From Octopus sinensis (lineage: Eukaryota), in NCBI RefSeq assembly GCF_006345805.1, contig NC_043025.1, positions 9,300,001 through 9,364,000 on the forward strand: a stretch of DNA of 64,000 nucleotides. The letters are read 5' to 3'. Positions 1 through 64,000 of this stretch are shown one piece after another. The number at the start of each line of letters is the position of its first letter. Positions within the stretch are counted from its first letter, which is position 1. A model generated the notes under the pieces. That model did no database searches, was not told the DNA's origin, and saw only the letters and a list, made by a program, of their open reading frames with translations. The position numbers were made by a program, and so were the translations under genes.

Positions 1-1
1 C

Positions 2-104
<103 letters not shown>

Positions 105-559
105 CATATGTATATATATATATATACATATATATATATGTATATATATATATATACATAAATATATATATATATACATTAATATATATACATATATGTA
201 TATTTTGTTATGTATATGGGTGATGCGTATATGTGTGAGCGTGTGTGTGTGTGAGTGCGCGTGCGCGCGCACGCGTAGTATGAGTGTGTCTTTGTAAGTG
301 TGCGTGTATGTATGTATAACTATATGTGTATGCGTGTCTGTGTCTGTTCCCAACCACCGCTTCATAAACGGCGTTGGTGTACTTACGCCGCATGACGTAG
401 TAATTCGACAAAATACACTGATGTAATAATCACAAGGCTTAGCAAAAAGAAAGGAAGGTTGGATTTGGGCGAATAAAATTTCTTTGAGGCGGTGCCCCAG
501 CATGAGCGCAGTTATATAACTGAAATAAATAAATATGTGCTTTTTAAAAACATATAGGA

Positions 560-2806
560 TTGGATGAAACAAATTTCCTACAAGATTTGAAGCAGAGTAT
601 AGGAACTTTACGGAAAGAAAATGATTATAGTCAAGATTTTATTATTTTTGTAAAACTTGAATTGTTTCCGAAAGACTATTTAAAGACAAACATTTTACAA
701 GACAAACAGAAAAGCATTGAGGCACCAAAAATAATCGATAGATTTCGTCCCCTTTGTCCGGTTGTCACCAGAGAAGCAGAGGTCGATGAATCTTGTGCGG
801 ACGTACACAATGTTATATCCAATATTGTTGTCATTCAAGGGGGGAATAATAACATATTCCCGCCATTGTATGACAATATCTTGTGTGACAAGAGATGGTG
901 GGAGAAATGATGTTCATTGCCCATCGTCTGTCACCAATATCACCAGAATCGGACGAGACACAGTTCTAGCCAGTCTTCCATTTAAGAAAATGATTCTTAT
1001 CAATCCCACAAATTTTAAAATTACAAAAAAAACTTCAACTAGGTTTATTCCTGGTATCATATTTACAACATTCTACATTTATAGGTGTAGAAATATTTGA
1101 TAAGACCATATACCTTATTGATTGGGATGATAATACAATTAGAAAACAATACATAGTCAAAGAGGTACCAGCAGATATTGCTGTAGGACCGCAGAGTAAA
1201 ATTTTAATAGCATTTTCCAACATTAGCAAAGTATCCTGTTGTAATTTGGATGGCCATCAGTTATTTGAAGTAGACATCCATTATCTGTACCTAGCAACCA
1301 GCATCACCGTGTACCAAACCAATTTTTATGTCCTACATGGACATATTATTTATAGAATTTCAGGTACAGGTGCTGTTTCAAAGAGGGAAATTGGCAGGAA
1401 ATACCGGTATATTTCCGTTGGAAGAAATACAATTTTTTTGACCGATTATTTCGGGGTTCCTCATGCTATTGGAACAAATGAAGACTTTTGGCCCCGTCTG
1501 TCACACTGCAACCAGCTACGTAGCCCATGTTTCAACAACTCTATTTATGTTGAGGATTGCTTTAATATTGCACAAAATCTACCTCTGTCAACATCTTCTA
1601 TATTAATAATCGACAGGAATAAGAAAGCTATAATATTCAATGATTCTGGAGAAATAATTAGCAAAAGTAATTTAACTTTTGTCTCCCATCTTTTGCAGAT
1701 TAACCTCAAACACATTTCTAGTCTTTTATCGCGAAATGAAAGGACTTCAGTGTATCACCTGTCCTGAACTAACCAAAAGCCCTTTGATAATACTTAACAC
1801 TGATGACATTAAGATATGTCCTATTGTATCAAAGAAATGTTTAGCTCTGACCACCAGAGATCCATATTCTATTGATTAAGGAAGAATTAGTTGACATAAT
1901 AGGAAGAATTTCTCTGGGACATGGTAATGTCACCATTGCAGCAACTCTAGTTAATTTTGTAGTCGCAGACAGAAGAAAAAATAAATTGGCATTTCATTCC
2001 CTAACTGGCGAAAAACCTTTTGAAAAATACCTTTCATTCTTTGGCGACCCTCATCACATCTACTCTGACAATGTTTATTTTTATGTCCTATTCCAGAGAG
2101 AGTCTATTGTGATATGTTACGATGTATATGGAGGAATTAAATGGCAGTGGAAACTACCTTTCCCTGTTCACCGTCACATTGCTGTTTTCCAAGGAACTGT
2201 TTATGTGCCGGACGTTGAACTCAACAGGGTTCTTCTTTACAAGTATCATGGCTGGTCTGGCTGTTCTTTACATTTGGAAAATCCACACATAAAAAGTCTA
2301 AATATACGACTCAATGAAAAGGAGAATGACAAAGTTCTCATTGGCGAAATATGTCCTTTGGTCAATGGACAGTTGGTGGTGTCCGACATCGACCATGATT
2401 GCTTGTTATACATTTCTCAGGAAGGAGACATTGTGTCCAGATTATCTCTGCCGTCTACAGCTACAGATATATGTCGATGGGATTCTAATCAAATTGGTGT
2501 CACATTACCCTTAGAGAAACAATTACTGTTTATTGGGAACCTATGAAAGGCAGTTAGAACCGTATCATTAAGCCAACCTTATGTACGGGTGTGTAAGCTG
2601 GATAAAGGTGAAATTGTTTGTTATTGTGATAAACAATCTCATTTAGATATTTTAGCCATTAAAAATTATAACCAAGTTGAAATAATTTGTAGAATTAATA
2701 TCCTTTTTGTAGTGAAATCATTAGCAATAGAAAATGAAACACTAAAGCTATTAATTGTTACAAGGAATAAAGTATTTCAGTACGACACTAGTATTAATGG
2801 TGATGA

Positions 2807-2863
<57 letters not shown>

Positions 2864-5641
2864 CAGCAGCAGCAGTAGTTGTTGTAAGATGGTTTCCAGG
2901 TTTTTGCTGTTAAAAGTGAAAGCTCCTCCTAATCTCTCTGGCGGATGTATTGATAAAATGGTTGTCTATCTGACAGAAAACGGTCGTATGTTTGCTATAA
3001 ATGAACTTGACTTAGTGGTGATTGATCATGTTACAAATAACGAAGTCAACATGTATATCGACCTGGTAAATGTATTTTCTAGAAACATCTGTGTCAGTGA
3101 AATGTTGTCTTCTAGGACACATTGACATACCCGAAACATTAATAACAAGAAACACAGTTGGTGATATTAATGATCCCATCCGTGAATACAACGGAATATT
3201 TTTAAATGAGAGAATTTATAAAGAAGGATTATATTTCTCCAGTATAAACTGTAAAGAGCCAGGATTTGACAGTTTCTGATAAAGCTAGACATGATGTTGT
3301 TTTTCCAGGTTTTCCAGACAAACAACCAGTGGCGATTTATTTTTGGGTTATTACTGAAAATAACCTGATTGCCGGATACGACATTAGTAATAACAACTTT
3401 AAGATATTAACATTTGATTGTCAACATCTTGACATTACAACTGGTGATAATAAAAATCGATTGTTGGCTTTAAAAGTGGAATTTCCATTGTCGTTGCTAG
3501 TTTATCAGACGAGATATAAATATAAATGCATCGCTTCTTTGTCAAACAATCAGCTGGTTTGTAGTAGATGGGAAGATGAATGTAGTCTGTATGTCGTTGA
3601 TATTGATGAAACACATTCGACTGTGAACGAAGTAGAACACATTGACATACCCGAAACGTTAATAACAAGAAACACAGCTGGTGATATTAATGATCTCATC
3701 CGTGATATTACGGTTACTGTTAATGATGGAGATCATTGTCAGCAATAGAAAGTCCATCATTTTCTTCAACAGTGGTGGTCAGTATTTACATTCAATTAGA
3801 CAGTACATGAAATATATCAGCATTTGTAAGAAGATGACAATTGCCGACAGTTATTTGTACATTGATGGTGGCTGGGAAACATATTTAAGTGACTACAGAG
3901 AATAGAAAAACATCGTGTGTTTGACACAGGCTGGTGAATACAACGGAATATTTTTAAATGAGAGAATTTATAAAGAAGAATTATATTTCTCCAGTATAAA
4001 CTGTAAAGAGCCAAGGTTTGTTGGAAGCCGTTGGAATAGTAACGAATTGTATGTTGAAGGTTTGTTTATGGTCAATCGGGAGAAATTCCCTGTTTGTCGT
4101 TTACAAACAGACAAATATCCAGTTCAAGTAAAATATATTGATATCTGTGATGAAGGAGCAACAGTTGTGTGTGAGAAAACCAATAATGGCAATGTCAAAA
4201 TAGTTGACAGAGACGGGCAGCTGCTTTGTCACAGAGATGCTGGAAGTTTAGTTGGTGGTGTGTGTTTTACAAAAGAAAGAGACGTAATGGTGATAATCCC
4301 TAACAGACGGCAAATATTTCAACTGAAGCAACAAGATTTGCAGAAATATAGAGTTTGGCAAAGTCGAATACCTTACGGCGTGATATGGAGAAATGTGGGA
4401 AATATTTACTGGTGCGTCCATGTTAGCTTGATTGAATGATGCCATATCGTAAGGATTGATGAGGACCAACTGAAGGTTCTGCAATCTATGTCGTTATTAA
4501 AGCTTAATTCCGATCTTCATTTCCCTTCCATTACATCTCAGATGAACAACGAAATACTCAGTAATGAATTAATTAATAAATTGAATTACAGTGGAGGAAG
4601 AGTTGGAAGAAGAGATAAATTAGGTGAAATAGTTGGTAGAAGCAGATTGAAGGTGAGATGTGGTAATTACTTTGCCGAGTGTATGCCAGGAATTGATGAA
4701 ATAACAATGAGGAGACTGCCACATAGGACAGCAATGGTTCAACTCTCCATTCGCACATACGATGCGACTGTTGATTATAATTTCAAGGAGAGTAGAGACT
4801 ACAATAGTCAACTAGTTAGGTTAGATGACAATGTCAGTGTGCTGATGTTTAGAGACACTGTCACATTAATCAGCACAACAACAGACGACATACTTCAACA
4901 TAAACAACTACCACAACAACAAGCGCCACCACTAGAAAGCTTTGTTGCTGTATTTGGTAAACAATGTTCTTCAACGGAAATCTCTGTCGTTTAAAAACCA
5001 TCAAGACTGAGAAACACTACAACAGGATTTATAGCAACAATGGCAATCAACTTGTGTGTGGTGGTCATTATATTAGAGACAGGACTCAAAATGGAAGAGA
5101 CAAATACTACTACTATGTAGAAATAGTTGATATTGATAGTGACACATGTAAATATAGGGGTGGAGTGTGCTGTGGGGTAGTAGAGAATGATGAGGTAGAG
5201 GTGGTAGGGATGTTAGATATAACAGTGACATCTGGTGGTGATATTGTTGTTATGAAGTGGGAGGAAGAGGAGGAGTGGTGGAGGAGTGGTAGTCACTATG
5301 TTATCTCTCGGTACAGGGAACAGGTTTTGGTGAGGAGTATAAAGCTACCAACACATGGAAATTATAAGGATTATATTTACAGACCTTGTTTAAGCACAAT
5401 GGGTGAATATGTTTATATAACAGGCGTGATAACAACATTTACCAAATACCCGGTCATATTGAACCCCAAACATCTGACATACAAAGATATTCAACAATAT
5501 TTACTCCTCAGGGCCGATGATAATGAAGTCTTCATTGTTCTTGGTTTCCATATTTCAGACAATTCTTTCACGGTTTTTGGAATTATTCCAGGACGTCGAT
5601 CAGTTGCTTTCTTTCATTATGACAGATCAATATTTTCATAA
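560..5641 (+). pseudogene. Intronless multi-beta-propeller (NHL/SGL-like) protein pseudogene
   Basis: A chain of abutting + strand ORFs spans about 5 kb with propeller-blade-like sequence (e.g. IGEICPLVNGQLVVSDIDHDCLLYISQEGDIVSRL, VGGVCFTKERDVMVII, LDITVTSGGDIVVM). It is broken by in-frame stops (TGA 2544, TAG 3903, TGA 4437, with the same frame continuing) and by several frameshifts. The fold assignment is by pattern only. Confidence 0.6.
2808..2879 (+). repeat. (AGT)n/(AGC)n microsatellite encoding poly-Ser inside the propeller pseudogene
   Basis: Trinucleotide run in frame within ORF 2589..3125. Confidence 0.9.
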
Positions 5642-6299
5642 ATATTACAATTTGGTGTCTAAATGTATATGTATGTGTATAATATGCTACATATATATTA
5701 CATTTTCACACGCATACACATACAAACACAAACTCACACTCTTTCTCTCTCACACACACACACACACGCATACGTGTGTGTGTGTGTGCTATATAAAAGC
5801 GAGCCTATCAATTTATTTACGTATGTCTTGTACAGGAATACGTAAATAAATATACTAACACATACATACACGCACGTACAGGCACACAAACAAACACACA
5901 AACAGCCATCCGTCCATCCATACATCCATGCATACATATTGTTTGTTTATGAATGACGAAATATTATGGCAGTTATCATTTTATTTTCATATATTAAAAT
6001 AAATTTAAATTTATTTACAGTCACGCTTAGCAATGGTGAAATAATTTGGGTGAAAGGTGGATGATCGGTATTGAATGGCATGGCTTATTTAAATATTTTA
6101 TGTGATTGGAAAATCATTCAAATTTTATTTTAGCTGCAATATTCTAAGCTGTTGTCTTTTATTCAGGGAATACTTCATGTCCAGCATTTTTCCAGGTTTA
6201 TTAAATAAACTGTTGAAGACCCCCATTTTCAGTAATCAATTTTTCCTGAGCCTCTCTTAGAATGTTCTTTCCAGAACATTTTTCGTTCTACTTTTCCTT

Positions 6300-6536
6300 C
6301 TGCTTCTCAGTACATTATGAGCTTTTATGTCCGATTTTTCTACACTCAAAACATTTTAGGTTTTTAAAAGGACAGTTACCTTGAAAATGTAAACCTCCGC
6401 ATCCATAGCGTAGAGTGGGTCTTGGCATTTGTTTTTCTTTTTTCTTACCTGTTTCAGGTCGATACTCATGCACAAGAGAGCAACACGTTTCCTTCAATTT
6501 TGACGTCCTTTGCAACTTTCGAATACCACGTCGCCA
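6300..6536 (-). mobile_element. Ty3/Gypsy gag remnant (zinc knuckles) with PBS-like motif
   Basis: Translation YGCGGLHFQGNCPFKNLKCFECRKIGH resembles tandem gag CCHC knuckles. TGGCGACGTGG (rc of 6526-6536) upstream resembles a primer-binding site. Confidence 0.6.
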
Positions 6537-6915
6537 TTCTTTTCATATCCTTAAACGTTTGGATAAATGATATAACGCAGCAGAGGTAAGGCAATGTCTT
6601 CACATAACCTACTTCTACTACTGCTCACAGAAACTCCAAAACGCCCTCTGTCGTCATGAACGATAAATATCCCGACGAATCCATCTTTTAAACACACAGG
6701 GGTGTTAAGGTCTTTCACCACAACAGTTTAATTTTCTTATTTTCTCTTTTCTCTTTTCCTCTTTCTTTCTTCCCTTTCACGTGACTTTGTAAATGACTAT
6801 TCTGCTTTGTTTATCTCAATAATCTACCAATGTATACAGTGCGTTTCTCTGAGATAAGTGTCAGAAAGACTCTCGAAAAGAAATTAAAACAGAATTGAAA
6901 GATAACAATGAAAAC

Positions 6916-6975
<60 letters not shown>

Positions 6976-6977
<2 letters not shown>

Positions 6978-9900
6978 CCCAACTGAACTACGTGAACTAA
7001 AGAATCAAATCATGATTGAATGACTGAAACTTAAAGAAACCAATATGGATGAACGCGATACACACCCCAGTATCCACAACTCTAACCAAAACATGAAAAT
7101 AATTGGTAAAATCCGCCTTGCACTTAAGGATATAATTTCAGCTAATGATGTTAATATCACAGATCTCAACAACCTGTACTATGCATCCACGAAAATCTCA
7201 ACGATCCTATGTCCTGAAAAGATTAGAAAACGGCAACATTCCCACAAAAAGCCTTCTTGGCAAGAGCGTATCCAACTTCAAATTAAGCTACTTAGGCCTG
7301 ACATTGAATGTTTGAAAAACCTTAAGGTTGACAAGACTACCAAACCTACAAAACCCCCAAAGTAATGAAAAAATATATGAAACCTATACTTGATATTGAT
7401 GCCACCATAGAAACCATCAAGCAAAAGGTATCTGCTAGAGCTGCCCGCATAGCGAGGTATGAAAAGCGTATTAGATTCGTGAAGGACAACAACATGTTCA
7501 AAGTTAACCCCAAAGATTTTTACAGGAAGATAGGGAAAACACCAGTTACTGTAAAGTTTGTACCATCAAAAGACGAAGTGCACGGTTTTTGGAATAAAAT
7601 TTGGGCAGAAGAAAAAACACACAACGAAAAGGCCCCTTGGATTGATAGAATAGCTACGGACTTGTACTCCTTAGAGGAGCAAAAGTGGGAGGGTGTTTAG
7701 GTAGAAGATATAAAATCTGCTCTCAGGAGGTCAAGCAAATGGAAGTCTCCAGGAAAGGATAAAATTTCTAAGTTCTGGTTGAATGCTTTCCCAGAGAGCC
7801 ATGAACTGCTAACAGAACTTTAAATGATGTTTTGCAACACCGTAGTCGGATGCCTGCTTGGCTAGTTAATAGTTTAACATTCCTGCTCCCAAAAAGTGAA
7901 GAAACAAATGAACCAAAAAACTATAGACCCATAACCTGCTTAACAACTATGTATAAAACGCTAACATCTGTCCTGACGGAATATACCTATAGGTTTTTAA
8001 TAGACAGCAGCATATTCCCTAATGAACAGAAAGGATGTAAACGTGGATCTTATGGTTGTAAAGATCAGCTACTCACCAATAAGATGATCTTAGAAGATTG
8101 TCACAAACGACACAAAAACTTGTCAATAGCCTGGATAGACTAAAAAAGGCTTTTGAAAGCCTGCCACATAGTTAGATAAAGAAATCCCTGGAAATGTACA
8201 AAATAGCGCCTACTCTGCGAAACTTTTTGTCTGTAAGTATGAGATCACGGAGAACCACACTAACTTTGAACAGTGACGATGAATCTCTAAATGCTGGTGA
8301 TGTAAAGATTTCATGTGGCATTTTCCAGGGCGACTCACTATCACCATTCCTCTTTTGTTTAGCCTTAATACCTCTCTCAAAATTGCTCAAAGACGCACAG
8401 CACGGATATAAAATGTTGGATAAAAATATAAATCATCTCATTTACATGGATGATTTAAAGCTCTTTGCAAAAAATGACCAACAACTCAAGGGCTTACTAA
8501 CGAATGTTAAACAATTCAGTGATGATATCAGAATGCAATTTGGCCTCGATAAATGTGCAAAAGCTACTTTTATCAAAGGAAAAAATGACAGAAACATCTA
8601 ACGTTTACCTCGACCAGCAGAATGTCATAAAAGATTTAGACCCAGTGGAGAGCTACAAGTACCTAGGGGTAATTGAAGGGGACGGAATAAGGCATTCAAT
8701 GATGAAGGAAAGGACCAGGAGAGATTGTTATCGCAGAGTAAGAGCAATACTCATGACAGAGCTGAATGCAAGAAACAGGATCGAAGCGATCAATGCTTTA
8801 GCCATACCAGTCGTGACTTACAGTTTCAATATCGTTAACTGGTCAATTACTGAAATATGTCAGCTCGACAGAAAAATACGAAAACTGTTGGCAATGCATA
8901 GAATGCACCACCCTAAGGCAGAAATAGAACGACTTTATCTACCAAGAAAAGAGGGAGGCCGTGGGCTTTTGCAACTGGCAATAACAATGAAGATTGCTAC
9001 AATTGGCCTAGACACCTACCTGGAAAAGTCTTAGGACTGGATGTTAAAACTTGTCTCAAAACATGAAAACAACAAAGCATCATACTCAGTGACAAAACAG
9101 GCAAAGGAATATCTAAGTGAATTCCGAATACAACGAATTCCGAAATTAGACACACACGAAACAAGCACAGAAAAAGCTAAGCTCATGAAAACCTGTGCTA
9201 AATCTGCGGCCTTAGATATTCTGAATGATAAATGGCAAGAAAAACCTCTCTATGGCAAATACCCAAAGAGAGCAAATAATGCAGATGTTGACAAAGCCCT
9301 GACCCATCAATGGCTAATGGCCTCTGGCTTAAAATCTGAAACAGAAGGGTTTATCATAGCAGCTCAAGATCAATGACTACCTACAAGGAACTACCAGACT
9401 AACATATTAAAGAACGGCAGTAGCCCAACATGTCGTGCATGTCGACAACAAAATGAAACCATTGATCATGTCTCCAAGTGCAGTCTTCCGGCGCCTACAG
9501 AGTATCTCAACAGTCATGATAGAGCTGCACAATATATTCACTGGGTAATTTGCAAAAGCCTGGACCTGCCCCATGAAAAAAACTGGTGGGAACACAAACC
9601 ACCCCCAGTACTTGAAAATGACCACATCTCACTCCTCTGGAACTTCACCATTCAAACCGACAGAAAGATAGATGCGAATAGGCCAGACATCATATTGGAA
9701 GACTTCAGACAAAGAACATGCCTGCTCATTGATATGACTGTCCCAATCGATATAAACGTATCTGTCAAGACATACCAAAAACTGAGCAAATATAAAGATC
9801 TTGAAATTGAAATCAGCAAAATGTGGAACCTGAAGACTAAAACAATACCTGTTGTCATAGGTGCCCTGGGAATGATAGCAAAAGGGACTGATTGCTACCT

Positions 9901-10198
9901 ATCTCAGATACCAGGAAACACCAAAATGGCAGAAATTCAAAAGATAGTGCTCATGGGAACTGCTCATATCCTACGCAAAATACTTTCTATGTAATCTCAA
10001 GTTTTAAAACAAACATAATTTTGGTATGGTTCTTTCGGCATTCACTAGTACAGCACTAAGTACAAAACCAAATATATGACACCCTAGGCATAACACCAAC
10101 ATGAACTTCCAACTTGTTGTCTCTTGAGGTCTCTGGGTGAGACTTGGAGCCAGCTTGTGCAAATGTAAAGCAAAAGTCAAACATAGAATAATAATAAT
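6976..10198 (+). mobile_element. 5'-truncated, decayed R4/Dong-clade non-LTR retrotransposon (RT + CCHC + restriction-like endonuclease)
   Basis: RT motifs NYRPITCL, QKGCKRGSYGCKDQL, AWID, GIFQGDSLSP, YMDDLKL, YKYLG and RLYLPRKEGGRGL are present, followed by a CRAC..ETIDH zinc finger and RPDII..IDMTVP..KLSKYKDL (RLE). Flanked by (AAT)n at about 6917-6975 and 10187-10198. Several stops and frameshifts. Confidence 0.92.
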
Positions 10199-10226
10199 TA
10201 AATAATGATGATAATAATGATGATGG

Positions 10227-10280
<54 letters not shown>

Positions 10281-10289
10281 CTTTTCTAT

Positions 10290-10600
10290 CGATCTAGAGA
10301 AGAAAAGTTGATATATACGACATGTTAGCTTGGGAGGTTAAGCAGATATGGTCAATGAAAATGGTGGTAGTAGTACCAATAATTGTCGGAGCCCTGAGAA
10401 CTGTGAGTTAAAATGTTGAGAAGTACGTGGAACAAATAGCGGCTACAATAAGGGTGGGGCACTTGCAGAAAACAGCACTGCTTGGAATCGCTCGAATATT
10501 CCGGAAGGTTCTTGAAAAATAAGAGGTGTTACCTTAGTTCACTAGTAGTGAACAGCTGACACTGTAGTACATCTCCAGCGTTAGAAACAGTGCAAAGGCA
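10290..10600 (+). mobile_element. 3' fragment of a second, different R4/Dong-like RLE LINE
   Basis: Translates LAWEVKQIWSMKMVVVVPIIVGAL..LQKTALLGIARIFRKVLEK*, paralogous to the C-terminus of the adjacent element. It has its own 3' UTR ending in AATAATAATAA. Confidence 0.75.
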
Positions 10601-10609
10601 ATAATAATA

Positions 10610-12590
10610 AAAATATTTTAAAAGAACGGACGAGTTTGCACTGATTTTTCAACAGGTTTAAACGAATTTTTGTTGCCTTGTAATTATCCGTCGCAAAATC
10701 CAGAGGAAATTTCGCGAAGTTGAATGGAGGAAATCTTTTCAAAGTTGGACTTCTCTGAAGCATATTTGCAGGTACAAGTTGATGAGGAATGTTCAAAATT
10801 ATTGAAAATAAATACCCATAAAGTGTGGTAGAAATTTAATTGACTTCTTCCGTTTGGTATAAACGTAGCACCAGGCATTTTCCAACACGTTATGGACACA
10901 ATTCTCGCAGGTTCGGATTTCGATATAGCTTACCTTGACGATATACTCATGAAAATGTGAAAATGTGAATCTCGGAGTAAGCATGCTGGGCATGTTAAAA
11001 AGGTCTTCGAAAAGATGAAAGATAATGGGTCTAAGCTCAGCAAGGGAAAGTGTGAATCCGTTATGCCAAGTATATAATATCTAGGGCAGATTATAGATAA
11101 AAATAGACGTAGACCAGACTCGTGAAAGGCGAGTGCAATATAGAATATACCTCATCTGACAAACATTAGAACGTTACAAGCATTGGGGTGGGGCTCGCAA
11201 ATTACCACCAGGTACACATAGCGTATATGCATGATTTGAGAGCACCGCTGAATAACTTGTTAAGTGGAACTGGTCGGACAAATGCCAAAAAGATTTTAAG
11301 CAAGTTAAAAGCATCTTAACGTCAGAATTGTCTTTATCACATTTTGACCCGAATTTAGAAATGGTAGTGGCATCAAATGCTAGTAAAATTTGGTATTTGA
11401 GCTGTAATTTTACACAAATATGAAGATGGTATCGTGAAAGCTGTAGCTCATGCTTTGCGTTCCTTATTTCCGGCTGAGAAAAGTTAGAGTCAAATCGAGA
11501 AAGAAACATCAGCCATGAAATTTGCGGTAAAGAAGTTCCATGAATTTATACATGGAAGACGATTCCGTCTGCAGACGGACCACTGCCAATTATTGTCAAT
11601 CTATGGATCAAAAAAGCGTATTCCCACACATACAGCCCACAGACTGCAGCAGTGCGGAACGATCCTATTGAACTATGACTTCAAGATGGAGTATTTTCCA
11701 TCTAAAAAATTGGGACATGCAGATGGTTTGTCGAGGTCAGAAGAAACACTGATAGCGGTGTTAAGAGCCGAGAATGAAATTAAAAAAGTATATTTTGTAA
11801 GGTTGTGCGTGAATTGCCTGTCACATTGAAAGAAATAAGAATTAAAATAGAGACGGACAAGTTAATGATGAAAATGAAAAAATAGTGAAATCAGAAGAAA
11901 CAAGAAAAAATGCGGCTGGACGTAACACAGTTTCGAAACTGCATTCGATATGTGATAAGGTGATTATGTATTGCACAAAGGGCCGTAATGTCTGTCTGAA
12001 TACAAAATCAAATGTTAAAGGATTTCCACACTGGATATCCAAGAATTTCTAGGATGAAAACGCTTATGAGGAGCTATGTTTACTGCCGAAAATGTATCTA
12101 GATATTGAGAAGTTGGTAAAATCCTGCAAAGGGTGTGCTCTTGCAGCAAAATCACCAGCCATATAGTTTACACCTTGGCCCAAGACCGATATTCCATTGA
12201 CCAGGTTGCACAGATTCCGCAGGACCGTTAAACCGATCATATTATCTAACAGGGGTTGATAACTTTACAAAATAGTCAGAAATGTGTAAATGTAGAGAAA
12301 CGACCTCCACGGTAAAGTGGAATTTTTATACGAACGTTTTGCTAAGTCAGGTGTTCCGTATATCCGTCGTCTCCGACAACGGTACAGAATTTACGGCGAA
12401 TGAATATAAGAATTTTTGCAAGATGTACTCAATTGAACATATGACTATTCCTCCGTATCATCCAAGGTCGATCGGACAAGCTGAACGCTTTATGGGTACT
12501 TTCGAAAGGGTACTAAAGAAATCCAGAAATGAGTTGTTGGATGATGTCGCATTGACACAATTCCTGAGAGTTTGTCGTGTACTATCTTTT
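10610..12590 (+). mobile_element. Degenerate Ty3/Gypsy pol (RT-RNase H-integrase)
   Basis: Motifs across frames: KLDFSEAYLQ, PFGINVAPGIFQ and AYLDDIL (RT); SQIEKE..FAVKKFHEFIHGRRFRLQTDH (RNase H); VVSDNGTEF and PPYHPRSIGQAERF (integrase). Domain order is Gypsy-type. Confidence 0.88.
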
Positions 12591-13041
12591 CAGGCAAGTA
12601 GTCTGCGGAACTGATGTATGTCGATAGAGAGCAATTAAAGGAAGCAATTGGCAAATAAACAGCACGAATTTGTTCTAGATGGAAAGGACGTTGGATGAAA
12701 CGTGTGGCTTGAGAAGGGGACAACTCTTCGCAGGAAATGAAATACCGGATTGATACGCATTGTAGTTTTCTTGTTATAGTCCGGGTACTTCTTGATCAGA
12801 ACTTGTTCAGTAAGTTAGGGAGAAAGAAAGAGACGAGAGGAGTAGCAAGAGAGACGCGGAATGATAAAGGTAGAAATATGATGAGGGGCAGAGAGAAAAG
12901 GAGAAAGAGAAAAAGTCGAATGATATGTTTTGTAAGAGAGAGAGAGAGAGAGAGAGAGACAGGAGGGGACGGAGACAGACACAGAGAGACAAAAATAGAG
13001 ACCGTGGGAGAGATAAAAGCAGAATGGTGTATATGCTTTCT

Positions 13042-13072
<31 letters not shown>

Positions 13073-14123
13073 TATGATTTGAGAAAGAAACCGGATTAGG
13101 CGGTGTTATATAATGAGGTAGGAGAAAGAGAAAAAGAGAGAGAGGAGGGTAAGAGTAGGAGAAAGGGAGAGAGAGGGGACAAAAGGAGATAGATAGGAAG
13201 AGAGAGAGAGAGACACAGGAAGAAATGTAGCGAGGTGTTGCATGCATAGATTCATAAATACATACATACGCACATACATGCATATATACATATGTAATTA
13301 TTGGACTAATGAGTATATGTCAATTAGTGCGTTGATGTGTTGAGTAAAGCACTGGCACAGTTTGGGGCTACCTGGTGTCATCCGCACTTGGGGTATATTT
13401 CCGTTGGATCTACTTCAGGAATTCCACAGAGTTAGTTGAGATAATAATCGATTAATGAAACAGAAGAAGGATTTGGTATTAGTTTTTATTTTGTATGATG
13501 ATTGTTTCCACCCATCCCGCGACTGACCCTTGCGGGTGTGGGATGCTGCGCATCATATTGTGTTACATCACTTCCCACCAAAAATATTTAGTTCAGGCAA
13601 TCATGTTCTTTGCCCGCTTCATTAGGGAATCCGACTTTGCTACGATTGTCCTTATCCTATTCATAAACAATAATTGTAAAGAATTGTAAATGCAGACGTA
13701 TAAACTATTGGAAAGGAAAGAAAATATACAAGAGAAAGTATTTGGGAAAGAAACAGACATAGGGTGAGACCTGTAAGAGAAGGATTAGACTGTATTAAGT
13801 TTAAAGGGAGGAGGGGTATTATACTTGCTAATAGGGGGGGTTACACAGGCACAAATACACGCACATAATCCTCACAGAGGCGTAGACAACGACGTTCACC
13901 CTGATCCACGTAGGCCGTAAACACTTACAGTCCTACGGTTTATGACAATAAAGATCTGTCATCACGGTTACTTTAAGATCTAGGGAGGTGTCGTTTGGGA
14001 GACTGTTTGGTGTATGCTTTATGTCTAGCACGCTGGGCTGCAGATTCAGCCTTCAGGCGACCAGACAGACCCGTACATTTACTAGTAAATGTATACATAT
14101 ATGTGCACACTTGTAGTGGCGGA

Positions 14124-14165
<42 letters not shown>

Positions 14166-14879
14166 CACACACACACACATGCACACACACAAGCCGACGC
14201 TGGTGATTACTCTGATCATGGCGGAAAGAAGGTCCAAGTTTCGGGTCGGCTGCAAAGACGGACACGGATGCGTGTACTTCTCGAAGAACTATTCTTAGAA
14301 GGAGCTTCACCCGAAGGTTGCAGCCGTCTTCTGCGCCATTTGACTTTGATCCTTGGCCAATGTATCGAGTTTGTTCCTCCACTCAATCGTCACGGTTAAC
14401 TGCTGCGGACGATGTTGCCTCGGTGGAAGGCGTGGTCGATCGTTCGAGTGTATGGCTTGTGTCGAAGGATAAGACTAAAATCGCTGCCTCGTACGGCACA
14501 GCCCCTACATCCTGTGACACCGTGTCTCGTAAAGTGGATCGTGTGGCTTCCCAGGCGACACTCAAGAACATCCCTGTGTGTAGTCGCTCTGCTAAGCAGG
14601 ACCCTAAACGCCAAATCGAGTCGCCAGATGCATGCGATCGTTTTGCTCATTTGGTCTTCGAAAGAACGGCTAAGTGGCCTTGAATCTGCATTATTTGTCA
14701 TCCAAAATCGAAGAGCACGTCAAGAAGTATCTGTAAAGTATTATCCTCTAAGTGGTCTCACAGTATGCTAGAAATAACAGCCAAGTATCTTCAAGTAAAA
14801 TGAAGGACAGTTTTAGTAAACTCTCTCCCTCTCTCTCGCTATTTCTCCATCTCCCTCTTTCTCCTCTCTCTCTCTCATT

Positions 14880-15165
14880 AGCAACCTCATCGTAAGGTCA
14901 AGAGTTCGATACATGGTGACGCGTTTTGTCCCTAAGACAAATCACTTTATTTCACATTGCTCCAGTCCACACAGCTGACAAAAATGAATTGTACCTGTAA
15001 TACAAACGGGGCCAGCGTGGTCACATTCTGTGTCACGCTGAAAATCCTTGAGAACTACGTTAAGAGTACACGTGTCTGTGGAGTGCTCAGCCACTTGCAA
15101 GATAATTTCACGAGCAGCAGGCTGTTCTGTGGATTGCATCAACTGGAAACCGCGTCGTCGTCACT
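14880..15165 (+). mobile_element. tRNA-derived SINE, family D (decayed)
   Basis: Shares the body CACTTTATTTCAC.TTGCTCCAGTCCAC.CAGCTG..GAGAACTACGTTAAG..GTGTCTGTGGAGTGCTCAGCCACTTGCA with copies at 24827, 25046 and 51640. Confidence 0.7.
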
Positions 15166-15167
15166 GA

Positions 15168-15340
15168 CAAAAGACGAAGACAGGTGGTGTACAAAACAAC
15201 CAGATGTATTAGTATAACGCCCAGGAATAGAAAAAGGGTTTACGTTTCGAGCCTACGCTATTCTACAGAAAGGGAGACAGAAAGAAACAAGGAGAGAAAC
15301 AAGGAGAGAAAAAAAGGAGAGAAAAAAAAGAGAGAAAGGA
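15168..15340 (-). mobile_element. Penelope-like terminal repeat fragment with degenerate hammerhead-like motif
   Basis: Inverted homolog of 28093-28278. The minus strand reads CTTTCTGTAGAATAGCGTAGGCTCGAAACGTA. Confidence 0.5.
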
Positions 15341-15377
15341 CACTTGCTTTGCGATCACTTCAACACCTGACCCGTGG

Positions 15378-16287
15378 CATTGAGTGCACCTGTTCTGACA
15401 ACATCGATTTGATGGACAAAGTGAGCTAATGTGCAGCACGAAGATTTCATCACTAAACAATTCATTCTGCAGGTCGTTCGGCTGAAGGGTCATTCGTCGT
15501 CTTCGACGGAAGACCCCTCCATGTATATACATATGTAACAATTATAAACCGGGCAAATTTTCATGGATGCATGCATGCATACATACACACGCTCACACAC
15601 ACATACATGCATACATACATACATACATACATACATACATACATACATACCTACATACATACATATACATATATACGACGGGCTTCTTTAAGTTCCCGTC
15701 TACTAAATCTACTCGCAAGGCTTTGCCCAAGGTGGCACGCAGTGAGACTGAGCCGGAACCATGTGTTTAGTAAGCAAACTACTCACCACACAGCCACTCG
15801 TGATATTTATTTTAATTAGCATTGAGTGCACCTGTTCTGACAACATCGATTTGATGGACAAAGTGAGTTAATGTGCAGCACGAAGATTTCATCACTAAAC
15901 AATTCATTCTGCAGGTCGTTCGGCTGAAGGGTCATTCGTCGTCTTCGACGGAAGACCCCTCCTTGTAACAATTATAAGCGGGGCAAATTTCAGCCATTTC
16001 TCCACAGGCTGAAAAACAATGAACAACCTTAATCGATTTTCGAATCTAATTGGGTTCTTATCAGAGGCGTCCCCATCATTTTGGCAATCTCCGCAAAACG
16101 AAGCAACCAAACTGTTTATATACTCAACAAATGCAGCAGTTACTCTATGAAGGACTCCCTAATTTGCATAACAAAAGTGTTTAACCCTATAAATACCAGC
16201 GGCCTATCAACAGGGAGCTTAGTCCTCTCAGTATCAAGATATGAATACGTAACACACAGACACACACACATATACATACATATTTAC

Positions 16288-16318
<31 letters not shown>

Positions 16319-17450
16319 CATACATACATACATGCATGCATACATACATACATTCATACATACATACATACATACATACATACATACATACATACATACA
16401 TACATACATGCATGCATACATACATGCATGCATACATACATACATTCATACATACATACATACATACTTTCATACATACATATACACACACACATACATA
16501 CATACATACATACATTCATACATACTCACACACACACACACACATATATATATTTGCACACATATATATTGATATCTATACACACATAACTATCTGTATT
16601 TAGAAGTGCACGCACGAGTGCGTGTGTGCCTGTTTGTGTGTGTGTGCGTGTGTGTGTGCGCGCGTGTATGTATGTTTCCAAGTATTTTAGAGTCTCCACC
16701 AGCAGTAGAAACCCTGCACACTCAAAAACGCACACATACTTATATATATACGTACATTCATTACTATGAGCGCACATACAGACACAACGTATAGACATAC
16801 CTGTTTGACACTCCTTGCAATAATTGGTGTCAAGGTTTTTTCATTCGATCACCTCACCAAATAACATAATAGATCTTGTGCTAAGTTTACATTACACACA
16901 GATATATTTACGCTTGAAGGCACACGAGCACACACACACACACACACACAAACACGAGATGATAACCACTCCTGTATATAGTATATAATAAACTTCGCGA
17001 TTATTGTCACACAAATGCATTGAAGTGGTTGTTTCAACAAGCTGAACTTTCCACACACAGAAAGATCTCAGACAGGAATCGAAACCTAATTATTAACTCT
17101 GGTAAGTATTACTCTCTTTTACTCTTTTACTTGTTTCAGTCATTGACTGTGGCCATGCTGGAGCACTGCCATTTGTCGAGTAAGCCTAGTACTTATTGTA
17201 TCGGTTTCTTTTGCCGAACCGATAAGTTACGGGGACGTAAACACACAAGCATCGGTTGTTAAGCGATGTTGGGGGGACAAACACAGACACGCAAACATAT
17301 ATATACACACACACACACATACATACATACATACATACATACACACATACAGATACATACATACACATACACACACATACACACACACACATACACACAC
17401 ACATACATACATACATACATACATGCATACATACATACAAACACACACTC

Positions 17451-17481
<31 letters not shown>

Positions 17482-17619
17482 CATATATACGACGGGCTTC
17501 TTTCAGTTTCCGTCTACCAAATCTACTCGCAAGGCTTTGCCCAAGGTGGCACGCAGTGAGACTGAGCCGGAACCATGTGTTTAAGTAAGCAAACTACTCA
17601 CCACACAGCCACTCGTGAT
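15378..17619. repeat. Local tandem duplication (15378-15803 and 15819-17619); first copy internally deleted
   Basis: A ~145-bp block starting GCATTGAGTGCACCTG occurs at 15378 and 15819. Both copies end in a SINE head with the same internal deletion and the same end (CAGCCACTCGTGAT). Confidence 0.8.
17110..17613 (-). mobile_element. SINE family E (tRNA-like head, CORE-like ACCTTGGGCAA segment, internal microsatellite)
   Basis: Homologous to 36402-36803 and to the partial copy at 15676-15799. The head reads GAGTGGCTGTGTGGT..GGTTCCGG.TCAGTC. Confidence 0.75.
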
Positions 17620-17657
17620 CCTACGACCGCTGCCCTAACCATTCGGCCATTGCGCCT

Positions 17658-17697
<40 letters not shown>

Positions 17698-17698
<1 letters not shown>

Positions 17699-17858
17699 AT
17701 TTAAAGGACTGACCACTAAAAGTGGACGGTCGACATGCTAGATATAGACGTCAAAATCGCTATTTTCCACGAAGAATGTGTTCTCAAGAAAAAAAAAAGT
17801 TTTGACGTCTATATCAAGCATATTGAGTGTCCACTTTTAGTGGTCAGTCCTTTAAATT
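17698..17858. mobile_element. Foldback/MITE-like palindrome 1
   Basis: About 59-bp inverted arms (AATTTAAAGGACTGACCACTAAAAGTGGAC.. / ..GTCCACTTTTAGTGGTCAGTCCTTTAAATT) next to (TA)n. Confidence 0.75.
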
Positions 17859-18405
17859 TTGTATGTAAAAATATTTTAATCTTCGGATTTTTTTTAATAT
17901 GCTAGGCCAGTGGTTTTAATTGATTAATATCAATTTCTACCCTTATTCAATTATATATATATATATATATATATATCTTTACTCACACACATACTTACAT
18001 ACATATATGTATGTATGTATGTATTTATGTATGTATGTATGTATGTACTGTAATGCCTCACTTTACGAGGACCCGCTCTACAATACACTGGGTTAACGAG
18101 TTCTATCTTTCAAGCGCAAGATCCAATCTTCCGACGAAGTGCAAAGAACTTTCTGCTGCCATAACAGATGCTTCTCAGTGTTACGAATGCATTTATAGAG
18201 TTCGGGAAAAAAGCTTCTCTTAAGCAAACAACTCTAGACTTGATTTTTTTGTTTTGTTTTAAAGAGATCTACAAGTCCGTCTATGAGTACTTGTGAATTG
18301 GGTGATTGTGTTTTCAAGTGATGGTGTTCATGAGTATAGTGTGAGTGAAAGTAGTCAGGAAACAACAACAACAACAATAATAATAATAATAATAATAACA
18401 ACAAC

Positions 18406-18451
<46 letters not shown>

Positions 18452-18737
18452 TTTTTATTATAGATGATCTTGACATTCTTATTAATTTGCATAAAATAGT
18501 CTTTACATTCTACTCTTGTGTTATTGCCGTTTATTTACGAGTATTGTAAATTTTATTGGTAAAATATTTTTTCTGGGAATGGATTATGATTTATAATATT
18601 GCTACTATGAGAAATTGTTGCTCTGCTTTACGAGTTTTCCCTTTATGAGCAGTCTCTGGGAACAAATTAACTCGTATATCGAGGCATTACTATATATATA
18701 TATATATACATATGTGTGTGTGTGTGCGTGTAGAGAC

Positions 18738-18801
<64 letters not shown>

Positions 18802-19019
18802 AGAGAGAGAGGAAGGAAGAGGAAGAGAGAGGAAGAGGGTGAGAGAGAAGATATGAGGTGTTTTCGTCAGGATGACTCAAACACGTAATTATGCATTCTG
18901 AGTGCCCAAATAAGAGTGCCACCAAAATGTCTACCGCACGCCGTGTCGCTAAATTTAGATTGAATTAAATGTAATTAAATTTCCTTATTATGCATTGCCT
19001 ATTTTTTTGCCTTTCCTTA

Positions 19020-19107
<88 letters not shown>

Positions 19108-19301
19108 TAATGGAATAGTTACTATGAAAAATTGTGCTGAATATATTGTGTAAAAGATTGTGGGTATAAAACATATTTTATAATATATATATCGCATTGT
19201 TTTGGCCTAACCCACGATCTGTTATACAATATATAAACTTAATATTATTAGAACTATTGAATTTCTAAATGTCTCAGAGAGACATCAGCGGTGTTGGAGC
19301 G

Positions 19302-19460
19302 ATAGAGTGGTTGTATACTGTCAACTTAACGGGACAGCCCCGTAAAGGGAAATGTGTCAAAGCCGACAGGAAGCGTCGATGCTTCCTAGGGCTAAATAGC
19401 GGTAGTGTAATTCCCTTTACGGGACTGTCACGTTAAGTTGACAGTATATAACCACTCTAT
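19302..19460. mobile_element. Foldback/MITE-like palindrome 2
   Basis: About 50-bp inverted arms (ATAGAGTGGTTGTATACTGTCAACTTAACG.. / ..CGTTAAGTTGACAGTATATAACCACTCTAT). Confidence 0.75.
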
Positions 19461-19734
19461 AAAATTAATAAGGATCAGGATAACAGAGATTTGCACAGCC
19501 GAGTTTTATTATACAGTTAATCACATCTTCCTTCGTCAAGATCTGCGAATATTTCTGCTGCGAGTCATATATATAAACCAAGTCAAAAGAGAACATGGAA
19601 GCATGAGTCGCTCCTGACTTGGCACTTCTTCTCAAGCTATCCAACCCATGCCAGCATGGAAAACGGACGTTACATGCTGCTGCTGCTGCTGATAATTTAT
19701 ATTTAGATACATATATACATCCATTTATAAATAA

Positions 19735-19785
<51 letters not shown>

Positions 19786-20012
19786 CAGTATATATACACT
19801 ATGTGTATATGTTGTATATATATGTGGATGGGTGTGTATATGCAAAAATATATAGATGTGTATATATATATATATATGTGTATGTATATGTATATAGTGT
19901 GTGTATAAATACATACATACATATATATATATGTATGTATATTTACACATCTATATATTTATATTTATATATATATATATTTATATATATTTATATATAT
20001 ATATATAGAGAG

Positions 20013-20045
<33 letters not shown>

Positions 20046-20079
20046 CATACATACATACATACATACATACATACATACA

Positions 20080-20109
<30 letters not shown>

Positions 20110-20110
<1 letters not shown>

Positions 20111-20336
20111 TTCTTTATTACCCACAAGGGGCTAAACATAGAGGAGACAAACAAAGACAAACATAGGTTTTAAGTCGATTACATCGACCCCAGTGCATAA
20201 CTGGTACTTAATTTATCGACCCCGAAAGGATGAAAGGTAAAGTCGACCTCGGCGGAATTTGAAGTCACAACGTAACGGCAGCCGAAATACCGCAAAACAT
20301 TTCGCCCGGCGCGCTAACGTTTCTGCCAGCTCGCCG
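20110..20336 (-). mobile_element. SINE family C inserted in (CATA)n
   Basis: Homolog of 27572-27800. Contains CCTTTCATCCTTTCGGGGTCGATAAA..AAGTACCAG, resembling a conserved metazoan SINE central domain. Confidence 0.8.
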
Positions 20337-20817
20337 TATGTACATACATACATACATACATACGTACATACATACATACATACATGCATACATACATACA
20401 TGCATACATACATGAAATGTTGGGTGTATACTTACTTTTGAAATGCCAGTGTATACACACACATACATGTATATTTATATATCCTCTTGCCTTCACAATG
20501 AAATAAAAACCATCGAATCTTGTAAAGTTGTTTTAAATCGTCTGGGTTTTTTCTTTCCTAAATGTGATGCACCAATAAACATAAACCTATTCACAGACAT
20601 CATCCAATGATTCAGCAAGTGTGACAATAGGGTTAAAACAAGAAATGTTGCCCCATAATCTACACATACAGACACACACACACACACACAAAAACACACA
20701 CACATATAGATAGGTTGATATATATATAGAGAGAGACAGGTAGGTAAATAGATTAGATAGATAAATAGATAGATAAATAGCTAGCTAGATAGATAGATAG
20801 ATAAATAGAGAGATAAC

Positions 20818-20885
<68 letters not shown>

Positions 20886-20934
20886 CATAGATAGATAAAT
20901 AGATAGATAGATAAATAGATATATAGATACATAG

Positions 20935-20965
<31 letters not shown>

Positions 20966-20978
20966 AATAGAGAGGTAA

Positions 20979-21025
<47 letters not shown>

Positions 21026-21099
21026 TATAGATAGATAAATAGATAGATAGATAGATAGGTAGATAAAGATATAGAGAGATAGATAGAGATAGATAGATA

Positions 21100-21738
21100 T
21101 GTTTCTTTATAGCACACAGGGCTGCACACAGATAGAACAAATTACAAGGTAGAGCTTTTCTTTTGAAGGTTTAAAAAAAAAAAAAAAAAAAAAAAAAGAA
21201 AAAAAGGAAAGGGAGTTTCGATCAAAAGGGATCGTAAAAGGAGAGAAAGAGGACAAAAAAAAGGGGGGTTAAAAAAAAAAAAAAAAAAAAAGGGGGGGAG
21301 AGAAAAAAAAAATGGATCAATAGATCGTTATCACAGAAATGTCAATATGAAGTGTAAAGGGGAGGACAGGTGAGGTTTACCCGTGGAAAGAAAAGCCTAC
21401 GGAAAAGACCACGTAACCTCGGTCAATGAAGTCACATTTATATTTCTTTTTTTTTTTTTTTTTTTTGCAAATAAGCAACTCTCTGTTTTCGATTTCTGGG
21501 CTCACAGGACTATGCTCAAGGTGGCTTCGTCATTCATACGTGCCATTCTTGCTACATTCACCCATCTTTTTTTAAAACATTCGCTAGACAAAACTTGCCT
21601 CTCTACTCTCACTTTCCTTTTCAAGTGGTACTTGAAGAAGTTGATGAGAGATTGACAGAGAGGAAAGTGTTTGTCTCCAATCCTTTCAGACGCGTCCACC
21701 AGATACATTCTTTCGCCATAGCCACAAGGATGATGAAA
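21100..21738 (-). mobile_element. 3' end of a Tx1/L1-clade LINE inserted in (GATA)n
   Basis: Minus translation FIILVAMAKECIWWTRLK..FFKYHLKRKVRVERQVLSSECFKKRW matches the Tx1-type ORF2 C-terminal pattern. A 3' UTR follows, and (GATA)n lies on both sides. Confidence 0.7.
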
Positions 21739-21790
21739 AGAGATAGATAGATAGATAGATAGATAGATAGGTAGATAGAGAGAGAGATAT

Positions 21791-21881
<91 letters not shown>

Positions 21882-21946
21882 CTTATGCAAACACGCTATG
21901 CGCAGTGATGGACATACATTAATATATTTATGATATGAATACAAGT

Positions 21947-22281
21947 GGAAGCGCAATGGCCCAGTGGTTTTAGGATCACAGTTTCGATTCCCAGACTGGG
22001 CATTGTGAATGTTTATTGAGCGAAAACACCTAAAGCTCCACGATGTTCTGTCAGGGGATGGTGGCGAACCCTGCCGTACTTTTTCACCACAACTTTCTCT
22101 CACTCTTTCTGTTGTACCTGTATTTCCAAACGCCAGCCTTATCAAGCTGACTCTCCCGAGAACTACGTTAAGGGTGCACGTGTCTGTGGAGTGCTCAGCC
22201 ACTTGCATGTTAATTTCACGAGCAGGCTGTTCCGTTGATCAGATAAACTGGAACCCTCGTCGTCGCAACCGACGGAGTTCC
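21947..22281 (+). mobile_element. Chimeric SINE (family A/B head and body + family D tail)
   Basis: The head GGAAGCGCAATGGCCCAGTGG..TTCGATTCCCAGAC and body CACAACTTTCTCTCACTCTTTC join the family D tail GAGAACTACGTTAAGGG..AACCGACGGAG. Confidence 0.7.
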
Positions 22282-22739
22282 GCCATATGAATGTGTGGGT
22301 GCGTGTGTAAACAGTTGTAGAGAAAGTGAGGGTACAGGAACGAGGAGTTTGGTCTTGAAAGAAAAGAAGCCAAATAGGAGGTCATGAAGTATACTAAATA
22401 TTTTAATTCAACTGTAAGGACTCACAAATTCACTGATGGAAATTGTATGTTTATATATATATATATATATCTTAGTTGCGGAAACACAGACAACGTTACA
22501 CAAATATAAATACAATAAAACAATATAAAGACAATAAAAATAATAAAAATAACAACAGGTGTCTTTCGACTGGGGACGAACTGAATTAAGCTGGCGCGTA
22601 CAACATATATACACGGTACACATATTTATATATCTGTTACTCACACACATGTGTATTCGTCATCGAGTGGTGTACATATGTGCGAACTGGATACCATTGC
22701 ATTGACTTACCAGTTCCTGTTAAACTGTCCAACTCATGC

Positions 22740-23500
22740 CGTGTACAGTGTCTCCATCTAGCAGATCTATAAACGGATTATACTTTTTAATATTCAGGGT
22801 TTACTTGTCACCATTCATTCTGTAATAAGCAGAGTAATGTAGCTGACCAAGAGACAAAACATGGTGACTATTGTTGGTCTTATTAGTGCCAGGAAGAACA
22901 TTCAGTTATAAAATACTTTAGAGAAACTGAATTTTCCAATATTTATGTTAACTTACGCAAGTTTTTGAAACAATCTCTTTTGTATATTGTTGTTTACCTC
23001 ATTCTATAAGTTTTTTAGGAACTATATTAATTTCTTTCTTTTTCTAGCAAATTTCATTTAAAAGACATGGCCTTTGATAAGAATATAAGTAAAATTATGC
23101 TTAGTGACATTTAATATTTTAAAGGATTTATTCGTAAAAATTCACATAAGGTAAGTTGTTCCTTTTATTGCCTTCTCAAAGTTACTTATTTGATTGATAT
23201 TTCATACATAATATTAAATGTTCCTAAGTAACCACGTGTATTCGTCCCTGATATTTCATTTCTTTCTCCACAACTTTCTTCTAATCCTCATTATCATTAG
23301 ATTTTATAAATATTTAACCCAATCATGAAGCATGTCAGAGTTGATGGAATGTGAGTGAGAGAGAAGCCTGTCATCACACACTGCAACGGAGTATTCTGGC
23401 AGGAAATATTCAGTCGTCCAAGAGATGAGGGACAGATGCAGCCAGTAGATGGATCGTGACTTTGTCGTGACGTTCTCTTGCTATAAACGGTTGAAGGTTT
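22740..23500 (+). other. Gene A putative 5' non-coding exons/leader region
   Basis: Inverted homology to about 62180-62890. Splice signals are conserved in both copies: TTTCTAG acceptor ~23048, GTAAGT donor 23151, CATTAG acceptor 23300, GTGAGT donor 23351. No in-phase ATG was found. Confidence 0.5.
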
Positions 23501-23635
23501 TACGGACATCAAGGGCTACACCATTTCTTTTGCAGAAGTTGTCAAACACATGGAAATACTAATGTATCACATAGAAATCAAATCCTCACTTGATCTGGCT
23601 TTATAGTATTGTACTTCTTCTAATCATTGAAGACT

Positions 23636-23934
23636 GGAGGCACATGGCCTAGTTGTTAGAGCAGCGGACTCGCGGTCGAGGGATCGCGCCTTCGAATCTC
23701 AGACCGGGCGATGTGTGTGTTTATGAGGAAAACACCTAAGCTCCACGAGGCTCCGACAGAAGGTAATGGCGAAACTTCAACTGACTCTTTCGCCACAACT
23801 TTCTCTCACTCTTTCCTCCGGCATCTTGCAGCTCACCTGCGACGGACCGGCGTCCCGTCCAGGTGGGGAACCTATACGCCAATAAAACCGGGAAACCGGC
23901 CCTTATGAGCCGAGAAGGAACAAACAAACAACAA
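23636..23934 (+). mobile_element. tRNA-derived SINE, family B
   Basis: A-box TGGCCTAGTTGTT and B-box TTCGAATCT; tail GAGAAGGAACAAACAA; four copies in the window. Confidence 0.85.
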
Positions 23935-24563
23935 ATCATGGAAGAGATAAAAATACCGAAAGGAATAAAGCTGATGGTTGTTTATGATTTTTTCTTAACC
24001 ATTGAAATATTGGACTTTAGAATAATAGGCTGGTAGTCAGCAGATGAGACACTGTCTACCATGAAATGGTAGAGTTCGATGATTCTCCTAAATATTCTTC
24101 TGTCCACCTCTTTACTAAACTATCAATCGTTAATACCAACAAAGGCTTTCCGTAATTTTCAATAATTTTTAGTTAACTGTTTTTAAGATATTTTCTTCAA
24201 ATATTGTGACTTTATTTCTAGCGAACACTTGTGTGAGTGTGTGAGAGAGAGAAAGAGAGTGTGTGTATGTTTGCGTTTGTGTGTGTAGTCATCCCACGCG
24301 TCTAGATCAACAATAACTTCAAACAAGCGAAACCATGAAGACTACTGTAACTTATGTCGGCATGAGAAGCAGAAGCAAAATGATGATGATGATGATGATG
24401 ATGATGATTATGATGATGATGATGATGATGTGTGTATCTTTCTTGCCCATTTTTTTTTCTCTTTGAAATCCCTTTTTTTCTCACCCAAACATCTTCCTTG
24501 TTCTCTCTTCTCCTCTCTTTCTCCTTTAATATATTTCATACGGTTTCACTTTCTTCCCTTCAG

Positions 24564-24715
24564 ATCAACGAAACAAATTCATGGGGTCTGACATATCTGA
24601 TGGCTGCTTGTCAAGCGGGAAACATAGATTTGATAAATTCCTTAATAGAAGCCGGGTCTGATTTAGACATGAAGGACAGAGATGATTGTACAGCATTTCA
24701 TTATGCTGTGAGTGG
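24564..24715 (+). CDS. Gene A ankyrin exon 1
   Basis: ttcag|[51 protein letters not shown]|gtaag. Confidence 0.85.
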
Positions 24716-26087
24716 GTAAGTTCAGAATTAGCCAGAATCTATAAATCTGTTTTGTTTACTTCCAATTCCAGGCAGGTTAAATGTCCAAAGATGCCCCCGA
24801 GTAGTGCCAGTGTGATACGACAACAGGAGCACTCCGTCGGTTACGACGACGAGGGTCCCAGCTGTTTGCTTGTGAAATTAATGTGCAAGTGGCTGAGTAC
24901 TCAACAGACACGTGTACTCTTAACGTAGTTCTCGAGGAGATTCAGCATGACACAGAGTGTGACAAGGCTGACCCTTTGAAATACAGGTACTATTCATTTT
25001 TGCCAGTTACGTGAAATAAAGTGTCTTGCTCTAGGACACACACACGTAGCTTAGTATTTCGGGCATTCCGCTCGCAATCGTATGGTGATGAGTTCAATTC
25101 CCGTAAGGTCGTGAGTTCAATTCACGTTGCTCCAGTCCACTCAGCTGGCAAAGATGAGTAGCAATCACATTTCAAAGGGCCAACCTTGTAACACTCTGTG
25201 TCACACTGAATCTCCCTGAGAATTACGTTAAGGGTACACGTGTCTGTGGAGTACTCAGCCACTTGCACATTAATTTCACTACCAAACTGTTCAGTTTGCA
25301 CGTTAATTTCACGAGCAGCAGGCTGTTCCTTTGAATGGATCAATTGGAACCCTCGTCGTCATAACCGAAGAATACGACAGCAACATGATAGTAAGAAACA
25401 GCAACATCTTTTTTCTCACATTCTCCATGAATTCTCTTCATTATGGAATCATAAAATCCTTTTTGGTGACCTGTAGTCAAAACAGATTATTTTTGTTTTG
25501 GAGATAATCTTTGAGACCCAACAGTTCTTAAGACTGACCCACTGCGATTCAATATCTTCTATTAATATTGATTATGGAGAGATGAATACATTTTTCTCCT
25601 CCAGCAATGTTTATTTCAGTTCTGAAACAGGAAAAAAGGGTTTCCATAGTTTCTTATGGCAGTAATAATCTTTAAACTCCCTCCCAGAGATTATGATACC
25701 CCATACATCCATAACATACTCAACTCATTCGATGAAATATTAACTGTAATTTCAACTCCATCTCGGGTTAAAAATTCATTTGCCTTAAATTCTTGGAATC
25801 AATTTGAAATGAACTCCTTAATCACTGACCTGAACCTGTTAGCAACTCGGGGACTCTCACTGCCCCCAAATACACGTCCATTCTAGCTAACATCCTCAGT
25901 TCAAAAGTAGTTTCTCAACTATCTCTCTACTTCACTTGATATCAATTCTCATTTTGCTTCCAGTTCTGTCCCTCAGAACTTGTCTGACATCTTTGGTGCA
26001 TGTGCGACTATGCCACGCGTCTCTGGTAATTTACCATTTGTTGAAGTTGTTGCTATTTTAGATTTTTTATACAGTTTCACACACACA

Positions 26088-26121
<34 letters not shown>

Positions 26122-26907
26122 TTCTTCTACTCTTTTATAAGCTTCCGCCCAAACGCTGTGGTCATGCTAGAGCGCCGCCAGTGTAATCACCTTTTCCTTG
26201 GCCATTCTTATGCGATTGCCTTTTGGTGAAAGAGGGAGTTCAACATAGTTGCTCCCATTTGAGTTTTTGCTGTGATATTGGTGTATCCTTCATAGAACCA
26301 GCATAGTTTCCTTGTCCCGTATTCTGAACGTTCTTAGAATTCATCCAACCATTATTATTTCAATGTCTGCGATCTTTTTCTTTTTACTTTCAGCAAGCAG
26401 CATACTGTGGTGCCACTGATAGCCTCCAAAGGGGCCAATGCAGAGAAATGCAACGCCCAGGGCAACAGTCTTCTCCATCTGGCGGTGGAGACGGGCTGTA
26501 AAGATATGGTGAAAGCAGTATTACATGTCACTGAAAATAAGAGTGTACAGGTTAGTGTGTTTATAAATATACTCACATGTACACACAGAAACACACACAC
26601 ACGCACAGTATGTTTGTTCCTTCTCAAGCCATGCATGGCTCGTAAGGGCCGGTTTCCCGGTTTCCTTGGCTTATAGGTTCCCCACCGGGACGGGACGCCG
26701 GTCCGTCGCAGGTGAGCCACAAGATGCAGGAGGAACGATTGAGAGAAAGTTGTGGCAAAAGAGTCAGCAGAAGTTCGCCATTACCTTCTGCCGGAGCCGC
26801 TTGGAGCTTAGGTGTTTTGCTCATAAATATACACGTTGTCCGGTCTGAGATTCGAACCGGTGATCCCTCAAACGCGAGTCCACTGCTCTAACCACTAGAC
26901 CATGTGC

Positions 26908-26975
<68 letters not shown>

Positions 26976-28283
26976 TAATCGCTATACTATATAATACTGT
27001 AGATTTATATCCCCGCGTTTTGCCAATTAGTTCTCCACACAAATTTAGACAAAGGTGATTACTTAATCTGGGAATCTTCAGAAGGGGTTGTTATAAAATG
27101 TATGATGACGACTCCCTTTAGATGGAGGTCAGCAACTGTCACATCCGGTTTATAGGGTTAGTATGGGTGCAGGGTGGGTGGTGATGTTTGGCAGAAGGGA
27201 TGAGGTTAGGCTGCTAGTTCTGAGTTCATCTGCGGATAGACAGGTGGCGCGTGTAAACATGGGTGCCGTCACCACTGCGCTGATCCCTTAGGCTGGGATT
27301 GGGGAAGTTCTATTCTTTTCAAACATAATACAATCTGTAGGTCCCAATTCAATATTATCATCTTTCACGTGGACATGAAAGAAAAACTTAACTTTTACAG
27401 TTTAGAAAGATGTCAGGGTCAAAACAATTCATGTATATCGTTTGATTCACTGCTAAATGGAGCCTGAACCTCTTCTTACTATTGAAGCATGACTTGCCCC
27501 TCTCCAGGACACCCCAGTTAATGTTCTAATCCAGGGAACATTTCATTAAAGACTATATACGCCTAGACAAAGGCGGCGAGCTGGCAGACACGTTAGCGCG
27601 CCGGGCGAAATGCTTAGCGGTATTTCGTCTGCCGCTACGTTCTGAGTTCAAATTCCGCCGAGATCAGCTTTGCCTTTTATCCTTTCAGTGTCGATTAAAT
27701 AAGTACCAGTTATGCACTGGGGTCGATATAATTGACTTAATCCATTTGTCTGTCCTTGTTTGTCCCCTCTGTGTTTATCCCCTTATGGGCAATAAAGAAA
27801 TATATATATACCCCTAGACAGGATATTTCACTTGTATTCAATATGAAAGAAGGGTTTGCGGTTGTTAAATTTGGTGCTGAAAAGATCTTCTATCATACCC
27901 GCAGATTTCTGCGCGTTTTTACGCCACTGGGGTTTTGACGTCACCTCCTTCTTATATATGACAGCCTCAATGTTGGATTGGCCTTCGAGGTGATGTGTCG
28001 TGTTGCCTCTGGACGTGAACACTGCTTCTGATGCAGGTGTGATCTTACATACTATCTCATTCATACCTAGTGTATATATATATATAGATCGTCAGCCACT
28101 ACACACACATTTTTTGCTCTTCTTGTTTCTCTCCTTGTTTTTTCTGTGTCCCTTTCTGTAGAAGAGCGTAGGCACGAAACGTAAAATGCTTTTTCTATTC
28201 CTGAGCGTTATACTAATACATCTGTTTGTTTTGTACACCACCTGTCTTCGTCTTTTGTTTTTTTCGTAAACTCTCCCTATATA

Positions 28284-28363
<80 letters not shown>

Positions 28364-29910
28364 CATACATACACACATAAATATATATATATATTTAATT
28401 TACACACACCACATATATATATATAGGAAATATTTACATATTTCATGTGATGTTTAGAGGGACTTTTCTCTTTCTGTGTTTTTAATTCTTGTATCTTCTT
28501 TTCTAGACGATATTTTTAATATTTTTATTGCTTTTCAGATCAATAAACAAAACGTGAACGGTGACACACCTCTACTTCTGGCTTGTCACAGGGGTAACAC
28601 AGAAGTCATTCAACAACTTCTCTTGTATAAACCTGATGTTAATCTGGAGAATAAACATAATAACACGCCGCTACACTGGGCCTGCAGTTGGGGATTTAAA
28701 GACATTGTTGAACAACACTTGCTGTTTGATGCCGACGTCAATAAGAAAGATATATATCACTACACCCCTCTACACTGGGCCTATGATAGTGGACATCTTG
28801 AAGTTGTTCAACAGCTCCTATGGTCGAGCAAGTGCTGTTCAAAAACTTCCTTAACTAAAGCTGATGTCAATGCTGTGGATTCAGACGCTGTTACAGCTCT
28901 ACATGTGGCCTGTGGACTTGGATACGAAAATATTATTAAAGAACTTCAAATACCTGAACTTAAAGTCAATGCGAAAGATATTAAATATGGTGACACACCT
29001 TTACACTGGGCCTGTCGCAGTGGACACAAACAAGCTGTTCAACAACTTCTGAAATCTAATCCTGATGTTAATCTAAGGAATATAGAGGGCAACACACCTC
29101 TACACCTGGCAGTTCTAAAGTAGGTTCCCTTGAATCTGGATTATCCAAATCTCTTTTATGTTTTCAAAGTTTTTCATTGATTCACTTTTGTCATTCTCCC
29201 ACCGTGGCTCGTCCGCCGACTTCTCTCTTTCACACTGCAATGACACTGTAATCTACTTCGTTAATTAATCATTACCATATATGCTGTTGTAGGTATCTGA
29301 CTAGATTCTTTACCTTATTTCATCCTCCGTTATCTCGATGTTACAGGTTCAAGTCCTGTCTGTTTTCATTTCACTCCATCGAAACCCCCCTCTTCCCCTC
29401 CCCCTCTTTCTCTTTCTCTCTCTCCCCCTCTCTCTCTCTCTTTTACTGTCCTTCTTTCCTCTGACCCTGGACTAAATACAGGATCGTCTCATTCCAATAT
29501 TTAGGTTTGTTTCTTTAGGATGACAGTTCAAATCCTGCCAGAGAATTTATTGTCACCCTAGGGTCGATACAATGTATTCCAGTAATATCTAGGGGTTCAG
29601 TTTGATTAACTGTTCCCCCTCTCTCCTGTTCTTATGTCTTAATAGTGTTGAACAAAATACCTTGCAGTATCTGAGGCCCTTTATATTCTGGGTTCAAATC
29701 CTGCTGACGTCAACTTGTCCTTTCATTCTTGCGAAGTTGATGAAAAGGCAATACCAGTTATGCTCTGAAGTCCATACAATAACTGTACCCTCTTCTCCAC
29801 CCCTAGATTTCAGACCTTGTACCTATGTAATAGTTGATCATTTGATCATTGTACTGTATATATGTATTTACTCAGGTGTATATATATATATACATATACA
29901 TACATACATA

Positions 29911-29959
<49 letters not shown>

Positions 29960-30204
29960 CAAGCTAAGGTTATAGAAGAAACAAATGCAAGGTCATCCAC
30001 ATAGCATTTCATAACACGAACATTTAAACATCACGGAATGTATATTCTATGATTAAATGTTCGAGTTATGAAATGTTATCTGGATGACCTTGCATTTGTT
30101 TGTTCAATAACCTTAGTTTGATATATTTCTCTCTTTCAATTGAGCACTTCTATAGCAGTCATATTAAACATTTTGTTCCTGATAGGAAACAATCACTGTA
30201 TTAT

Positions 30205-30280
<76 letters not shown>

Positions 30281-30587
30281 AATCTCTGAACGAGGTATAA
30301 ACAATAACTGCACGACAATGTGAGGTATATTTGCCATCTCAATATGGCTAACCACTAAGGGTGGGTGTTACTGTAGCCTGTAGCCCCAGGAGAACATCTC
30401 CTCCAGCTGGCTATAGGCACACTCTCTGTGCCCTATCGGTATTTGCAAAGGGAGGTCATCGTTCCCTCGTCAACCTAAGTGATACGCACGGACTGCAGTT
30501 TCTGGGTCTTCACCCGTCATCAGCGTACGACAATCACCGGTTTATATATGTATACCGCTGTTCAATTGTGGAGAGTATATTAACTGC

Positions 30588-30618
<31 letters not shown>

Positions 30619-33600
30619 TGTATGTATGTATTAATGTATGTATGTATGTATGTATGTATGTATGTATGTATGTATGTATGTATTAATGTATGTATGTATG
30701 TATGTATGATGTATGTATGTATGTATGTATGTATGTATTAATGTATGTATGTATGTATGTATGTATGTATGTATGTATGTATTAATGTATGTATGTATGT
30801 ATGTATGATGTATGTATGTATGTATGTATGTATGTATGTATGCGTTTGTATATATATATATATAATTATTGATGCATTAGGCTTTAGTGATCTAATTACT
30901 TTTGTTTCCATTAATTAATGTCCCAGTAATTTGCAATTTCTATAACTTTCAGACAACACTACGATGTGGTGGCTTTGATGCTGGCCCAGGTTAGTCCACA
31001 TATACATATTATATGCACTATGTAGTATACATTAGTGTTCTAACGTTGAATACTAATAAACCCGGCTGTTTTATGAAACCCTTGTTAATACAGCAACATC
31101 AGGAGGCGCAATGGCCCAGTGGTTAGGGCAGCGGACTCGCGGTCGGAGGATCGCGGTTTCGATTCCCAGACCGGACGTTGTGTGTGTTTATTGAGTGAAA
31201 ACACCTAAAGCTCCACGAGGCTCCGGCAGGGGGTGGTGGCGATCCTTGTTGTACTCTTTCACCACTCTTGCTCCCACTCTTTCTTCTGTTGGCCTGCTCG
31301 CCTAGCCAGCGGGGTGGCGTCATTCGAAGGCTAAAACAGTGCGAACGCATTGTGACCAGCGATGTGTAACAACATCTGATGGTCTGGGGTGGTGGCGACC
31401 CCTGTTGTACTCTTTCGCCCCAACTTTCTCTCGCTCTTTCTTCCTGTTTCTTGTCCCCGACTTCCTACGCAACTGCTGAGCCTGGATGCACATTCATCCA
31501 TCCGTCGATGCTCTCGGTGTCGGGGGTTGACCTGCTTTCTCTTCTGCGGGTCTTACGAATAGCAAAGGTTCACGTTTCGGACTTCTCCCATCTTCTGAGC
31601 TCTGGGACGAAGACCGTTCGCTCAACGGCAACATCAAAAGAATTCGTTAGAAATTATAATTCTTCTTTACTAGACTTAATCTGCTAATCCTGTGTTCGTC
31701 TATTTCAACTCACCTAAAGCTTATTATTGCGAGGTATGAACGTAGATGACAGCTTGATAGACTTATCATGTCTCTAACACACACCCATAGCAAGTTATAG
31801 AGGGACAATATGGAAGGTCCACTTCACTGACAAACATCAAATGTACACAATCAGTTTAATCAAGTCCCCAGTAGAAGACACAAACGATACCTTGATATCT
31901 ACCCCGATTTTTATGCAACTTTACATTCTTTGTTGTTTTTTTATCTCTATAAAGAGTCAAGTGGAATTGGATATCAAGAACTGCAACAAAATGACACCCT
32001 TGCTTCTAGCTGTCTCCGAGGGTCATCTCGGAATGACCCACAAGCTAGTTTTACATAAAGCTGATATAAAGGCGGTTGATGCAGATAATAATAACTGCCT
32101 GCACCTTGCTGTGAAGAAAGGGGTATTTCATTCTGAGGACGAGACCGTAGAGATTTTAGATAAGGTAAGTCTTAAACTCGTTTATAAATATATGAGAGAG
32201 AGACAAACAGACAGACAGACATTGCTTGTCATGTCTCTATTCACATCCATCTCTCTCTCATCTCTTTTTCCCTTCCCCCGCTATTCTCTCTCTCCTCTCT
32301 CCCTCCCTTTAACCTCACCATCAGAACATCACCCCTCTGCTAAGATTATTACTTTACCTCCACCTCCTGTCATGGACGCTTCTCTCTCCCCTTTTTTTCT
32401 CTCTCTCTCCTTTTCTTTCTCCCCCCTTCTGTCTCACTCTCCACCTTATCCTCCTTTTCTCTCTCATTTTTCTTTCTCTTCTCTTTCCCTTTAACTAATC
32501 ACTTGAAAGCGTTACAATTACCTCATGTCATGGACGCTTACCTCTCACTCTTTTTCTATTTCTCCTTTTTTTCTCTCTGTCCCTCCTTTTTCTCTACCTC
32601 CTCCTTTTCTCTCTCTCTCTCTCTCCTTTTTCTTTCTCACTCATTTCTTTCTCCCTCTTCTCCCTCCTCTCCCTCTAATCATGTGAAAGCATATTGTGCT
32701 TTATTATAGTGATACTTGTTCCGCTATATTTCTTATGGTTTGATTTTGATTTTGATTATGTTTTGATGCTTTGATTTTGTTTCATATTGTTTTTTATCGA
32801 ATATTTTGTGATATTTGTGACTGACAAATAGATATTTATTCATTAAATACGTGTAAAGTTGGTGTTAATACGTTTTGTTCTGTTCAATATAATAGCCATA
32901 TATTTAAAGTTTTGGTTTTTTTTTCAGACAAGAAAATAAATTCCGAATGTAGTAAAGCTGTAGGAACAGCAAAGAAAGATTGGTTATTTGCCCTTATAAG
33001 ATGGAACACATTTGCCAGCAGGTGGCAGGGTAAAACACCCAATCTTTCTTTGTAATTGTTAGAGCTTTACTGCATTCGAAATTTAATTTCTTGTGTGTAA
33101 AATACCAAATACGTTCGACATTTCTACAGTTTGTTTATAAAATATTGTCGTATTTAAAATATTGTTTTACTGTAGAAAACAGAGTAAGAACAAATGGAAA
33201 TGACAAATAGACTTAACTTGAGGTGATGTAGGAACTCAATACTGTGTAATGAGTTTAATCACTGGATGTGCAAAGTATGTGTAGATGGAGGCGAATTGTT
33301 GTGTAATTTGGGGCATCAATGATGTGTATTTGAGTAACATTGTACTCATCGTTTTATATTTCATCATTTGTAGTTCTACAATATGCTTAATTTGAGCAAA
33401 AAAGAGAGGCGATCTGGCACAATCGTTGCTATGTATCTAGCCTATTCTGGAGGAAACTTTCACCATAAAAACAAAAGTGATGAGACCCCACTGGATCTCA
33501 TCGAATATCCAGTTTTAAAGCAGAAAATGAAAACGCTTTTCCCATCGCTGTAAGTATTCTCTGACATTGAAAAGATAAACTGGTTCATTTTTATTTTGTA

Positions 33601-36600
33601 TATAATTATGTTTATATGTTTGTTTTGTTTAGGTTTAGTTCTATCAGTACGTTATACTGTGGCTAGCATCTTGACCAAAGGCCATCCAGCAACAGTAAGA
33701 AGAACAATTAACAGAAAATGCTGTTGTTAGGGATCAAAGGACATCTATTTTCATTAACATGATTGGCTGTGTTGATAGCTATATACCTCACTGACTCCCT
33801 CATCTACGTCTCTCACATCCTCATTTTGAAGTTCTGGGACCACCAGGAATATGTAGTACTTAATAATGAAACGAATAAACACATTTTGAAATTGTTACTT
33901 GGAAGTAGCTAGAATTTATCTGTCTACCGACATTTTTTGTGTCTCCTCTGTCCAAATCAGTCACTTTCACATGGACAAGTGGACAAATTGTGAGAAGATG
34001 TAGAGCAATGATTTCTTCAGATACACCAAGAACAGCTACATCATCCATGGCAGATAACAGAGCTTTCTCTATAAACCTGGATTCAGCCATAACTAGAGAC
34101 AGGTTTGGAAGCAGTGTTTTCTGATATGATCCTTCATTGTGTGATCCGGTAAAGATTTTTGCTTTAATATATGTCATTTCGATGCTCAATTCAGAGATCA
34201 TTTATCGAATATCTGCAATTTCCTTATGGATGGGTTGTTTTGTTTGACAGTACTTGTTGGAAAAGACACACAGGTCAGGCAATAAAAGGACCACTTTGGT
34301 AGTTGGACCATTTCCTATATTCCATCCATCATAGAACCATTGTGTACCTTTTGTTGGACTGGGACCATCAGGCGGTTCGTGGTACATTTAAGGCAGATCA
34401 AAGCATGACATTTATTGCATTCAATACATCAATTCTCAAAAGATTTCTCTGGTTTTGTACATATATGTCAGACATGATTCTCAGGGTATTATTCTGTTTT
34501 ATGACTGTGACCTGTTTTGTTACATACTGTTCACTATACAAGGAGCCATGGCAGTTGTATCCTGTCTGTCCAACCATACAATTCAAAATTAAATGTCTAA
34601 ATATAGAGAACTTGTTAAACAGGTTAAGTTTTGTTCAGAAGAAATTAGTTCTCTACTAGAATTGAAAAATATTTCTGGAATGTATGGAGCAATTTTTGTG
34701 ATGTCCCAGAGTCAAGACACATATTTAACATGTATGTGAATGCTACACGAATATATGTAGCAGTCATACCACAAATCTGCATTTATGTAATTATTTAAAG
34801 AAAATACTTTTATGTACTCTTATTGGTCCTTGTAGTGTCTCATGATATTCTGTACTCTAAACATGTACTCAATGCGATATTTGTTATAAACTAATGTTAT
34901 CGGTGGGATGTGTTTATGTCTTGTTCCACAGATGTCTGCTGTGTGAAGTTAACGAACCTACAGTGAAGTTCCAACCATGTGGACACACCGTTACATGCAA
35001 AGATTGCTGTTTAAAAGTTCAGCGTAAAACTTGTCCAAAGTGTCAACAGATTATAGTTGAGAAAAGCGGATTCGGTAAGAATACAATTTGATGATCTGTC
35101 TGTTTGTCTCATTGACATTATGCTGTTGAATAATGTACTTCGTGTTACTATGTAGAGTCACACCTGTCATAAATGTAGCAGATTTATGATAAAAAGTTTT
35201 CCAGGTATCTTTCCTTATTGATACTTTATCAATCACCTCATTCACCAAACTTTGTCTTCATCCAAATACAAGGCTTGCCACTGTCTGCAAGATAAGACTA
35301 ATGAGGGATATTGCAAGTTAAACGGTGACTAATAGACATATTAATAAAACTCCAGAGTTCTTTCAGTAAATATCAAGTTTTTACAGTGTGGAGGTACATG
35401 GCCTAGTGGTTAGAGCAGCGGACTCGCGGTTAAGGGATCGCGCGTTCGAATCTCAGACCGGGCGATGTATGTGTTTATGAGCGAAACATCTAAGCTCTAC
35501 GCGGCTCCGGGAGAAGGGAATGGCGAAACTTCTGCTGGCTCTTTCGCCACAACTTTCTCTCACTCTTTCCTCCTGCATCTTGCAGCTCACCTGCGACGGA
35601 CTGGCGTCTCATCCAGGTGGAATACCTATACGCCAAGGAAACCGGGAAACCGGCCCTTATGAGCCAGACATTGCTCGAGAAGGAACAAACAAAGTTTTTA
35701 CAGTCAATTGTGAGTGACTAGAGGTAATTAGTAATTCATTATTTAACAGAGTGTAGTGGCTACTTTTAAAACGGCACCAATAACAATGAAGTCACAAACT
35801 AATTTGCAGAACAAGATCTCTCAACTGAGGTGGGGAGCAGAATTAAGGGACTGAATAAAAAGTTTTGCCTTAAGAGGGGAAATATGGCTGCTTCTGGTAG
35901 GGAGAGCAGAGAGAGAAAGACAGATAGAGAGTGACGGGGGAGTGATAGAGAGAGGGAGAGAGAGGAGTGATAAAGGGGAGAGAGAGGGATAGAAGAGTGA
36001 TAAAGAGGAGGGAGGGAGCAGTGATAAAGAGGAGTGAGAAAAGATGGGGAAGTATAAAGATGAGTGGAGTGGGGATCGGTGATGGGGTGTGGATGAATTT
36101 AGGAGGTTGCGAAAGGAGTATAATGAGTGGCAGAGGTAGAGGAGGGAAGGGATATTGTAAGGATAGGCTGTGGGGAATAGATTTAATGGGGACATATTGT
36201 GATAAACAGGGCTCACCAAGTAAATCGCCAATTGTCTTGATCCTTTGCCATTTCCTCTGTAAGGATCATTTCTCACCACTTTGCCCTACGCCTTTCCCGG
36301 GTTTCCCTGGTCCTTCCACATTTAGAGATCGGTACTTCTTTATGCGGCCGTCCTCATCCACCCACATCGCATAACCATACCAGTGCACATATCTGCTGCC
36401 GCTTACTCTTTTACTTGTTTCAGCCTTTTGACTGCGGCCATGCTGGAGCACCAACTTTAGTCGAAGAAATCGACCTCAGGACTTATTCTTTGTAAGCCTA
36501 GTACTTATTCTATCAGTCTCTTTTGCCGAACCGCTAAGTTACGGGGACGTAAACACACCAGCATCCGTTGTCAAGCGATGTTGGGGGGAACAAACACAGA

Positions 36601-39600
36601 CACACAAACATACACATACACACATATATATATATACATATATCCGACGGGCTTCTTTCAGTTTCCGTCTACCAAATCCACTCACAAGGCTTTGGTCGGC
36701 CCAAAGCTATAGTAGAAGTCACTTGCCCAAGATGCCACGCAGTGGGACTGAACCCGGAACCATGTGGTTCGTAAGCAAGCTACTTATCACAAAGTCACTC
36801 CTACGCCTATTTTAGCAACTTTTACTAAAATTTCCTAGTAACTAGATTTTCATCCTATTTAAAATCACCTCACTGATGTAAGGGACTTCGAGGGGTGGGA
36901 AATTTTGCTTGATATTTACATGAAATTTGATAGAGATAACCTCTATTCTTGAGTATCAGCTCTTCCGTAAACATTTCAGATATTTTCACTGCAACAATGC
37001 GTGGATGAACAGTTATAAGTGGTTGATGAGGTTTCGTGCATGTGTACTGAAGCGTTTTAAGCCACCCGTCATCATTTTCTGCTCCTAATGTTTAGAATTA
37101 TTAAGGGGGATGAATGATCTCCAAATGTCTTCGAGTATTTCTAGAATCAGAGAACATTCTGGTGAACTGTGATGTGGGGCAATTGAAATTAAAGATTACC
37201 ACCGGCAACATTTGACAAAGAGATCAGGTGTGTGTTTATCCTATATGAAGCAGCGTGCCACCTGTTTGTGGTTAGATCTTTGATGACCAACTTGGTTGAC
37301 ATTGGAATGAAGCAGAAAATGAGAAGAATGTTGGTTAATGAAGTCTAGAGGTGAGAGGACAATCACACATCATAGATTTGGAAAAGATATAACAAAAGAA
37401 AGGCAAAAGCAGGGTTATGAATTGGCGATGATTAAATGAGATGATCTGCATTGTTTGGATTATGAATAATGTCTTCGTAGAGATGAGGTTTAGGAAGGTC
37501 AGTTTATTTTGTGGTGGACGAAATATTCAGCGATCAGAGACTTGGAAATAGCTTGGTACTTCGAGTACGGTCAGTCAAAACCTCAACATACTGGCTGCCA
37601 GGGTTTGTTGGGATAGAATGCACATTATCTCGGGACCTTCCTTTCGATGGTTTTACAGAGTTCTGGCATCCTTCACTGATGCAAGACCCCCCGCCTATTT
37701 TTTCAACTGACTAGCACTGAACAGCAAGACCATTTCGGGATCATCATCTTTCCAACCAGGTTTTATCATTATTTTTCAGCCACATTCAATGGCTGGTCCT
37801 TTCAACTACAATCTGTATCTTCTTCAAGATAGTGTTTGCTTACCTATGTTAGACAACAATTGGTAGCAACCACCATCTCAGTCTGGTCCTCATAAAACCC
37901 TTACAATGAACTCAATCAGGGAATTGTCTACTGCACTCCAGCCAGTAGCTGTACAGTCTTCTATTAGTGTTTTATAACTCTCATCTTTCCCAACCTGGGC
38001 TGCATCTAAATCGCCTTCATGTGGAACAGTTAATTCAACAAGATGTATCAGCTTACATTCCTCACACCATATTGTTATCTCCAGCTTCTCCCTTGTTGCT
38101 ATTCAAAAGAGACATTCGCATCCGACAAGATCTGCTGCTCCCTCCCATTCTCATCCTCATTCACTTTTCACAGTATAGCAAATTATTAACAGAAATAACA
38201 AAATTATACTATAAAGAGAACTATTTACTTCAGGGACTCCAAAATCAGAGAACAAGGAAGTTCAGAAACCAGCACATCCTTCAGAAAGTAAAGTACTGCC
38301 AACTAGTGAGTATAAAATAACAGTACATAATTCATTTCTATAAACTTTACCTTCACCTGAGTTAGTTTGAGAACAGGTTCTGTTCCTAATTTCCTATAGA
38401 ATGGTTAGCTCTGAAATAATTCTATAATTCTATTAAAGGCATTGCTGAAATTTTGTAACATATCCACTGAGTTTAGATAAACAGGTTCTATTCCTAATTT
38501 CCTATAGAATGGTTAACTCTGAAAGAATTCTATTAAAGACATTGCTGAAATTTTGTAACATATCCACTGAGTTTAGATAAACAGGTTCTATTCCTAATTT
38601 CCTATAGAATAGTCAGCTCTGAAAGAATTCTATTAAAGACATTGATGAAATTTAGATAAATTAGTTTAGATAAATTAGTTGCCACAACAGAGTTAATATT
38701 GACTTTTGTTTGTCATTGGAGTTAAGCAGTAAATGAGAAGAATGTTGGTTAGTGAAGTTTAGAGACGAGAGGACGCCATGCCATTGGTTTGGCACATATA
38801 TAAGAAAGGAAAGACAAAAATAGAAAAGCAGTGTTATTAAGTGGTGATAATTAAATGAGATAATTCTTATATTGTAAGATTATGTAGAATATCTTACTAG
38901 AAAGAAGAGATTAAGGAAGGTTACTCTGTTTTGTTGTGATACCAATGTAGAAAGTATAAAAATGTTGACCAAAGCTATAGTGGTCACTAGTTAACCATTG
39001 ATGGTACTATAAATTGCAAAACTTTTAAATATTTATTTCAGAGTGTTCAAAGTTGGAGGCGAAGTGTCTCCAAGTAAGGGTAGAGAAGTCAAAGTGTGAA
39101 TGGCAGGAAGTTGGTGGGTATAAAATGACAGCACCTAATTCACTTCTATAAATTTTACCTTCACCTAAGTGTTTTTTTTTCTTATTTGTCAGATTGACTA
39201 AGATTCCTTTCCTAACTTCTTGAATGATTATCTGTAAATTAATAACGTTAACTAAATCACTGAATTCCTTACAATAACCATTAAGTTAGCAGTGGTAATA
39301 TGGATAAATTAGTTGAGGTAATAGAGTTAAAATTGTCTTTTGGAATAGGGAAGTAAAGCATGTTATTGTTTAGGAGTAAACGTGTGAGTTACTGACCATG
39401 TTTTTTTATATAAAGATTATTAACAGAGATAAAGAAATTTTACTATAAACTGTAAGACTTTTGAATAAACTTTTCAGAAAGTTCAACGCTGGAGGAAAAG
39501 CATCTTCTGAAAGTGGCTGAGAGCTGAGAAGGAAATGGTGGCACGTTGGTGAGTATAAAATAACTGAACCTAATTGCTTTCAGAAAATATTACTCTCGCC

Positions 39601-40293
39601 TGATCTAATGATGGAGAACCTGTTCCATTCCTCATTTTCACTTGAAAGATTAGCTTTAAAGTAACTCTATTAAACATGTCGAATTTATTGAAAATTCGTA
39701 AAATAACCACCGAGGTTAACACTTGATAATACGGATAATTTGGAAATATTCAATCGATTTAATATTATCATTTGGAACAAAGAAGCAAAATATGTTGTTG
39801 CTTCGGGGTAAACAGGTGAGTTAATGACAATGTCTTTGTTTGTTTTACATTTTTATTAAGTTTATTGATAGGCTGTTGTTTTTGTTATTGTTGCCGTAGT
39901 TCTTGCTAAAGCAGATATCTACTTTAATCTGGCAGACTTGAGATAAAAAGTGTTTCATGTATCTTAACCATTTTCTAATTTCTCTACTGGCAGAATTGCT
40001 TTGTTATAATTTATTACAACCTACAGAACACATCTTTTATTTTATTGCTGACGTTCTGGTAATTATTTCTTATTGTTGTATGTTTTTCAGGTAGGATTTT
40101 AGGAATTAAAAGTGTCCAGTTGGAAATTATCAAGCATGACAACCCTGGTAACACCGAAGTAAAGGGTTTCCAGACGCTCCGCAAATGGTTTACAGCCTGT
40201 GATCCTGAGAAACGCACATTGAAAACACTCAGAGATGCTCTTCTGGAAGCTGAGTGTTTTGAAGCACTCGAATGTCTACCGCAAACAGAGTGA
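24564..40293 (+). CDS. Gene A: Mind bomb-like ankyrin-repeat / C3HC4 RING / Death-domain protein (multi-exon)
   Basis: Phase-compatible GT-AG exons at 24564-24715, 26394-26550, 28539-29119, 30953-30989, 31955-32164, 33374-33549, 34932-35074, 38234-38305, 39042-39113, 39478-39548 (1 bp short) and 40091-40293. Most are independently supported by the inverted paralog. Start codon unresolved. Confidence 0.85.
24827..25370. mobile_element. Two adjacent family D SINEs in opposite orientation (24827-25035 -, 25046-25370 +)
   Basis: Mutually reverse-complementary bodies lying within an intron of gene A. Confidence 0.75.
26394..26550 (+). CDS. Gene A ankyrin exon 2
   Basis: ttcag|[52 protein letters not shown]|gttag; phase 2 to phase 0. 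Confidence 0.85.
26611..26911 (-). mobile_element. tRNA-derived SINE, family B
   Basis: Reverse complement homolog of 23636-23934. Confidence 0.85.
27572..27800 (+). mobile_element. SINE family C
   Basis: GGCGGCGAGCTGGCAGA..GAGTTCAAATTCC head; ends AATAAAGAAA before (TA)n. Confidence 0.8.
27828..28064 (-). mobile_element. Degenerate Penelope-like GIY-YIG endonuclease fragment
   Basis: [37 protein letters not shown] resembles the PLE motif L.G.C....VIYKA.V..YIG.TE..FK.R.NNHK.SF. Confidence 0.55.
28093..28278 (+). mobile_element. Penelope-like terminal repeat fragment between (TA)n runs, with degenerate hammerhead-like motif
   Basis: Contains CTTTCTGTAGAAGAGCGTAGGCACGAAACGTAAAA; a second copy lies at 15168-15340. 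Confidence 0.5.
28539..29119 (+). CDS. Gene A multi-ankyrin exon 3 (about 6 repeats)
   Basis: ttttcag|[35 protein letters not shown]|gtagg; positional counterpart of the giant exon of gene B. Confidence 0.9.
29955..30126. mobile_element. Foldback/MITE-like palindrome 3
   Basis: About 70-bp inverted arms (TATATCAAGCTAAGGTTAT..TGCAAGGTCATCCA..AACATTTAA / TTAAATGTT..TGGATGACCTTGCA..ATAACCTTAGTTTGATATA). Confidence 0.78.
30485..30529 (-). ncRNA. Minimal type I hammerhead ribozyme (in a Penelope-like repeat, about 30280-30545)
   Basis: Minus strand reads CGUACG-CUGAUGA-C-GGGU-GAAG-ACCC-A-GAAAC-UGCA-GUC-CGUGCG: intact core, 6-bp stem I, stem II, palindromic stem III and a GUC cleavage site. Confidence 0.8.
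30953..30989 (+). CDS. Gene A 37-bp exon ([12 protein letters not shown])
   Basis: tttcag|...|gttagt; same-length paralog at 58300-58336. Confidence 0.8.
31102..31387 (+). mobile_element. tRNA-derived SINE, family A (followed by a related body with another tail to about 31625)
   Basis: A-box TGGCCCAGTGG and B-box TTCGATTCC; inverted near-identical copy at 42990-43296. Confidence 0.85.
31955..32164 (+). CDS. Gene A ankyrin exon ([13 protein letters not shown])
   Basis: 210 bp, [25 protein letters not shown] donor; paralog at 55512-55721. Confidence 0.88.
33374..33549 (+). CDS. Gene A last ankyrin exon (Mind bomb-type pre-RING segment)
   Basis: [58 protein letters not shown]; paralog at 54045-54223. 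Confidence 0.85.
34932..35074 (+). CDS. Gene A RING finger exon (C3HC4)
   Basis: [41 protein letters not shown]; cag| acceptor and |gtaag donor. Confidence 0.92.
35390..35693 (+). mobile_element. tRNA-derived SINE, family B
   Basis: Homolog of 23636-23934. Confidence 0.85.
36402..36803 (-). mobile_element. SINE family E
   Basis: Homolog of 17110-17613. Adjacent 36260-36400 is an RTE-like C-terminal scrap ([12 protein letters not shown]). Confidence 0.78.
38234..38305 (+). CDS. Gene A 72-bp phase-1 cassette exon, copy 1 (linker-like)
   Basis: ttcag|[24 protein letters not shown]|gtgagt; the downstream intron is homologous to those after copies 2 and 3. Confidence 0.65.
38372..38660. repeat. 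About 100-bp intronic tandem repeat (about 3 copies)
   Basis: AACAGGTTCT.TTCCTAATTTCCTATAGAAT recurs at about 38372, 38480 and 38580. Confidence 0.85.
39042..39113 (+). CDS. Gene A 72-bp cassette exon, copy 2 (diverged Death-domain start)
   Basis: ttcag|[23 protein letters not shown]|gtggg. Confidence 0.65.
39478..39548 (+). CDS. Gene A cassette exon, copy 3 (Death-domain start; 71 bp, 1-bp deletion near 39522)
   Basis: ttcag|[22 protein letters not shown]|gtgagt; best match to the intact 72-bp exon of gene B. Confidence 0.7.
40091..40293 (+). CDS. Gene A terminal exon, Death domain
   Basis: [59 protein letters not shown]; matches the W..LG..L..I..NP..L..W..T...L..AL Death-domain pattern. 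Confidence 0.85.
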
Positions 40294-40547
40294 ATTTCTG
40301 TGTAGATATTGTTGTTTAGTCCCAAATCAACCAAACATAGACCTATGATCAAACGCATTCCAGCCATGACCATCCTGTCTTTATCCCTAACGTAGAGGAG
40401 CCAGAAACACATTGTCCAGTGTATTCTTCTTTAAGGTGACAAGATGTGATTAGTGGTGGATTTGGCTACTACTTCTAGTAGAACTCTCTGCCACAAAGAA
40501 ATTCCTTTACTTGTTTGGCTTCTGTGTTGTTAGATGTTAACTTTTGA

Positions 40548-40553
40548 AATAAA
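40548..40553 (+). terminator. Putative poly(A) signal of gene A
   Basis: AATAAA followed by a GT-rich tract; conserved at the equivalent place in gene B (47287-47292, minus strand). Confidence 0.55.
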
Positions 40554-40705
40554 GATAAACTTTGAACTGCTCATTTGTTGCTGTTGTTGTTGTTGTTGTT
40601 GTATGCCTAAACACCTTCCTAAACACTTCCATTCTTATAAAGACAGTTTTAATAGCCTCTGGTATATTCACAGTTATCTCCCTTCATTTCTAGCTTAGAG
40701 TAGGC

Positions 40706-41207
40706 CAGAAGTTCTCAAACTTTTTGAATCAATCGAAGCATAAAAGCAATTCAGACAATTTCCCCGTGGTAACCACCTCACTTCTGTGTGGAACAGCAAC
40801 TTTTGAAAGTCTTCGTCGTTTTCAAAGCAAAGCTGTTGAAACAGGCGAGAGTTCAGAGCATGAGATTTGATTTTATTCGTGGCAGTGATGACCGTGCTTA
40901 GGAAACCGTGAAGACGACCACTGAGGTTTCGTGCAAAAAGACGTCGGTGAATCACGCATTGCATCGTGAATATATCAGGTAGACTGACTTTGAGATCACT
41001 GATGAAGCCGTGATGAGAGCCAGTCATCGATGGTGCACCATCAGTTGCAAAGGCTACAATATTATTCAGTAGGATGTCCTTTTTGTCAATAAAGCTCTTG
41101 ACCACATTGAAAATGGATTCACTCTTGGCATTTGTTTCCAGTAGTCTGGCAAAGAGCAGTTCTTGGTATAAACTTTGCTTTCACAAAACGAACATTTGTC
41201 TGTGCCC
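40706..41207 (-). mobile_element. hAT (Charlie/Buster-like) transposase remnant with one terminus
   Basis: Motifs ATDGAPSMTG, CVIHR, NKIKSHALNSRLFQQLC and LLFHTEVRWL. Terminus CAGAAGTTCTCAAACTTTTT. Segment 40694-40761 is duplicated at 41832-41899. Confidence 0.85.
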
Positions 41208-41255
<48 letters not shown>

Positions 41256-42099
41256 GTATATAAATATGTATGTATGTATGTATATAAGCACACACATATA
41301 CATATGAGTGTGTATTTGTGTTTACAAATGCCACAACCAAATTTTGATAATTCTATATAAGTCACATCACACTAGAATATTGTTTCAATAACAACTGGTA
41401 TCCCTAAAGTTGCAAAATACTGATGAAAGCCGGCCCTGTTAAGTGGAGGAAAGAAAACTAGACAAGTTTTCATACTTGCATGGACAGACGGAAGATAACA
41501 GCCCCTCCCAAGGCCTCCTTTTCCTCTACCTCTCCCCACCCCACTACCGTCCCTTAAACACTTCTCAATTTCTATGCAACATTTTATCAAATCTACTCGT
41601 TGTCTTCTTGGGCTTCTAATCCTCTTTTAGTCAAACACTTTCAAACCTTAATTCAGTTCAATTAAAAAGCATGGGTAAGCAATGCATTGTAAGTTACACT
41701 ATAATTTGGGAATAATTTATCTGCGCGCAGGGTTTGCATCGCTCCTCCGATATCTTTTGCTTTTTCGTCGCTGCCGAACTATTCTTCAAAACTATCCGAA
41801 GCTTCTCTACTCTATAGCACACCCTCTCTAACTTAGAGTAGGCCAGAAGTTCTCAAACTTTTTGAATCAATCGAAGCATAAAAGCAATTCAGACAATTTA
41901 ACTCATTTTTTTGTAAGGAGTATGCCAACACAACCTACCCTATCACGGTTACCACCCCATGTGCGATTTTCTTCATTTGTTTCTGGCAATGAAGAAATAT
42001 TTTTCCTGTTGACATCTGCCGAAATATTTAACCCTACACTTATCAAATATTTTCCTAGACAAGGCTCTTGATTCCGTTCCTTCCTCTGTGGTCCGTTGA

Positions 42100-42340
42100 G
42101 GAGGAGAGGAACGTGTCATGAGGGATCTACAAGCCATATACAGATATGCAATCAGCGAGTAATCGGTTCAAGATAAGTATAGTCTTGAATTCAGTATGAA
42201 GGTAGGCGTGCAACAGGGTTCACTCCAATGTCTTCTTCTGTTGGTTATAATCCTTGAAGCCATAACGGAGGGGTTGAAGAGAAGTTGCCTGTGGGTGCCT
42301 CTTTATGATGATGTTCAAGCTCTTGTAGTTGAATATGATG
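42100..42340 (+). mobile_element. RTE-like RT fragment
   Basis: KVGVQQGS..LLLVIILEAITE..LYDDV, similar to the copy at 63200-64000. Confidence 0.6.
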
Positions 42341-42844
42341 TAGAATTTTTCTGCAATATATGGATAGTTTATCCTGTTCATGCTATTTTATTAGCATTTT
42401 CACGCTTTTGAGAATGTATATTCCAATACATCTCAAAGCTTCTTCATCGTAAAGTTGAATTTAACGTTAGAGTCTTATAAAGCTAGATTTATAAATCCTA
42501 AACTTTCAGAAAAATTCGATACTGAACAGTTTAGCATGAAGGTAAAGCACTTGACGCGTAATCACAGGGATGTGAGTTCATGGGTGGCCGGTAAAGAATT
42601 TTTCTGCAATATATGGATAGTTTATCTTGTTCAGAAACACTGAATTTCTAAATCTCTCGTAGAGACATGTACGGTGGTGGGGCGATATAATGGTAGTATT
42701 CTGTCAATCTAACACGACCGTGACAGTATGGGGGTACACCACCGCTGTTCATTCTATTGTATTTGAGAATGAATTATTTCTGTATCTTCCTGCATTATCT
42801 CAACGCTTCTAAAGCAAACTTTGTTTACTTTCATCGTACAGTTG

Positions 42845-42907
<63 letters not shown>

Positions 42908-42946
42908 TTACCTATCTATCGATCTCTCTCTCTATATATATATATG

Positions 42947-42989
<43 letters not shown>

Positions 42990-42995
<6 letters not shown>

Positions 42996-43295
42996 ATCAC
43001 GTGACCGACCAGACCATCAGATGTTGTTACACATCGCTGGTCACAATGCGTTCGCACTGTTTTAGCCTTCGAATGACGCCACCCCGCTGGCTAGGCGAGC
43101 AGGCCAACAGAAGAAAGAGTGGGAGCAAGAGTGGTGAAAGAGTACGACAGGGATCGCCACCACCCCCTGCCGGAGCCTCGTGGAGCTTTTTAGGTGTTTT
43201 CGCTCAATAAACAATCACAACGCCCGGTCTGGGAATCGAAACCGCGATCCTGCGACCACGAGTCCGCTGCCCTAACCACTAGGCCATTGCGCCTC

Positions 43296-43296
<1 letters not shown>
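42990..43296 (-). mobile_element. tRNA-derived SINE, family A
   Basis: Reverse complement homolog of 31102-31387; flanked by microsatellites. Confidence 0.85.
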
Positions 43297-43376
<80 letters not shown>

Positions 43377-43409
43377 ATGTGTGTGTGTGTGTATCTACAC
43401 ACGTATATA

Positions 43410-43466
<57 letters not shown>

Positions 43467-44464
43467 CAACGCATTTCAGAGTCGATTTTATCGATTATGC
43501 CCCGCATCATCGATTGAAACCTTGTGATTATGTTAGAAATCAGGAAATAATTCAAGGAAGCCGAGCGGGTGGGGGAAAATCTAGTCTAACAGATCTTCTG
43601 GTGATCTTCAGGGAGGGTTTCCTGATTCTGGCCAGAATGGTGAGACGCAGAAAGAAGCGGATTGAGAGGACAAGGTAGACAGCTGTATTTGTGACTAACC
43701 CCTACATGCTGAGGAGAGGAGGGGATACTTAACTCCTTCACGTGCACTTATAGTGACATCAAGAGGGACCAGCTGTTGGTTCAGGCAAGTTACTGTTTAC
43801 ACTGCCAGAACCAACAGTGGAATGGAATCTGAAGGAGTCGAGCATCAGTGAAATGGGAAAAATGATGAGGATGGTGATATTTAGCGCAGCATAGTTGAGC
43901 GGTTTACAATTTCCTAATATAATAATGAGCGTGGTATTTTTATATATTTGTATATATATATATATATATATCTTAGAAGCATTTATAAAATAAATCGACC
44001 TATTTATGGTGTCATCAGATACTTGAAACAGCGAGCAAGGGCCTTCGTATTTGTGTAGTTTTTCCAATAATAATTGAAGAACATTTTAAGTTTTAAGCTA
44101 TGAGCAATATTTGCCTACAGGTGACCTGGCATCAAGTTGAAAACAACCAATTACCCTCACATTTGCGTTGTTTTTCATATAAAAATTGAAGGACATTATG
44201 AAAAGCATCTGTAGAAATATCGTTCTAAGGTGGTTTCATATTATGCTAGAAATAACAGTCAAGCCACCCCTCCCCAAAATTTGTGTTGTCCTTTACAGAA
44301 AAGTGAATCACATTTCAAGAGGCATCTGTAGAAAAATTCACCTATAAGTGGTCTATTAGAAATAACAGCCAATTGCCCTTGAATTTACATTATTGTAATA
44401 CTGCATTTAGATCTGCAGAACGTTTCGTAGACACTTCTAAAAGAATCATGCAATAAAGGAAAGA

Positions 44465-44501
44465 CATCATCGTCACCACCATCATCATCCCCACCACCAA
44501 C

Positions 44502-44535
<34 letters not shown>

Positions 44536-44593
44536 CCATCACCATCATCGTCATCACCATCACCATCATCATCATCATCATCACCACCATCAC

Positions 44594-44637
<44 letters not shown>

Positions 44638-44665
44638 GCATCATCATTATCACCATCACCACGAC

Positions 44666-44715
<50 letters not shown>

Positions 44716-44784
44716 CCACCACCACCACCATCACCATCACCATCACCAGCAGCACCAGCGTCACCACCACTCCACCACCACCAA

Positions 44785-44816
<32 letters not shown>

Positions 44817-44818
44817 TC
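44465..44818. repeat. (CAT/CAC)n compound microsatellite
   Basis: Seen directly; source of the spurious poly-Met ORF. Confidence 0.95.
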
Positions 44819-45832
44819 TGTGCTTTCCATACTTTGATGAATTCAACTATTTATCTATGGGTAACATGTTTTTTTTTCTTGGGTTGTAATTAAAAAAATG
44901 AAAATTACTTTGACAATGTCTGAGCCAACCTAAGATGAAATAAACTGATTTGGGGATCATCACAGTTCCAGGTTATCTCTTGAAGTTTTCTAGTGTCAGT
45001 CGAAGAGTTATAGTTTCTCGATTTTACAAAAACTAACACTTTTAGAAATAAGTTTATTGCTTCACATTAAATTTAAACAAAATAGGTTCCAATAATTCAT
45101 TAAAACAGTAATTTATGCTTTTGTATGACTTTGAGGAAGAAAAATTACGTTTGTTAGTTGCTGTAGTATATTTTACATTGCATATAATGTGTGTGAATAT
45201 AATTTCATCCCACCCAGTTAATGTGGCTAAAAATCAATTAGATATTACGTTATCAATTTATTTAGAATAAGTTTATAAAAAGTTTCAGACGAAATAATTT
45301 GTTTTAATACAAATGATTTTTAATAGTAAATACATATTAATTTCTGAATAAAGAGTTTTGATGTAATTTCAATATTTTTTTATCTAATTTCAAAACAACC
45401 AAGTTTGTTTACGCTTATCACAAGAAAACTACAATAACAAGTCTTCCCATCTTGTTTCGCTTGATTTTGCTGAGAAGAGTTTCCTGTCACATAAATTTAT
45501 TGCCAATGGAAGTCCTTCTCGAAGTTTCTTGTGTTTTACTTAGAATTCCGTCTGAGTTGATGATGTAAAAATCTTGATATTTAATTGTGAACTAAAATGC
45601 AATAAGAATTGAATTGTATGAAGTATTGTAGGGAAAACGAATTAATTTTCATTATCTGAAGTTATTTGTAATGAAGCGGGGTCGCTGTGGGTTTTCCAAA
45701 AACGGTAAAGATCTCCTTCAGCCATGAATGACCTTGGGATTGAGCCAAGAAATTATCCTCCAAGGCATAAGTCCGAGCAGGGTTTTTTTATAGAAGACCA
45801 GCAGTCACCCGTGCATACCAGCTTCCCCCTCC

Positions 45833-45867
<35 letters not shown>

Positions 45868-45871
<4 letters not shown>

Positions 45872-47105
45872 GGTATGTAGAAAAATACAACATGGACAAG
45901 AACGTATAACTCATAGAAGACGATACAATAAACATGGACAGGACATTCGAACCCCTCAGTCTTCAGTCAAGAACCGGATCATCGTAGTAATTTCGGCTGA
46001 TTAATCTTGAGATTACTAGATCACGGCCAGCCCTCCAAGAAAAACTAAGCTGGAAGCGTAGATTTCCTGGAAGAAGGATCGAATGCATACGAACACCAGG
46101 ACAGCAAAAGGGACAGATATAAAAAGACAAAAAACAATAATGGAATACAGAAACATGAAATACAGAAGCATTAACGGTGAAAACAACAAGTGTCTTACGA
46201 CTGATAACAAGCAAACAAATTTTTTCTCTGGCGCATTGGAAAAAGCCTTTATAGCGGCGGACGAAGAACAACGATGTTAACACGACGAGGGTCAGGAGCT
46301 GAAAGGCAGATTTCGGCCAACAGTCACGTGACAGAGAAGAGGGAAAAGAAAAGAAAGAGAAGCAAAGGAAGAGAGAGAGAGAAAAGGGGGACAAAACGCA
46401 ACAAAGAGAGAGAAGAGAGAGAAAGAAGGAATCAGAGAGGAGAAGGGATGGGTGTCGAAGAATGACCTGTGAGTGCAGAGCGAGACAAAGAAATAGGAGG
46501 GTAGTGGAAGACTAGACCAAAGGATCAGAGGAAAGAGAAGATGAATAGAGAGAAAGTAAAAATGAGAGAGAGAGAGAGACAAACAGAGTCGTACCAATTA
46601 TTAAGAATATGTGTTCACATTAATGATAAAGGGGGTACGGGGCGCCTGGAATATATGTTAAGGTATGTAGAAAAATACAACATGGACAAGAACGTATAAC
46701 TCATAGAAGACGATACAATAAACATGGACAGGACATTCGAACCCCTCAGTCTTCAGTCAAGAACCGGATCATCGTAGTAATTTCGGCTGATTAATCTTGA
46801 GATTACTAGATCACGGCCAGCCCTCCAAGAAAAACTAAGCTGGAAGCGTAGATTTCCTGGAAGAAGGATCGAATGCATACGAACACCAGGACAGCAAAAG
46901 GGACAGATATAAAAAAACAAAAAACAATAATGGAATACAGAAACATGAAATACAGAAGCATTAACGGTGAAAACAAAAAGTGTCTTACGACTGATAACAA
47001 GCAAACAAATTTTTTCTCTGGCGCATTGGAAAAAGCCTTTATAGCGGCGGACGAAGAACAACGATGTTAACACGACGAGGGTCAGGAGCTGAAAGGCAGA
47101 TTTCG
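45868..47105. mobile_element. Non-coding element with 448-bp direct repeats (45868-46315, 46658-47105) inserted in (TA)n; Penelope partial-tandem or TRIM-like
   Basis: 790-bp period, only two mismatches seen between copies, purine-rich spacer, (TA)n on both flanks. Confidence 0.7.
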
Positions 47106-47551
47106 ATATATATATATATATATATATCAGTTATTCTACTCTAAGCTAGAAATGAAGGGAGATAACTATGAATATACCATAGGATATTAAAACTGTCTTT
47201 ATAGCAACAGAAGAGTTTAGGAAGGTGTTTAGATATTCAACAATAGCAACAACAACAACAACAAATGAACATTTCAAAAGTTTATCTTTATTTCAAAAGT
47301 TAATCTCTAACAAGGGAACTAAACAAGTAAAGAGGTCTCTATGTGGTGGTTAGATCTGCTAGAGGTAGTAGCCAAATCCACATCAATTTACAAATTATCA
47401 TCTAAAAGAAGAATAATGTTGACAATATGTTTCTGGCTCCTCTACATTAAGGATAAAGACAGAGTGGTCATGGCTGGAATGCCATCCCCACCCTATCACA
47501 GATCTCTGTCTGGTTGACCGGGGACTAAATAAACAGTATTTACACAGAAAT

Positions 47552-47754
47552 TCACTCTGTCTGAGGTTGATATTCAAGTACGTCCAAGCACTCAGCTTTC
47601 AGAAGAGCTTCTCTGAGTGTTGTGAATGTGAATTCTTCTGGAGCACAAGTTGCCGACCATTTGCGGAGCATCTGGAAGCTCTGTTCTGTACTGTTATTTA
47701 AATTTTCAATCTTGATCTTTTCCAACTGGACATTTTTAATTCCTAAAATATCAC
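47552..47754 (-). CDS. Gene B terminal Death-domain exon
   Basis: GDILGIKNVQLEKIKIENLNNSTEQSFQMLRKWS..TFTTLREALLKAECLDVLEYQPQTE*. Confidence 0.85.
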
Positions 47755-50260
47755 CTGCAAAACATACAACAATAAGAAATAATTGCAACAACATCAACAA
47801 TAAAATAAAAGACGTGTTCTGTAGTTTGTAATAAATTATAACAAAGAAATTATATCAGTTGAGAAATTTTAACAATAATTAAGAAACATGAATAATATAA
47901 GACAGTGTTCTCAATTTCTCAGAATCGTGATTAAAAGTTAACAAAGAAGTTGAAATAAAAGATAAAGATGGAGAAGAAATTAAAGGAAATTAATTGAAAA
48001 TTACTCTTGAGAAAATTTATGGTAAACAGATGGCAGGAAAATGGTTTGCATAGGCAAAAGTGTCACCAACTTTGACACCATTTCATCCATCGTTGCATTT
48101 TCTCTGCCTTCTATTCCTGGGAGGGTATTCAGGCCCCTCCTTCATAGGCTCCTATCAAAAGCAATTATCATTAGTCTTCGTGGCAAGATTCCCAAGTATA
48201 ACCAAGAGAGACTATTTTTTTTTGTTCCTTCTCGAGCCATGCCTGGCTCATAAGAGCCGGTTTCCCGGTTTCTTGACGTATAGGTTCCCCACCTGGACGG
48301 AACGCCGTTCCATCGCAGGTGAGCTGCTGCAAGATGCAGGAGGAAAGAGTGAGAGAAAGTTGTGGCGAAAGTTTCAGCAGAATTTTCGCCATTACCCTCT
48401 GCCGGAGCCGCTTGGAGATTAGAGGTTTTCGCTCATAAACACACACATCGCCTGGTCTGAGATTCGAACCCGCGATCCCTCGACCGCTCTAACCACTAGT
48501 CCATGTGCCTCCACAACAGAGACTATGGATATTATCCAACCATCTCATTCTTGATCTGCTGCTAAGTCTTCTGCCATTTGGTTCAGCTTGAAGAATCCAT
48601 CTTGCAGTTCTTTCCTGCAACATTCTAATCTGATATCTGTAGAAGCAGAACTGTAGAGATTTAGTCGCTCAACCTGAAGAGACTTCCAGATCTCTGCGTT
48701 GTGTGCATCTTTTGAGCAACCTAACACCAGAGACCCTTTAGAGGAATCCCATTTCGGCTGCTTGGTCTCATCACATGATCAACACCTGAAATAGTCATCA
48801 GTGCTTCTACTCCTACTCTCACTAAATAGTAATTACAACACATCAACCAATTAATATACAAATAGATATGATACGAGAATGATTTCAACTACGCAGAGTA
48901 CAAAATATACGTTATATATTTTGGAAGACACCAGATTAACCGTTCTGGGTTCATGATTCGTAATAAGTATTTCTTTTACTGGAACAATGCCACAATTTAG
49001 AGAGAAGTCGATAATGGAGAGGTTTTAGAGTAAAGCTGGCAAAGAGAAGAGTTTTAGTTTTGTAGGAAAGAAGACAGAAGTCACCATCATCTACACCATA
49101 CACATGCAGACGCTTAGGGCCTGAAGGAATCACTGCATCTACCAACATCTCCATCATCTGGGAAGTTATCATATTTGATAAGCAGGAAGGTAGAAGGGGT
49201 TAATGGGGATTCTAAACTGTGTACTCAATGCACACAATAAGTAATGTGAGGTCAGAGGTAGGTTGATGGAGAGGAAGGTGTTTGTGAGTAGTAGATATAC
49301 AGGAATATTTAGTTGTAAGAACAACTGTGAAAGGCATGGACGACAGTTTCTGTTACCTAGGTGACATAGTTAGGAGTGGAGGAGACTATTCTGAAAGCAA
49401 TGGGATTAGAGAAAAAATGAGGTGGCAAACTGTGCGGGGAGCTGTTTGTTATCCTTGCTGACAAATAAAATGTCACACAAACTGCCCACTCTTGGGTTAA
49501 CGACGTTGCATTTGATAATGTGGTCCTCTTCTCCTAAGGGAAAGAATGATGTCACACCTGGAACACTTTTCTTCTGACGACGTCTGCCAGATTAAGGCAG
49601 ATATCTGCATCAACAACAACAACAACCTACCAGTGAACTTAGTAAAAATCTAAAGAAACAAAATCATTGACATTAACTCATCTGTTTGTACATAAACAAC
49701 AACATATTTTAGATCCCTACTTTAAAAGAGAATATTAAATCTTTTGTGTCTTCTAATTAATCCATTGTACCAACCATGTAAACTCGATTTTATGAAGTTT
49801 CTTTCATAGAATTACTTAACAGCTAAACTTTCAATTGGAAATTAAAAGAATGGAAACTGTTCTCAATCATTCTAACAAACAAAAGCTTAAGGGAAGGCAA
49901 AATTTATAAAAATCAATTAGGCATTATATACTCACCAACTTCTCGCCATTTACTCCCTAACTTATTTGCAACCTTTTGAATATGTATCTCCTTCAATTTT
50001 AGGGACACTGAAATAAATAGTTCCAACTTTTATGCATCATGCTATAATTTATTTATATATAAAAGAATTTATTTGTCTCTATTAAAATATCATCGATAAT
50101 CATATAATGTAGAAATTATCACATTTAATTATCACTTGATAACACTGTTCTTAGTTTTATCTTTCCTTTCTTATATCTGTGCCAAATCAATGGCATGGCA
50201 TTTTCCTCACATCTCTACACTTCACTAACCAACATTCTTCTCATTTTCTGCTTAATTCAA

Positions 50261-50293
<33 letters not shown>

Positions 50294-53200
50294 ATGATGG
50301 TGATAGAACTTTCTTCGACGGTCAAAAGGCTTCAGTGACAGAAACAGTGTGTCTGATGTTATTGTTAATATAAGAACAAATTTACAAGGAATATGTAACC
50401 CTACCCACACCCCATTCCTCCACCACTATTATACCACACTTGTCAATAATGCTAATTATAATGAGATAATAAATTAATGTCATTATTAGACTTTAGAAAT
50501 TATATCTAATTAGTATCGCATAAATATAAACAAATATTTCACTTTTTGTTCCATGTGAAATCATGTCAAGACACAATCACATCTGGACATTACTGGACTA
50601 TAAGGGTCAATGACCCCAGTTTGTAGGGATGCGGTACTGGACCCAAATAAAACAAAATATTTACATGGAATAAACTGTTAGGTGAGCGAACAAGGTGGCG
50701 TTATGACAAAATAAGGTTACGTTTCAGACATACAATTGTAAGACTATCAATCAATAATAGCTAATTAATTATCATGTTAATGAGGTATACGGCTAGTACA
50801 GTAGCACATTGCCTGGCATTGCAATACTTGATATCTATAGAGATTGTATATAACATGTCAAAAGGATATCTAACCATCGTTATAATGATATCTATATAGA
50901 TTATATATAATCTGAGTGAGGGATACGTGACTCCCATTATAATGTTATCTATAGATTATATATAACCTGACAAAGGGATATCTGACCATCGTTATAGTGA
51001 TATTTATATAGACTTTATATACCTTGACAAAGGGATATTTGACCATCATTATAATGATATCTATATAGATTATATATATTCTGACTGAGGGATACGTGAC
51101 TCCCATTATAATGTTATCTATAGATTATATATAACCTGACAAAGGGATATCTGACCATCGTTATAATGATATCTATATAGATTTTATATACCCTGACAAA
51201 GGGATATTTGACCATCATTATAATGATATCTATATAGATTATATATAATCTGACTGAGGGATACGTAACTCCTATTATAATGTTATCTATAGATTATATA
51301 TAACCTGACAAAGGGATATCTGACCATCGTTATAGTGATATCTATATAGATTTTATATACATTGACAAAGGGATATTTGACCATCATTATAATGATATAT
51401 ATATAGATTATATATAATCTGACTGAGGGATACGTGACTCCCATTATAATGTTATCTATAGATTATATATAACCTGACAAAGGGATATCTGACCATCGTT
51501 ATAATGATATCTATATAGATTTTATATACCCTGACAAAGGGATATCTGACCATCGTTATAATGATATCAATACAGATTGTATATAAGCTGAGAAAAGGGG
51601 TATGTAATTATCATTATAAAGATATCTCTATAGATTGTGAGGTGTGTGGCTTAATGTTTAGGGCATTCGGCTCATGGCAATAAGGTCGTAATTTCAATTC
51701 TTGGCGGTATGTCATGTCCTTGAGCAAGACACTATATTCCACACTCCTCGCCTCCACTCAGCTGACAAAAATGAGTCCTACCAGTTATTGAAAGGGTTGG
51801 CCTTTTCACATTCTGTGTTATGATGAATCCCCCTGAGTATTAGATTAAGGGTTCATATATCTGTGGAGTACTCAGCCACTTTCACGTTACTTTCATGAGC
51901 AGCCTGTTTCCTTGATTAGCAAACTGGATCTCTCATCCTCCTAACCGATGGAGTGCCAGTTTTCTATATAGATTGTATCTGAGAACAGTTGATATTATAG
52001 TAGTTCCATGAGCAATCACAGAAAAATGGTACCAGGGCCAGTACCAAATACTTACAATAATTTCTTTCACCAGTCAAATAACAACGACCAGGTTCCAAGA
52101 TTCAATTTAAACGTAAGAACGGAAATAAAACCAACAGTTAAAAAACACAGAAAAGTGTGTTTGTATTAACATTAATATAATCTAAAAACCAATAAGAATG
52201 AGTATAAATATGGATGGAAAGTGTTATTCAAATCATGTAGCAAGTGTTGATTATATATGGTTACAAATAAGGAGTTGTGTGTTCAAATCACATTAGGAAT
52301 TCCTATTCTATTCCTCTTTGTATATTTTATACGTGAACATAAATACTTTGTTTATATGTAAACATATGTTCACAGTTCATTACAGTCAAGACATTCAGTG
52401 AAATTAATTTAACGATCAATTCTCTTAGGATTAATATTGTAATTTTTTTAATTTATCACAACAATATATGTCCTAACCTGAGACATTCCGGGTACGTACC
52501 CTAACAAGAGATGACATCTCAGATCAAACAGTGGACTAATATTATTGTTTAGCATTTTCATAACATGATAAATTATGAAGAATTTCTGGAGGATAACTTT
52601 GCAAAATATGTTGAAACTATCGATGCCATCTTTCACCAAATAAACATTCACAGCAACACAAAACAATTCATTAAGCAACACAATTCATTAAGCAAAACAA
52701 TTAATTAAGCAATCAAAGCCTCTAATGTTGTTCTTTAATCGCTCAGTTGAGATTTTCTCATTGAATCTTCTATTTTACCAAAAATCATTCTGATGTTCTT
52801 GTAAGTAACATTGTCTTTTATCAGATACTGATAAATCATTAAGCCCTCTAATCACTCACAATTGACTGTAAAAAACATGATATTTACTGAGGGAATCTGG
52901 CAGCTATTAATATTTCTGTTAGTCGCCGTTTAACTTGCAGTATCACTCATTAGTCTTATCTTGCAAACAGTATCCTCTTGAAGTGAAGCAAACCTTGTAT
53001 TGGACGAAGACGAAGTTTGGTGGATGAGGTGATTGATAAAGTATCACAAAGAGAAAAGACACTTTTATCATAAATCTGCTACATTTATGACAGGTGTGAC
53101 TCTACATAGTAACATGAAGTATATTATTCAACAGCATAAAGTCAATGAGAAAACAGACAGATCATCAAATAGTATTTTACCGAATCCACGTTTGTCAACT

Positions 53201-56200
53201 ATAACTTGTTGACACTTGGGACAATTTTTAGGCTCATTTCTGAACAGCAATCTTTACATGTAACAGTGTGCTCACATGGTTGAAACGTCACTGTAGCTTC
53301 ACTAGATTTACACAGCAGACATCTGTTGAACAAAACATAGAGGCATAACACTGATGATATTCATTTATAACAAATATTGCATTGAGTACATGTTTAGAGT
53401 ACAGATTATTACGAGATACTACAAGAACCAGCAAAAGTACAACAAAAAATCTTTTTTAAATAATTACATAAATGCAAATGATATCTGTACAAAACCCTAG
53501 AACCCTTTTGAAAATTCATGAGTTGAATGCAGTAAAAGTCATGCTTCTATCTGCCTTCAATGCACAAGTAATCTCTTGATGATCCCAGTCCAAGAAAAAG
53601 GTAAAAAATGGTTCTATGATGGATGGAATATAGGAAATGGCCCAACCCACAATTTCAGTGCCTGACCTGTGTGTCTTTTCCAACTATTGCTGTCAAACAA
53701 AAGCAGTCCATCCACAAGGAAATTACGGATAGTCGATGAGGGATTTCCGAATTGAGCATCGAAATTGCAGATATTAAAGCAAAAATCAGAGGTATTCGAT
53801 TAATGAATGAAATATGGCGACTGTTCTCTATTGCAGGAGGCCAATAGGCACTTCTGGTTTGTGATTAGTGTGAAAAAGATGATGAAACGATGTGTGTAAA
53901 AGATGATGAAAAGATGATGTGGTCTTTGGTCAAAACACAGAATAACGTATTGGGAGAATTAAAACTAAACAAAACATATGAACATAATTGTGTACAAAAT
54001 AGAAAATTCTCTGCTTAGTCTTGTCATTGTTAGAGAATACTTACAATGGTGGTGGGAAAAGTGCTTTAATTTTTTCCTTTAAATTTGTATCGTTGATAAG
54101 ATCCAGCGGCATCACATTCCATACGTTTCTGTGGTAAAAGTTGGCTCCATTGTCGGCCAGAAAACAAGCCACTGCTAGGCTTGAAAGCTTGCCTCCTTTG
54201 CTAAGCTGGAGCTTTTTGTAGTACTACAAATGATGAAATATAAAAAGGACGAGTACAATAGTACACAAATACAAACAAAATCATAACATCAAGTCAAATA
54301 CAAGAAATATAATGGAACAAATATCACAATAATAAAATACCTATCTATGCAAGTGGCTTGATGAAGGCAACTGGACACAGCAACAGAAATACTTTGGGAA
54401 GAATATTGTGTATATTAATACAACCCCTGTCAGCATAGACGATTGGCATTAAATGATGATGATGATGACGATGATGATGATGATAAGGGTGATGGTGGTG
54501 GTTGTGATGGTGATGATCGCGACGATGAGGACGATGATGATGATGAACACAACAAGATAACAAAACATATATGTTATATCAGAAACAACAAAGAACACCT
54601 AAGACATAGCAATTTCTTCAGATGTAACAAAACCAACACCACACAGACTTATCCAAATATATCAACAATGTTTCCATAATTATTAAAGAAACATCTTTGG
54701 GTGATGAAGGTGAAGTAAAAGAAGTAAGAATTGGTGTCACGGTTGAGGCAACACACCAACACATTATATTTGATAAACTGTGGAAACTGTTAGTCTGACA
54801 GACAATTCCAGCAATGGAGGGAGAAGGGCATTTGACTGCCAGGAGATTTTTTTACCAAAGTGGACATTACCACAACACAAAGATGACCATCAAATGTCTG
54901 AAATACAGTCACACATCTGTAGAGACCGTTACTCATGTGGGAATCAGTGAGTTGCTCTAAGTGCGCAAAATTTAACAGTAAATACTGTTAAATCTACTGA
55001 TGGTTAGATGTTGATGTATTTGTATTTTCACACACATACACACACACGCATACACACACACACAAACACACACACACTCACACACACACACACACATGTA
55101 TGTGAGTGAAAGTAAGTGAACAAATGAGAGAGGGGCACTCAACCAATTCATTGGAAGTTACATGTATGGATCAAAACAGTTTGGATCATTAAACTATTTG
55201 ATCCATATATATATATATATATGTATGTATGTACGTACGTATGTATGTATATTGCTTTATTGTATCCAATCTCTAGTGTTCTAACATTCAATATTGTTAT
55301 GACATGTCCACATGAAGCCAGAGGATAAATATTGTGTACAAGAAGTAAGACAGGGAGCTGTTTTTTCAGAATCCCTCATAGAATGGAATGGATGTATTTA
55401 TCATGGCACTTGCATTCTAAAGGTTGCCATCATGTCTCTCTGTTTCTCTTTCTATCTCTTATAAATAAATCCACACGTATATATATATTTACAAATAATT
55501 CTAAAACTTACCTTATCCAAGACAGTTAAGGATTCATCCTCAGAATGGAACTCCTTTTTCCTCACCGCAAGGTGAAGACAATTGTTTCCGATATTATCGA
55601 CCACATTTACGTCTGCTCCTTTAGAAATGAATTCCTGCATTATTCTGAAGTTGCCGCAAGAGACAGCTTGAAGAAATGGTGTTATACCATCCCAGTTTGT
55701 TATGTTCAATTTCACTGAATCCTTTGTCGAAGTAAAAAGAGAGAATGAAAATTTACATGAAAACCAGGGTGGCTATCAATGTGTCATTACTGCCTTCTAC
55801 TGGGTACTTGATCAAACCGATCGTGTACATTTCATGTTTGTCAGTGAAGTTAGCCTTGCATAAGGTCCCTCTATAACTTACTATGAGTGTGTTTAAGAGA
55901 CATGATACATCTATTAAGATGTAATAAACAGATTGGTTCAGTCTAATCTACGTTTATCCCTCACTGAAGTAAAATTTAGGGTAGTTCAAATGGACCGAAC
56001 ACAAGATTAGCAGGTTAAGTTTAATAAAGAAGACCTTTAGGACTTGCGTATAATTTTGATGTTACTAAATTAATAAGGGGTTCATAAAATTTATGTCAAA
56101 GCAAAATCGAACGCACAAACATGGAGTGTGTGTCGTTAAGTTCTTCGGCTGGTTGCATTTTTAGGTGTGAGAGAATATATTCTCAATGTGTCTGGTGGTG

Positions 56201-58146
56201 TTAAAAACACATGAAAGTAAGTCATAGGCAAGTGAGACAACTCACATCATATGTATGTCTGTATTTGTGGTATAACTTCAAAGAGATTTGTTTTGTAAGG
56301 CCAGAACAATGTGAGAAGGTACAAAGTAAACTACAAAAGGAAAAGAGTGGACTGGGCGCCCCAGCACGAGTGCTTTTACGTGGCACCAGCACCAGCAGGG
56401 TGACCAAATAACTTGCAAGACAAAGACTTCTCAGCTGAAGGAAGAAATGAAACTGAGGGAAGTGGCTGTGTACCAGTCAGGAGGTTCGAGCATGACAGGG
56501 GGACAGAGATAGTTGTCTTACTATAGAGGAGTTCTTGCCTGCCTCATTAGGACAAGGACGGAGGAGGGAAGGGGGGTTAGGGAGAAAATAGAGAGATAGA
56601 AATAGATGGGGGTGGAAATGCATTGGTGCCTACACTAAGGGAAAGGTGGGGAGGGGGAGTATAAGTAGTAGAAAGGAGATAGAAGGTGATGTGTCATAAG
56701 AGTGTGAGGGAAGATGTTTAGAGATGGGGAGGAGGGGACTGTAGCAAATGATGGAGGAAGAAACTGGAGTGGCTGGGGAGGTGGGGTATTGGTAGATAAT
56801 GTGTGTGGGGGGTATTGAGTGCAGATAGGCATGTGAGGTAGAGTGGAGGGGCCTGCAGCAGGTGATGATCATGGGTGATGGGAGGATGCGATGTGGGGGA
56901 GTTTTTAGAAAGGACAGATTGTATGTAAAATCATTTCTCACAAATTTGTCCCACATCTTCCTGGATCAACCCCTTCTGCAGTTTCCCTCCCTAGTTACAG
57001 ATCAGCAATTTTTATGCAACTGTCCTCATTCGTACACCTCACATGGCCATAGCAATGCAGTCTTCTCTCTTGTACACTACGTCGCATGTCTCTTGTACTC
57101 GAGGTTTCTCTTAAATCTTTTACACTCAGTAGCAGACTAGTAACATCTCCATCAATGACTTCACTGTTTCCCCTGTATCTGACGAGGTATGTTACAGGTA
57201 TCTAGGGGTGGATGAAAATATATCTTACAATGGCACCTGTAACAAAGCACGTGTCACTAAAGAATATTACAGCTGTATAAAGACAATTTGGACCTCAGAA
57301 CTCTCTGCATTCAATAAAACAGTGGCCCACAATGTGTTTGCAGTGCCAGTACTCATACTTGGGTTGCTTGATTGGATGCTTGATGTGCTCCGAGCCATTG
57401 ATGTGAAAAATACTAACAAGCACACATAATTTCACACATAAACAGTGATGTAGACCACCTCTACTTTATACATAAAGAAGAGGCTTAACACCAATCATTA
57501 TGGTATTATCTACTAATGAGGCATGATGTTGTAGCTAGGACACTCTATAATGAAATCTGTTGGAATGATAATCCCGAGGGGAAAGAAACAAGAACCCACA
57601 ATATGGTGGAAGCCATAGCTGCTCATAATAAAATAGAATACTGGTGGAATGCAACTACATGCATGAGAATACATACATAAAATATACAAATCTTCACATA
57701 CATGCATACATACATGTATATACATTTATATACACAAACACACATACAGACGATATCTCTTTAAGTATCGTAGCCTGTTGATAACAGTGAGAGAGGTTTT
57801 AATTACAAGAGAACAAATTAATTAGTTATAAATATACCAACCGTTCTTCAAATTAGTTTATGACATTAATATATTCCTCACTTATCAAATCTCAACAATT
57901 CTTCATTTTATTATATTTTTCAGTGATGCAGAAGAACAATTGCTTGTTTGGTTCCTGTTCTTCAACTAGATTTGGTATCCTATGGCATTCCATCTCAGCT
58001 ATAATGAGATGCTTTTAACATACAGGTTGACAATCGTAATATATTTACCTATGTTGGTGTACTTTATGGATTTGAGGAGAAATATATTCATGTAAGTGTG
58101 TGTGTGATATACATACATACATACATACATACATACATACATACAC

Positions 58147-58214
<68 letters not shown>

Positions 58215-58863
58215 AAAGATAATTTTTTGTGATATATTTGTGTTAATTTCATAATAATCTTGTACACATTTCGTATAATCTAGTCATTAAAAAACTAACC
58301 TGGGATAGCATCAACGTGACTACATCATAGCTTTGTCTGAAAGTTATTCAAAGAAGAAAGAAAAATATTAAAAAATACGAAAATCATAGAGGTTGAGATA
58401 ATTAATATTTGTTAGGTATTTAATTAATGAAAACAGATTTAATGAGCTACCTACAACCTGTTTACATCAATAATTATATAGACACACATAAATATAATCG
58501 ATATATACACTCTAACCAGTTGATTAATCATATATATATACATCTGAATAAACACCACAATGTGTTCTATGGTACAACGAACAACAAGTTGACCTCAGCA
58601 GGATTTGAACTCAGGATACAAAGGGTCGTAAATAAATAACACAAGGTATTGTATCCAGCAGTATCCAGAAACAGGAAGAGGTTAGAATCCTTGAATATTA
58701 CTGTTTGATATTAAATGAACCCTTAGATATTACTGGTATAGATTATATCGACTCTGGAATTATTTCAGCTTGGAACATAAACAGTAAATACTTGTAGGGG
58801 ATGATTCTGTATTTAACCCTGGGTCAGAGGAAAGAGGGACATTACAAGACAGGAAGAGAGAGA

Positions 58864-58902
<39 letters not shown>

Positions 58903-61756
58903 GAAGTATGGTGTTTTATGTGGAGTAAAAGTAAGAGAGAGGATTTGAACATGTGATGTTGTGGTAATGGAGAATGAGATGAAGTGAAAGATCTAGTCAG
59001 GGACAACAACAACAACAACAAAAACAACTACAACAACAACAGCAAGAACAACAATAACAATAAATATGGCGGTGATTACTGAATAAAGTAGATGGTAGTG
59101 TCATTACAGTAAGAGAGAGAAAGAAGAAGAAGGATGACCCATGATGCTGACTCACCTTAGAACTGCCTGATGGAGTAGTGTGTTACCAGATTTATCTCTT
59201 TTATAGTAATCAATGCTCGGATGCTGCAGTAAGAGATTAACTGTATCCGTGTGTCCCTTGTCCCAGGCCTGGTGGAGTGGTGTGTACCCATTGGTAGCCT
59301 CAGTGTTTACATCAATAGCAGGGTGCTTCAGTAAATGCTTAACTGTATCTGTGTGTCCCTTGTTACAGGCCTGGTGGAGTGGTGTGCTGATTGCTATCCT
59401 TAGCATTTACATCAATAGCAGAGTGCTGCAGTAGATGCTTAACTGTCTCCGTGAGTCCCTCGGCACAGGCCTGGTGGAGTGGTGTGTGCCCTTTTTTATT
59501 CACAGCATTTACATCAATAGCAGAGAGCTGCAGTAGATGCTTAACTGTCTCCGTGTGTCCCTCGGCACAGGCCTGGTGGAGTGGTGTGTGCCCTTTTTTA
59601 TTCACAGCATTTACGTCAATATCAGAGTGCTGCAGTAGATGCTTAACTGTCTCCGTGTGTCCCTCGGCACAGGCCTGGTGGAGTGGTGTGTGCCCTTTTT
59701 TATTCACAGCATTTACGTCAATATCAGAGTGCTGCAGTAGATGCTTAACTGTATCTGTGTGTCCCTTGTCACAGGCCTGGTGGAGTGGTGTGCACTGATC
59801 TATATCCTTAGCATTTACATTAATATCAGAGTGCTGCAGTAGATGTTTAACTGTCTCCGTGTGTCCCTTGACACAGGCCCGGTGTAGTGGTGTGTACTGT
59901 TTATTGTCCTTAGCATTTACATCAATATCAGAGTGCTGCAGTAGATGTTTAACTGTATCCGTGTATCCCATGCCACAGGCCCATTGTAGTTCTGTGCACT
60001 GATCACAATCCTCAACATTTACTTCATTATCAGAGTGATGCAGTAAGAGATTAACTATCTCCGTGTGTCCCATGCCCCTTGCCCGGTGTAGTGGTGTGTC
60101 CTGATTGCTATCCTTAGCATTTACATCAATATCAGAATGCTGCAGTAGATGCTTAACTGTCTCCGTGTGTCCCCTGAGACAAGCCCAGTGTAGGGCTGTG
60201 ATCCTATTGGTCGCCATAGCATTTACATTAATATCAGAGTGCTGCAGTAGATGTTTAACTGTCTCCGTGTATCCCTCGTCCCAAGCCAGGTGTAGTGGTG
60301 TGTACTTATCGTTCTTCTTAGCATTCACATTAATATCAGAGTGCTGCAGTAGATGTTTAACTGTCTCCGTGTGTCCCCTGAGGCAAGCCCAGTGTAGGGG
60401 TGTGACCCAATAGTTGTCCTTAGCATTTACATCAATATCAGAATGCTGCAATAGATGTTTAACTGTCTCCGTGTATCCCTCGACACAGGCCCAGTGTAGT
60501 GGTGTGTACTGATTGCTATCTTTAGAATTTACCTCAATATCAGAGTGCTGCAGTAGATGTTTAACTGTCTCCGTGTATCCCTCGACACAGGCCCAGTGTA
60601 GTGGTGTGGCCCCATAGTCATCCCTAGCCTTTACATCAATATCAGTGTGCTGCAGTAGATGTTTAACTGTCTCCGTGTGTCCCTCGACAGAGGCCCGGTG
60701 TAGTGGTGTGTACTGATTGTTATCCTTAGCATTTACATCAATATCAGAGTGCTGCAGTAGATGTTTAACTGTCTCCGTGCGTCGATCCCAACAAGCCAAG
60801 TGAAGGGGTGTGTTCTGACATCTATCCTTAGCATTTACATCAATAGCATGGTGCTGCAGTAGATGTTGAGCTGTTTCTGTGTGTCCCTTGACACAGGTCA
60901 GGTGTAGTGGTGTGTTCTGATCGCTATCCTTAGCATTTACATCAATATCAGGGTGCTGCAGTAGATGTTTAACTGTCTCCGTGTATCCCTTGACACAGGC
61001 CAGGTGTAGTGGTGTGTTCTGATCGCTATCCTTAGCATTTACATTAATAACAAACTGCTGCAGTAGATGTTTAACTGTCTCCGTGTGTCCCTCGACAGAG
61101 GCCCTGTGTAGTGGTGTGTACTGATTTCTATCCTTAGCATTTACATCAATAGCAGAGTGCTTCAGTAGATGTTTAACTGTTTCTGTGTGTCCCGTGACAC
61201 AGGCCCGGTGTAGTGGTGAGTACTGACCGCTATCCTTGGCATTTACATCAATATCAGAGTGCTGCAGTAGATGTTTAACTGTCTCCGTGTATCCCTCGAC
61301 ACAGGCCCAGTGTAGTGGTGTGTACTGATTGTTATCCTTAGCATTTACATTAATATCAATCTGCTGCAGTAGATGTTTAACTGTCTCCGTGTGTCCCTTG
61401 ACACAGGCCAGGTGTAGTGGTGTGTTCTGATCGCTATCCTTAGCATTTACATTAATAACAAACTGCTGCAGTAGATGTTTAACTGTCTCCGTGTATCCCT
61501 TGTCACAGGCCGGGTGTAGTGGTGTGCACTGATCGCTATCCTTAGCATTTACATCAATATCAGAGTGCTGCAGTAGATGTTTAGCTGTCTCTTCGTGTCC
61601 CTTGACATAGGCCAGGTGTAGTGGTGTGTACAGATCGTTATTCGGAGCATTTACATCAATGTCAGGCTGCTGCAACAGATGTTCAGCAATTTCTGTGTGT
61701 CCGAGAGCACAGGCCAGATGTAGTAGTGTGTCACCATCTCTATTTTGTTGATTTAT
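47552..61756 (-). CDS. Gene B: paralogous ankyrin / RING / Death-domain protein with a 25-repeat ankyrin exon (two frameshifts; possible pseudogene or assembly errors)
   Basis: Exons 61756-59156, 58336-58300, 55721-55512, 54223-54045, 53322-53181, 50007-49936 and 47754-47552 have the same phases as in gene A. There is a 2-bp deletion near 59386 and a 1-bp deletion near 53244. Confidence 0.85.
48221..48512 (-). mobile_element. tRNA-derived SINE, family B
   Basis: Homolog of the other family B copies. Confidence 0.85.
49936..50007 (-). CDS. Gene B 72-bp Death-domain start exon
   Basis: ttcag|SLKLKEIHIQKVANKLGSKWREV|gtgagt. Confidence 0.82.
50830..51636. repeat. Minisatellite of 55-57-bp monomers in a 169-bp trimeric higher-order repeat
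   Basis: The GGGATACGT variant recurs at 50920, 51089, 51258 and 51427, interleaved with GGGATATCTGACC and GGGATATTTGACC monomers. Confidence 0.92.
51640..51958 (+). mobile_element. SINE family D (full length, old)
   Basis: tRNA-like head GTGGCTTAATG..TTCAATTC, GTCCTTGAGCAAGACAC core-like segment, family D tail. Confidence 0.7.
53181..53322 (-). CDS. Gene B RING exon (1-bp deletion)
   Basis: [26 protein letters not shown]/..CPKCQQVIVDKRGF; 142 bp versus 143 bp in gene A. Confidence 0.85.
54045..54223 (-). CDS. Gene B last ankyrin exon
   Basis: YYKKLQLSKGGKLSSLAVACFLADNGANFYHRNVWNVMPLDLIND.., resembling the Mind bomb A.ACFLA..GA....N....PLDL segment. Confidence 0.85.
55512..55721 (-). CDS. 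Gene B ankyrin exon
   Basis: DSVKLNITNWDGITPFLQAVSCG..NCLHLAVRKKEFHSEDESLTVLDK|gtaagt. Confidence 0.88.
57140..57660 (+). mobile_element. Old R4/Dong-like RT fragment
   Basis: YRYLGVDENI..YYSCIKTIWTSELSAFNKTVAHNVFAVPVL aligns by eye with the thumb region of the LINE at 6976-10198. Confidence 0.7.
58300..58336 (-). CDS. Gene B 37-bp exon (QSYDVVTLMLSQ)
   Basis: tttcag|...|gttagt; paralog of 30953-30989. Confidence 0.8.
59156..61756 (-). CDS. Gene B giant exon: 25 tandem 102-bp (34-aa) ankyrin repeats plus a partial 26th
   Basis: Consensus VNAKDxxQxTPLHxACxxGHTETVKHLLQHSDID. Expected length 25x102+53=2603 versus 2601 observed, matching the 2-bp deletion near 59386. Confidence 0.93.
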
Positions 61757-62179
61757 CTGAAAAGAAATAACAATAAAGAATCTAAAATTTGTGGCTAGGA
61801 AAGGAAAGGTAGAAGCCTTACACAATTCTCAGAAACAGAAGATAAAGTATTCGACTCATACACAGGAGGAATGATGCGTTTCTAGGGGTGAGTAATTAAA
61901 TGAGATTTGTATTGTATTTATAGACAGGTACACTCACAGGTATAGATAGATACATATACATGTGAGTGTGTCGATAATACACACACACGTATATTTATAA
62001 TCTCTTCCTTTCAGTGTTGTAGCAAAGGATTGGGTCTAGATAATGGAAAAAAGTGAAGAGAGTGTGTAGTGGGGAGTGATCTAAGACTCATCAAAGATTT
62101 GATGTTTTCATACATTTGACAGAACAAAGAATTGGCATAACTCCTGACGTCCAAAAGAACTTTCAACTGTGTATGGCAA

Positions 62180-62890
62180 GGGAACGTCATGACAAAGTCA
62201 CCATCCATCTACTGACTTCATCTGTCTCTCATCTCTTGGACTGAATATTTCCTGCCAGAATACTCCGTTGCAGTGTGTGATGACAGGCTTCTCTCTCACT
62301 CACATTCCATCAACTCTGACATGCTTCATGATTGGGTTGAATTTTCATAAACTCTAATGATAATGAGAATTAGAAGGTGGGGGTGAAGGAAGGAATGAAA
62401 TATCATGGACAAATATATGTGGTTAGTTAGGAACACAGGTGTGTATAAAATAACAATCAACTTTGAGAAGGTAATCAACAGAACAACTTACTTTATGTGA
62501 ATTTTGTTCAATATATTCTTTAATATATTGAGTGTCACTAAGCAAAAGTTTACTTATATTCTCATCGAATTCCATCTTTTAAAGGAAATATGCTAGAAAA
62601 AGAAAGAAATCAAAAGTTTCAAAACCTTATAAAATGAGGTAAACAACAATATAAAGAAGACTGTGTTTCTCACATTTCTCATAAAATATTACAAAAATTA
62701 GAAATTTCAATTTATCTAAAGTATTATTTACATCTGGATGTTCTTCCTGGCACTAATAAACCTAACAACAGTCATTGTGTTGAGTCTCTTGGTCAGCTAC
62801 ATTACTCTGCTTATTACAGTCTGATTGGTGACAAGTAAACGCTGAATATTGGAATGTACAGTCTGTTGGTCAGCCAGGTGGAGATACTGT
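62180..62890 (-). other. Gene B putative 5' non-coding exons/leader region
   Basis: Inverted homolog of 22740-23500 with conserved splice signals. Confidence 0.5.
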
Positions 62891-63199
62891 TCATGTTGGG
62901 CTTGGGTTTGTGGATCATACCTCAGCTAAGTGGAGACAATGTATACCTTGCGCTATAGATCATTCCTCAGAGAGGTGTAAATACAGTACCCTTTGAGCTG
63001 AGGGCCTATGGATAATACCTTGTTATTCAACTCACTGATTATGGGCCAGAGGTGGGTTTGATGAGAACTTACCTGGAGCTATTCAACAACAAATTCCAAC
63101 AACTCAGAAGTGATGGAAACAGTCATAAACAACCAAATTCTTTATCAATTTCGATATCATTTTCTATTCTGTGACCACCACTGTGGTTCGATATTTTCA

Positions 63200-64000
63200 A
63201 CATACATAAACCTCTGTACTTGGCTTTTGTTAATTTCGAGAATCCCTTTGAAAGAGTCCCCCACTCCCTTATCTGGCGGTCAATGAAAAACCTAGGGATA
63301 GACGAGTGCTTGGCGATAGCTGTACAAAACCTGTACAGAGATGCTGCCGATATGGTGAGGGTTGGCAACGAGTATAGTGAAGAATTCCGGGTCGAAGCAG
63401 GGGTTAACCAAGGATCAGTCCTCATCTCCCTCTGATTCATCGTAGTCCTCCAAGCAATAACTGAGGAAGTCAAGAGAGGCTGATCCTGGAGATCGTCTAT
63501 GTAGATGACCTTGCTCTAATAGCTGAGTTGCTACCAGGACTAGAGATGAAGTTTCAGGTGTGGAAGCAAGGTCTAGAATCGAAGGGCGTAGAGTCAAGCT
63601 AAGAAAAACCAAAGTCCTAATAAGTATAAAGGCAGACAAATCATGAACCTCTTCAGATAGATGGCCCTACTCGATCTGTAGAAAAGGTGTAGGTAGAAAC
63701 TCCTGGTGTAAGCTACACTCATATGTGAGGTGCAACAATGTCAAATGGAGGTTAACTAGGAAGATAGTGTTTGTGAGGCTGATGCACAGGGTCAACAAAA
63801 CACCGAAGAAATACGGAGAACAGATTCGATCACATGTCAGGGGAAAAAACTAGAAGTAGTTGATAGCTTCCACTACCTATGCGACCAAATCTGTAGTTGC
63901 TCGGGGAGAGTAGTTGCTAGAATAAGAATAGCGTGGGCAAAGTTCAGAAAGCTCCTACCTCTGCCGGTAACAAAGGGCCTGTCACTCAGAGTGGAAGGGA
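63200..64000 (+). mobile_element. Degenerate RTE-clade LINE RT (runs off the window)
   Basis: KPLYLAFV..FERVPHSLIW, GVNQGSVL, YVDDLAL, KTKVL, a Cys-rich insert CSICRKGVGRNS, and LEVVDSFHYL..ARIRIAWAKFRKL. A related scrap lies at about 49260-49470. Confidence 0.82.

Follow-up and report, generated by a model that had tools for sequence, protein, structure and literature searches.

The ubiquitin ligases of the Mind bomb family are the closest described relatives of the genes presented here. Human MIB2 is reported to act at RIPK1 complexes, which it binds via its MIB_HERC2-ZZ-MIB_HERC2 part (MZM) (PMC5912950). In reported assays of its two RING domains, the R1M mutant still ubiquitylates cFLIP and the R2M mutant does not (PMC7815719). 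For MIB1, an ANK-RING1-2 construct is reported to show no autoubiquitination with UbcH5B, dimerisation is said to rest on the coiled coil and RING3 (ccRING3), and the second RING of MIB2 is described as the equivalent of MIB1 RING3 (10.1101/2024.03.01.582834).

The window analysed here is a stretch of 64,000 nucleotides from Octopus sinensis (contig NC_043025.1, positions 9,300,001 to 9,364,000), animal DNA rich in microsatellites. It carries two inverted, convergent paralogs with an ankyrin-RING-Death domain architecture, gene A (+, 23067-40293) and gene B (-, 62575-47552), with 7259 bases between their stop codons (Table 1). In self-comparison the inverted duplication extends over 22742-40703 (+) and 62893-47136 (-), the matching blocks, at 66-83% identity, fall in introns as well as in exons, and the exons common to A and B have identical phases. 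The inverted pair with matching phases proposed in a preliminary description of this DNA is therefore borne out by the self-comparison and the exon models (12 exons in A, 8 in B). From Met41 onward, the joined A model is identical to the named O. sinensis protein P0009 (537/537 residues). Relative to B, gene A carries two extra 72-nt spacer exons, and B lacks exons 2-3 of A, an in-frame loss. Pfam recognises ankyrin repeats and zf-C3HC4_3 (A, E=1.5e-9; B 5' half, E=2.2e-7) on the window exons, and Death in the last exon of B, the last exon of A alone giving no match; the proposed ANK-RING-DD order thus stands. The size gap in the ankyrin array, put at about 6 versus 25 repeats, was also recovered, with 6 TPLH-type motifs in A versus about 26 in the equivalent exon of B (22 at 34-aa spacing, 3 past a frameshift and 1 at the exon start). 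TRF counts 24.6 copies of 102 nt in this tandem array, and the 22 full repeats have a mean pairwise identity of 0.83.

Table 1. Exons of genes A and B, positions in the window.
Feature	Position	Strand	Remarks
A exon 1	23067..23150	+	start codon and initial ankyrin helices; codon 16 is an in-frame TAA
A exon 2	24564..24715	+	ankyrin; contains Met41, start of named model P0009
A exon 3	26394..26550	+	ankyrin
A exon 4	28539..29119	+	six ankyrin motifs
A exon 5	30953..30989	+	ankyrin repeat end
A exon 6	31955..32164	+	last regular ankyrin repeats
A exon 7	33374..33549	+	terminal ankyrin cap, Mind bomb-type; PDB 8V0E (MIB1 ANK) best, E=0.0019
A RING exon	34932..35074	+	MIB2 RING1 equivalent; E=3e-16 to RING1, 0.002 to RING2
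A spacer exon, 72 nt	38234..38305	+	decayed copy of Death exon 1; in P0009, P0010 and P0011
A second 72-nt exon	39042..39113	+	degenerate copy of Death exon 1; in P0009, not in P0010
A Death-domain exon 1	39478..39548	+	length 71 nt here, giving a frameshift and a stop
A Death-domain exon 2 and stop	40091..40293	+	
B exon 1	62492..62575	-	ATG start, with an in-frame TAA two codons ahead of it
B large exon	59156..61756	-	102-nt units in tandem, about 26 ankyrin motifs; frame broken near 59386
B equivalent of exon 5	58300..58336	-	
B equivalent of exon 6	55512..55721	-	ankyrin
B cap exon, Mind bomb-type ankyrin	54045..54223	-	PDB 8V0E (MIB1 ANK) best, E=0.0004
B RING1 exon	53181..53322	-	1 nt short (frameshift); relative P0061 in frame here
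B Death-domain exon 1	49936..50007	-	72 nt
B Death-domain exon 2 and stop	47552..47754	-	Pfam Death, E=2.2e-6

Several other elements accompany the pair. Between the genes, at 45963-47130, a block of about 400 nt is duplicated, and a 57/169-nt minisatellite occupies 50829-51636 in the RING-Death intron of B. Decayed pieces of LINE reverse transcriptase and of the RNase H/integrase of LTR elements are found at 7000-10000 and 11488-12611 (+), with additional LINE-like pieces near 57133-57426. At 548-5640 (+) there are long reading frames of beta-rich look, broken by stops and frame changes, for which Pfam, NCBIfam and PDB gave no convincing match. The tail of the family model P0066 matches 740-1022 (E=1e-15), so that at another locus a related gene adjoins, or is annotation-fused with, an ankyrin-RING gene.

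Sequence comparison supports the derivation of this ankyrin-RING-Death family from MIB2, which narrows the Mind bomb origin first suggested. The cap exon has no Pfam match; in PDB, only MIB1 ANK falls below E=0.04 with the cap exons of A and B, and 8V0E is the sole match, among 60 hits listed, that runs through the cap in its best stretch. The relative P0036 retrieves full octopus MIB2 (P0168) at E=1.6e-50. P0168 has MIB_HERC2, ZZ, SH3_15, ankyrin and two RINGs, and its C-terminal half matches, in the same order, exons 2-7 followed by the RING; its RING1 is 54% identical to that of gene A over 46 aa.

The N-terminal Notch-ligand module, which had not been visible at first sight, is indeed missing. 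Searched by tblastn with residues 1-425 of P0168, the window, which reaches only 1.4 kb upstream of gene B, yielded no trace of MZM/REP (best E=1.2), and neither an MZM Pfam hit nor REP (SH3_15) repeats were found in the window exons or the fully listed models. As to MIB-HERC2/ZZ exons further upstream in transcripts, for which the preliminary description had allowed, one X2 contig has 1258 nt 5' of exon 7, where exons 1-6 take 1221 nt, and so leaves no room for MZM/REP, weak evidence in that this is a contig end. Of the terminal coiled coil and catalytic RING, no RING2 match was found in the window outside the RING1 exon, in keeping with the claim that a single RING is left. Two putative MIB remnants picked out by eye were rejected: 14200-14700 has no Pfam hit in three frames of 13977-14768 and no tblastn match, and 22740-23530 is exon 1 plus conserved intron, likewise with no tblastn match. 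The GC-rich segment 14218-14680 (+) is the first exon of the O. vulgaris model P0001, holds no domain and is probably an annotation artefact.

The Mind bomb E3 features present are thus the MIB-type capped ankyrin array and RING1, and by three of five defining features the A/B family is not a Mind bomb ligase. Among the 45 proteins examined, only P0036 and P0072 keep the catalytic terminal RING. These two ankyrin-RING-RING proteins have the same truncated start, cap and RING1 as the A/B family; unlike A and B, they retain the two RINGs of MIB2 and are without a Death domain, and they are likely to be truncated but catalytically complete relatives.

Which RING was kept bears directly on the ligase question. 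The first RING is closer to RING1 than to RING2 in 35 of 35 parsed cases (10 of the 45 proteins were unparsed). The eight zinc ligands (C3HC4) are intact in A, and in B only across the frameshift; in both genes the RING ends in CPKCQ, with Gln, not Arg, at the linchpin site. In relatives, all eight zinc ligands are present in 27 of 33 parsed RINGs, the Arg linchpin in 12 and the CP[IVM]CR end in 7; 21 have no Arg, two of these rows being mis-parsed, neither with Arg. Because the retained RING is RING1, dispensable in human MIB1 and MIB2, and the Death domain stands in the place of the catalytic RING, the E3 activity of A and B appears doubtful, and the coupling to ubiquitination that had been proposed is not borne out. 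The inactivity of human RING1, seen with few E2s, need not hold in octopus, and some members, in one subclade, may be active ligases in view of their zinc ligands and CP[IVM]CR ends. The alternative put forward by the preliminary description, which we regard as unlikely, is that the family consists of active sensor-E3 receptors in which Death domain clustering would replace the coiled-coil dimer and switch RING1 on, with targets or partners being ubiquitylated. The same residue counts speak for it, though octopus MIB2 RING1 itself has neither the Arg nor the CP[IVM]CR end, and the RING exon shows the least amino-acid change between A and B (dN 0.10-0.14). The Arg linchpin is described as helpful and not strictly required, XIAP being active with Tyr there (PMC12326332), and oyster IAPs are reported to have Death and RING domains together (PMC8917759). 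Against it stand the Gln of A and B, the Arg absent from 21 of 33 RINGs, and a RING1 reported as inactive or dispensable in both human Mind bomb proteins.

The C-terminal domain, identified by the preliminary description as a Death domain, is confirmed as a true Death fold by Pfam, profile, AlphaFold model and fold search. PF00531 is matched at E<=1 by 16 of 17 aligned members, the exception being the last exon of A alone, and the best solved matches of the Death profile are the RIPK1 DD (E=1e-12), ankyrin-G and PIDD. The predicted structure of the P0025 Death domain has six helices (pLDDT 93.5), both window Death exons being included in the alignment. The fold search with this model returned Death domains in all of the top ten places (Z 13.9-9.2, rmsd 1.6-2.6, 80-87 residues). 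The Death domains of RIPK1, ankyrin-G, PIDD1, FADD and RAIDD are the best sequence or fold matches, at 16-26% identity, which gives the fold, not the donor or partner; none of these proteins has ankyrin-RING1. In the full-length model of P0003, the ankyrin-RING part and the Death domain are ordered, and the spacer between them (376-409) has low confidence. The Death domain, encoded by two exons, occupies the place of the MIB2 coiled coil and catalytic RING.

The spacer of gene A has its own history. Its two 72-nt exons have phase 1-1, the same as Death exon 1, and share downstream intron sequence with that exon. In 6 of 6 pairwise tests none of 200 shuffles reached the score of the real sequences; the two are decayed duplicates of Death exon 1. 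The segment 38234-39548 (+) accordingly holds three tandem 72-nt exon copies, one of which is alternatively included (P0009/P0010), and P0004, P0005 and P0028 contain several 72-nt Death-exon-1-like units.

Neither A nor B is intact as assembled, a point missed by the preliminary description. Death exon 1 of A has 71 nt, not 72, so that the frame is shifted into a stop, at which the named models P0009 and P0010 terminate; leaving this exon out gives an open frame into the last exon. Where A has the early TAA, its relatives P0002/P0011 have Gln. In B, 2 nt are missing near 59386 (CA run) and 1 nt near 53237 (A run). The three frameshifts, deletions of 1-2 nt with two in short repeats, resemble common assembly errors.

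Public contigs of four runs (X1, X2, X13 and X19, from 24 listed) were mapped on 33300-40800, a range that covers gene A from exon 7 to its end. An extra base behind 39522 is present in the contigs of X1, X2 and X13, three of the four runs; X19 covers 39522 without it, cover being absent at 39530, and is ambiguous. A version of A in frame at Death exon 1 therefore exists among other public runs. The X1 changes at 33506, 35017, 38267 and 39107 are those of the near-identical models P0011/P0002, and what the runs show may therefore be an allele or twin, not A itself. Between P0011 and A, 13 of 537 residues differ; P0011 is listed on a contig equal in length to that of P0009 and is a recent duplicate or an uncollapsed haplotype. 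The exact join 33549 to 34932 (exon 7 to RING) occurs in X2, X13 and X19 contigs from three studies, which are of the kind 'RNA?', coded without tissue or level, no listed run being on record as RNA. The depth figures of these joined contigs recur on the spacer exon, and that of one X13 contig recurs on both Death exons; no contig among the mapped runs spans the RING to the Death domain.

The pair belongs to a larger family. In the profile search a family mark (cap, RING1 or Death) was found in at least 39 clusters among 150 matches listed; each match stands for a cluster, several species are represented, and the figure does not count genes. The three marks occur together in 19 of the 39 and the other 20 are without one, many being partial models. 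Members are spread over contigs of many sizes, with several on one of 17.06 Mb, and intact models are present in three Octopus species. Of the lineage-specific family first proposed, the multi-copy nature stands; the restriction to Octopus rests on the 14 of 39 hits looked up, all from O. sinensis, O. vulgaris or O. bimaculoides, and squid and cuttlefish could still hold members among the other 25. Since 111 of the 150 rows are long ankyrin proteins, weaker non-octopus members may also be hidden. The unnamed model P0082 reads RING-Death-LRR-partial Death and is perhaps a fusion of neighbouring genes. The database names of family proteins are automatic (e.g., 'MIB2-like' and 'ankyrin-1-like'), and no description of an ankyrin-RING1-Death family was found in the titles and abstract beginnings of the literature outside subscription journals and supplements. 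The octopus family is real and apparently undescribed.

In the tree, the terminal groups are short and sit on long stems with poor resolution. The ankyrin-cap-RING cores of A and B are separated by about 1.0 changes per site, and sister status of the two is unsupported (58/88). The grouping of three RING-RING proteins is neither recovered nor rejected (p-AU 0.15), and with the stems as they are, the order 'truncation, then swap' cannot be fixed.

The rates of change bear on the rapid evolution proposed earlier for the family. The A versus B dN/dS is 0.43 (bootstrap 0.30-0.60, 287 codons). An initial impression from BLAST-picked blocks that exons generally diverge faster than introns was rejected, being true with fixed flanks of one exon in five: exons 1, 7, RING and Death 2 have the same DNA divergence as their flanking introns, and exon 6 (31955-32164 vs 55512-55721) has diverged twice as much as its upstream intron (80/210, 0.38, vs 27/146, 0.18; p=6e-5). 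Silent sites of exon 6 diverged too (7/15 fourfold sites), CpG changes do not explain the excess, and exchange between paralogs or selection would fit it. The ankyrin surface gives signs of diversification. Across the 22 repeats of B, six surface columns, which we take to be the positions randomised in DARPins, carry 36.5 amino-acid changes over 15.1 sites versus 23.5 silent changes over 22.8 sites, which gives 2.3 as the ratio (binomial p=0.001), against 0.74 in the framework. The columns were chosen once the variability table had been viewed, and the repeats share history and are not independent, which makes the p-values optimistic. Since most ankyrin arrays vary at their surface columns, the variation in B is not specific to pathogen sensing.

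The same rates bear on the reading that truncated MIB2 copies simply multiply and decay in repeat-rich regions, mostly with little function, a neutral expansion to which we give a low probability. Both genes are broken as assembled, exon and intron identity is about equal for four of five exons, many models are partial or fused (P0066 and P0082 among them), and slippage alone can enlarge repeat arrays, all as this reading would have it. A dN/dS of 0.43 with an upper bound of 0.60, an array in B that stays free of stops over 790 codons with a framework ratio of 0.74, and intact models in three species argue against it, as do the spliced contigs, the in-frame base at A in three of four runs and frameshifts that look like assembly errors.

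Taken as a whole, the observations of the preliminary description are partly confirmed and its interpretation is partly supported. The explanation we favour, at about an even chance of being right, is that intact members are non-catalytic or weakly catalytic adaptors linking ankyrin targets to Death-domain complexes. The family would have arisen in the octopus line, by birth and death, from a 5'-truncated MIB2 copy. The ankyrin horseshoe, cap and RING1 were kept, and in the window and all scanned models the MZM/REP substrate modules are lost. The variable ankyrin array would bind a target protein, RING1 would be structural or weakly active, and the Death domain, on a flexible, length-adjustable spacer, would join or nucleate a complex of RIPK1/FADD/PIDD type. 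By established Death-domain biology, target binding would then lead to cell-death or NF-kB signalling. Members of the family come to differ as the 102-nt repeat is amplified in tandem, exons are lost and Death exon 1, of 72 nt, is duplicated.

The same parts could instead serve as decoys or brakes that join Death complexes or MIB ankyrin partners without catalysis and dampen RIPK1/caspase-8 or MIB2, which we consider improbable. Human MIB2 is reported to restrain RIPK1 in complex I, RING mutants binding without giving protection (PMC5912950), the MIB ankyrin region is reported as a main binding region in two-hybrid screens (PMC3979679), and several octopus models are without Death exon 1 or the entire domain. 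However, the part reported to bind RIPK1 and cFLIP is the MZM/ZZ part, lost in the family (PMC5912950; PMC7815719), the concave ankyrin face is described as conserved in MIB1 whereas the B repeats are most variable there, and expression of fly ANK+RING is cited as without phenotype (both 10.1101/2024.03.01.582834). A bolder form of the adaptor reading, which we hold only tentatively, sees cytosolic pattern receptors: DARPin-like arrays, with anything from 3 to about 30 repeats, that evolve under diversifying selection and are carried by a MIB2 scaffold, with Death signalling that needs no nucleotide switch, a spacer tuned by Death-exon duplication and, in one subclade, a reactivated RING1.

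Intracellular immune sensing in cephalopods is poorly known, and genes of this kind are hidden behind automatic names. If the proteins are sensors or adaptors, they provide a defined family for tests in haemocytes; if the favoured reading is true, MIB2, a conserved cell-death regulator that acts on RIPK1 and cFLIP, has been recast, its catalytic module swapped for a Death domain. As members differ at E2-contact residues, the family also offers a natural test of whether a silent Mind bomb RING1 can become active again.

Compared with known systems, the A/B family has the same capped ankyrin array followed by RING1 as MIB2 (octopus P0168 and human) and MIB1 (8V0E); it differs from them in having no MIB_HERC2, ZZ, SH3_15/REP or coiled coil with terminal catalytic RING, in the added Death domain, and in its many copies with variable repeat number. 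Truncated ankyrin-RING forms have precedent in plants, where the XB3/XBAT ligases combine ankyrin repeats and a RING without MZM/REP, and in arthropod 'mib1-like' clusters of about 400 aa, which have the same combination with no Death domain listed; the arthropod likeness is a feature score of 0.90, a lead only, from an atlas that omits small clusters. In ankyrins, DAPK1 and NF-kB p100/p105, a single chain holds ankyrin repeats and, at its C-terminus, a Death domain; unlike A and B, these proteins have no MIB cap or RING and are conserved and low-copy. Oyster IAPs, as reported, resemble the A/B family as an expanded mollusc family that joins Death and RING domains to a binding module, but this module is BIR, not ankyrin, and the RING is of the IAP terminal type (PMC8917759). 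Among molluscs, these IAPs are reported as least expanded in Octopus, with 10-11 genes (PMC8917759). No NACHT or NB-ARC domain gave a Pfam hit in the window exons or the fully listed models. NLR-type receptors pair a variable repeat sensor with a Death-fold effector and show lineage-specific expansion. The likeness to them lies in this proposed logic, whereas the octopus family has no nucleotide-binding switch domain and uses ankyrin repeats, not LRR; it is not an NLR and, if our inference holds, would act as a repeat-sensor and Death-fold adaptor.

Follow-up and report, generated by a model that had tools for sequence, protein, structure and literature searches.

We find that a long ankyrin-repeat array in Octopus sinensis, encoded by a single minus-strand exon (59156-61756) as 25 units of 102 bp and a partial 26th, combines homogenised repeat units with diversifying selection on their variable face, an evolutionary regime of which we are highly confident. 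The exon lies in a 64,000 nt stretch of DNA (GCF_006345805.1 NC_043025.1:9300001-9364000), which we refer to as the window and from whose first letter positions are counted, and its host gene is a member of an expanded, Mind-bomb-derived ankyrin-RING-death-domain family. No hypervariable recognition protein family was described for cephalopods in the literature searched, and the array gene is a concrete candidate for one, with a clear molecular signature.

The array exon was delimited by tandem-repeat detection (TRF: period 102, 24.6 copies, 85% matches, score 3031, positions 59222-61731), by its splice sites (a phase 0 AG acceptor at 61756 and a phase 2 GT donor after 59156), by Pfam Ank matches and by an AlphaFold model. 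An 18 nt lead-in is followed by 23 intact units of 102 nt (61738-59393), a unit 24 of 100 nt, a unit 25 of 102 nt and a unit 26 of 35 nt only, so that the count of 25 units of 102 bp given in the preliminary description is confirmed by TRF and the exon boundaries, unit 24 excepted. All unit statistics refer to 22 core units (2-23); units 1 and 25, at the ends of the array, were excluded as diverged and unit 24 as broken. The core units share on average 83% nucleotide and 68% protein identity, none duplicates another exactly (even the most similar being 3 nt apart), and they carry 21 distinct face signatures. The same description had called the scaffold nearly invariant and often identical in DNA, which is an overstatement: the 17-residue scaffold is exact in only five units, each with its own DNA version, and its first nine residues (codons 15-23) in 16 of 22 core units, with the same DNA in 11; all 15 of the variable motifs it quoted occur in the translation. 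Single changes at core motif positions were found in 8 of the 22 units. There are no stop codons in units 2-23 and none among 100 distinct variants (rough p 0.04). By our own calculation (not T-REKS), units 2-23 have a mean similarity to their consensus of 0.786, which passes the threshold for high internal conservation (HIC) of at least 0.7 given in the accessible text of PMC13449251; the stricter limit of 0.85 over 100 aa is exceeded by the best three-unit stretch (0.94) and not by the whole array.

Searches for homologues with the array as query were swamped by generic long ankyrin proteins: among the 120 matches listed, the best identities were 41% and 60% and no annotated Octopus protein carried the array scaffold, an absence that weighs little because each search ended at about 8000 candidates. 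A 22-nt scaffold motif gave no match in metagenome contigs. Some of the array was present in 20 of the 24 sequencing runs listed, at a best share of its words of 0.43 and never half, a measure in which repeat collapse and divergence are confounded; none of the runs listed was an RNA run holding the array.

The variation is sharply localised within the unit. Six of the 34 positions exceed 2 bits of entropy, namely 34, 1 and 3 in the turn and 8, 11 and 12 in helix 1, whilst helix 2 (positions 15-23) ranges from 0 to 0.53 bits. The array has the TPLH motif and the helix-turn-helix-loop stack of ankyrin repeats, as seen in the Pfam matches, the structure model and Foldseek. An AlphaFold model of units 10-15 (pLDDT 96, confident even though the overlapping-window alignment A4 was poor at 340 columns) has helices at unit positions 5-12 and 15-22, with 8, 11 and 12 within helix 1 and 34-3 in the loop preceding it. 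Foldseek aligned this model with the DARPins 6moi, 6moj and 6mol at a TM of 0.87 and an rmsd of 1.5-1.9 Å. The positions equivalent to those randomised in DARPins, which from library design we take to be 32, 34, 1, 3, 11 and 12, were picked after the entropy table was known; they hold 12.9 of the 30.4 bits (exact p 1e-5; 2e-4 within non-core positions) and, in the printed alignment, vary among the repeats of 6mol too. The overlap with DARPin randomised positions proposed earlier is real, as five of the six most variable positions coincide. In ankyrin repeats the turn and helix 1 positions form the concave face (accessible parts of PMC8229355 and PMC4986451), and on this established knowledge the variable positions of the octopus array very probably do the same.

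Variation at the six DARPin-equivalent codons is chiefly of the amino-acid-changing kind. Diversity was 0.437 at 0-fold sites (12 columns) and 0.107 at 4-fold sites (15 columns; p ~1e-4), in a tree-free test whose columns are partly non-independent, and the contrast was unaltered when four near-duplicate units were removed. Pairwise dN/dS was 3.7 for these codons (bootstrap 2.0-7.6), 1.8 for the other eight positions (0.85-3.6) and 0.34 for core plus helix 2 (0.11-0.77). Codon models rejected omega = 1 (LRT 28-37), with tree-based estimates of 36-50 that sit at their bound, are inflated by recombination and are not taken at face value. A conservative minimum-step count found 33 non-synonymous against 4 synonymous changes, a ratio of 1.8-2.5 (p 0.19 or 0.044 depending on kappa), and gives marginal support for selection. 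Scaffold constancy is mostly due to recent copying, and the signal of purifying selection there is weak, falling short of significance in the column test (p 0.16). Diversifying selection on the concave face, suggested in the preliminary description, is supported by the excess of non-synonymous diversity there: variation is concentrated on the face and largely amino-acid-changing, neither evenly spread nor mostly synonymous.

Mutational explanations fare poorly. Third-position diversity is alike on the face (0.160) and the scaffold (0.146), whilst first and second positions reach 0.44-0.48 on the face, and this excludes a local mutation hotspot. A CpG hotspot was rejected on two lines: the CpG of codons 11-12 varies on its amino-acid-changing side only, and at the scaffold CpG of codon 15 it is the silent side that varies. 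In the variable codons it is mostly the first and second bases that change, the third being kept, reminiscent of AAY-type templates, which is what one might expect if targeted mutagenesis (retroelement-like adenine mutagenesis or fixed RNA editing) wrote them; yet scaffold third-position adenines are invariant at codons 4, 13, 17 and 21 (22 of 22 units) and nearly so at codon 29 (21 of 22), and every one of the six substitution types is seen on the face, A-G making up just 11 of 37, so that we give this origin almost no credence. The invariant silent adenines refute adenine-directed mutagenesis unless targeting is codon-specific, and the array lacks the adenine-specific mutagenesis of diversity-generating retroelement targets.

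There is a signal of sequence exchange between units. A PHI-like test indicated recombination among them (p 0.0008), and exact runs of 124, 101, 75 and 64 nt are common to different units. Somatic reshuffling of the array finds no support in our data and is very improbable.

The host gene was modelled from splice phases and by comparison with an inverted duplicate in the window, and runs in the order exon 1, array exon, D, E, F (ankyrin), G (RING), H and I (death domain), all on the minus strand. The probable first coding exon (62492..62575, 28 aa) has a phase 0 donor that fits the array exon and a homologue in the first exon of the paralogue model P0197, and we infer that the two are spliced together. 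A short alternative upstream exon (62304..62329) encodes the peptide that starts the O. vulgaris model P0192, in which it is joined directly to exon D, skipping the array exon in frame. Exon D (58300..58336, 37 nt, present in P0192) completes the repeat begun at the array-exon end with its second helix; exon E (55512..55721) encodes ankyrin repeats with the family signature, and exon F (54045..54223) a last, Mind-bomb-type ankyrin repeat whose sole PDB match is MIB1 (8v0e, E 0.00038). A C3HC4 RING finger follows in exon G (53181..53322, a frameshifted copy with one A missing), then the first part of a death domain in exon H (49936..50007, 22 of 23 residues as in P0146) and its remainder with the stop codon in exon I (47552..47754, Pfam Death E 5.7e-6). 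Neither the exons nor five relatives, full-length or C-terminal, contained a NACHT, NB-ARC or nSTAND ATPase, and inspection of the exon translations by eye revealed no evident signal peptide or membrane segment. The preliminary description did not see this host gene, an ATPase-free combination of ankyrin repeats, RING and death domain.

Tail to tail with the array gene lies an inverted paralogue on the plus strand (23067..40293, identified by exon comparison), within an inverted duplicate spanning 22.7-40.7 kb at 66-83% identity, introns included. Its counterpart of the array exon (28539..29119) has identical splice positions and phases and holds about six ordinary, diverged repeats; extra ankyrin exons (24564-24715 and 26394-26550), a RING exon (34932-35074) and a death-domain exon (40091-40293) were also located. 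The paralogue has an in-frame TAA within its first exon, and its exons B, C, E, F and G are identical to those of O. sinensis P0195, which has a mean unit identity of 0.32. Another O. sinensis model, P0311, is built from window DNA. Broken genes are found near the array gene, and six tested open-reading frames at 994-5641 gave no Pfam match.

The window copy carries two deletions, both absent from the preliminary description. Unit 24 (59293..59392, minus strand) lacks 2 nt in a short CA run near 59381-59386, as a result of which a stop is reached at 59363 and the repeats at the end stand in a different frame; in the RING exon the run at 53237-53239 is one A short, which shifts the frame ahead of the last two cysteines, at a site that P0133, P0146 and P0147 read through. 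The two indels fall within runs prone to slippage, so that the window copy is either a null allele or the carrier of two assembly indel errors.

Contigs from four other sequencing runs were compared with the window over 58250-59420. In the run X2, a contig of 1228 nt at depth 12 covers 59156-59417 with two extra letters at unit 24, which leave the frame intact. It stops matching exactly at the donor and continues for 932 more letters, against 844 for exons D-I; it exhibits no listed difference from the window at 59156-59362 and nine at 59363-59396, the listed differences falling in codons 6, 8 and 11 of unit 24 and in the turn, with 4 of the 11 substitutions not itemised. In X11 the contig ends at the donor, and upstream of it there are two forms of unit 24, which may be paralogues instead of alleles, a distinction that the contigs of neither X2 nor X11 allow. 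One of the two resembles the window's form plus two letters, on a contig (depth 4.2, 24 letters on one side) that falls short of the bridging standard used, and one low-depth joint omits a whole unit. The X1 contig continues through the donor and has a depth of 52 at 59381 with no insertion, which may mean that X1 shares the deletion or that contigs end there; in X6 this site is barely covered. No C-to-D splice joint was listed over 58250-59420 in the four runs, and exon D had zero depth in X2 and X11. The X2 and X11 contigs suggest that the transcript is spliced and that the end of the array exists in more than one version, although the kinds of these runs are guesses.

These deletions bear on the possibility that the array is a neutral, minisatellite-like amplification in a relaxed or dying gene, its surface positions varying because they are unconstrained. 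Such decay would fit the two frameshifts, the broken genes nearby, the altered core motifs in 8 of 22 units, the weak purifying signal on the scaffold and the marginal minimum-step test, and long ankyrin arrays in general tend toward similar units (10.1101/858845, accessible text). Relaxation, however, lifts dN up to dS and not to four times dS; units 2-23 are free of stops; and two other runs, X2 and X11, have frame-preserving forms of unit 24. A comparison set of 227 long ankyrin matches, 22 of which have at least 10 regular units by a strict filter, points the same way: seven long arrays of low internal identity lack any gap between face and helix 2, and a high-identity, variable-face profile was found in only two of the 22 (amphioxus P0057 and the unnamed P0095), the octopus array having the largest gap. 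Neutral amplification is largely refuted by the 0-fold versus 4-fold contrast, and we consider it decidedly unlikely. Even if this were only a dying copy, it would still be a clean case of diversifying selection within one exon.

The wider family appears to be octopod and much expanded. Searches with exon E returned 17 of 70 matches named Octopus, often annotated MIB2-like, and the death-domain exon returned 70 cluster representatives, of which the ten looked up were all octopod. Members end either in two RINGs or in a RING and a death domain, and the two-RING members P0123, P0125, P0127 and P0128 carry a Mind-bomb-like terminal RING at the death-domain position. Compared by profile, the family's death domain comes closest to that of RIPK1 (E 1e-15), with those of ankyrin and PIDD next. 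In a tree built on exons E-F (33 rows, P0320 and P0340 being dropped as too short) the window gene falls with P0133, P0146 and P0194 (100/100), and P0126 in a separate supported clade, deep branches being unresolved. P0126, the only one of 11 relatives checked with an internal identity above 0.5, holds a second homogenised array of 7 units that are 82% alike, share 47% identity with the window array and have a different scaffold; the position-wise variability of the two arrays is correlated (rho 0.45, p 0.007). This is most simply read as two independent amplifications, by which a homogenised but hypervariable repeat regime outside the NLR architecture arose twice in one animal gene family.

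The structure model of P0146 (pTM 0.58) exhibits ankyrin helices, a RING and a helical death domain. The four close annotated models (P0133/P0192, P0146 and P0147/P0194) start downstream of the array exon and thus do not contain it, an omission that could reflect repeat masking or frameshifts, or could be real exon skipping; array exons can, in any case, be missing from octopus gene models. Of the 70 residues of exon E, 6 are changed relative to P0133, and four of these changes lie in the turn or in helix 1; exons F, G (first 26 residues) and I together have 3 changes in 151 residues (p 0.03 for the contrast).

We propose that the array gene encodes a variable intracellular sensor coupled to death-domain signalling, a function whose prospects we rate as even. 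The C-terminal half of a Mind bomb ligase would have given rise to the Octopus ankyrin-RING-death-domain protein, with the array as its recognition module; one 34-aa unit would then have been amplified within a single exon from about six to about 26 copies, which unequal crossing-over and gene conversion would homogenise and shuffle whilst selection favours amino-acid change on the concave face. The long variable surface may bind changing non-self or pathogen-altered proteins, ligand binding may cluster the protein, and the RIPK1-like death domain may recruit death-domain adaptors, leading to cell death or an NF-kB type output.

The retained RING allows a different output, in which the protein is a variable-substrate E3 ligase or restriction factor whose array picks foreign proteins for ubiquitylation by the RING and degradation, the death domain being secondary. 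All eight RING ligands are present in P0133 and its relatives, the first 26 RING residues are unchanged in three relatives, and the ancestry is that of a ligase. It is, however, the terminal RING of the two-RING members that stands where the death domain does here, and human MIB2 can ubiquitylate cFLIP without its first RING but needs the second (PMC7815719, accessible text). As this gene keeps the first type only, by an equivalence to MIB2 that rests on domain position and not on alignment, the death-domain type may act less as a ligase than as an adaptor, and we think a ligase function unlikely.

The selective agent could also be something other than a pathogen, such as the tagging of cells as self or non-self, gamete or mating conflict, or selfish elements. 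Nothing in the data names the agent, the same repeat regime serves allorecognition in fungi (PMC13449251, accessible sections), and a death domain of the same clade is found on an O. bimaculoides adhesion GPCR. Immunity is nevertheless the better fit to a death-domain output nearest the RIPK1, PIDD and FADD types and to a large, fast-turnover cluster, and the apparent lack of a signal peptide or membrane segment also argues against a non-pathogen agent, which we regard as improbable to the same degree as the ligase. More broadly and quite tentatively, octopuses may possess ATPase-free, polymorphic intracellular receptors, in which a one-exon ankyrin cassette has been repeatedly amplified and reshuffled to give each allele its own binding surface, connected to a RIPK1-like death domain, much of the repertoire going unannotated because gene models skip or break the repeat exon.

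A regime of homogenised but variable repeats is already published and present in other animals. The octopus family itself was not found in the literature, most subscription papers and supplements lying outside our search, and fungal HIC surveys could list octopus proteins; the family goes unmentioned in the accessible parts of the octopus haemocyte transcriptome (PMC4199593) and the Aplysia immunome (PMC9334734). The comparison with fungal NLR repeat arrays drawn in the preliminary description proves right. The ankyrin repeats of Podospora NLRs are homogenised and polymorphic in number, and positive selection acts on their inner helix and hairpin (accessible text of PMC4986451), and the fungal genes Pa_3_8560 and Pa_2_8180 (PMC4986451 and PMC13449251, as far as accessible) resemble the octopus array in their near-identical, recombining repeats, in selection on the inner helix and beta-hairpin and, for some, in a 34-aa unit; fungal alleles that are sometimes pseudogenised add a likeness to the octopus copy. 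The octopus gene differs in being animal, in having no NACHT or NB-ARC ATPase, and in placing its array N-terminally ahead of a RING and a death domain. High internal conservation is given for 0.8% of metazoan repeats (PMC4986451), and for 22% of repeats with ATPase domains against 5.6% without (PMC13449251), in the accessible portions of these papers; that of PMC5100051 ties concerted evolution of metazoan repeats to host-parasite interaction.

Closer in taxonomy, Branchiostoma belcheri P0057 (Bbelb_286140) and a Littorina nSTAND3-ANK protein (P0204), both known from database records alone, share high internal identity and variation of the same face, and P0057 ends in a death domain too; unlike the octopus gene they have no RING, and their scaffold and unit length are different. 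Compared with DARPins, the array has the same fold, and five of its six most variable positions vary between DARPin repeats, but it is natural, has a 34-aa unit and about 26 repeats instead of a few, and varies at position 8 (after TPLH) too and less at position 32. With MIB1 and MIB2 the gene shares the last ankyrin repeat, which matches MIB1 only, followed by a C3HC4 RING, and some family members keep two RINGs under database names that read MIB2-like. The N-terminal MIB and zinc-finger domains are absent, a 28-aa first exon leading into the ankyrin repeats, and Pfam found no match to them in P0123, P0126 and P0197; there are about 30 repeats instead of nine, and a death domain replaces the terminal RING. 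The gene would thus work like an HIC sensor yet is no NLR, and would descend from Mind bomb yet is no Mind bomb ligase.

The window contains an inverted, gene-sized duplication arranged tail to tail, spanning 22742-40703 on the plus strand and 47136-62893 on the minus strand, in which the two copies share 66-83% identity, introns included. Compared with the minus copy, the plus copy carries two additional ankyrin exons; it also has a stop within exon 1, and its first death-domain exon is both duplicated and broken. In the minus-strand ankyrin-RING-death-domain gene that bears the repeat array, the intron separating the RING from the death-domain exons holds a minisatellite with a 57-bp unit (50829-51636), which also forms a 169-bp higher-order repeat with 93% matches. 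Some members of this Mind-bomb-derived family (P0326, P0328 and P0352) have short tandem repeats, each of ~19 residues, in the stretch that links the RING to the death domain.

The public gene model P0311 (XP_036370695.1, annotated as SCAN domain-like) is chimeric: it combines the death-domain exon of the array gene with an ORF from an intron and a fragment resembling a transposase, its source pieces lying at 40695-41180, 47555-47754 and 48951-49199 (-). At its N-terminal start, P0136 has a peptide encoded at 14216-14683. Elsewhere, a plus-strand series of ORFs of 120-257 aa (548-5641), interrupted by stops and frame changes, looked repeated and beta-propeller-like by eye; six pieces searched against Pfam gave zero matches. 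Broken non-LTR retrotransposon reverse-transcriptase sequences were recognised by eye at 7024-9994 and 63123-63999, both on the plus strand.

A death domain has been noted in one leucine-rich-repeat adhesion GPCR-type receptor (PMC6408891). P0343 from O. bimaculoides is also an adhesion GPCR with leucine-rich repeats; its C-terminal death domain falls in one clade with those of the family, and homotypic coupling between this receptor and the family is possible. In amphioxus (Branchiostoma belcheri), P0057 has ~20 near-identical ankyrin repeats and, like the octopus array gene, varies on the concave ankyrin binding face and carries a death domain at its C-terminal end; it may be a convergent counterpart.

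Follow-up and report, generated by a model that had tools for sequence, protein, structure and literature searches.

Among the closest described systems are the high-internal-conservation (HIC) ANK, TPR and WD40 repeats of fungal NLRs (Podospora), in which near-identical units evolve in concert, the inner helix and hairpin of the ANK units carry hypervariable positions, and exchange of repeats has been proposed to give new binding interfaces (PMC4986451, PMC13449251). The combination of conserved repeats, a hypervariable binding face and repeat exchange is known in fungal NLR ankyrins and has been noted in other taxa, and recombination as such is the usual behaviour of homogenised coding tandem arrays. 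PMC13449251 also describes exon-shuffled LRR/TPR receptors of brown algae and ANK mini-exon splicing of truffles as repeat-level diversification of candidate immune receptors. Mind bomb proteins (MIB1/MIB2) are E3 ligases, and in MIB2 catalysis depends on the second RING (PMC7815719).

The window, the whole 64,000-nucleotide stretch analysed, contains a Mind-bomb-like ANK-RING-Death paralog of Octopus sinensis, here called gene B. Its seven exons are the following:

59156..61756, minus strand: array exon with 25 ankyrin units, each of 102 nt or 34 aa, and a partial 26th, starting in phase 0 and ending in phase 2
58300..58336, minus strand: 37-nt exon closing the last array repeat, matching the N-terminal part of O. 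vulgaris CAJ1099198.1
55512..55721, minus strand: ankyrin exon with an AAG acceptor
54045..54223, minus strand: exon between the ankyrins and the RING, its counterpart in paralog P0123 aligning to MIB1 ANK chain 8V0E in the C-terminal part of that chain
53181..53322, minus strand: exon of the RING (zf-C3HC4_3), its frame shifted by 1 nt within an A run near 53238
49936..50007, minus strand: exon in which the Death domain begins, 96% to P0123
47552..47754, minus strand: final exon, coding for the Death domain (PF00531, E 2e-6), with 100% identity to O. sinensis XP_036370695.1

As in Mind bomb, ANK repeats are followed by a zf-C3HC4_3 RING. Unlike Mind bomb, which has nine ANK repeats and two C-terminal RINGs, gene B has about 28 or more repeats, and a single RING followed by a Death domain is present in gene B, P0122 and P0123. 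The N-terminal MIB and ZZ zinc-finger domains, which bind substrates in Mind bomb, were not found in the window: 89 of the 93 plus-strand ORFs upstream of the array-type exon of the neighbouring gene A gave no Pfam match (ORFs of at least 45 aa, low-complexity filtered; short exons could escape), and the Pfam scan of 117 ORFs gave only four transposon domains. Also NACHT/NB-ARC ATPase domains were not found in the seven gene B exons and these 117 ORFs, the 5' end of gene B being beyond the window or missing.

The octopus array appears to follow the HIC regime known from fungal NLRs, set in another protein architecture. It shares with the fungal ANK repeats the alike tandem units, the exchange between them and the variable binding face, while its flanking domains are RING and Death. 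The mean identity of 68% at the amino acid level (units 2–23) and 83% at the DNA level (units 2–24) is lower than the HIC cut-off of at least 85% amino acid identity across at least 100 aa between repeats. Like the DARPin and ANK-N5C libraries, the array has a constant scaffold with variable repeat positions 2, 3, 5, 10 and 13 (PMC4308713); unlike these, it is natural, has 34-aa units and 25 repeats per chain, owes its diversity to mutation and recombination, and has a binding face that is predicted. It differs from the brown-algal and truffle systems in having all repeats in one exon, with neither a repeat-per-exon layout nor alternative splicing. We give a probability of roughly 0.7 to the reading that the mosaic of the array was produced by germ-line unequal crossover and short conversion with breakpoints anywhere, with diversifying selection likely on the predicted binding face.

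The array exon (2.6 kb, 61756–59156) has an AG acceptor and a GT donor. TRF found a tandem repeat of period 102 with 24.6 copies (59222–61731), and the Pfam Ank profile matched the array with E 1e-183, with 23 Ank stretches in its open part. The units were numbered from the first TxLH at 61729, which agrees with the numbering of the earlier note. The array is bounded by two diverged units:

61628..61729, minus strand: unit 1, the 5' terminal unit, with 24–36 differences from units 2–24
59182..59283, minus strand: unit 25, the 3' terminal unit, with 29–40 differences from units 2–24

Unit 25 has rare patches in common with units 15 and 17. Units 17 and 18 are degenerate. Similarity was biased towards neighbours in units 2–24 (rho 0.21, p = 0.005) and not significantly so in units 2–19 (p = 0.25), so the signal stems from the 3' block. 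Cassette copies of the ankyrin unit were not found in the rest of the 64-kb window.

A comparison within the window is given by gene A:

24564..40293, plus strand: gene A, tail-to-tail paralog of gene B, with ANK, RING and Death-like exons of 62–83% nucleotide identity to those of gene B
28539..29119, plus strand: counterpart of the array exon, with the same intron phases and only five full and one partial divergent ankyrin repeats

The repeats of this exon are 40–45% identical to the gene B array in amino acids. Relative to it, the gene B exon has swollen from about 5 to 25 repeats.

All the motif pairings on which the earlier note based its claim of reassorting turn and helix modules were recovered. 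NNQY precedes WACVE in unit 5 and RASVE in unit 11, WACVE also follows DYGA (unit 12) and SNQY (unit 13), and WACLR follows NYWV (unit 14) and TNRI (unit 16). ATN is found before units 16 and 25 and AWD in units 15 and 25, QQFVIN-SDQN-LACVK is seen twice (units 3–4 and 7–8), and KKGH-QACAE is present in units 21–23. These examples are of unequal weight: the repetition of units 3–4 in 7–8 and that of units 20–23 are copies of whole units and not swaps of halves. The copied tracts are located as follows, the ends of the first three being approximate:

61394..61495, minus strand: identical tract of 101 nt from unit 3 codon 11 to unit 4 codon 10
60986..61087, minus strand: its partner in units 7–8, four units downstream
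59456..59752, minus strand: recent tandem triplication of KKGH-QACAE in units 20–23, with a longest identical run of 124 nt at one-unit offset
60404..60625, minus strand: units 12–13, the clearest sub-repeat mosaic, with helices equal to the unit 5 helix

Only units 20–23 are near-identical, 3–15 nt apart. The runs identical to unit 5 cover 75 nt in unit 12 and 64 nt in unit 13, and the DYGA turn before unit 12 is closest to the NYWV turn before unit 14.

Such a pattern could also be formed by duplication of whole units with no exchange below that scale, if the motifs were remade by recurrent point mutation, with selection acting on a few codons. Several of the listed pairings are separated by just 1–3 nt, NNQY and SNQY by a single base, and some recombination tests were weak. 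The PHI test, proposed in the earlier note, gave a mixed result: in our own implementation p < 0.05 was reached in 9 of 36 tests, and in none of the 16 in the turn-start register. NSS was significant in one of nine tests, and the overall four-gamete fraction did not exceed that of a clonal null (P = 0.07–0.17). This null consisted of 400 simulations without recombination on the ML tree with site-specific rates, all array statistics being taken from one haploid consensus. Against duplication alone, the clonal simulations failed on the correlations between segments and on the decay of LD. The null was rejected for helix against turn, helix against scaffold and LD decay: the correlation between a helix and the following turn was −0.01 (0.45 in the null, P = 0.005), and the near-minus-far difference in LD was 0.064 (0.00 in the null, P = 0.0025). 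Linkage falls off within about 25 nt, and pairs that include a synonymous site show the decay as well, from 0.128 to 0.050 (p = 0.002 by permutation). Furthermore, multi-base patches are common to distant units, such as 17 and 25.

Separate trees of the turn and helix halves, the comparison suggested in the earlier note, were incongruent. ILD-type incongruence was detected in all four partition pairs (P = 0.007–0.033) and in both pairs analyzed after removal of near-identical copies (P = 0.02 and 0.03). With the rejection of the clonal null, this supports the exchange of segments shorter than a repeat within a single exon, through unequal crossover or conversion. Duplication without such exchange is largely refuted and very improbable. 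As in HIC sensors, the array shows concerted evolution with exchange between repeats, the PHI results remaining mixed. The identical runs of 124 and 101 nt and the divergence of the two terminal units likewise speak for such exchange.

In the version of the earlier note, turn and helix halves are separate modules, and the conserved TPLH and scaffold blocks are the preferred sites of their exchange. The two halves of the turn correlate with each other (r = 0.60), as do those of the helix (r = 0.40), turn and helix were incongruent in the ILD-type test (P = 0.033 and 0.020), and the identity run of units 5 and 12 begins at the junction of turn and TPLH. At distances of 13–24 nt, r2 was 0.13 inside the helix and 0.07 across TPLH, a small hint of modules that carries no significance value. 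The linkage of turn and helix across TPLH is, however, partly retained (r = 0.27–0.29; clonal null not rejected by the Mantel test, P = 0.07) and is the strongest among the helix–turn and helix–scaffold pairs. Also the scaffold reassorts, being as incongruent with helix and turn as these are with each other. A conversion model with uniform breakpoints and a mean tract of 60 nt placed all 12 observed statistics within the 0.09–0.95 quantiles, so the specific TPLH mechanism is not needed; the within-turn correlation, at the 0.95 quantile of this best uniform model, still leans towards modules. Conversion tracts of 15 nt and of 250–500 nt failed several of the 12 statistics. Since breakpoints inside invariant blocks cannot be localised, they seem to fall there by construction. 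As a special mechanism, the swapping of fixed halves through TPLH was not upheld, and we regard it as improbable.

The most variable codons of the unit were 31, 34, 8, 32, 5 and 9, which correspond to consensus positions 2, 5, 13, 3, 10 and 14. Five of these six are randomised binding-surface positions (PMC4308713). At the six DARPin codons, a set defined externally yet applied after the entropy table was seen, pN was 0.435 and pS 0.130 (pN/pS about 3.3; neutral-coalescent P = 0.002–0.014), which agrees with a concentration of variation at predicted binding-face codons. The excess of replacement changes lies in the codons of the turn and helix 1. By this ratio the array shares with HIC sensors the diversifying selection on the concave face, with two further tests not significant: a tree-free minimum-step test for excess replacements (P = 0.054–0.28) and a post hoc top-7 replacement statistic (P = 0.07–0.18). 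The core of the array is under purifying selection (core codons pN/pS 0.36), and no stop codons were present among 106 distinct alleles (P = 0.03). The outer helix and loop had a pN/pS of 1.02 and singletons outside the surface codons were close to neutral (22 N to 6 S), consistent with relaxed constraint.

Two mutational explanations of the variable codons were rejected. The fixed wobble bases of the variable codons had suggested A-specific mutagenesis (DGR-like or retro-copied A-to-I editing), but the spectrum was flat (A>G 13, A>T 12, C>T 11, G>A 11, T>C 10). The other, a local hot spot of mutation, does not fit the third-position diversity, which does not differ between the variable codons and the rest (0.155 in surface codons, 0.152 in others).

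As assembled, gene B contains two frameshifts and is therefore recently broken or mis-assembled. One is in the RING exon, which is in frame in P0122, P0123, P0124 and gene A, and the other, absent from the remarks of the earlier note, is in the array:

59363..59385, minus strand: deletion of 2 nt from a short CA run where unit 24 begins (about 59384), causing a frameshift with a stop at 59365–59363

Units 24–25 are readable only by bridging this deletion. Short simple runs are a typical context of long-read errors, and both frameshifts lie in such runs (CA, A). This, together with the intact RING exon of the three close homologues, would fit an assembly in which the mosaic and the triplication are partly artefacts of haplotype switching or polishing in a tandem repeat. 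Errors of this kind would not yield the structure by codon position and site class, and 23 successive units without indel or stop, on average 17.6 nt apart, also speak against them; we hold this explanation to be very unlikely.

The two frameshifts could instead mean that gene B is a decaying paralog in which the array expanded like a minisatellite, the mosaic being real and without present function. The near-neutral singletons and outer-helix codons and the degenerate units 17–18 agree with this, and no annotated protein containing the array was present among the listed protein matches. The low core pN/pS, the lack of internal stops and the replacement excess specific to the surface point the other way, as do the AG/GT sites and compatible phases kept in all seven exons. 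Even if the gene is broken now, the array was under coding selection until recently. Decay is on the whole unlikely, though it has more in its favour than the other alternatives.

Homologues of 438–1395 aa reached at best 46% identity to the array, and those below 438 aa 50%, each among 120 matches listed; among the best 150 representatives, which alone covered proteins longer than 1395 aa, the top identity was 48%. Ankyrin matches crowd these lists, and the absence of a close homologue is therefore weak evidence. Alleles or orthologs were not found among the listed matches, the exact sequences of the array and the gene A exon were absent from the protein collection searched, and gene B is represented in protein databases by its C-terminal exons only. 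The Ank profile and the predicted solenoid fold identify the array as an ankyrin repeat protein, the best AlphaFold model having a pLDDT of 90 and the other four 71, 41, 34 and 32. Foldseek matched the predicted fold to DARPins and ankyrins, with DARPins at the top; MIB1 ANK 8V0E had the highest TMq (0.90) among the listed matches, the top Atlas cluster was mib1-like (0.94), and NCBI labels close homologues 'MIB2-like'.

Of 49 fetched proteins with at least eight evenly spaced repeats, a sample biased towards the top matches of a repeat query, 15 had at least 60% internal identity, mostly with the same variable positions. Helix and following turn were uncorrelated in 7 of the 10 other arrays tested. 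Arrays such as B. belcheri Bbelb_286140 (ANK and Death) and P0061 resemble the octopus array in internal conservation, but are independent expansions with at most 48% identity to it, and a Mind-bomb origin has been shown for none. Somatic shuffling of the array, as in receptors of the V(D)J or VLR type, found no support and is given next to no credence; RSS heptamers and nonamers were not found in 58.6–62.3 kb.

Under germ-line exchange with breakpoints anywhere, one 34-aa repeat would have been amplified inside the exon after the split of genes A and B. Misaligned exchange would then homogenise the units and copy patches of 30–120 nt between them, new neighbourhoods of turn and helix variants arising as a by-product of spacing, with no dedicated junctions. 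Such shuffling may create combinatorial specificities. The gene B protein would join a variable binder to RING and Death domains, and would most plausibly act inside the cell in immune or cell-death signalling, as a sensor or adaptor. A natural DARPin library is a bolder and rather doubtful extension: an intact, expressed Mind-bomb-derived receptor, with a 25-repeat face continually re-dealt by recombination within the exon and differing between individuals, would need no NLR ATPase to link the binding of pathogens with ubiquitination or Death-domain signalling.

Less ordinary is the setting of the array in a cephalopod paralog of Mind-bomb-like ANK-RING-Death architecture, and no description of such an array gene was found in the literature searched. 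If gene B is intact and polymorphic, octopus would have in it a concrete candidate for an intracellular immune receptor of variable type, and the positions that evolution varies in ankyrin repeats could be read from a natural test.

The ankyrin array of gene B, the minus-strand ANK-RING-Death gene, lies in a single exon of 2601 nt bounded by an AG acceptor and a GT donor. The array has a period of 102 nt and includes 25 units of the 34-aa ankyrin repeat together with one partial unit. DNA identity among units 2–24 is 83%, and units 1 and 25 have diverged further. AlphaFold predicted a regular ankyrin solenoid for units 4–11 (pLDDT 90 in the best model, at most 71 in the remaining four), which in a structure search matched DARPins and the ankyrin domain of MIB1.

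61756-59156, minus strand: array exon of gene B
Start of unit 24, minus strand: frameshift 1, loss of 2 nt from a short CA run, leading to a stop at 59365-59363

Shuffling below the scale of the unit is, for the most part, real. An earlier note had proposed that turn and helix halves reassort through the TPLH and scaffold blocks, and every motif pairing it listed was found, with identical numbering. Some of these pairings are weak, NNQY and SNQY differing by one base, and the matches between units 3-4 and 7-8 (101 nt) and among units 20-23 (124 nt) are whole-unit copies, not half swaps. The clearest mosaic involves a helix exactly common to units 5, 12 and 13; the turn before unit 12 is nearest to that before unit 14, and the helix of unit 14 is nearest to that of unit 16.

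Correlations of segment distance matrices over 21 units were r = 0.60 between halves of the turn, 0.40 between halves of the helix, 0.29 between the turn and the next helix across TPLH, -0.02 between the helix and the following turn, and 0.07 between the helix and the adjacent scaffold. The clonal null, comprising 400 recombination-free simulations along the ML tree at fitted per-site rates, was rejected for helix and turn (P = 0.005), helix and scaffold (P = 0.0075) and near-minus-far LD (P = 0.0025), also when units 7, 8, 21 and 22 were left out. It stood for turn and helix across TPLH (P = 0.07) and for the four-gamete fraction. The decay of LD was retained in pairs including one of the seven synonymous informative sites (p = 0.002), and protein epistasis is therefore disfavoured as its cause.

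The separate segment trees proved incongruent in ILD-type tests based on FastTree topologies and Fitch scoring (turn|helix P = 0.033, helix|turn 0.007, helix|scaffold 0.033, scaffold|turn 0.007; 0.020 and 0.030 after removal of near-identical copies), the ILD being a liberal test. The PHI test gave a mixed answer, with significant p-values in 9 of 36 settings and in none within the turn-start register, and NSS was significant in just one of nine settings.

Exchange by halves specifically was not required, as uniform conversion tracts suffice. In a neutral forward model with uniformly placed tracts and site mutation rates fitted to column diversity, a mean tract of 60 nt reproduced 12 of 12 statistics (quantiles 0.09–0.95, 300 runs); mean tracts of 30 and 120 nt failed one or two statistics, and those of 15 and 250–500 nt several. 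The modular look of turn and helix comes from their being the two clusters of variable sites, which invariant blocks keep apart. A small residual signal may favour true modules: r2 at 13–24 nt was 0.13 for pairs inside the helix against 0.07 for pairs across TPLH, over a baseline of 0.05, and the within-turn correlation sits at the upper edge of the uniform-tract model, although that model accounts for all the statistics without modules. The observation of the earlier note was confirmed and its interpretation partly supported.

The six most variable codons, 31, 34, 8, 32, 5 and 9, correspond to ankyrin consensus positions 2, 5, 13, 3, 10 and 14, their placement on the binding face resting on alignment to the published consensus and not on model coordinates. 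The classical randomised set of DARPins comprises positions 2, 3, 5, 13, 14 and 33. For this set, applied after the entropies were known, pN was 0.435 against a whole-unit pS of 0.130 (P = 0.002–0.014 in neutral coalescent simulations; 0.013–0.045 against local pS). Third-position diversity was equal inside and outside the codons of the set, whereas their first and second positions were about four times as diverse as elsewhere. Positions 2, 3, 5, 10, 13 and 33, randomised and shown to form the binding surface in PMC4308713, gave a raw pN/pS ratio of 3.43. Neither the tree-free minimum-step test for replacement excess (P = 0.054–0.28) nor the post hoc top-7 statistic (P = 0.07–0.18) was significant. 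By class, pN/pS was 0.36 in the core and 1.02 in the outer helix and loop. No stops occurred among the 106 alleles (P = 0.03), and singletons were near neutral.

According to PMC4986451, internal conservation is high (HIC) in fungal NLR ankyrin arrays, the number of repeats is polymorphic, inner helices and hairpins are under positive selection, shuffling would alter binding interfaces, and such repeats form 0.8% of metazoan ANK, TPR and WD repeats. PMC13449251 adds HIC repeats from animals, plants and bacteria, and it describes the exchange of repeats from one gene to another. Eight or more regularly spaced repeats were present in 49 of the 391 proteins examined, 15 of these 49 with internal identity of at least 60% and mostly with the same variable positions as the octopus array. 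In a comparison of raw correlations, 7 of 10 other arrays likewise showed none between the helix and the turn after it. The gene B array resembles HIC sensor arrays in its mode of working, a likeness that does not make gene B an NLR. In the search listings on octopus or cephalopod ankyrins, Mind bomb/MIB2, gene conversion and the Death domain, and on invertebrate repeat shuffling, no entry concerned gene B.

The rest of gene B and its inverted paralog, gene A, are placed as follows.

58336-58300, 55721-55512, 54223-54045, 53322-53181, 50007-49936 and 47754-47552, minus strand: gene B exons downstream of the array
RING exon of gene B, minus strand: frameshift 2, 1 nt in an A run, absent from the MIB2-like homologs
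24564-40293 (24.5-40.3 kb), plus strand: gene A, tail to tail with gene B (47552-61756, minus)
49172-49080, 47755-47555 and 41147-40698, minus strand: pieces matched by XP_036370695.1

The six downstream exons have compatible phases, AG acceptors (6/6) and, in the five internal ones, GT donors (5/5), and code for further ankyrin repeats, a RING of the zf-C3HC4_3 type and a Death domain. Identity of the Death exon to O. sinensis XP_036370695.1 is 100%, and two other pieces of the window match that protein at 99–100%, which places the window in O. sinensis; this RefSeq model (‘SCAN domain-containing 3-like’) is an apparent annotation chimera of that exon and a transposase-like ORF. The ‘MIB2-like’ ANK-RING-Death homologs CAJ1099199.1 and CAJ1099198.1 (O. 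vulgaris) and XP_036370845.1 (O. sinensis, the third close paralog) cover the exons downstream of the array only.

Atlas and PDB searches tied the C-terminal part of gene B to Mind bomb. MIB2 combines MIB and zinc-finger domains at its N-terminus with nine ankyrins and two RINGs, the second of which is catalytic (PMC7815719), whereas gene B has a single RING plus a Death domain; the window yielded no N-terminal MIB domain. Gene B is Mind-bomb derived and not itself a Mind bomb.

Intron homology between the inverted duplicates is 62–83%. The array-exon equivalent of gene A (28539-29119) has identical splice phases and similar ends and contains just five full divergent repeats, 40–45% identical to the array, which therefore appears to be a within-exon expansion postdating the split. 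In an O. vulgaris homolog (P0122), the ankyrin exon 55721-55512 looks nearer to the third paralog (P0123), with 89% identity to gene B, and later exons (to 47754-47552) are 97–98% identical to gene B, a pattern possibly reflecting exchange between paralogs. In gene A, moreover, the intron and exon segment preceding the Death exon is present several times (37300-39960, plus), with two candidate exons of equal size, one near 38233 and the other near 39480; a tandem repeat of 100 bp lies at 38426-38653.

Elsewhere, a long-ORF chain at 994-5641 (plus) is interrupted by in-frame stops and shifts; none of its seven ORFs matched Pfam, the first is similar to NHL beta-propeller clusters of molluscs (Atlas, 0.93), and the chain looks like a decayed multi-propeller gene. 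An intronic 57-bp minisatellite of 14 copies lies at 50829-51636 (higher-order 169-bp period at 93%). A 455-bp direct repeat (45861-46315 and 46651-47105, 99% identity) between the 3' ends of genes A and B is either a recent duplication or an assembly duplicate. Retroelement remnants at 8176-9994, 11256-12611 and 63175-64000 include RT (PF00078), RNase H and integrase fragments; 63.2-64 kb is LINE-fragment-like by eye, without Pfam match. An inverted pair upstream of genes A and B (22742-23530 and 62126-62893, 81% identical, without Pfam match) is a repeat element or else belongs to the duplicated segment.

In the most likely mechanism, misaligned germ-line exchange would have amplified one repeat and would continue to copy patches of 30–120 nt between units, while selection would have preserved the core and promoted amino-acid replacement on the concave face. 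Turn and helix variants would be reassorted as a by-product of their spacing. The two frameshifts may be long-read errors in a living copy, both lying within simple runs prone to such error; recent decay also fits, given two such hits and the near-neutral singletons. That gene B is an intact, polymorphic natural-DARPin receptor is rather doubtful, with roughly one chance in four. An intact product would carry a RING and a Death domain alongside a long variable binder. Judging from domain content and analogy, it would most plausibly serve immune or cell-death signalling as a sensor or adaptor.
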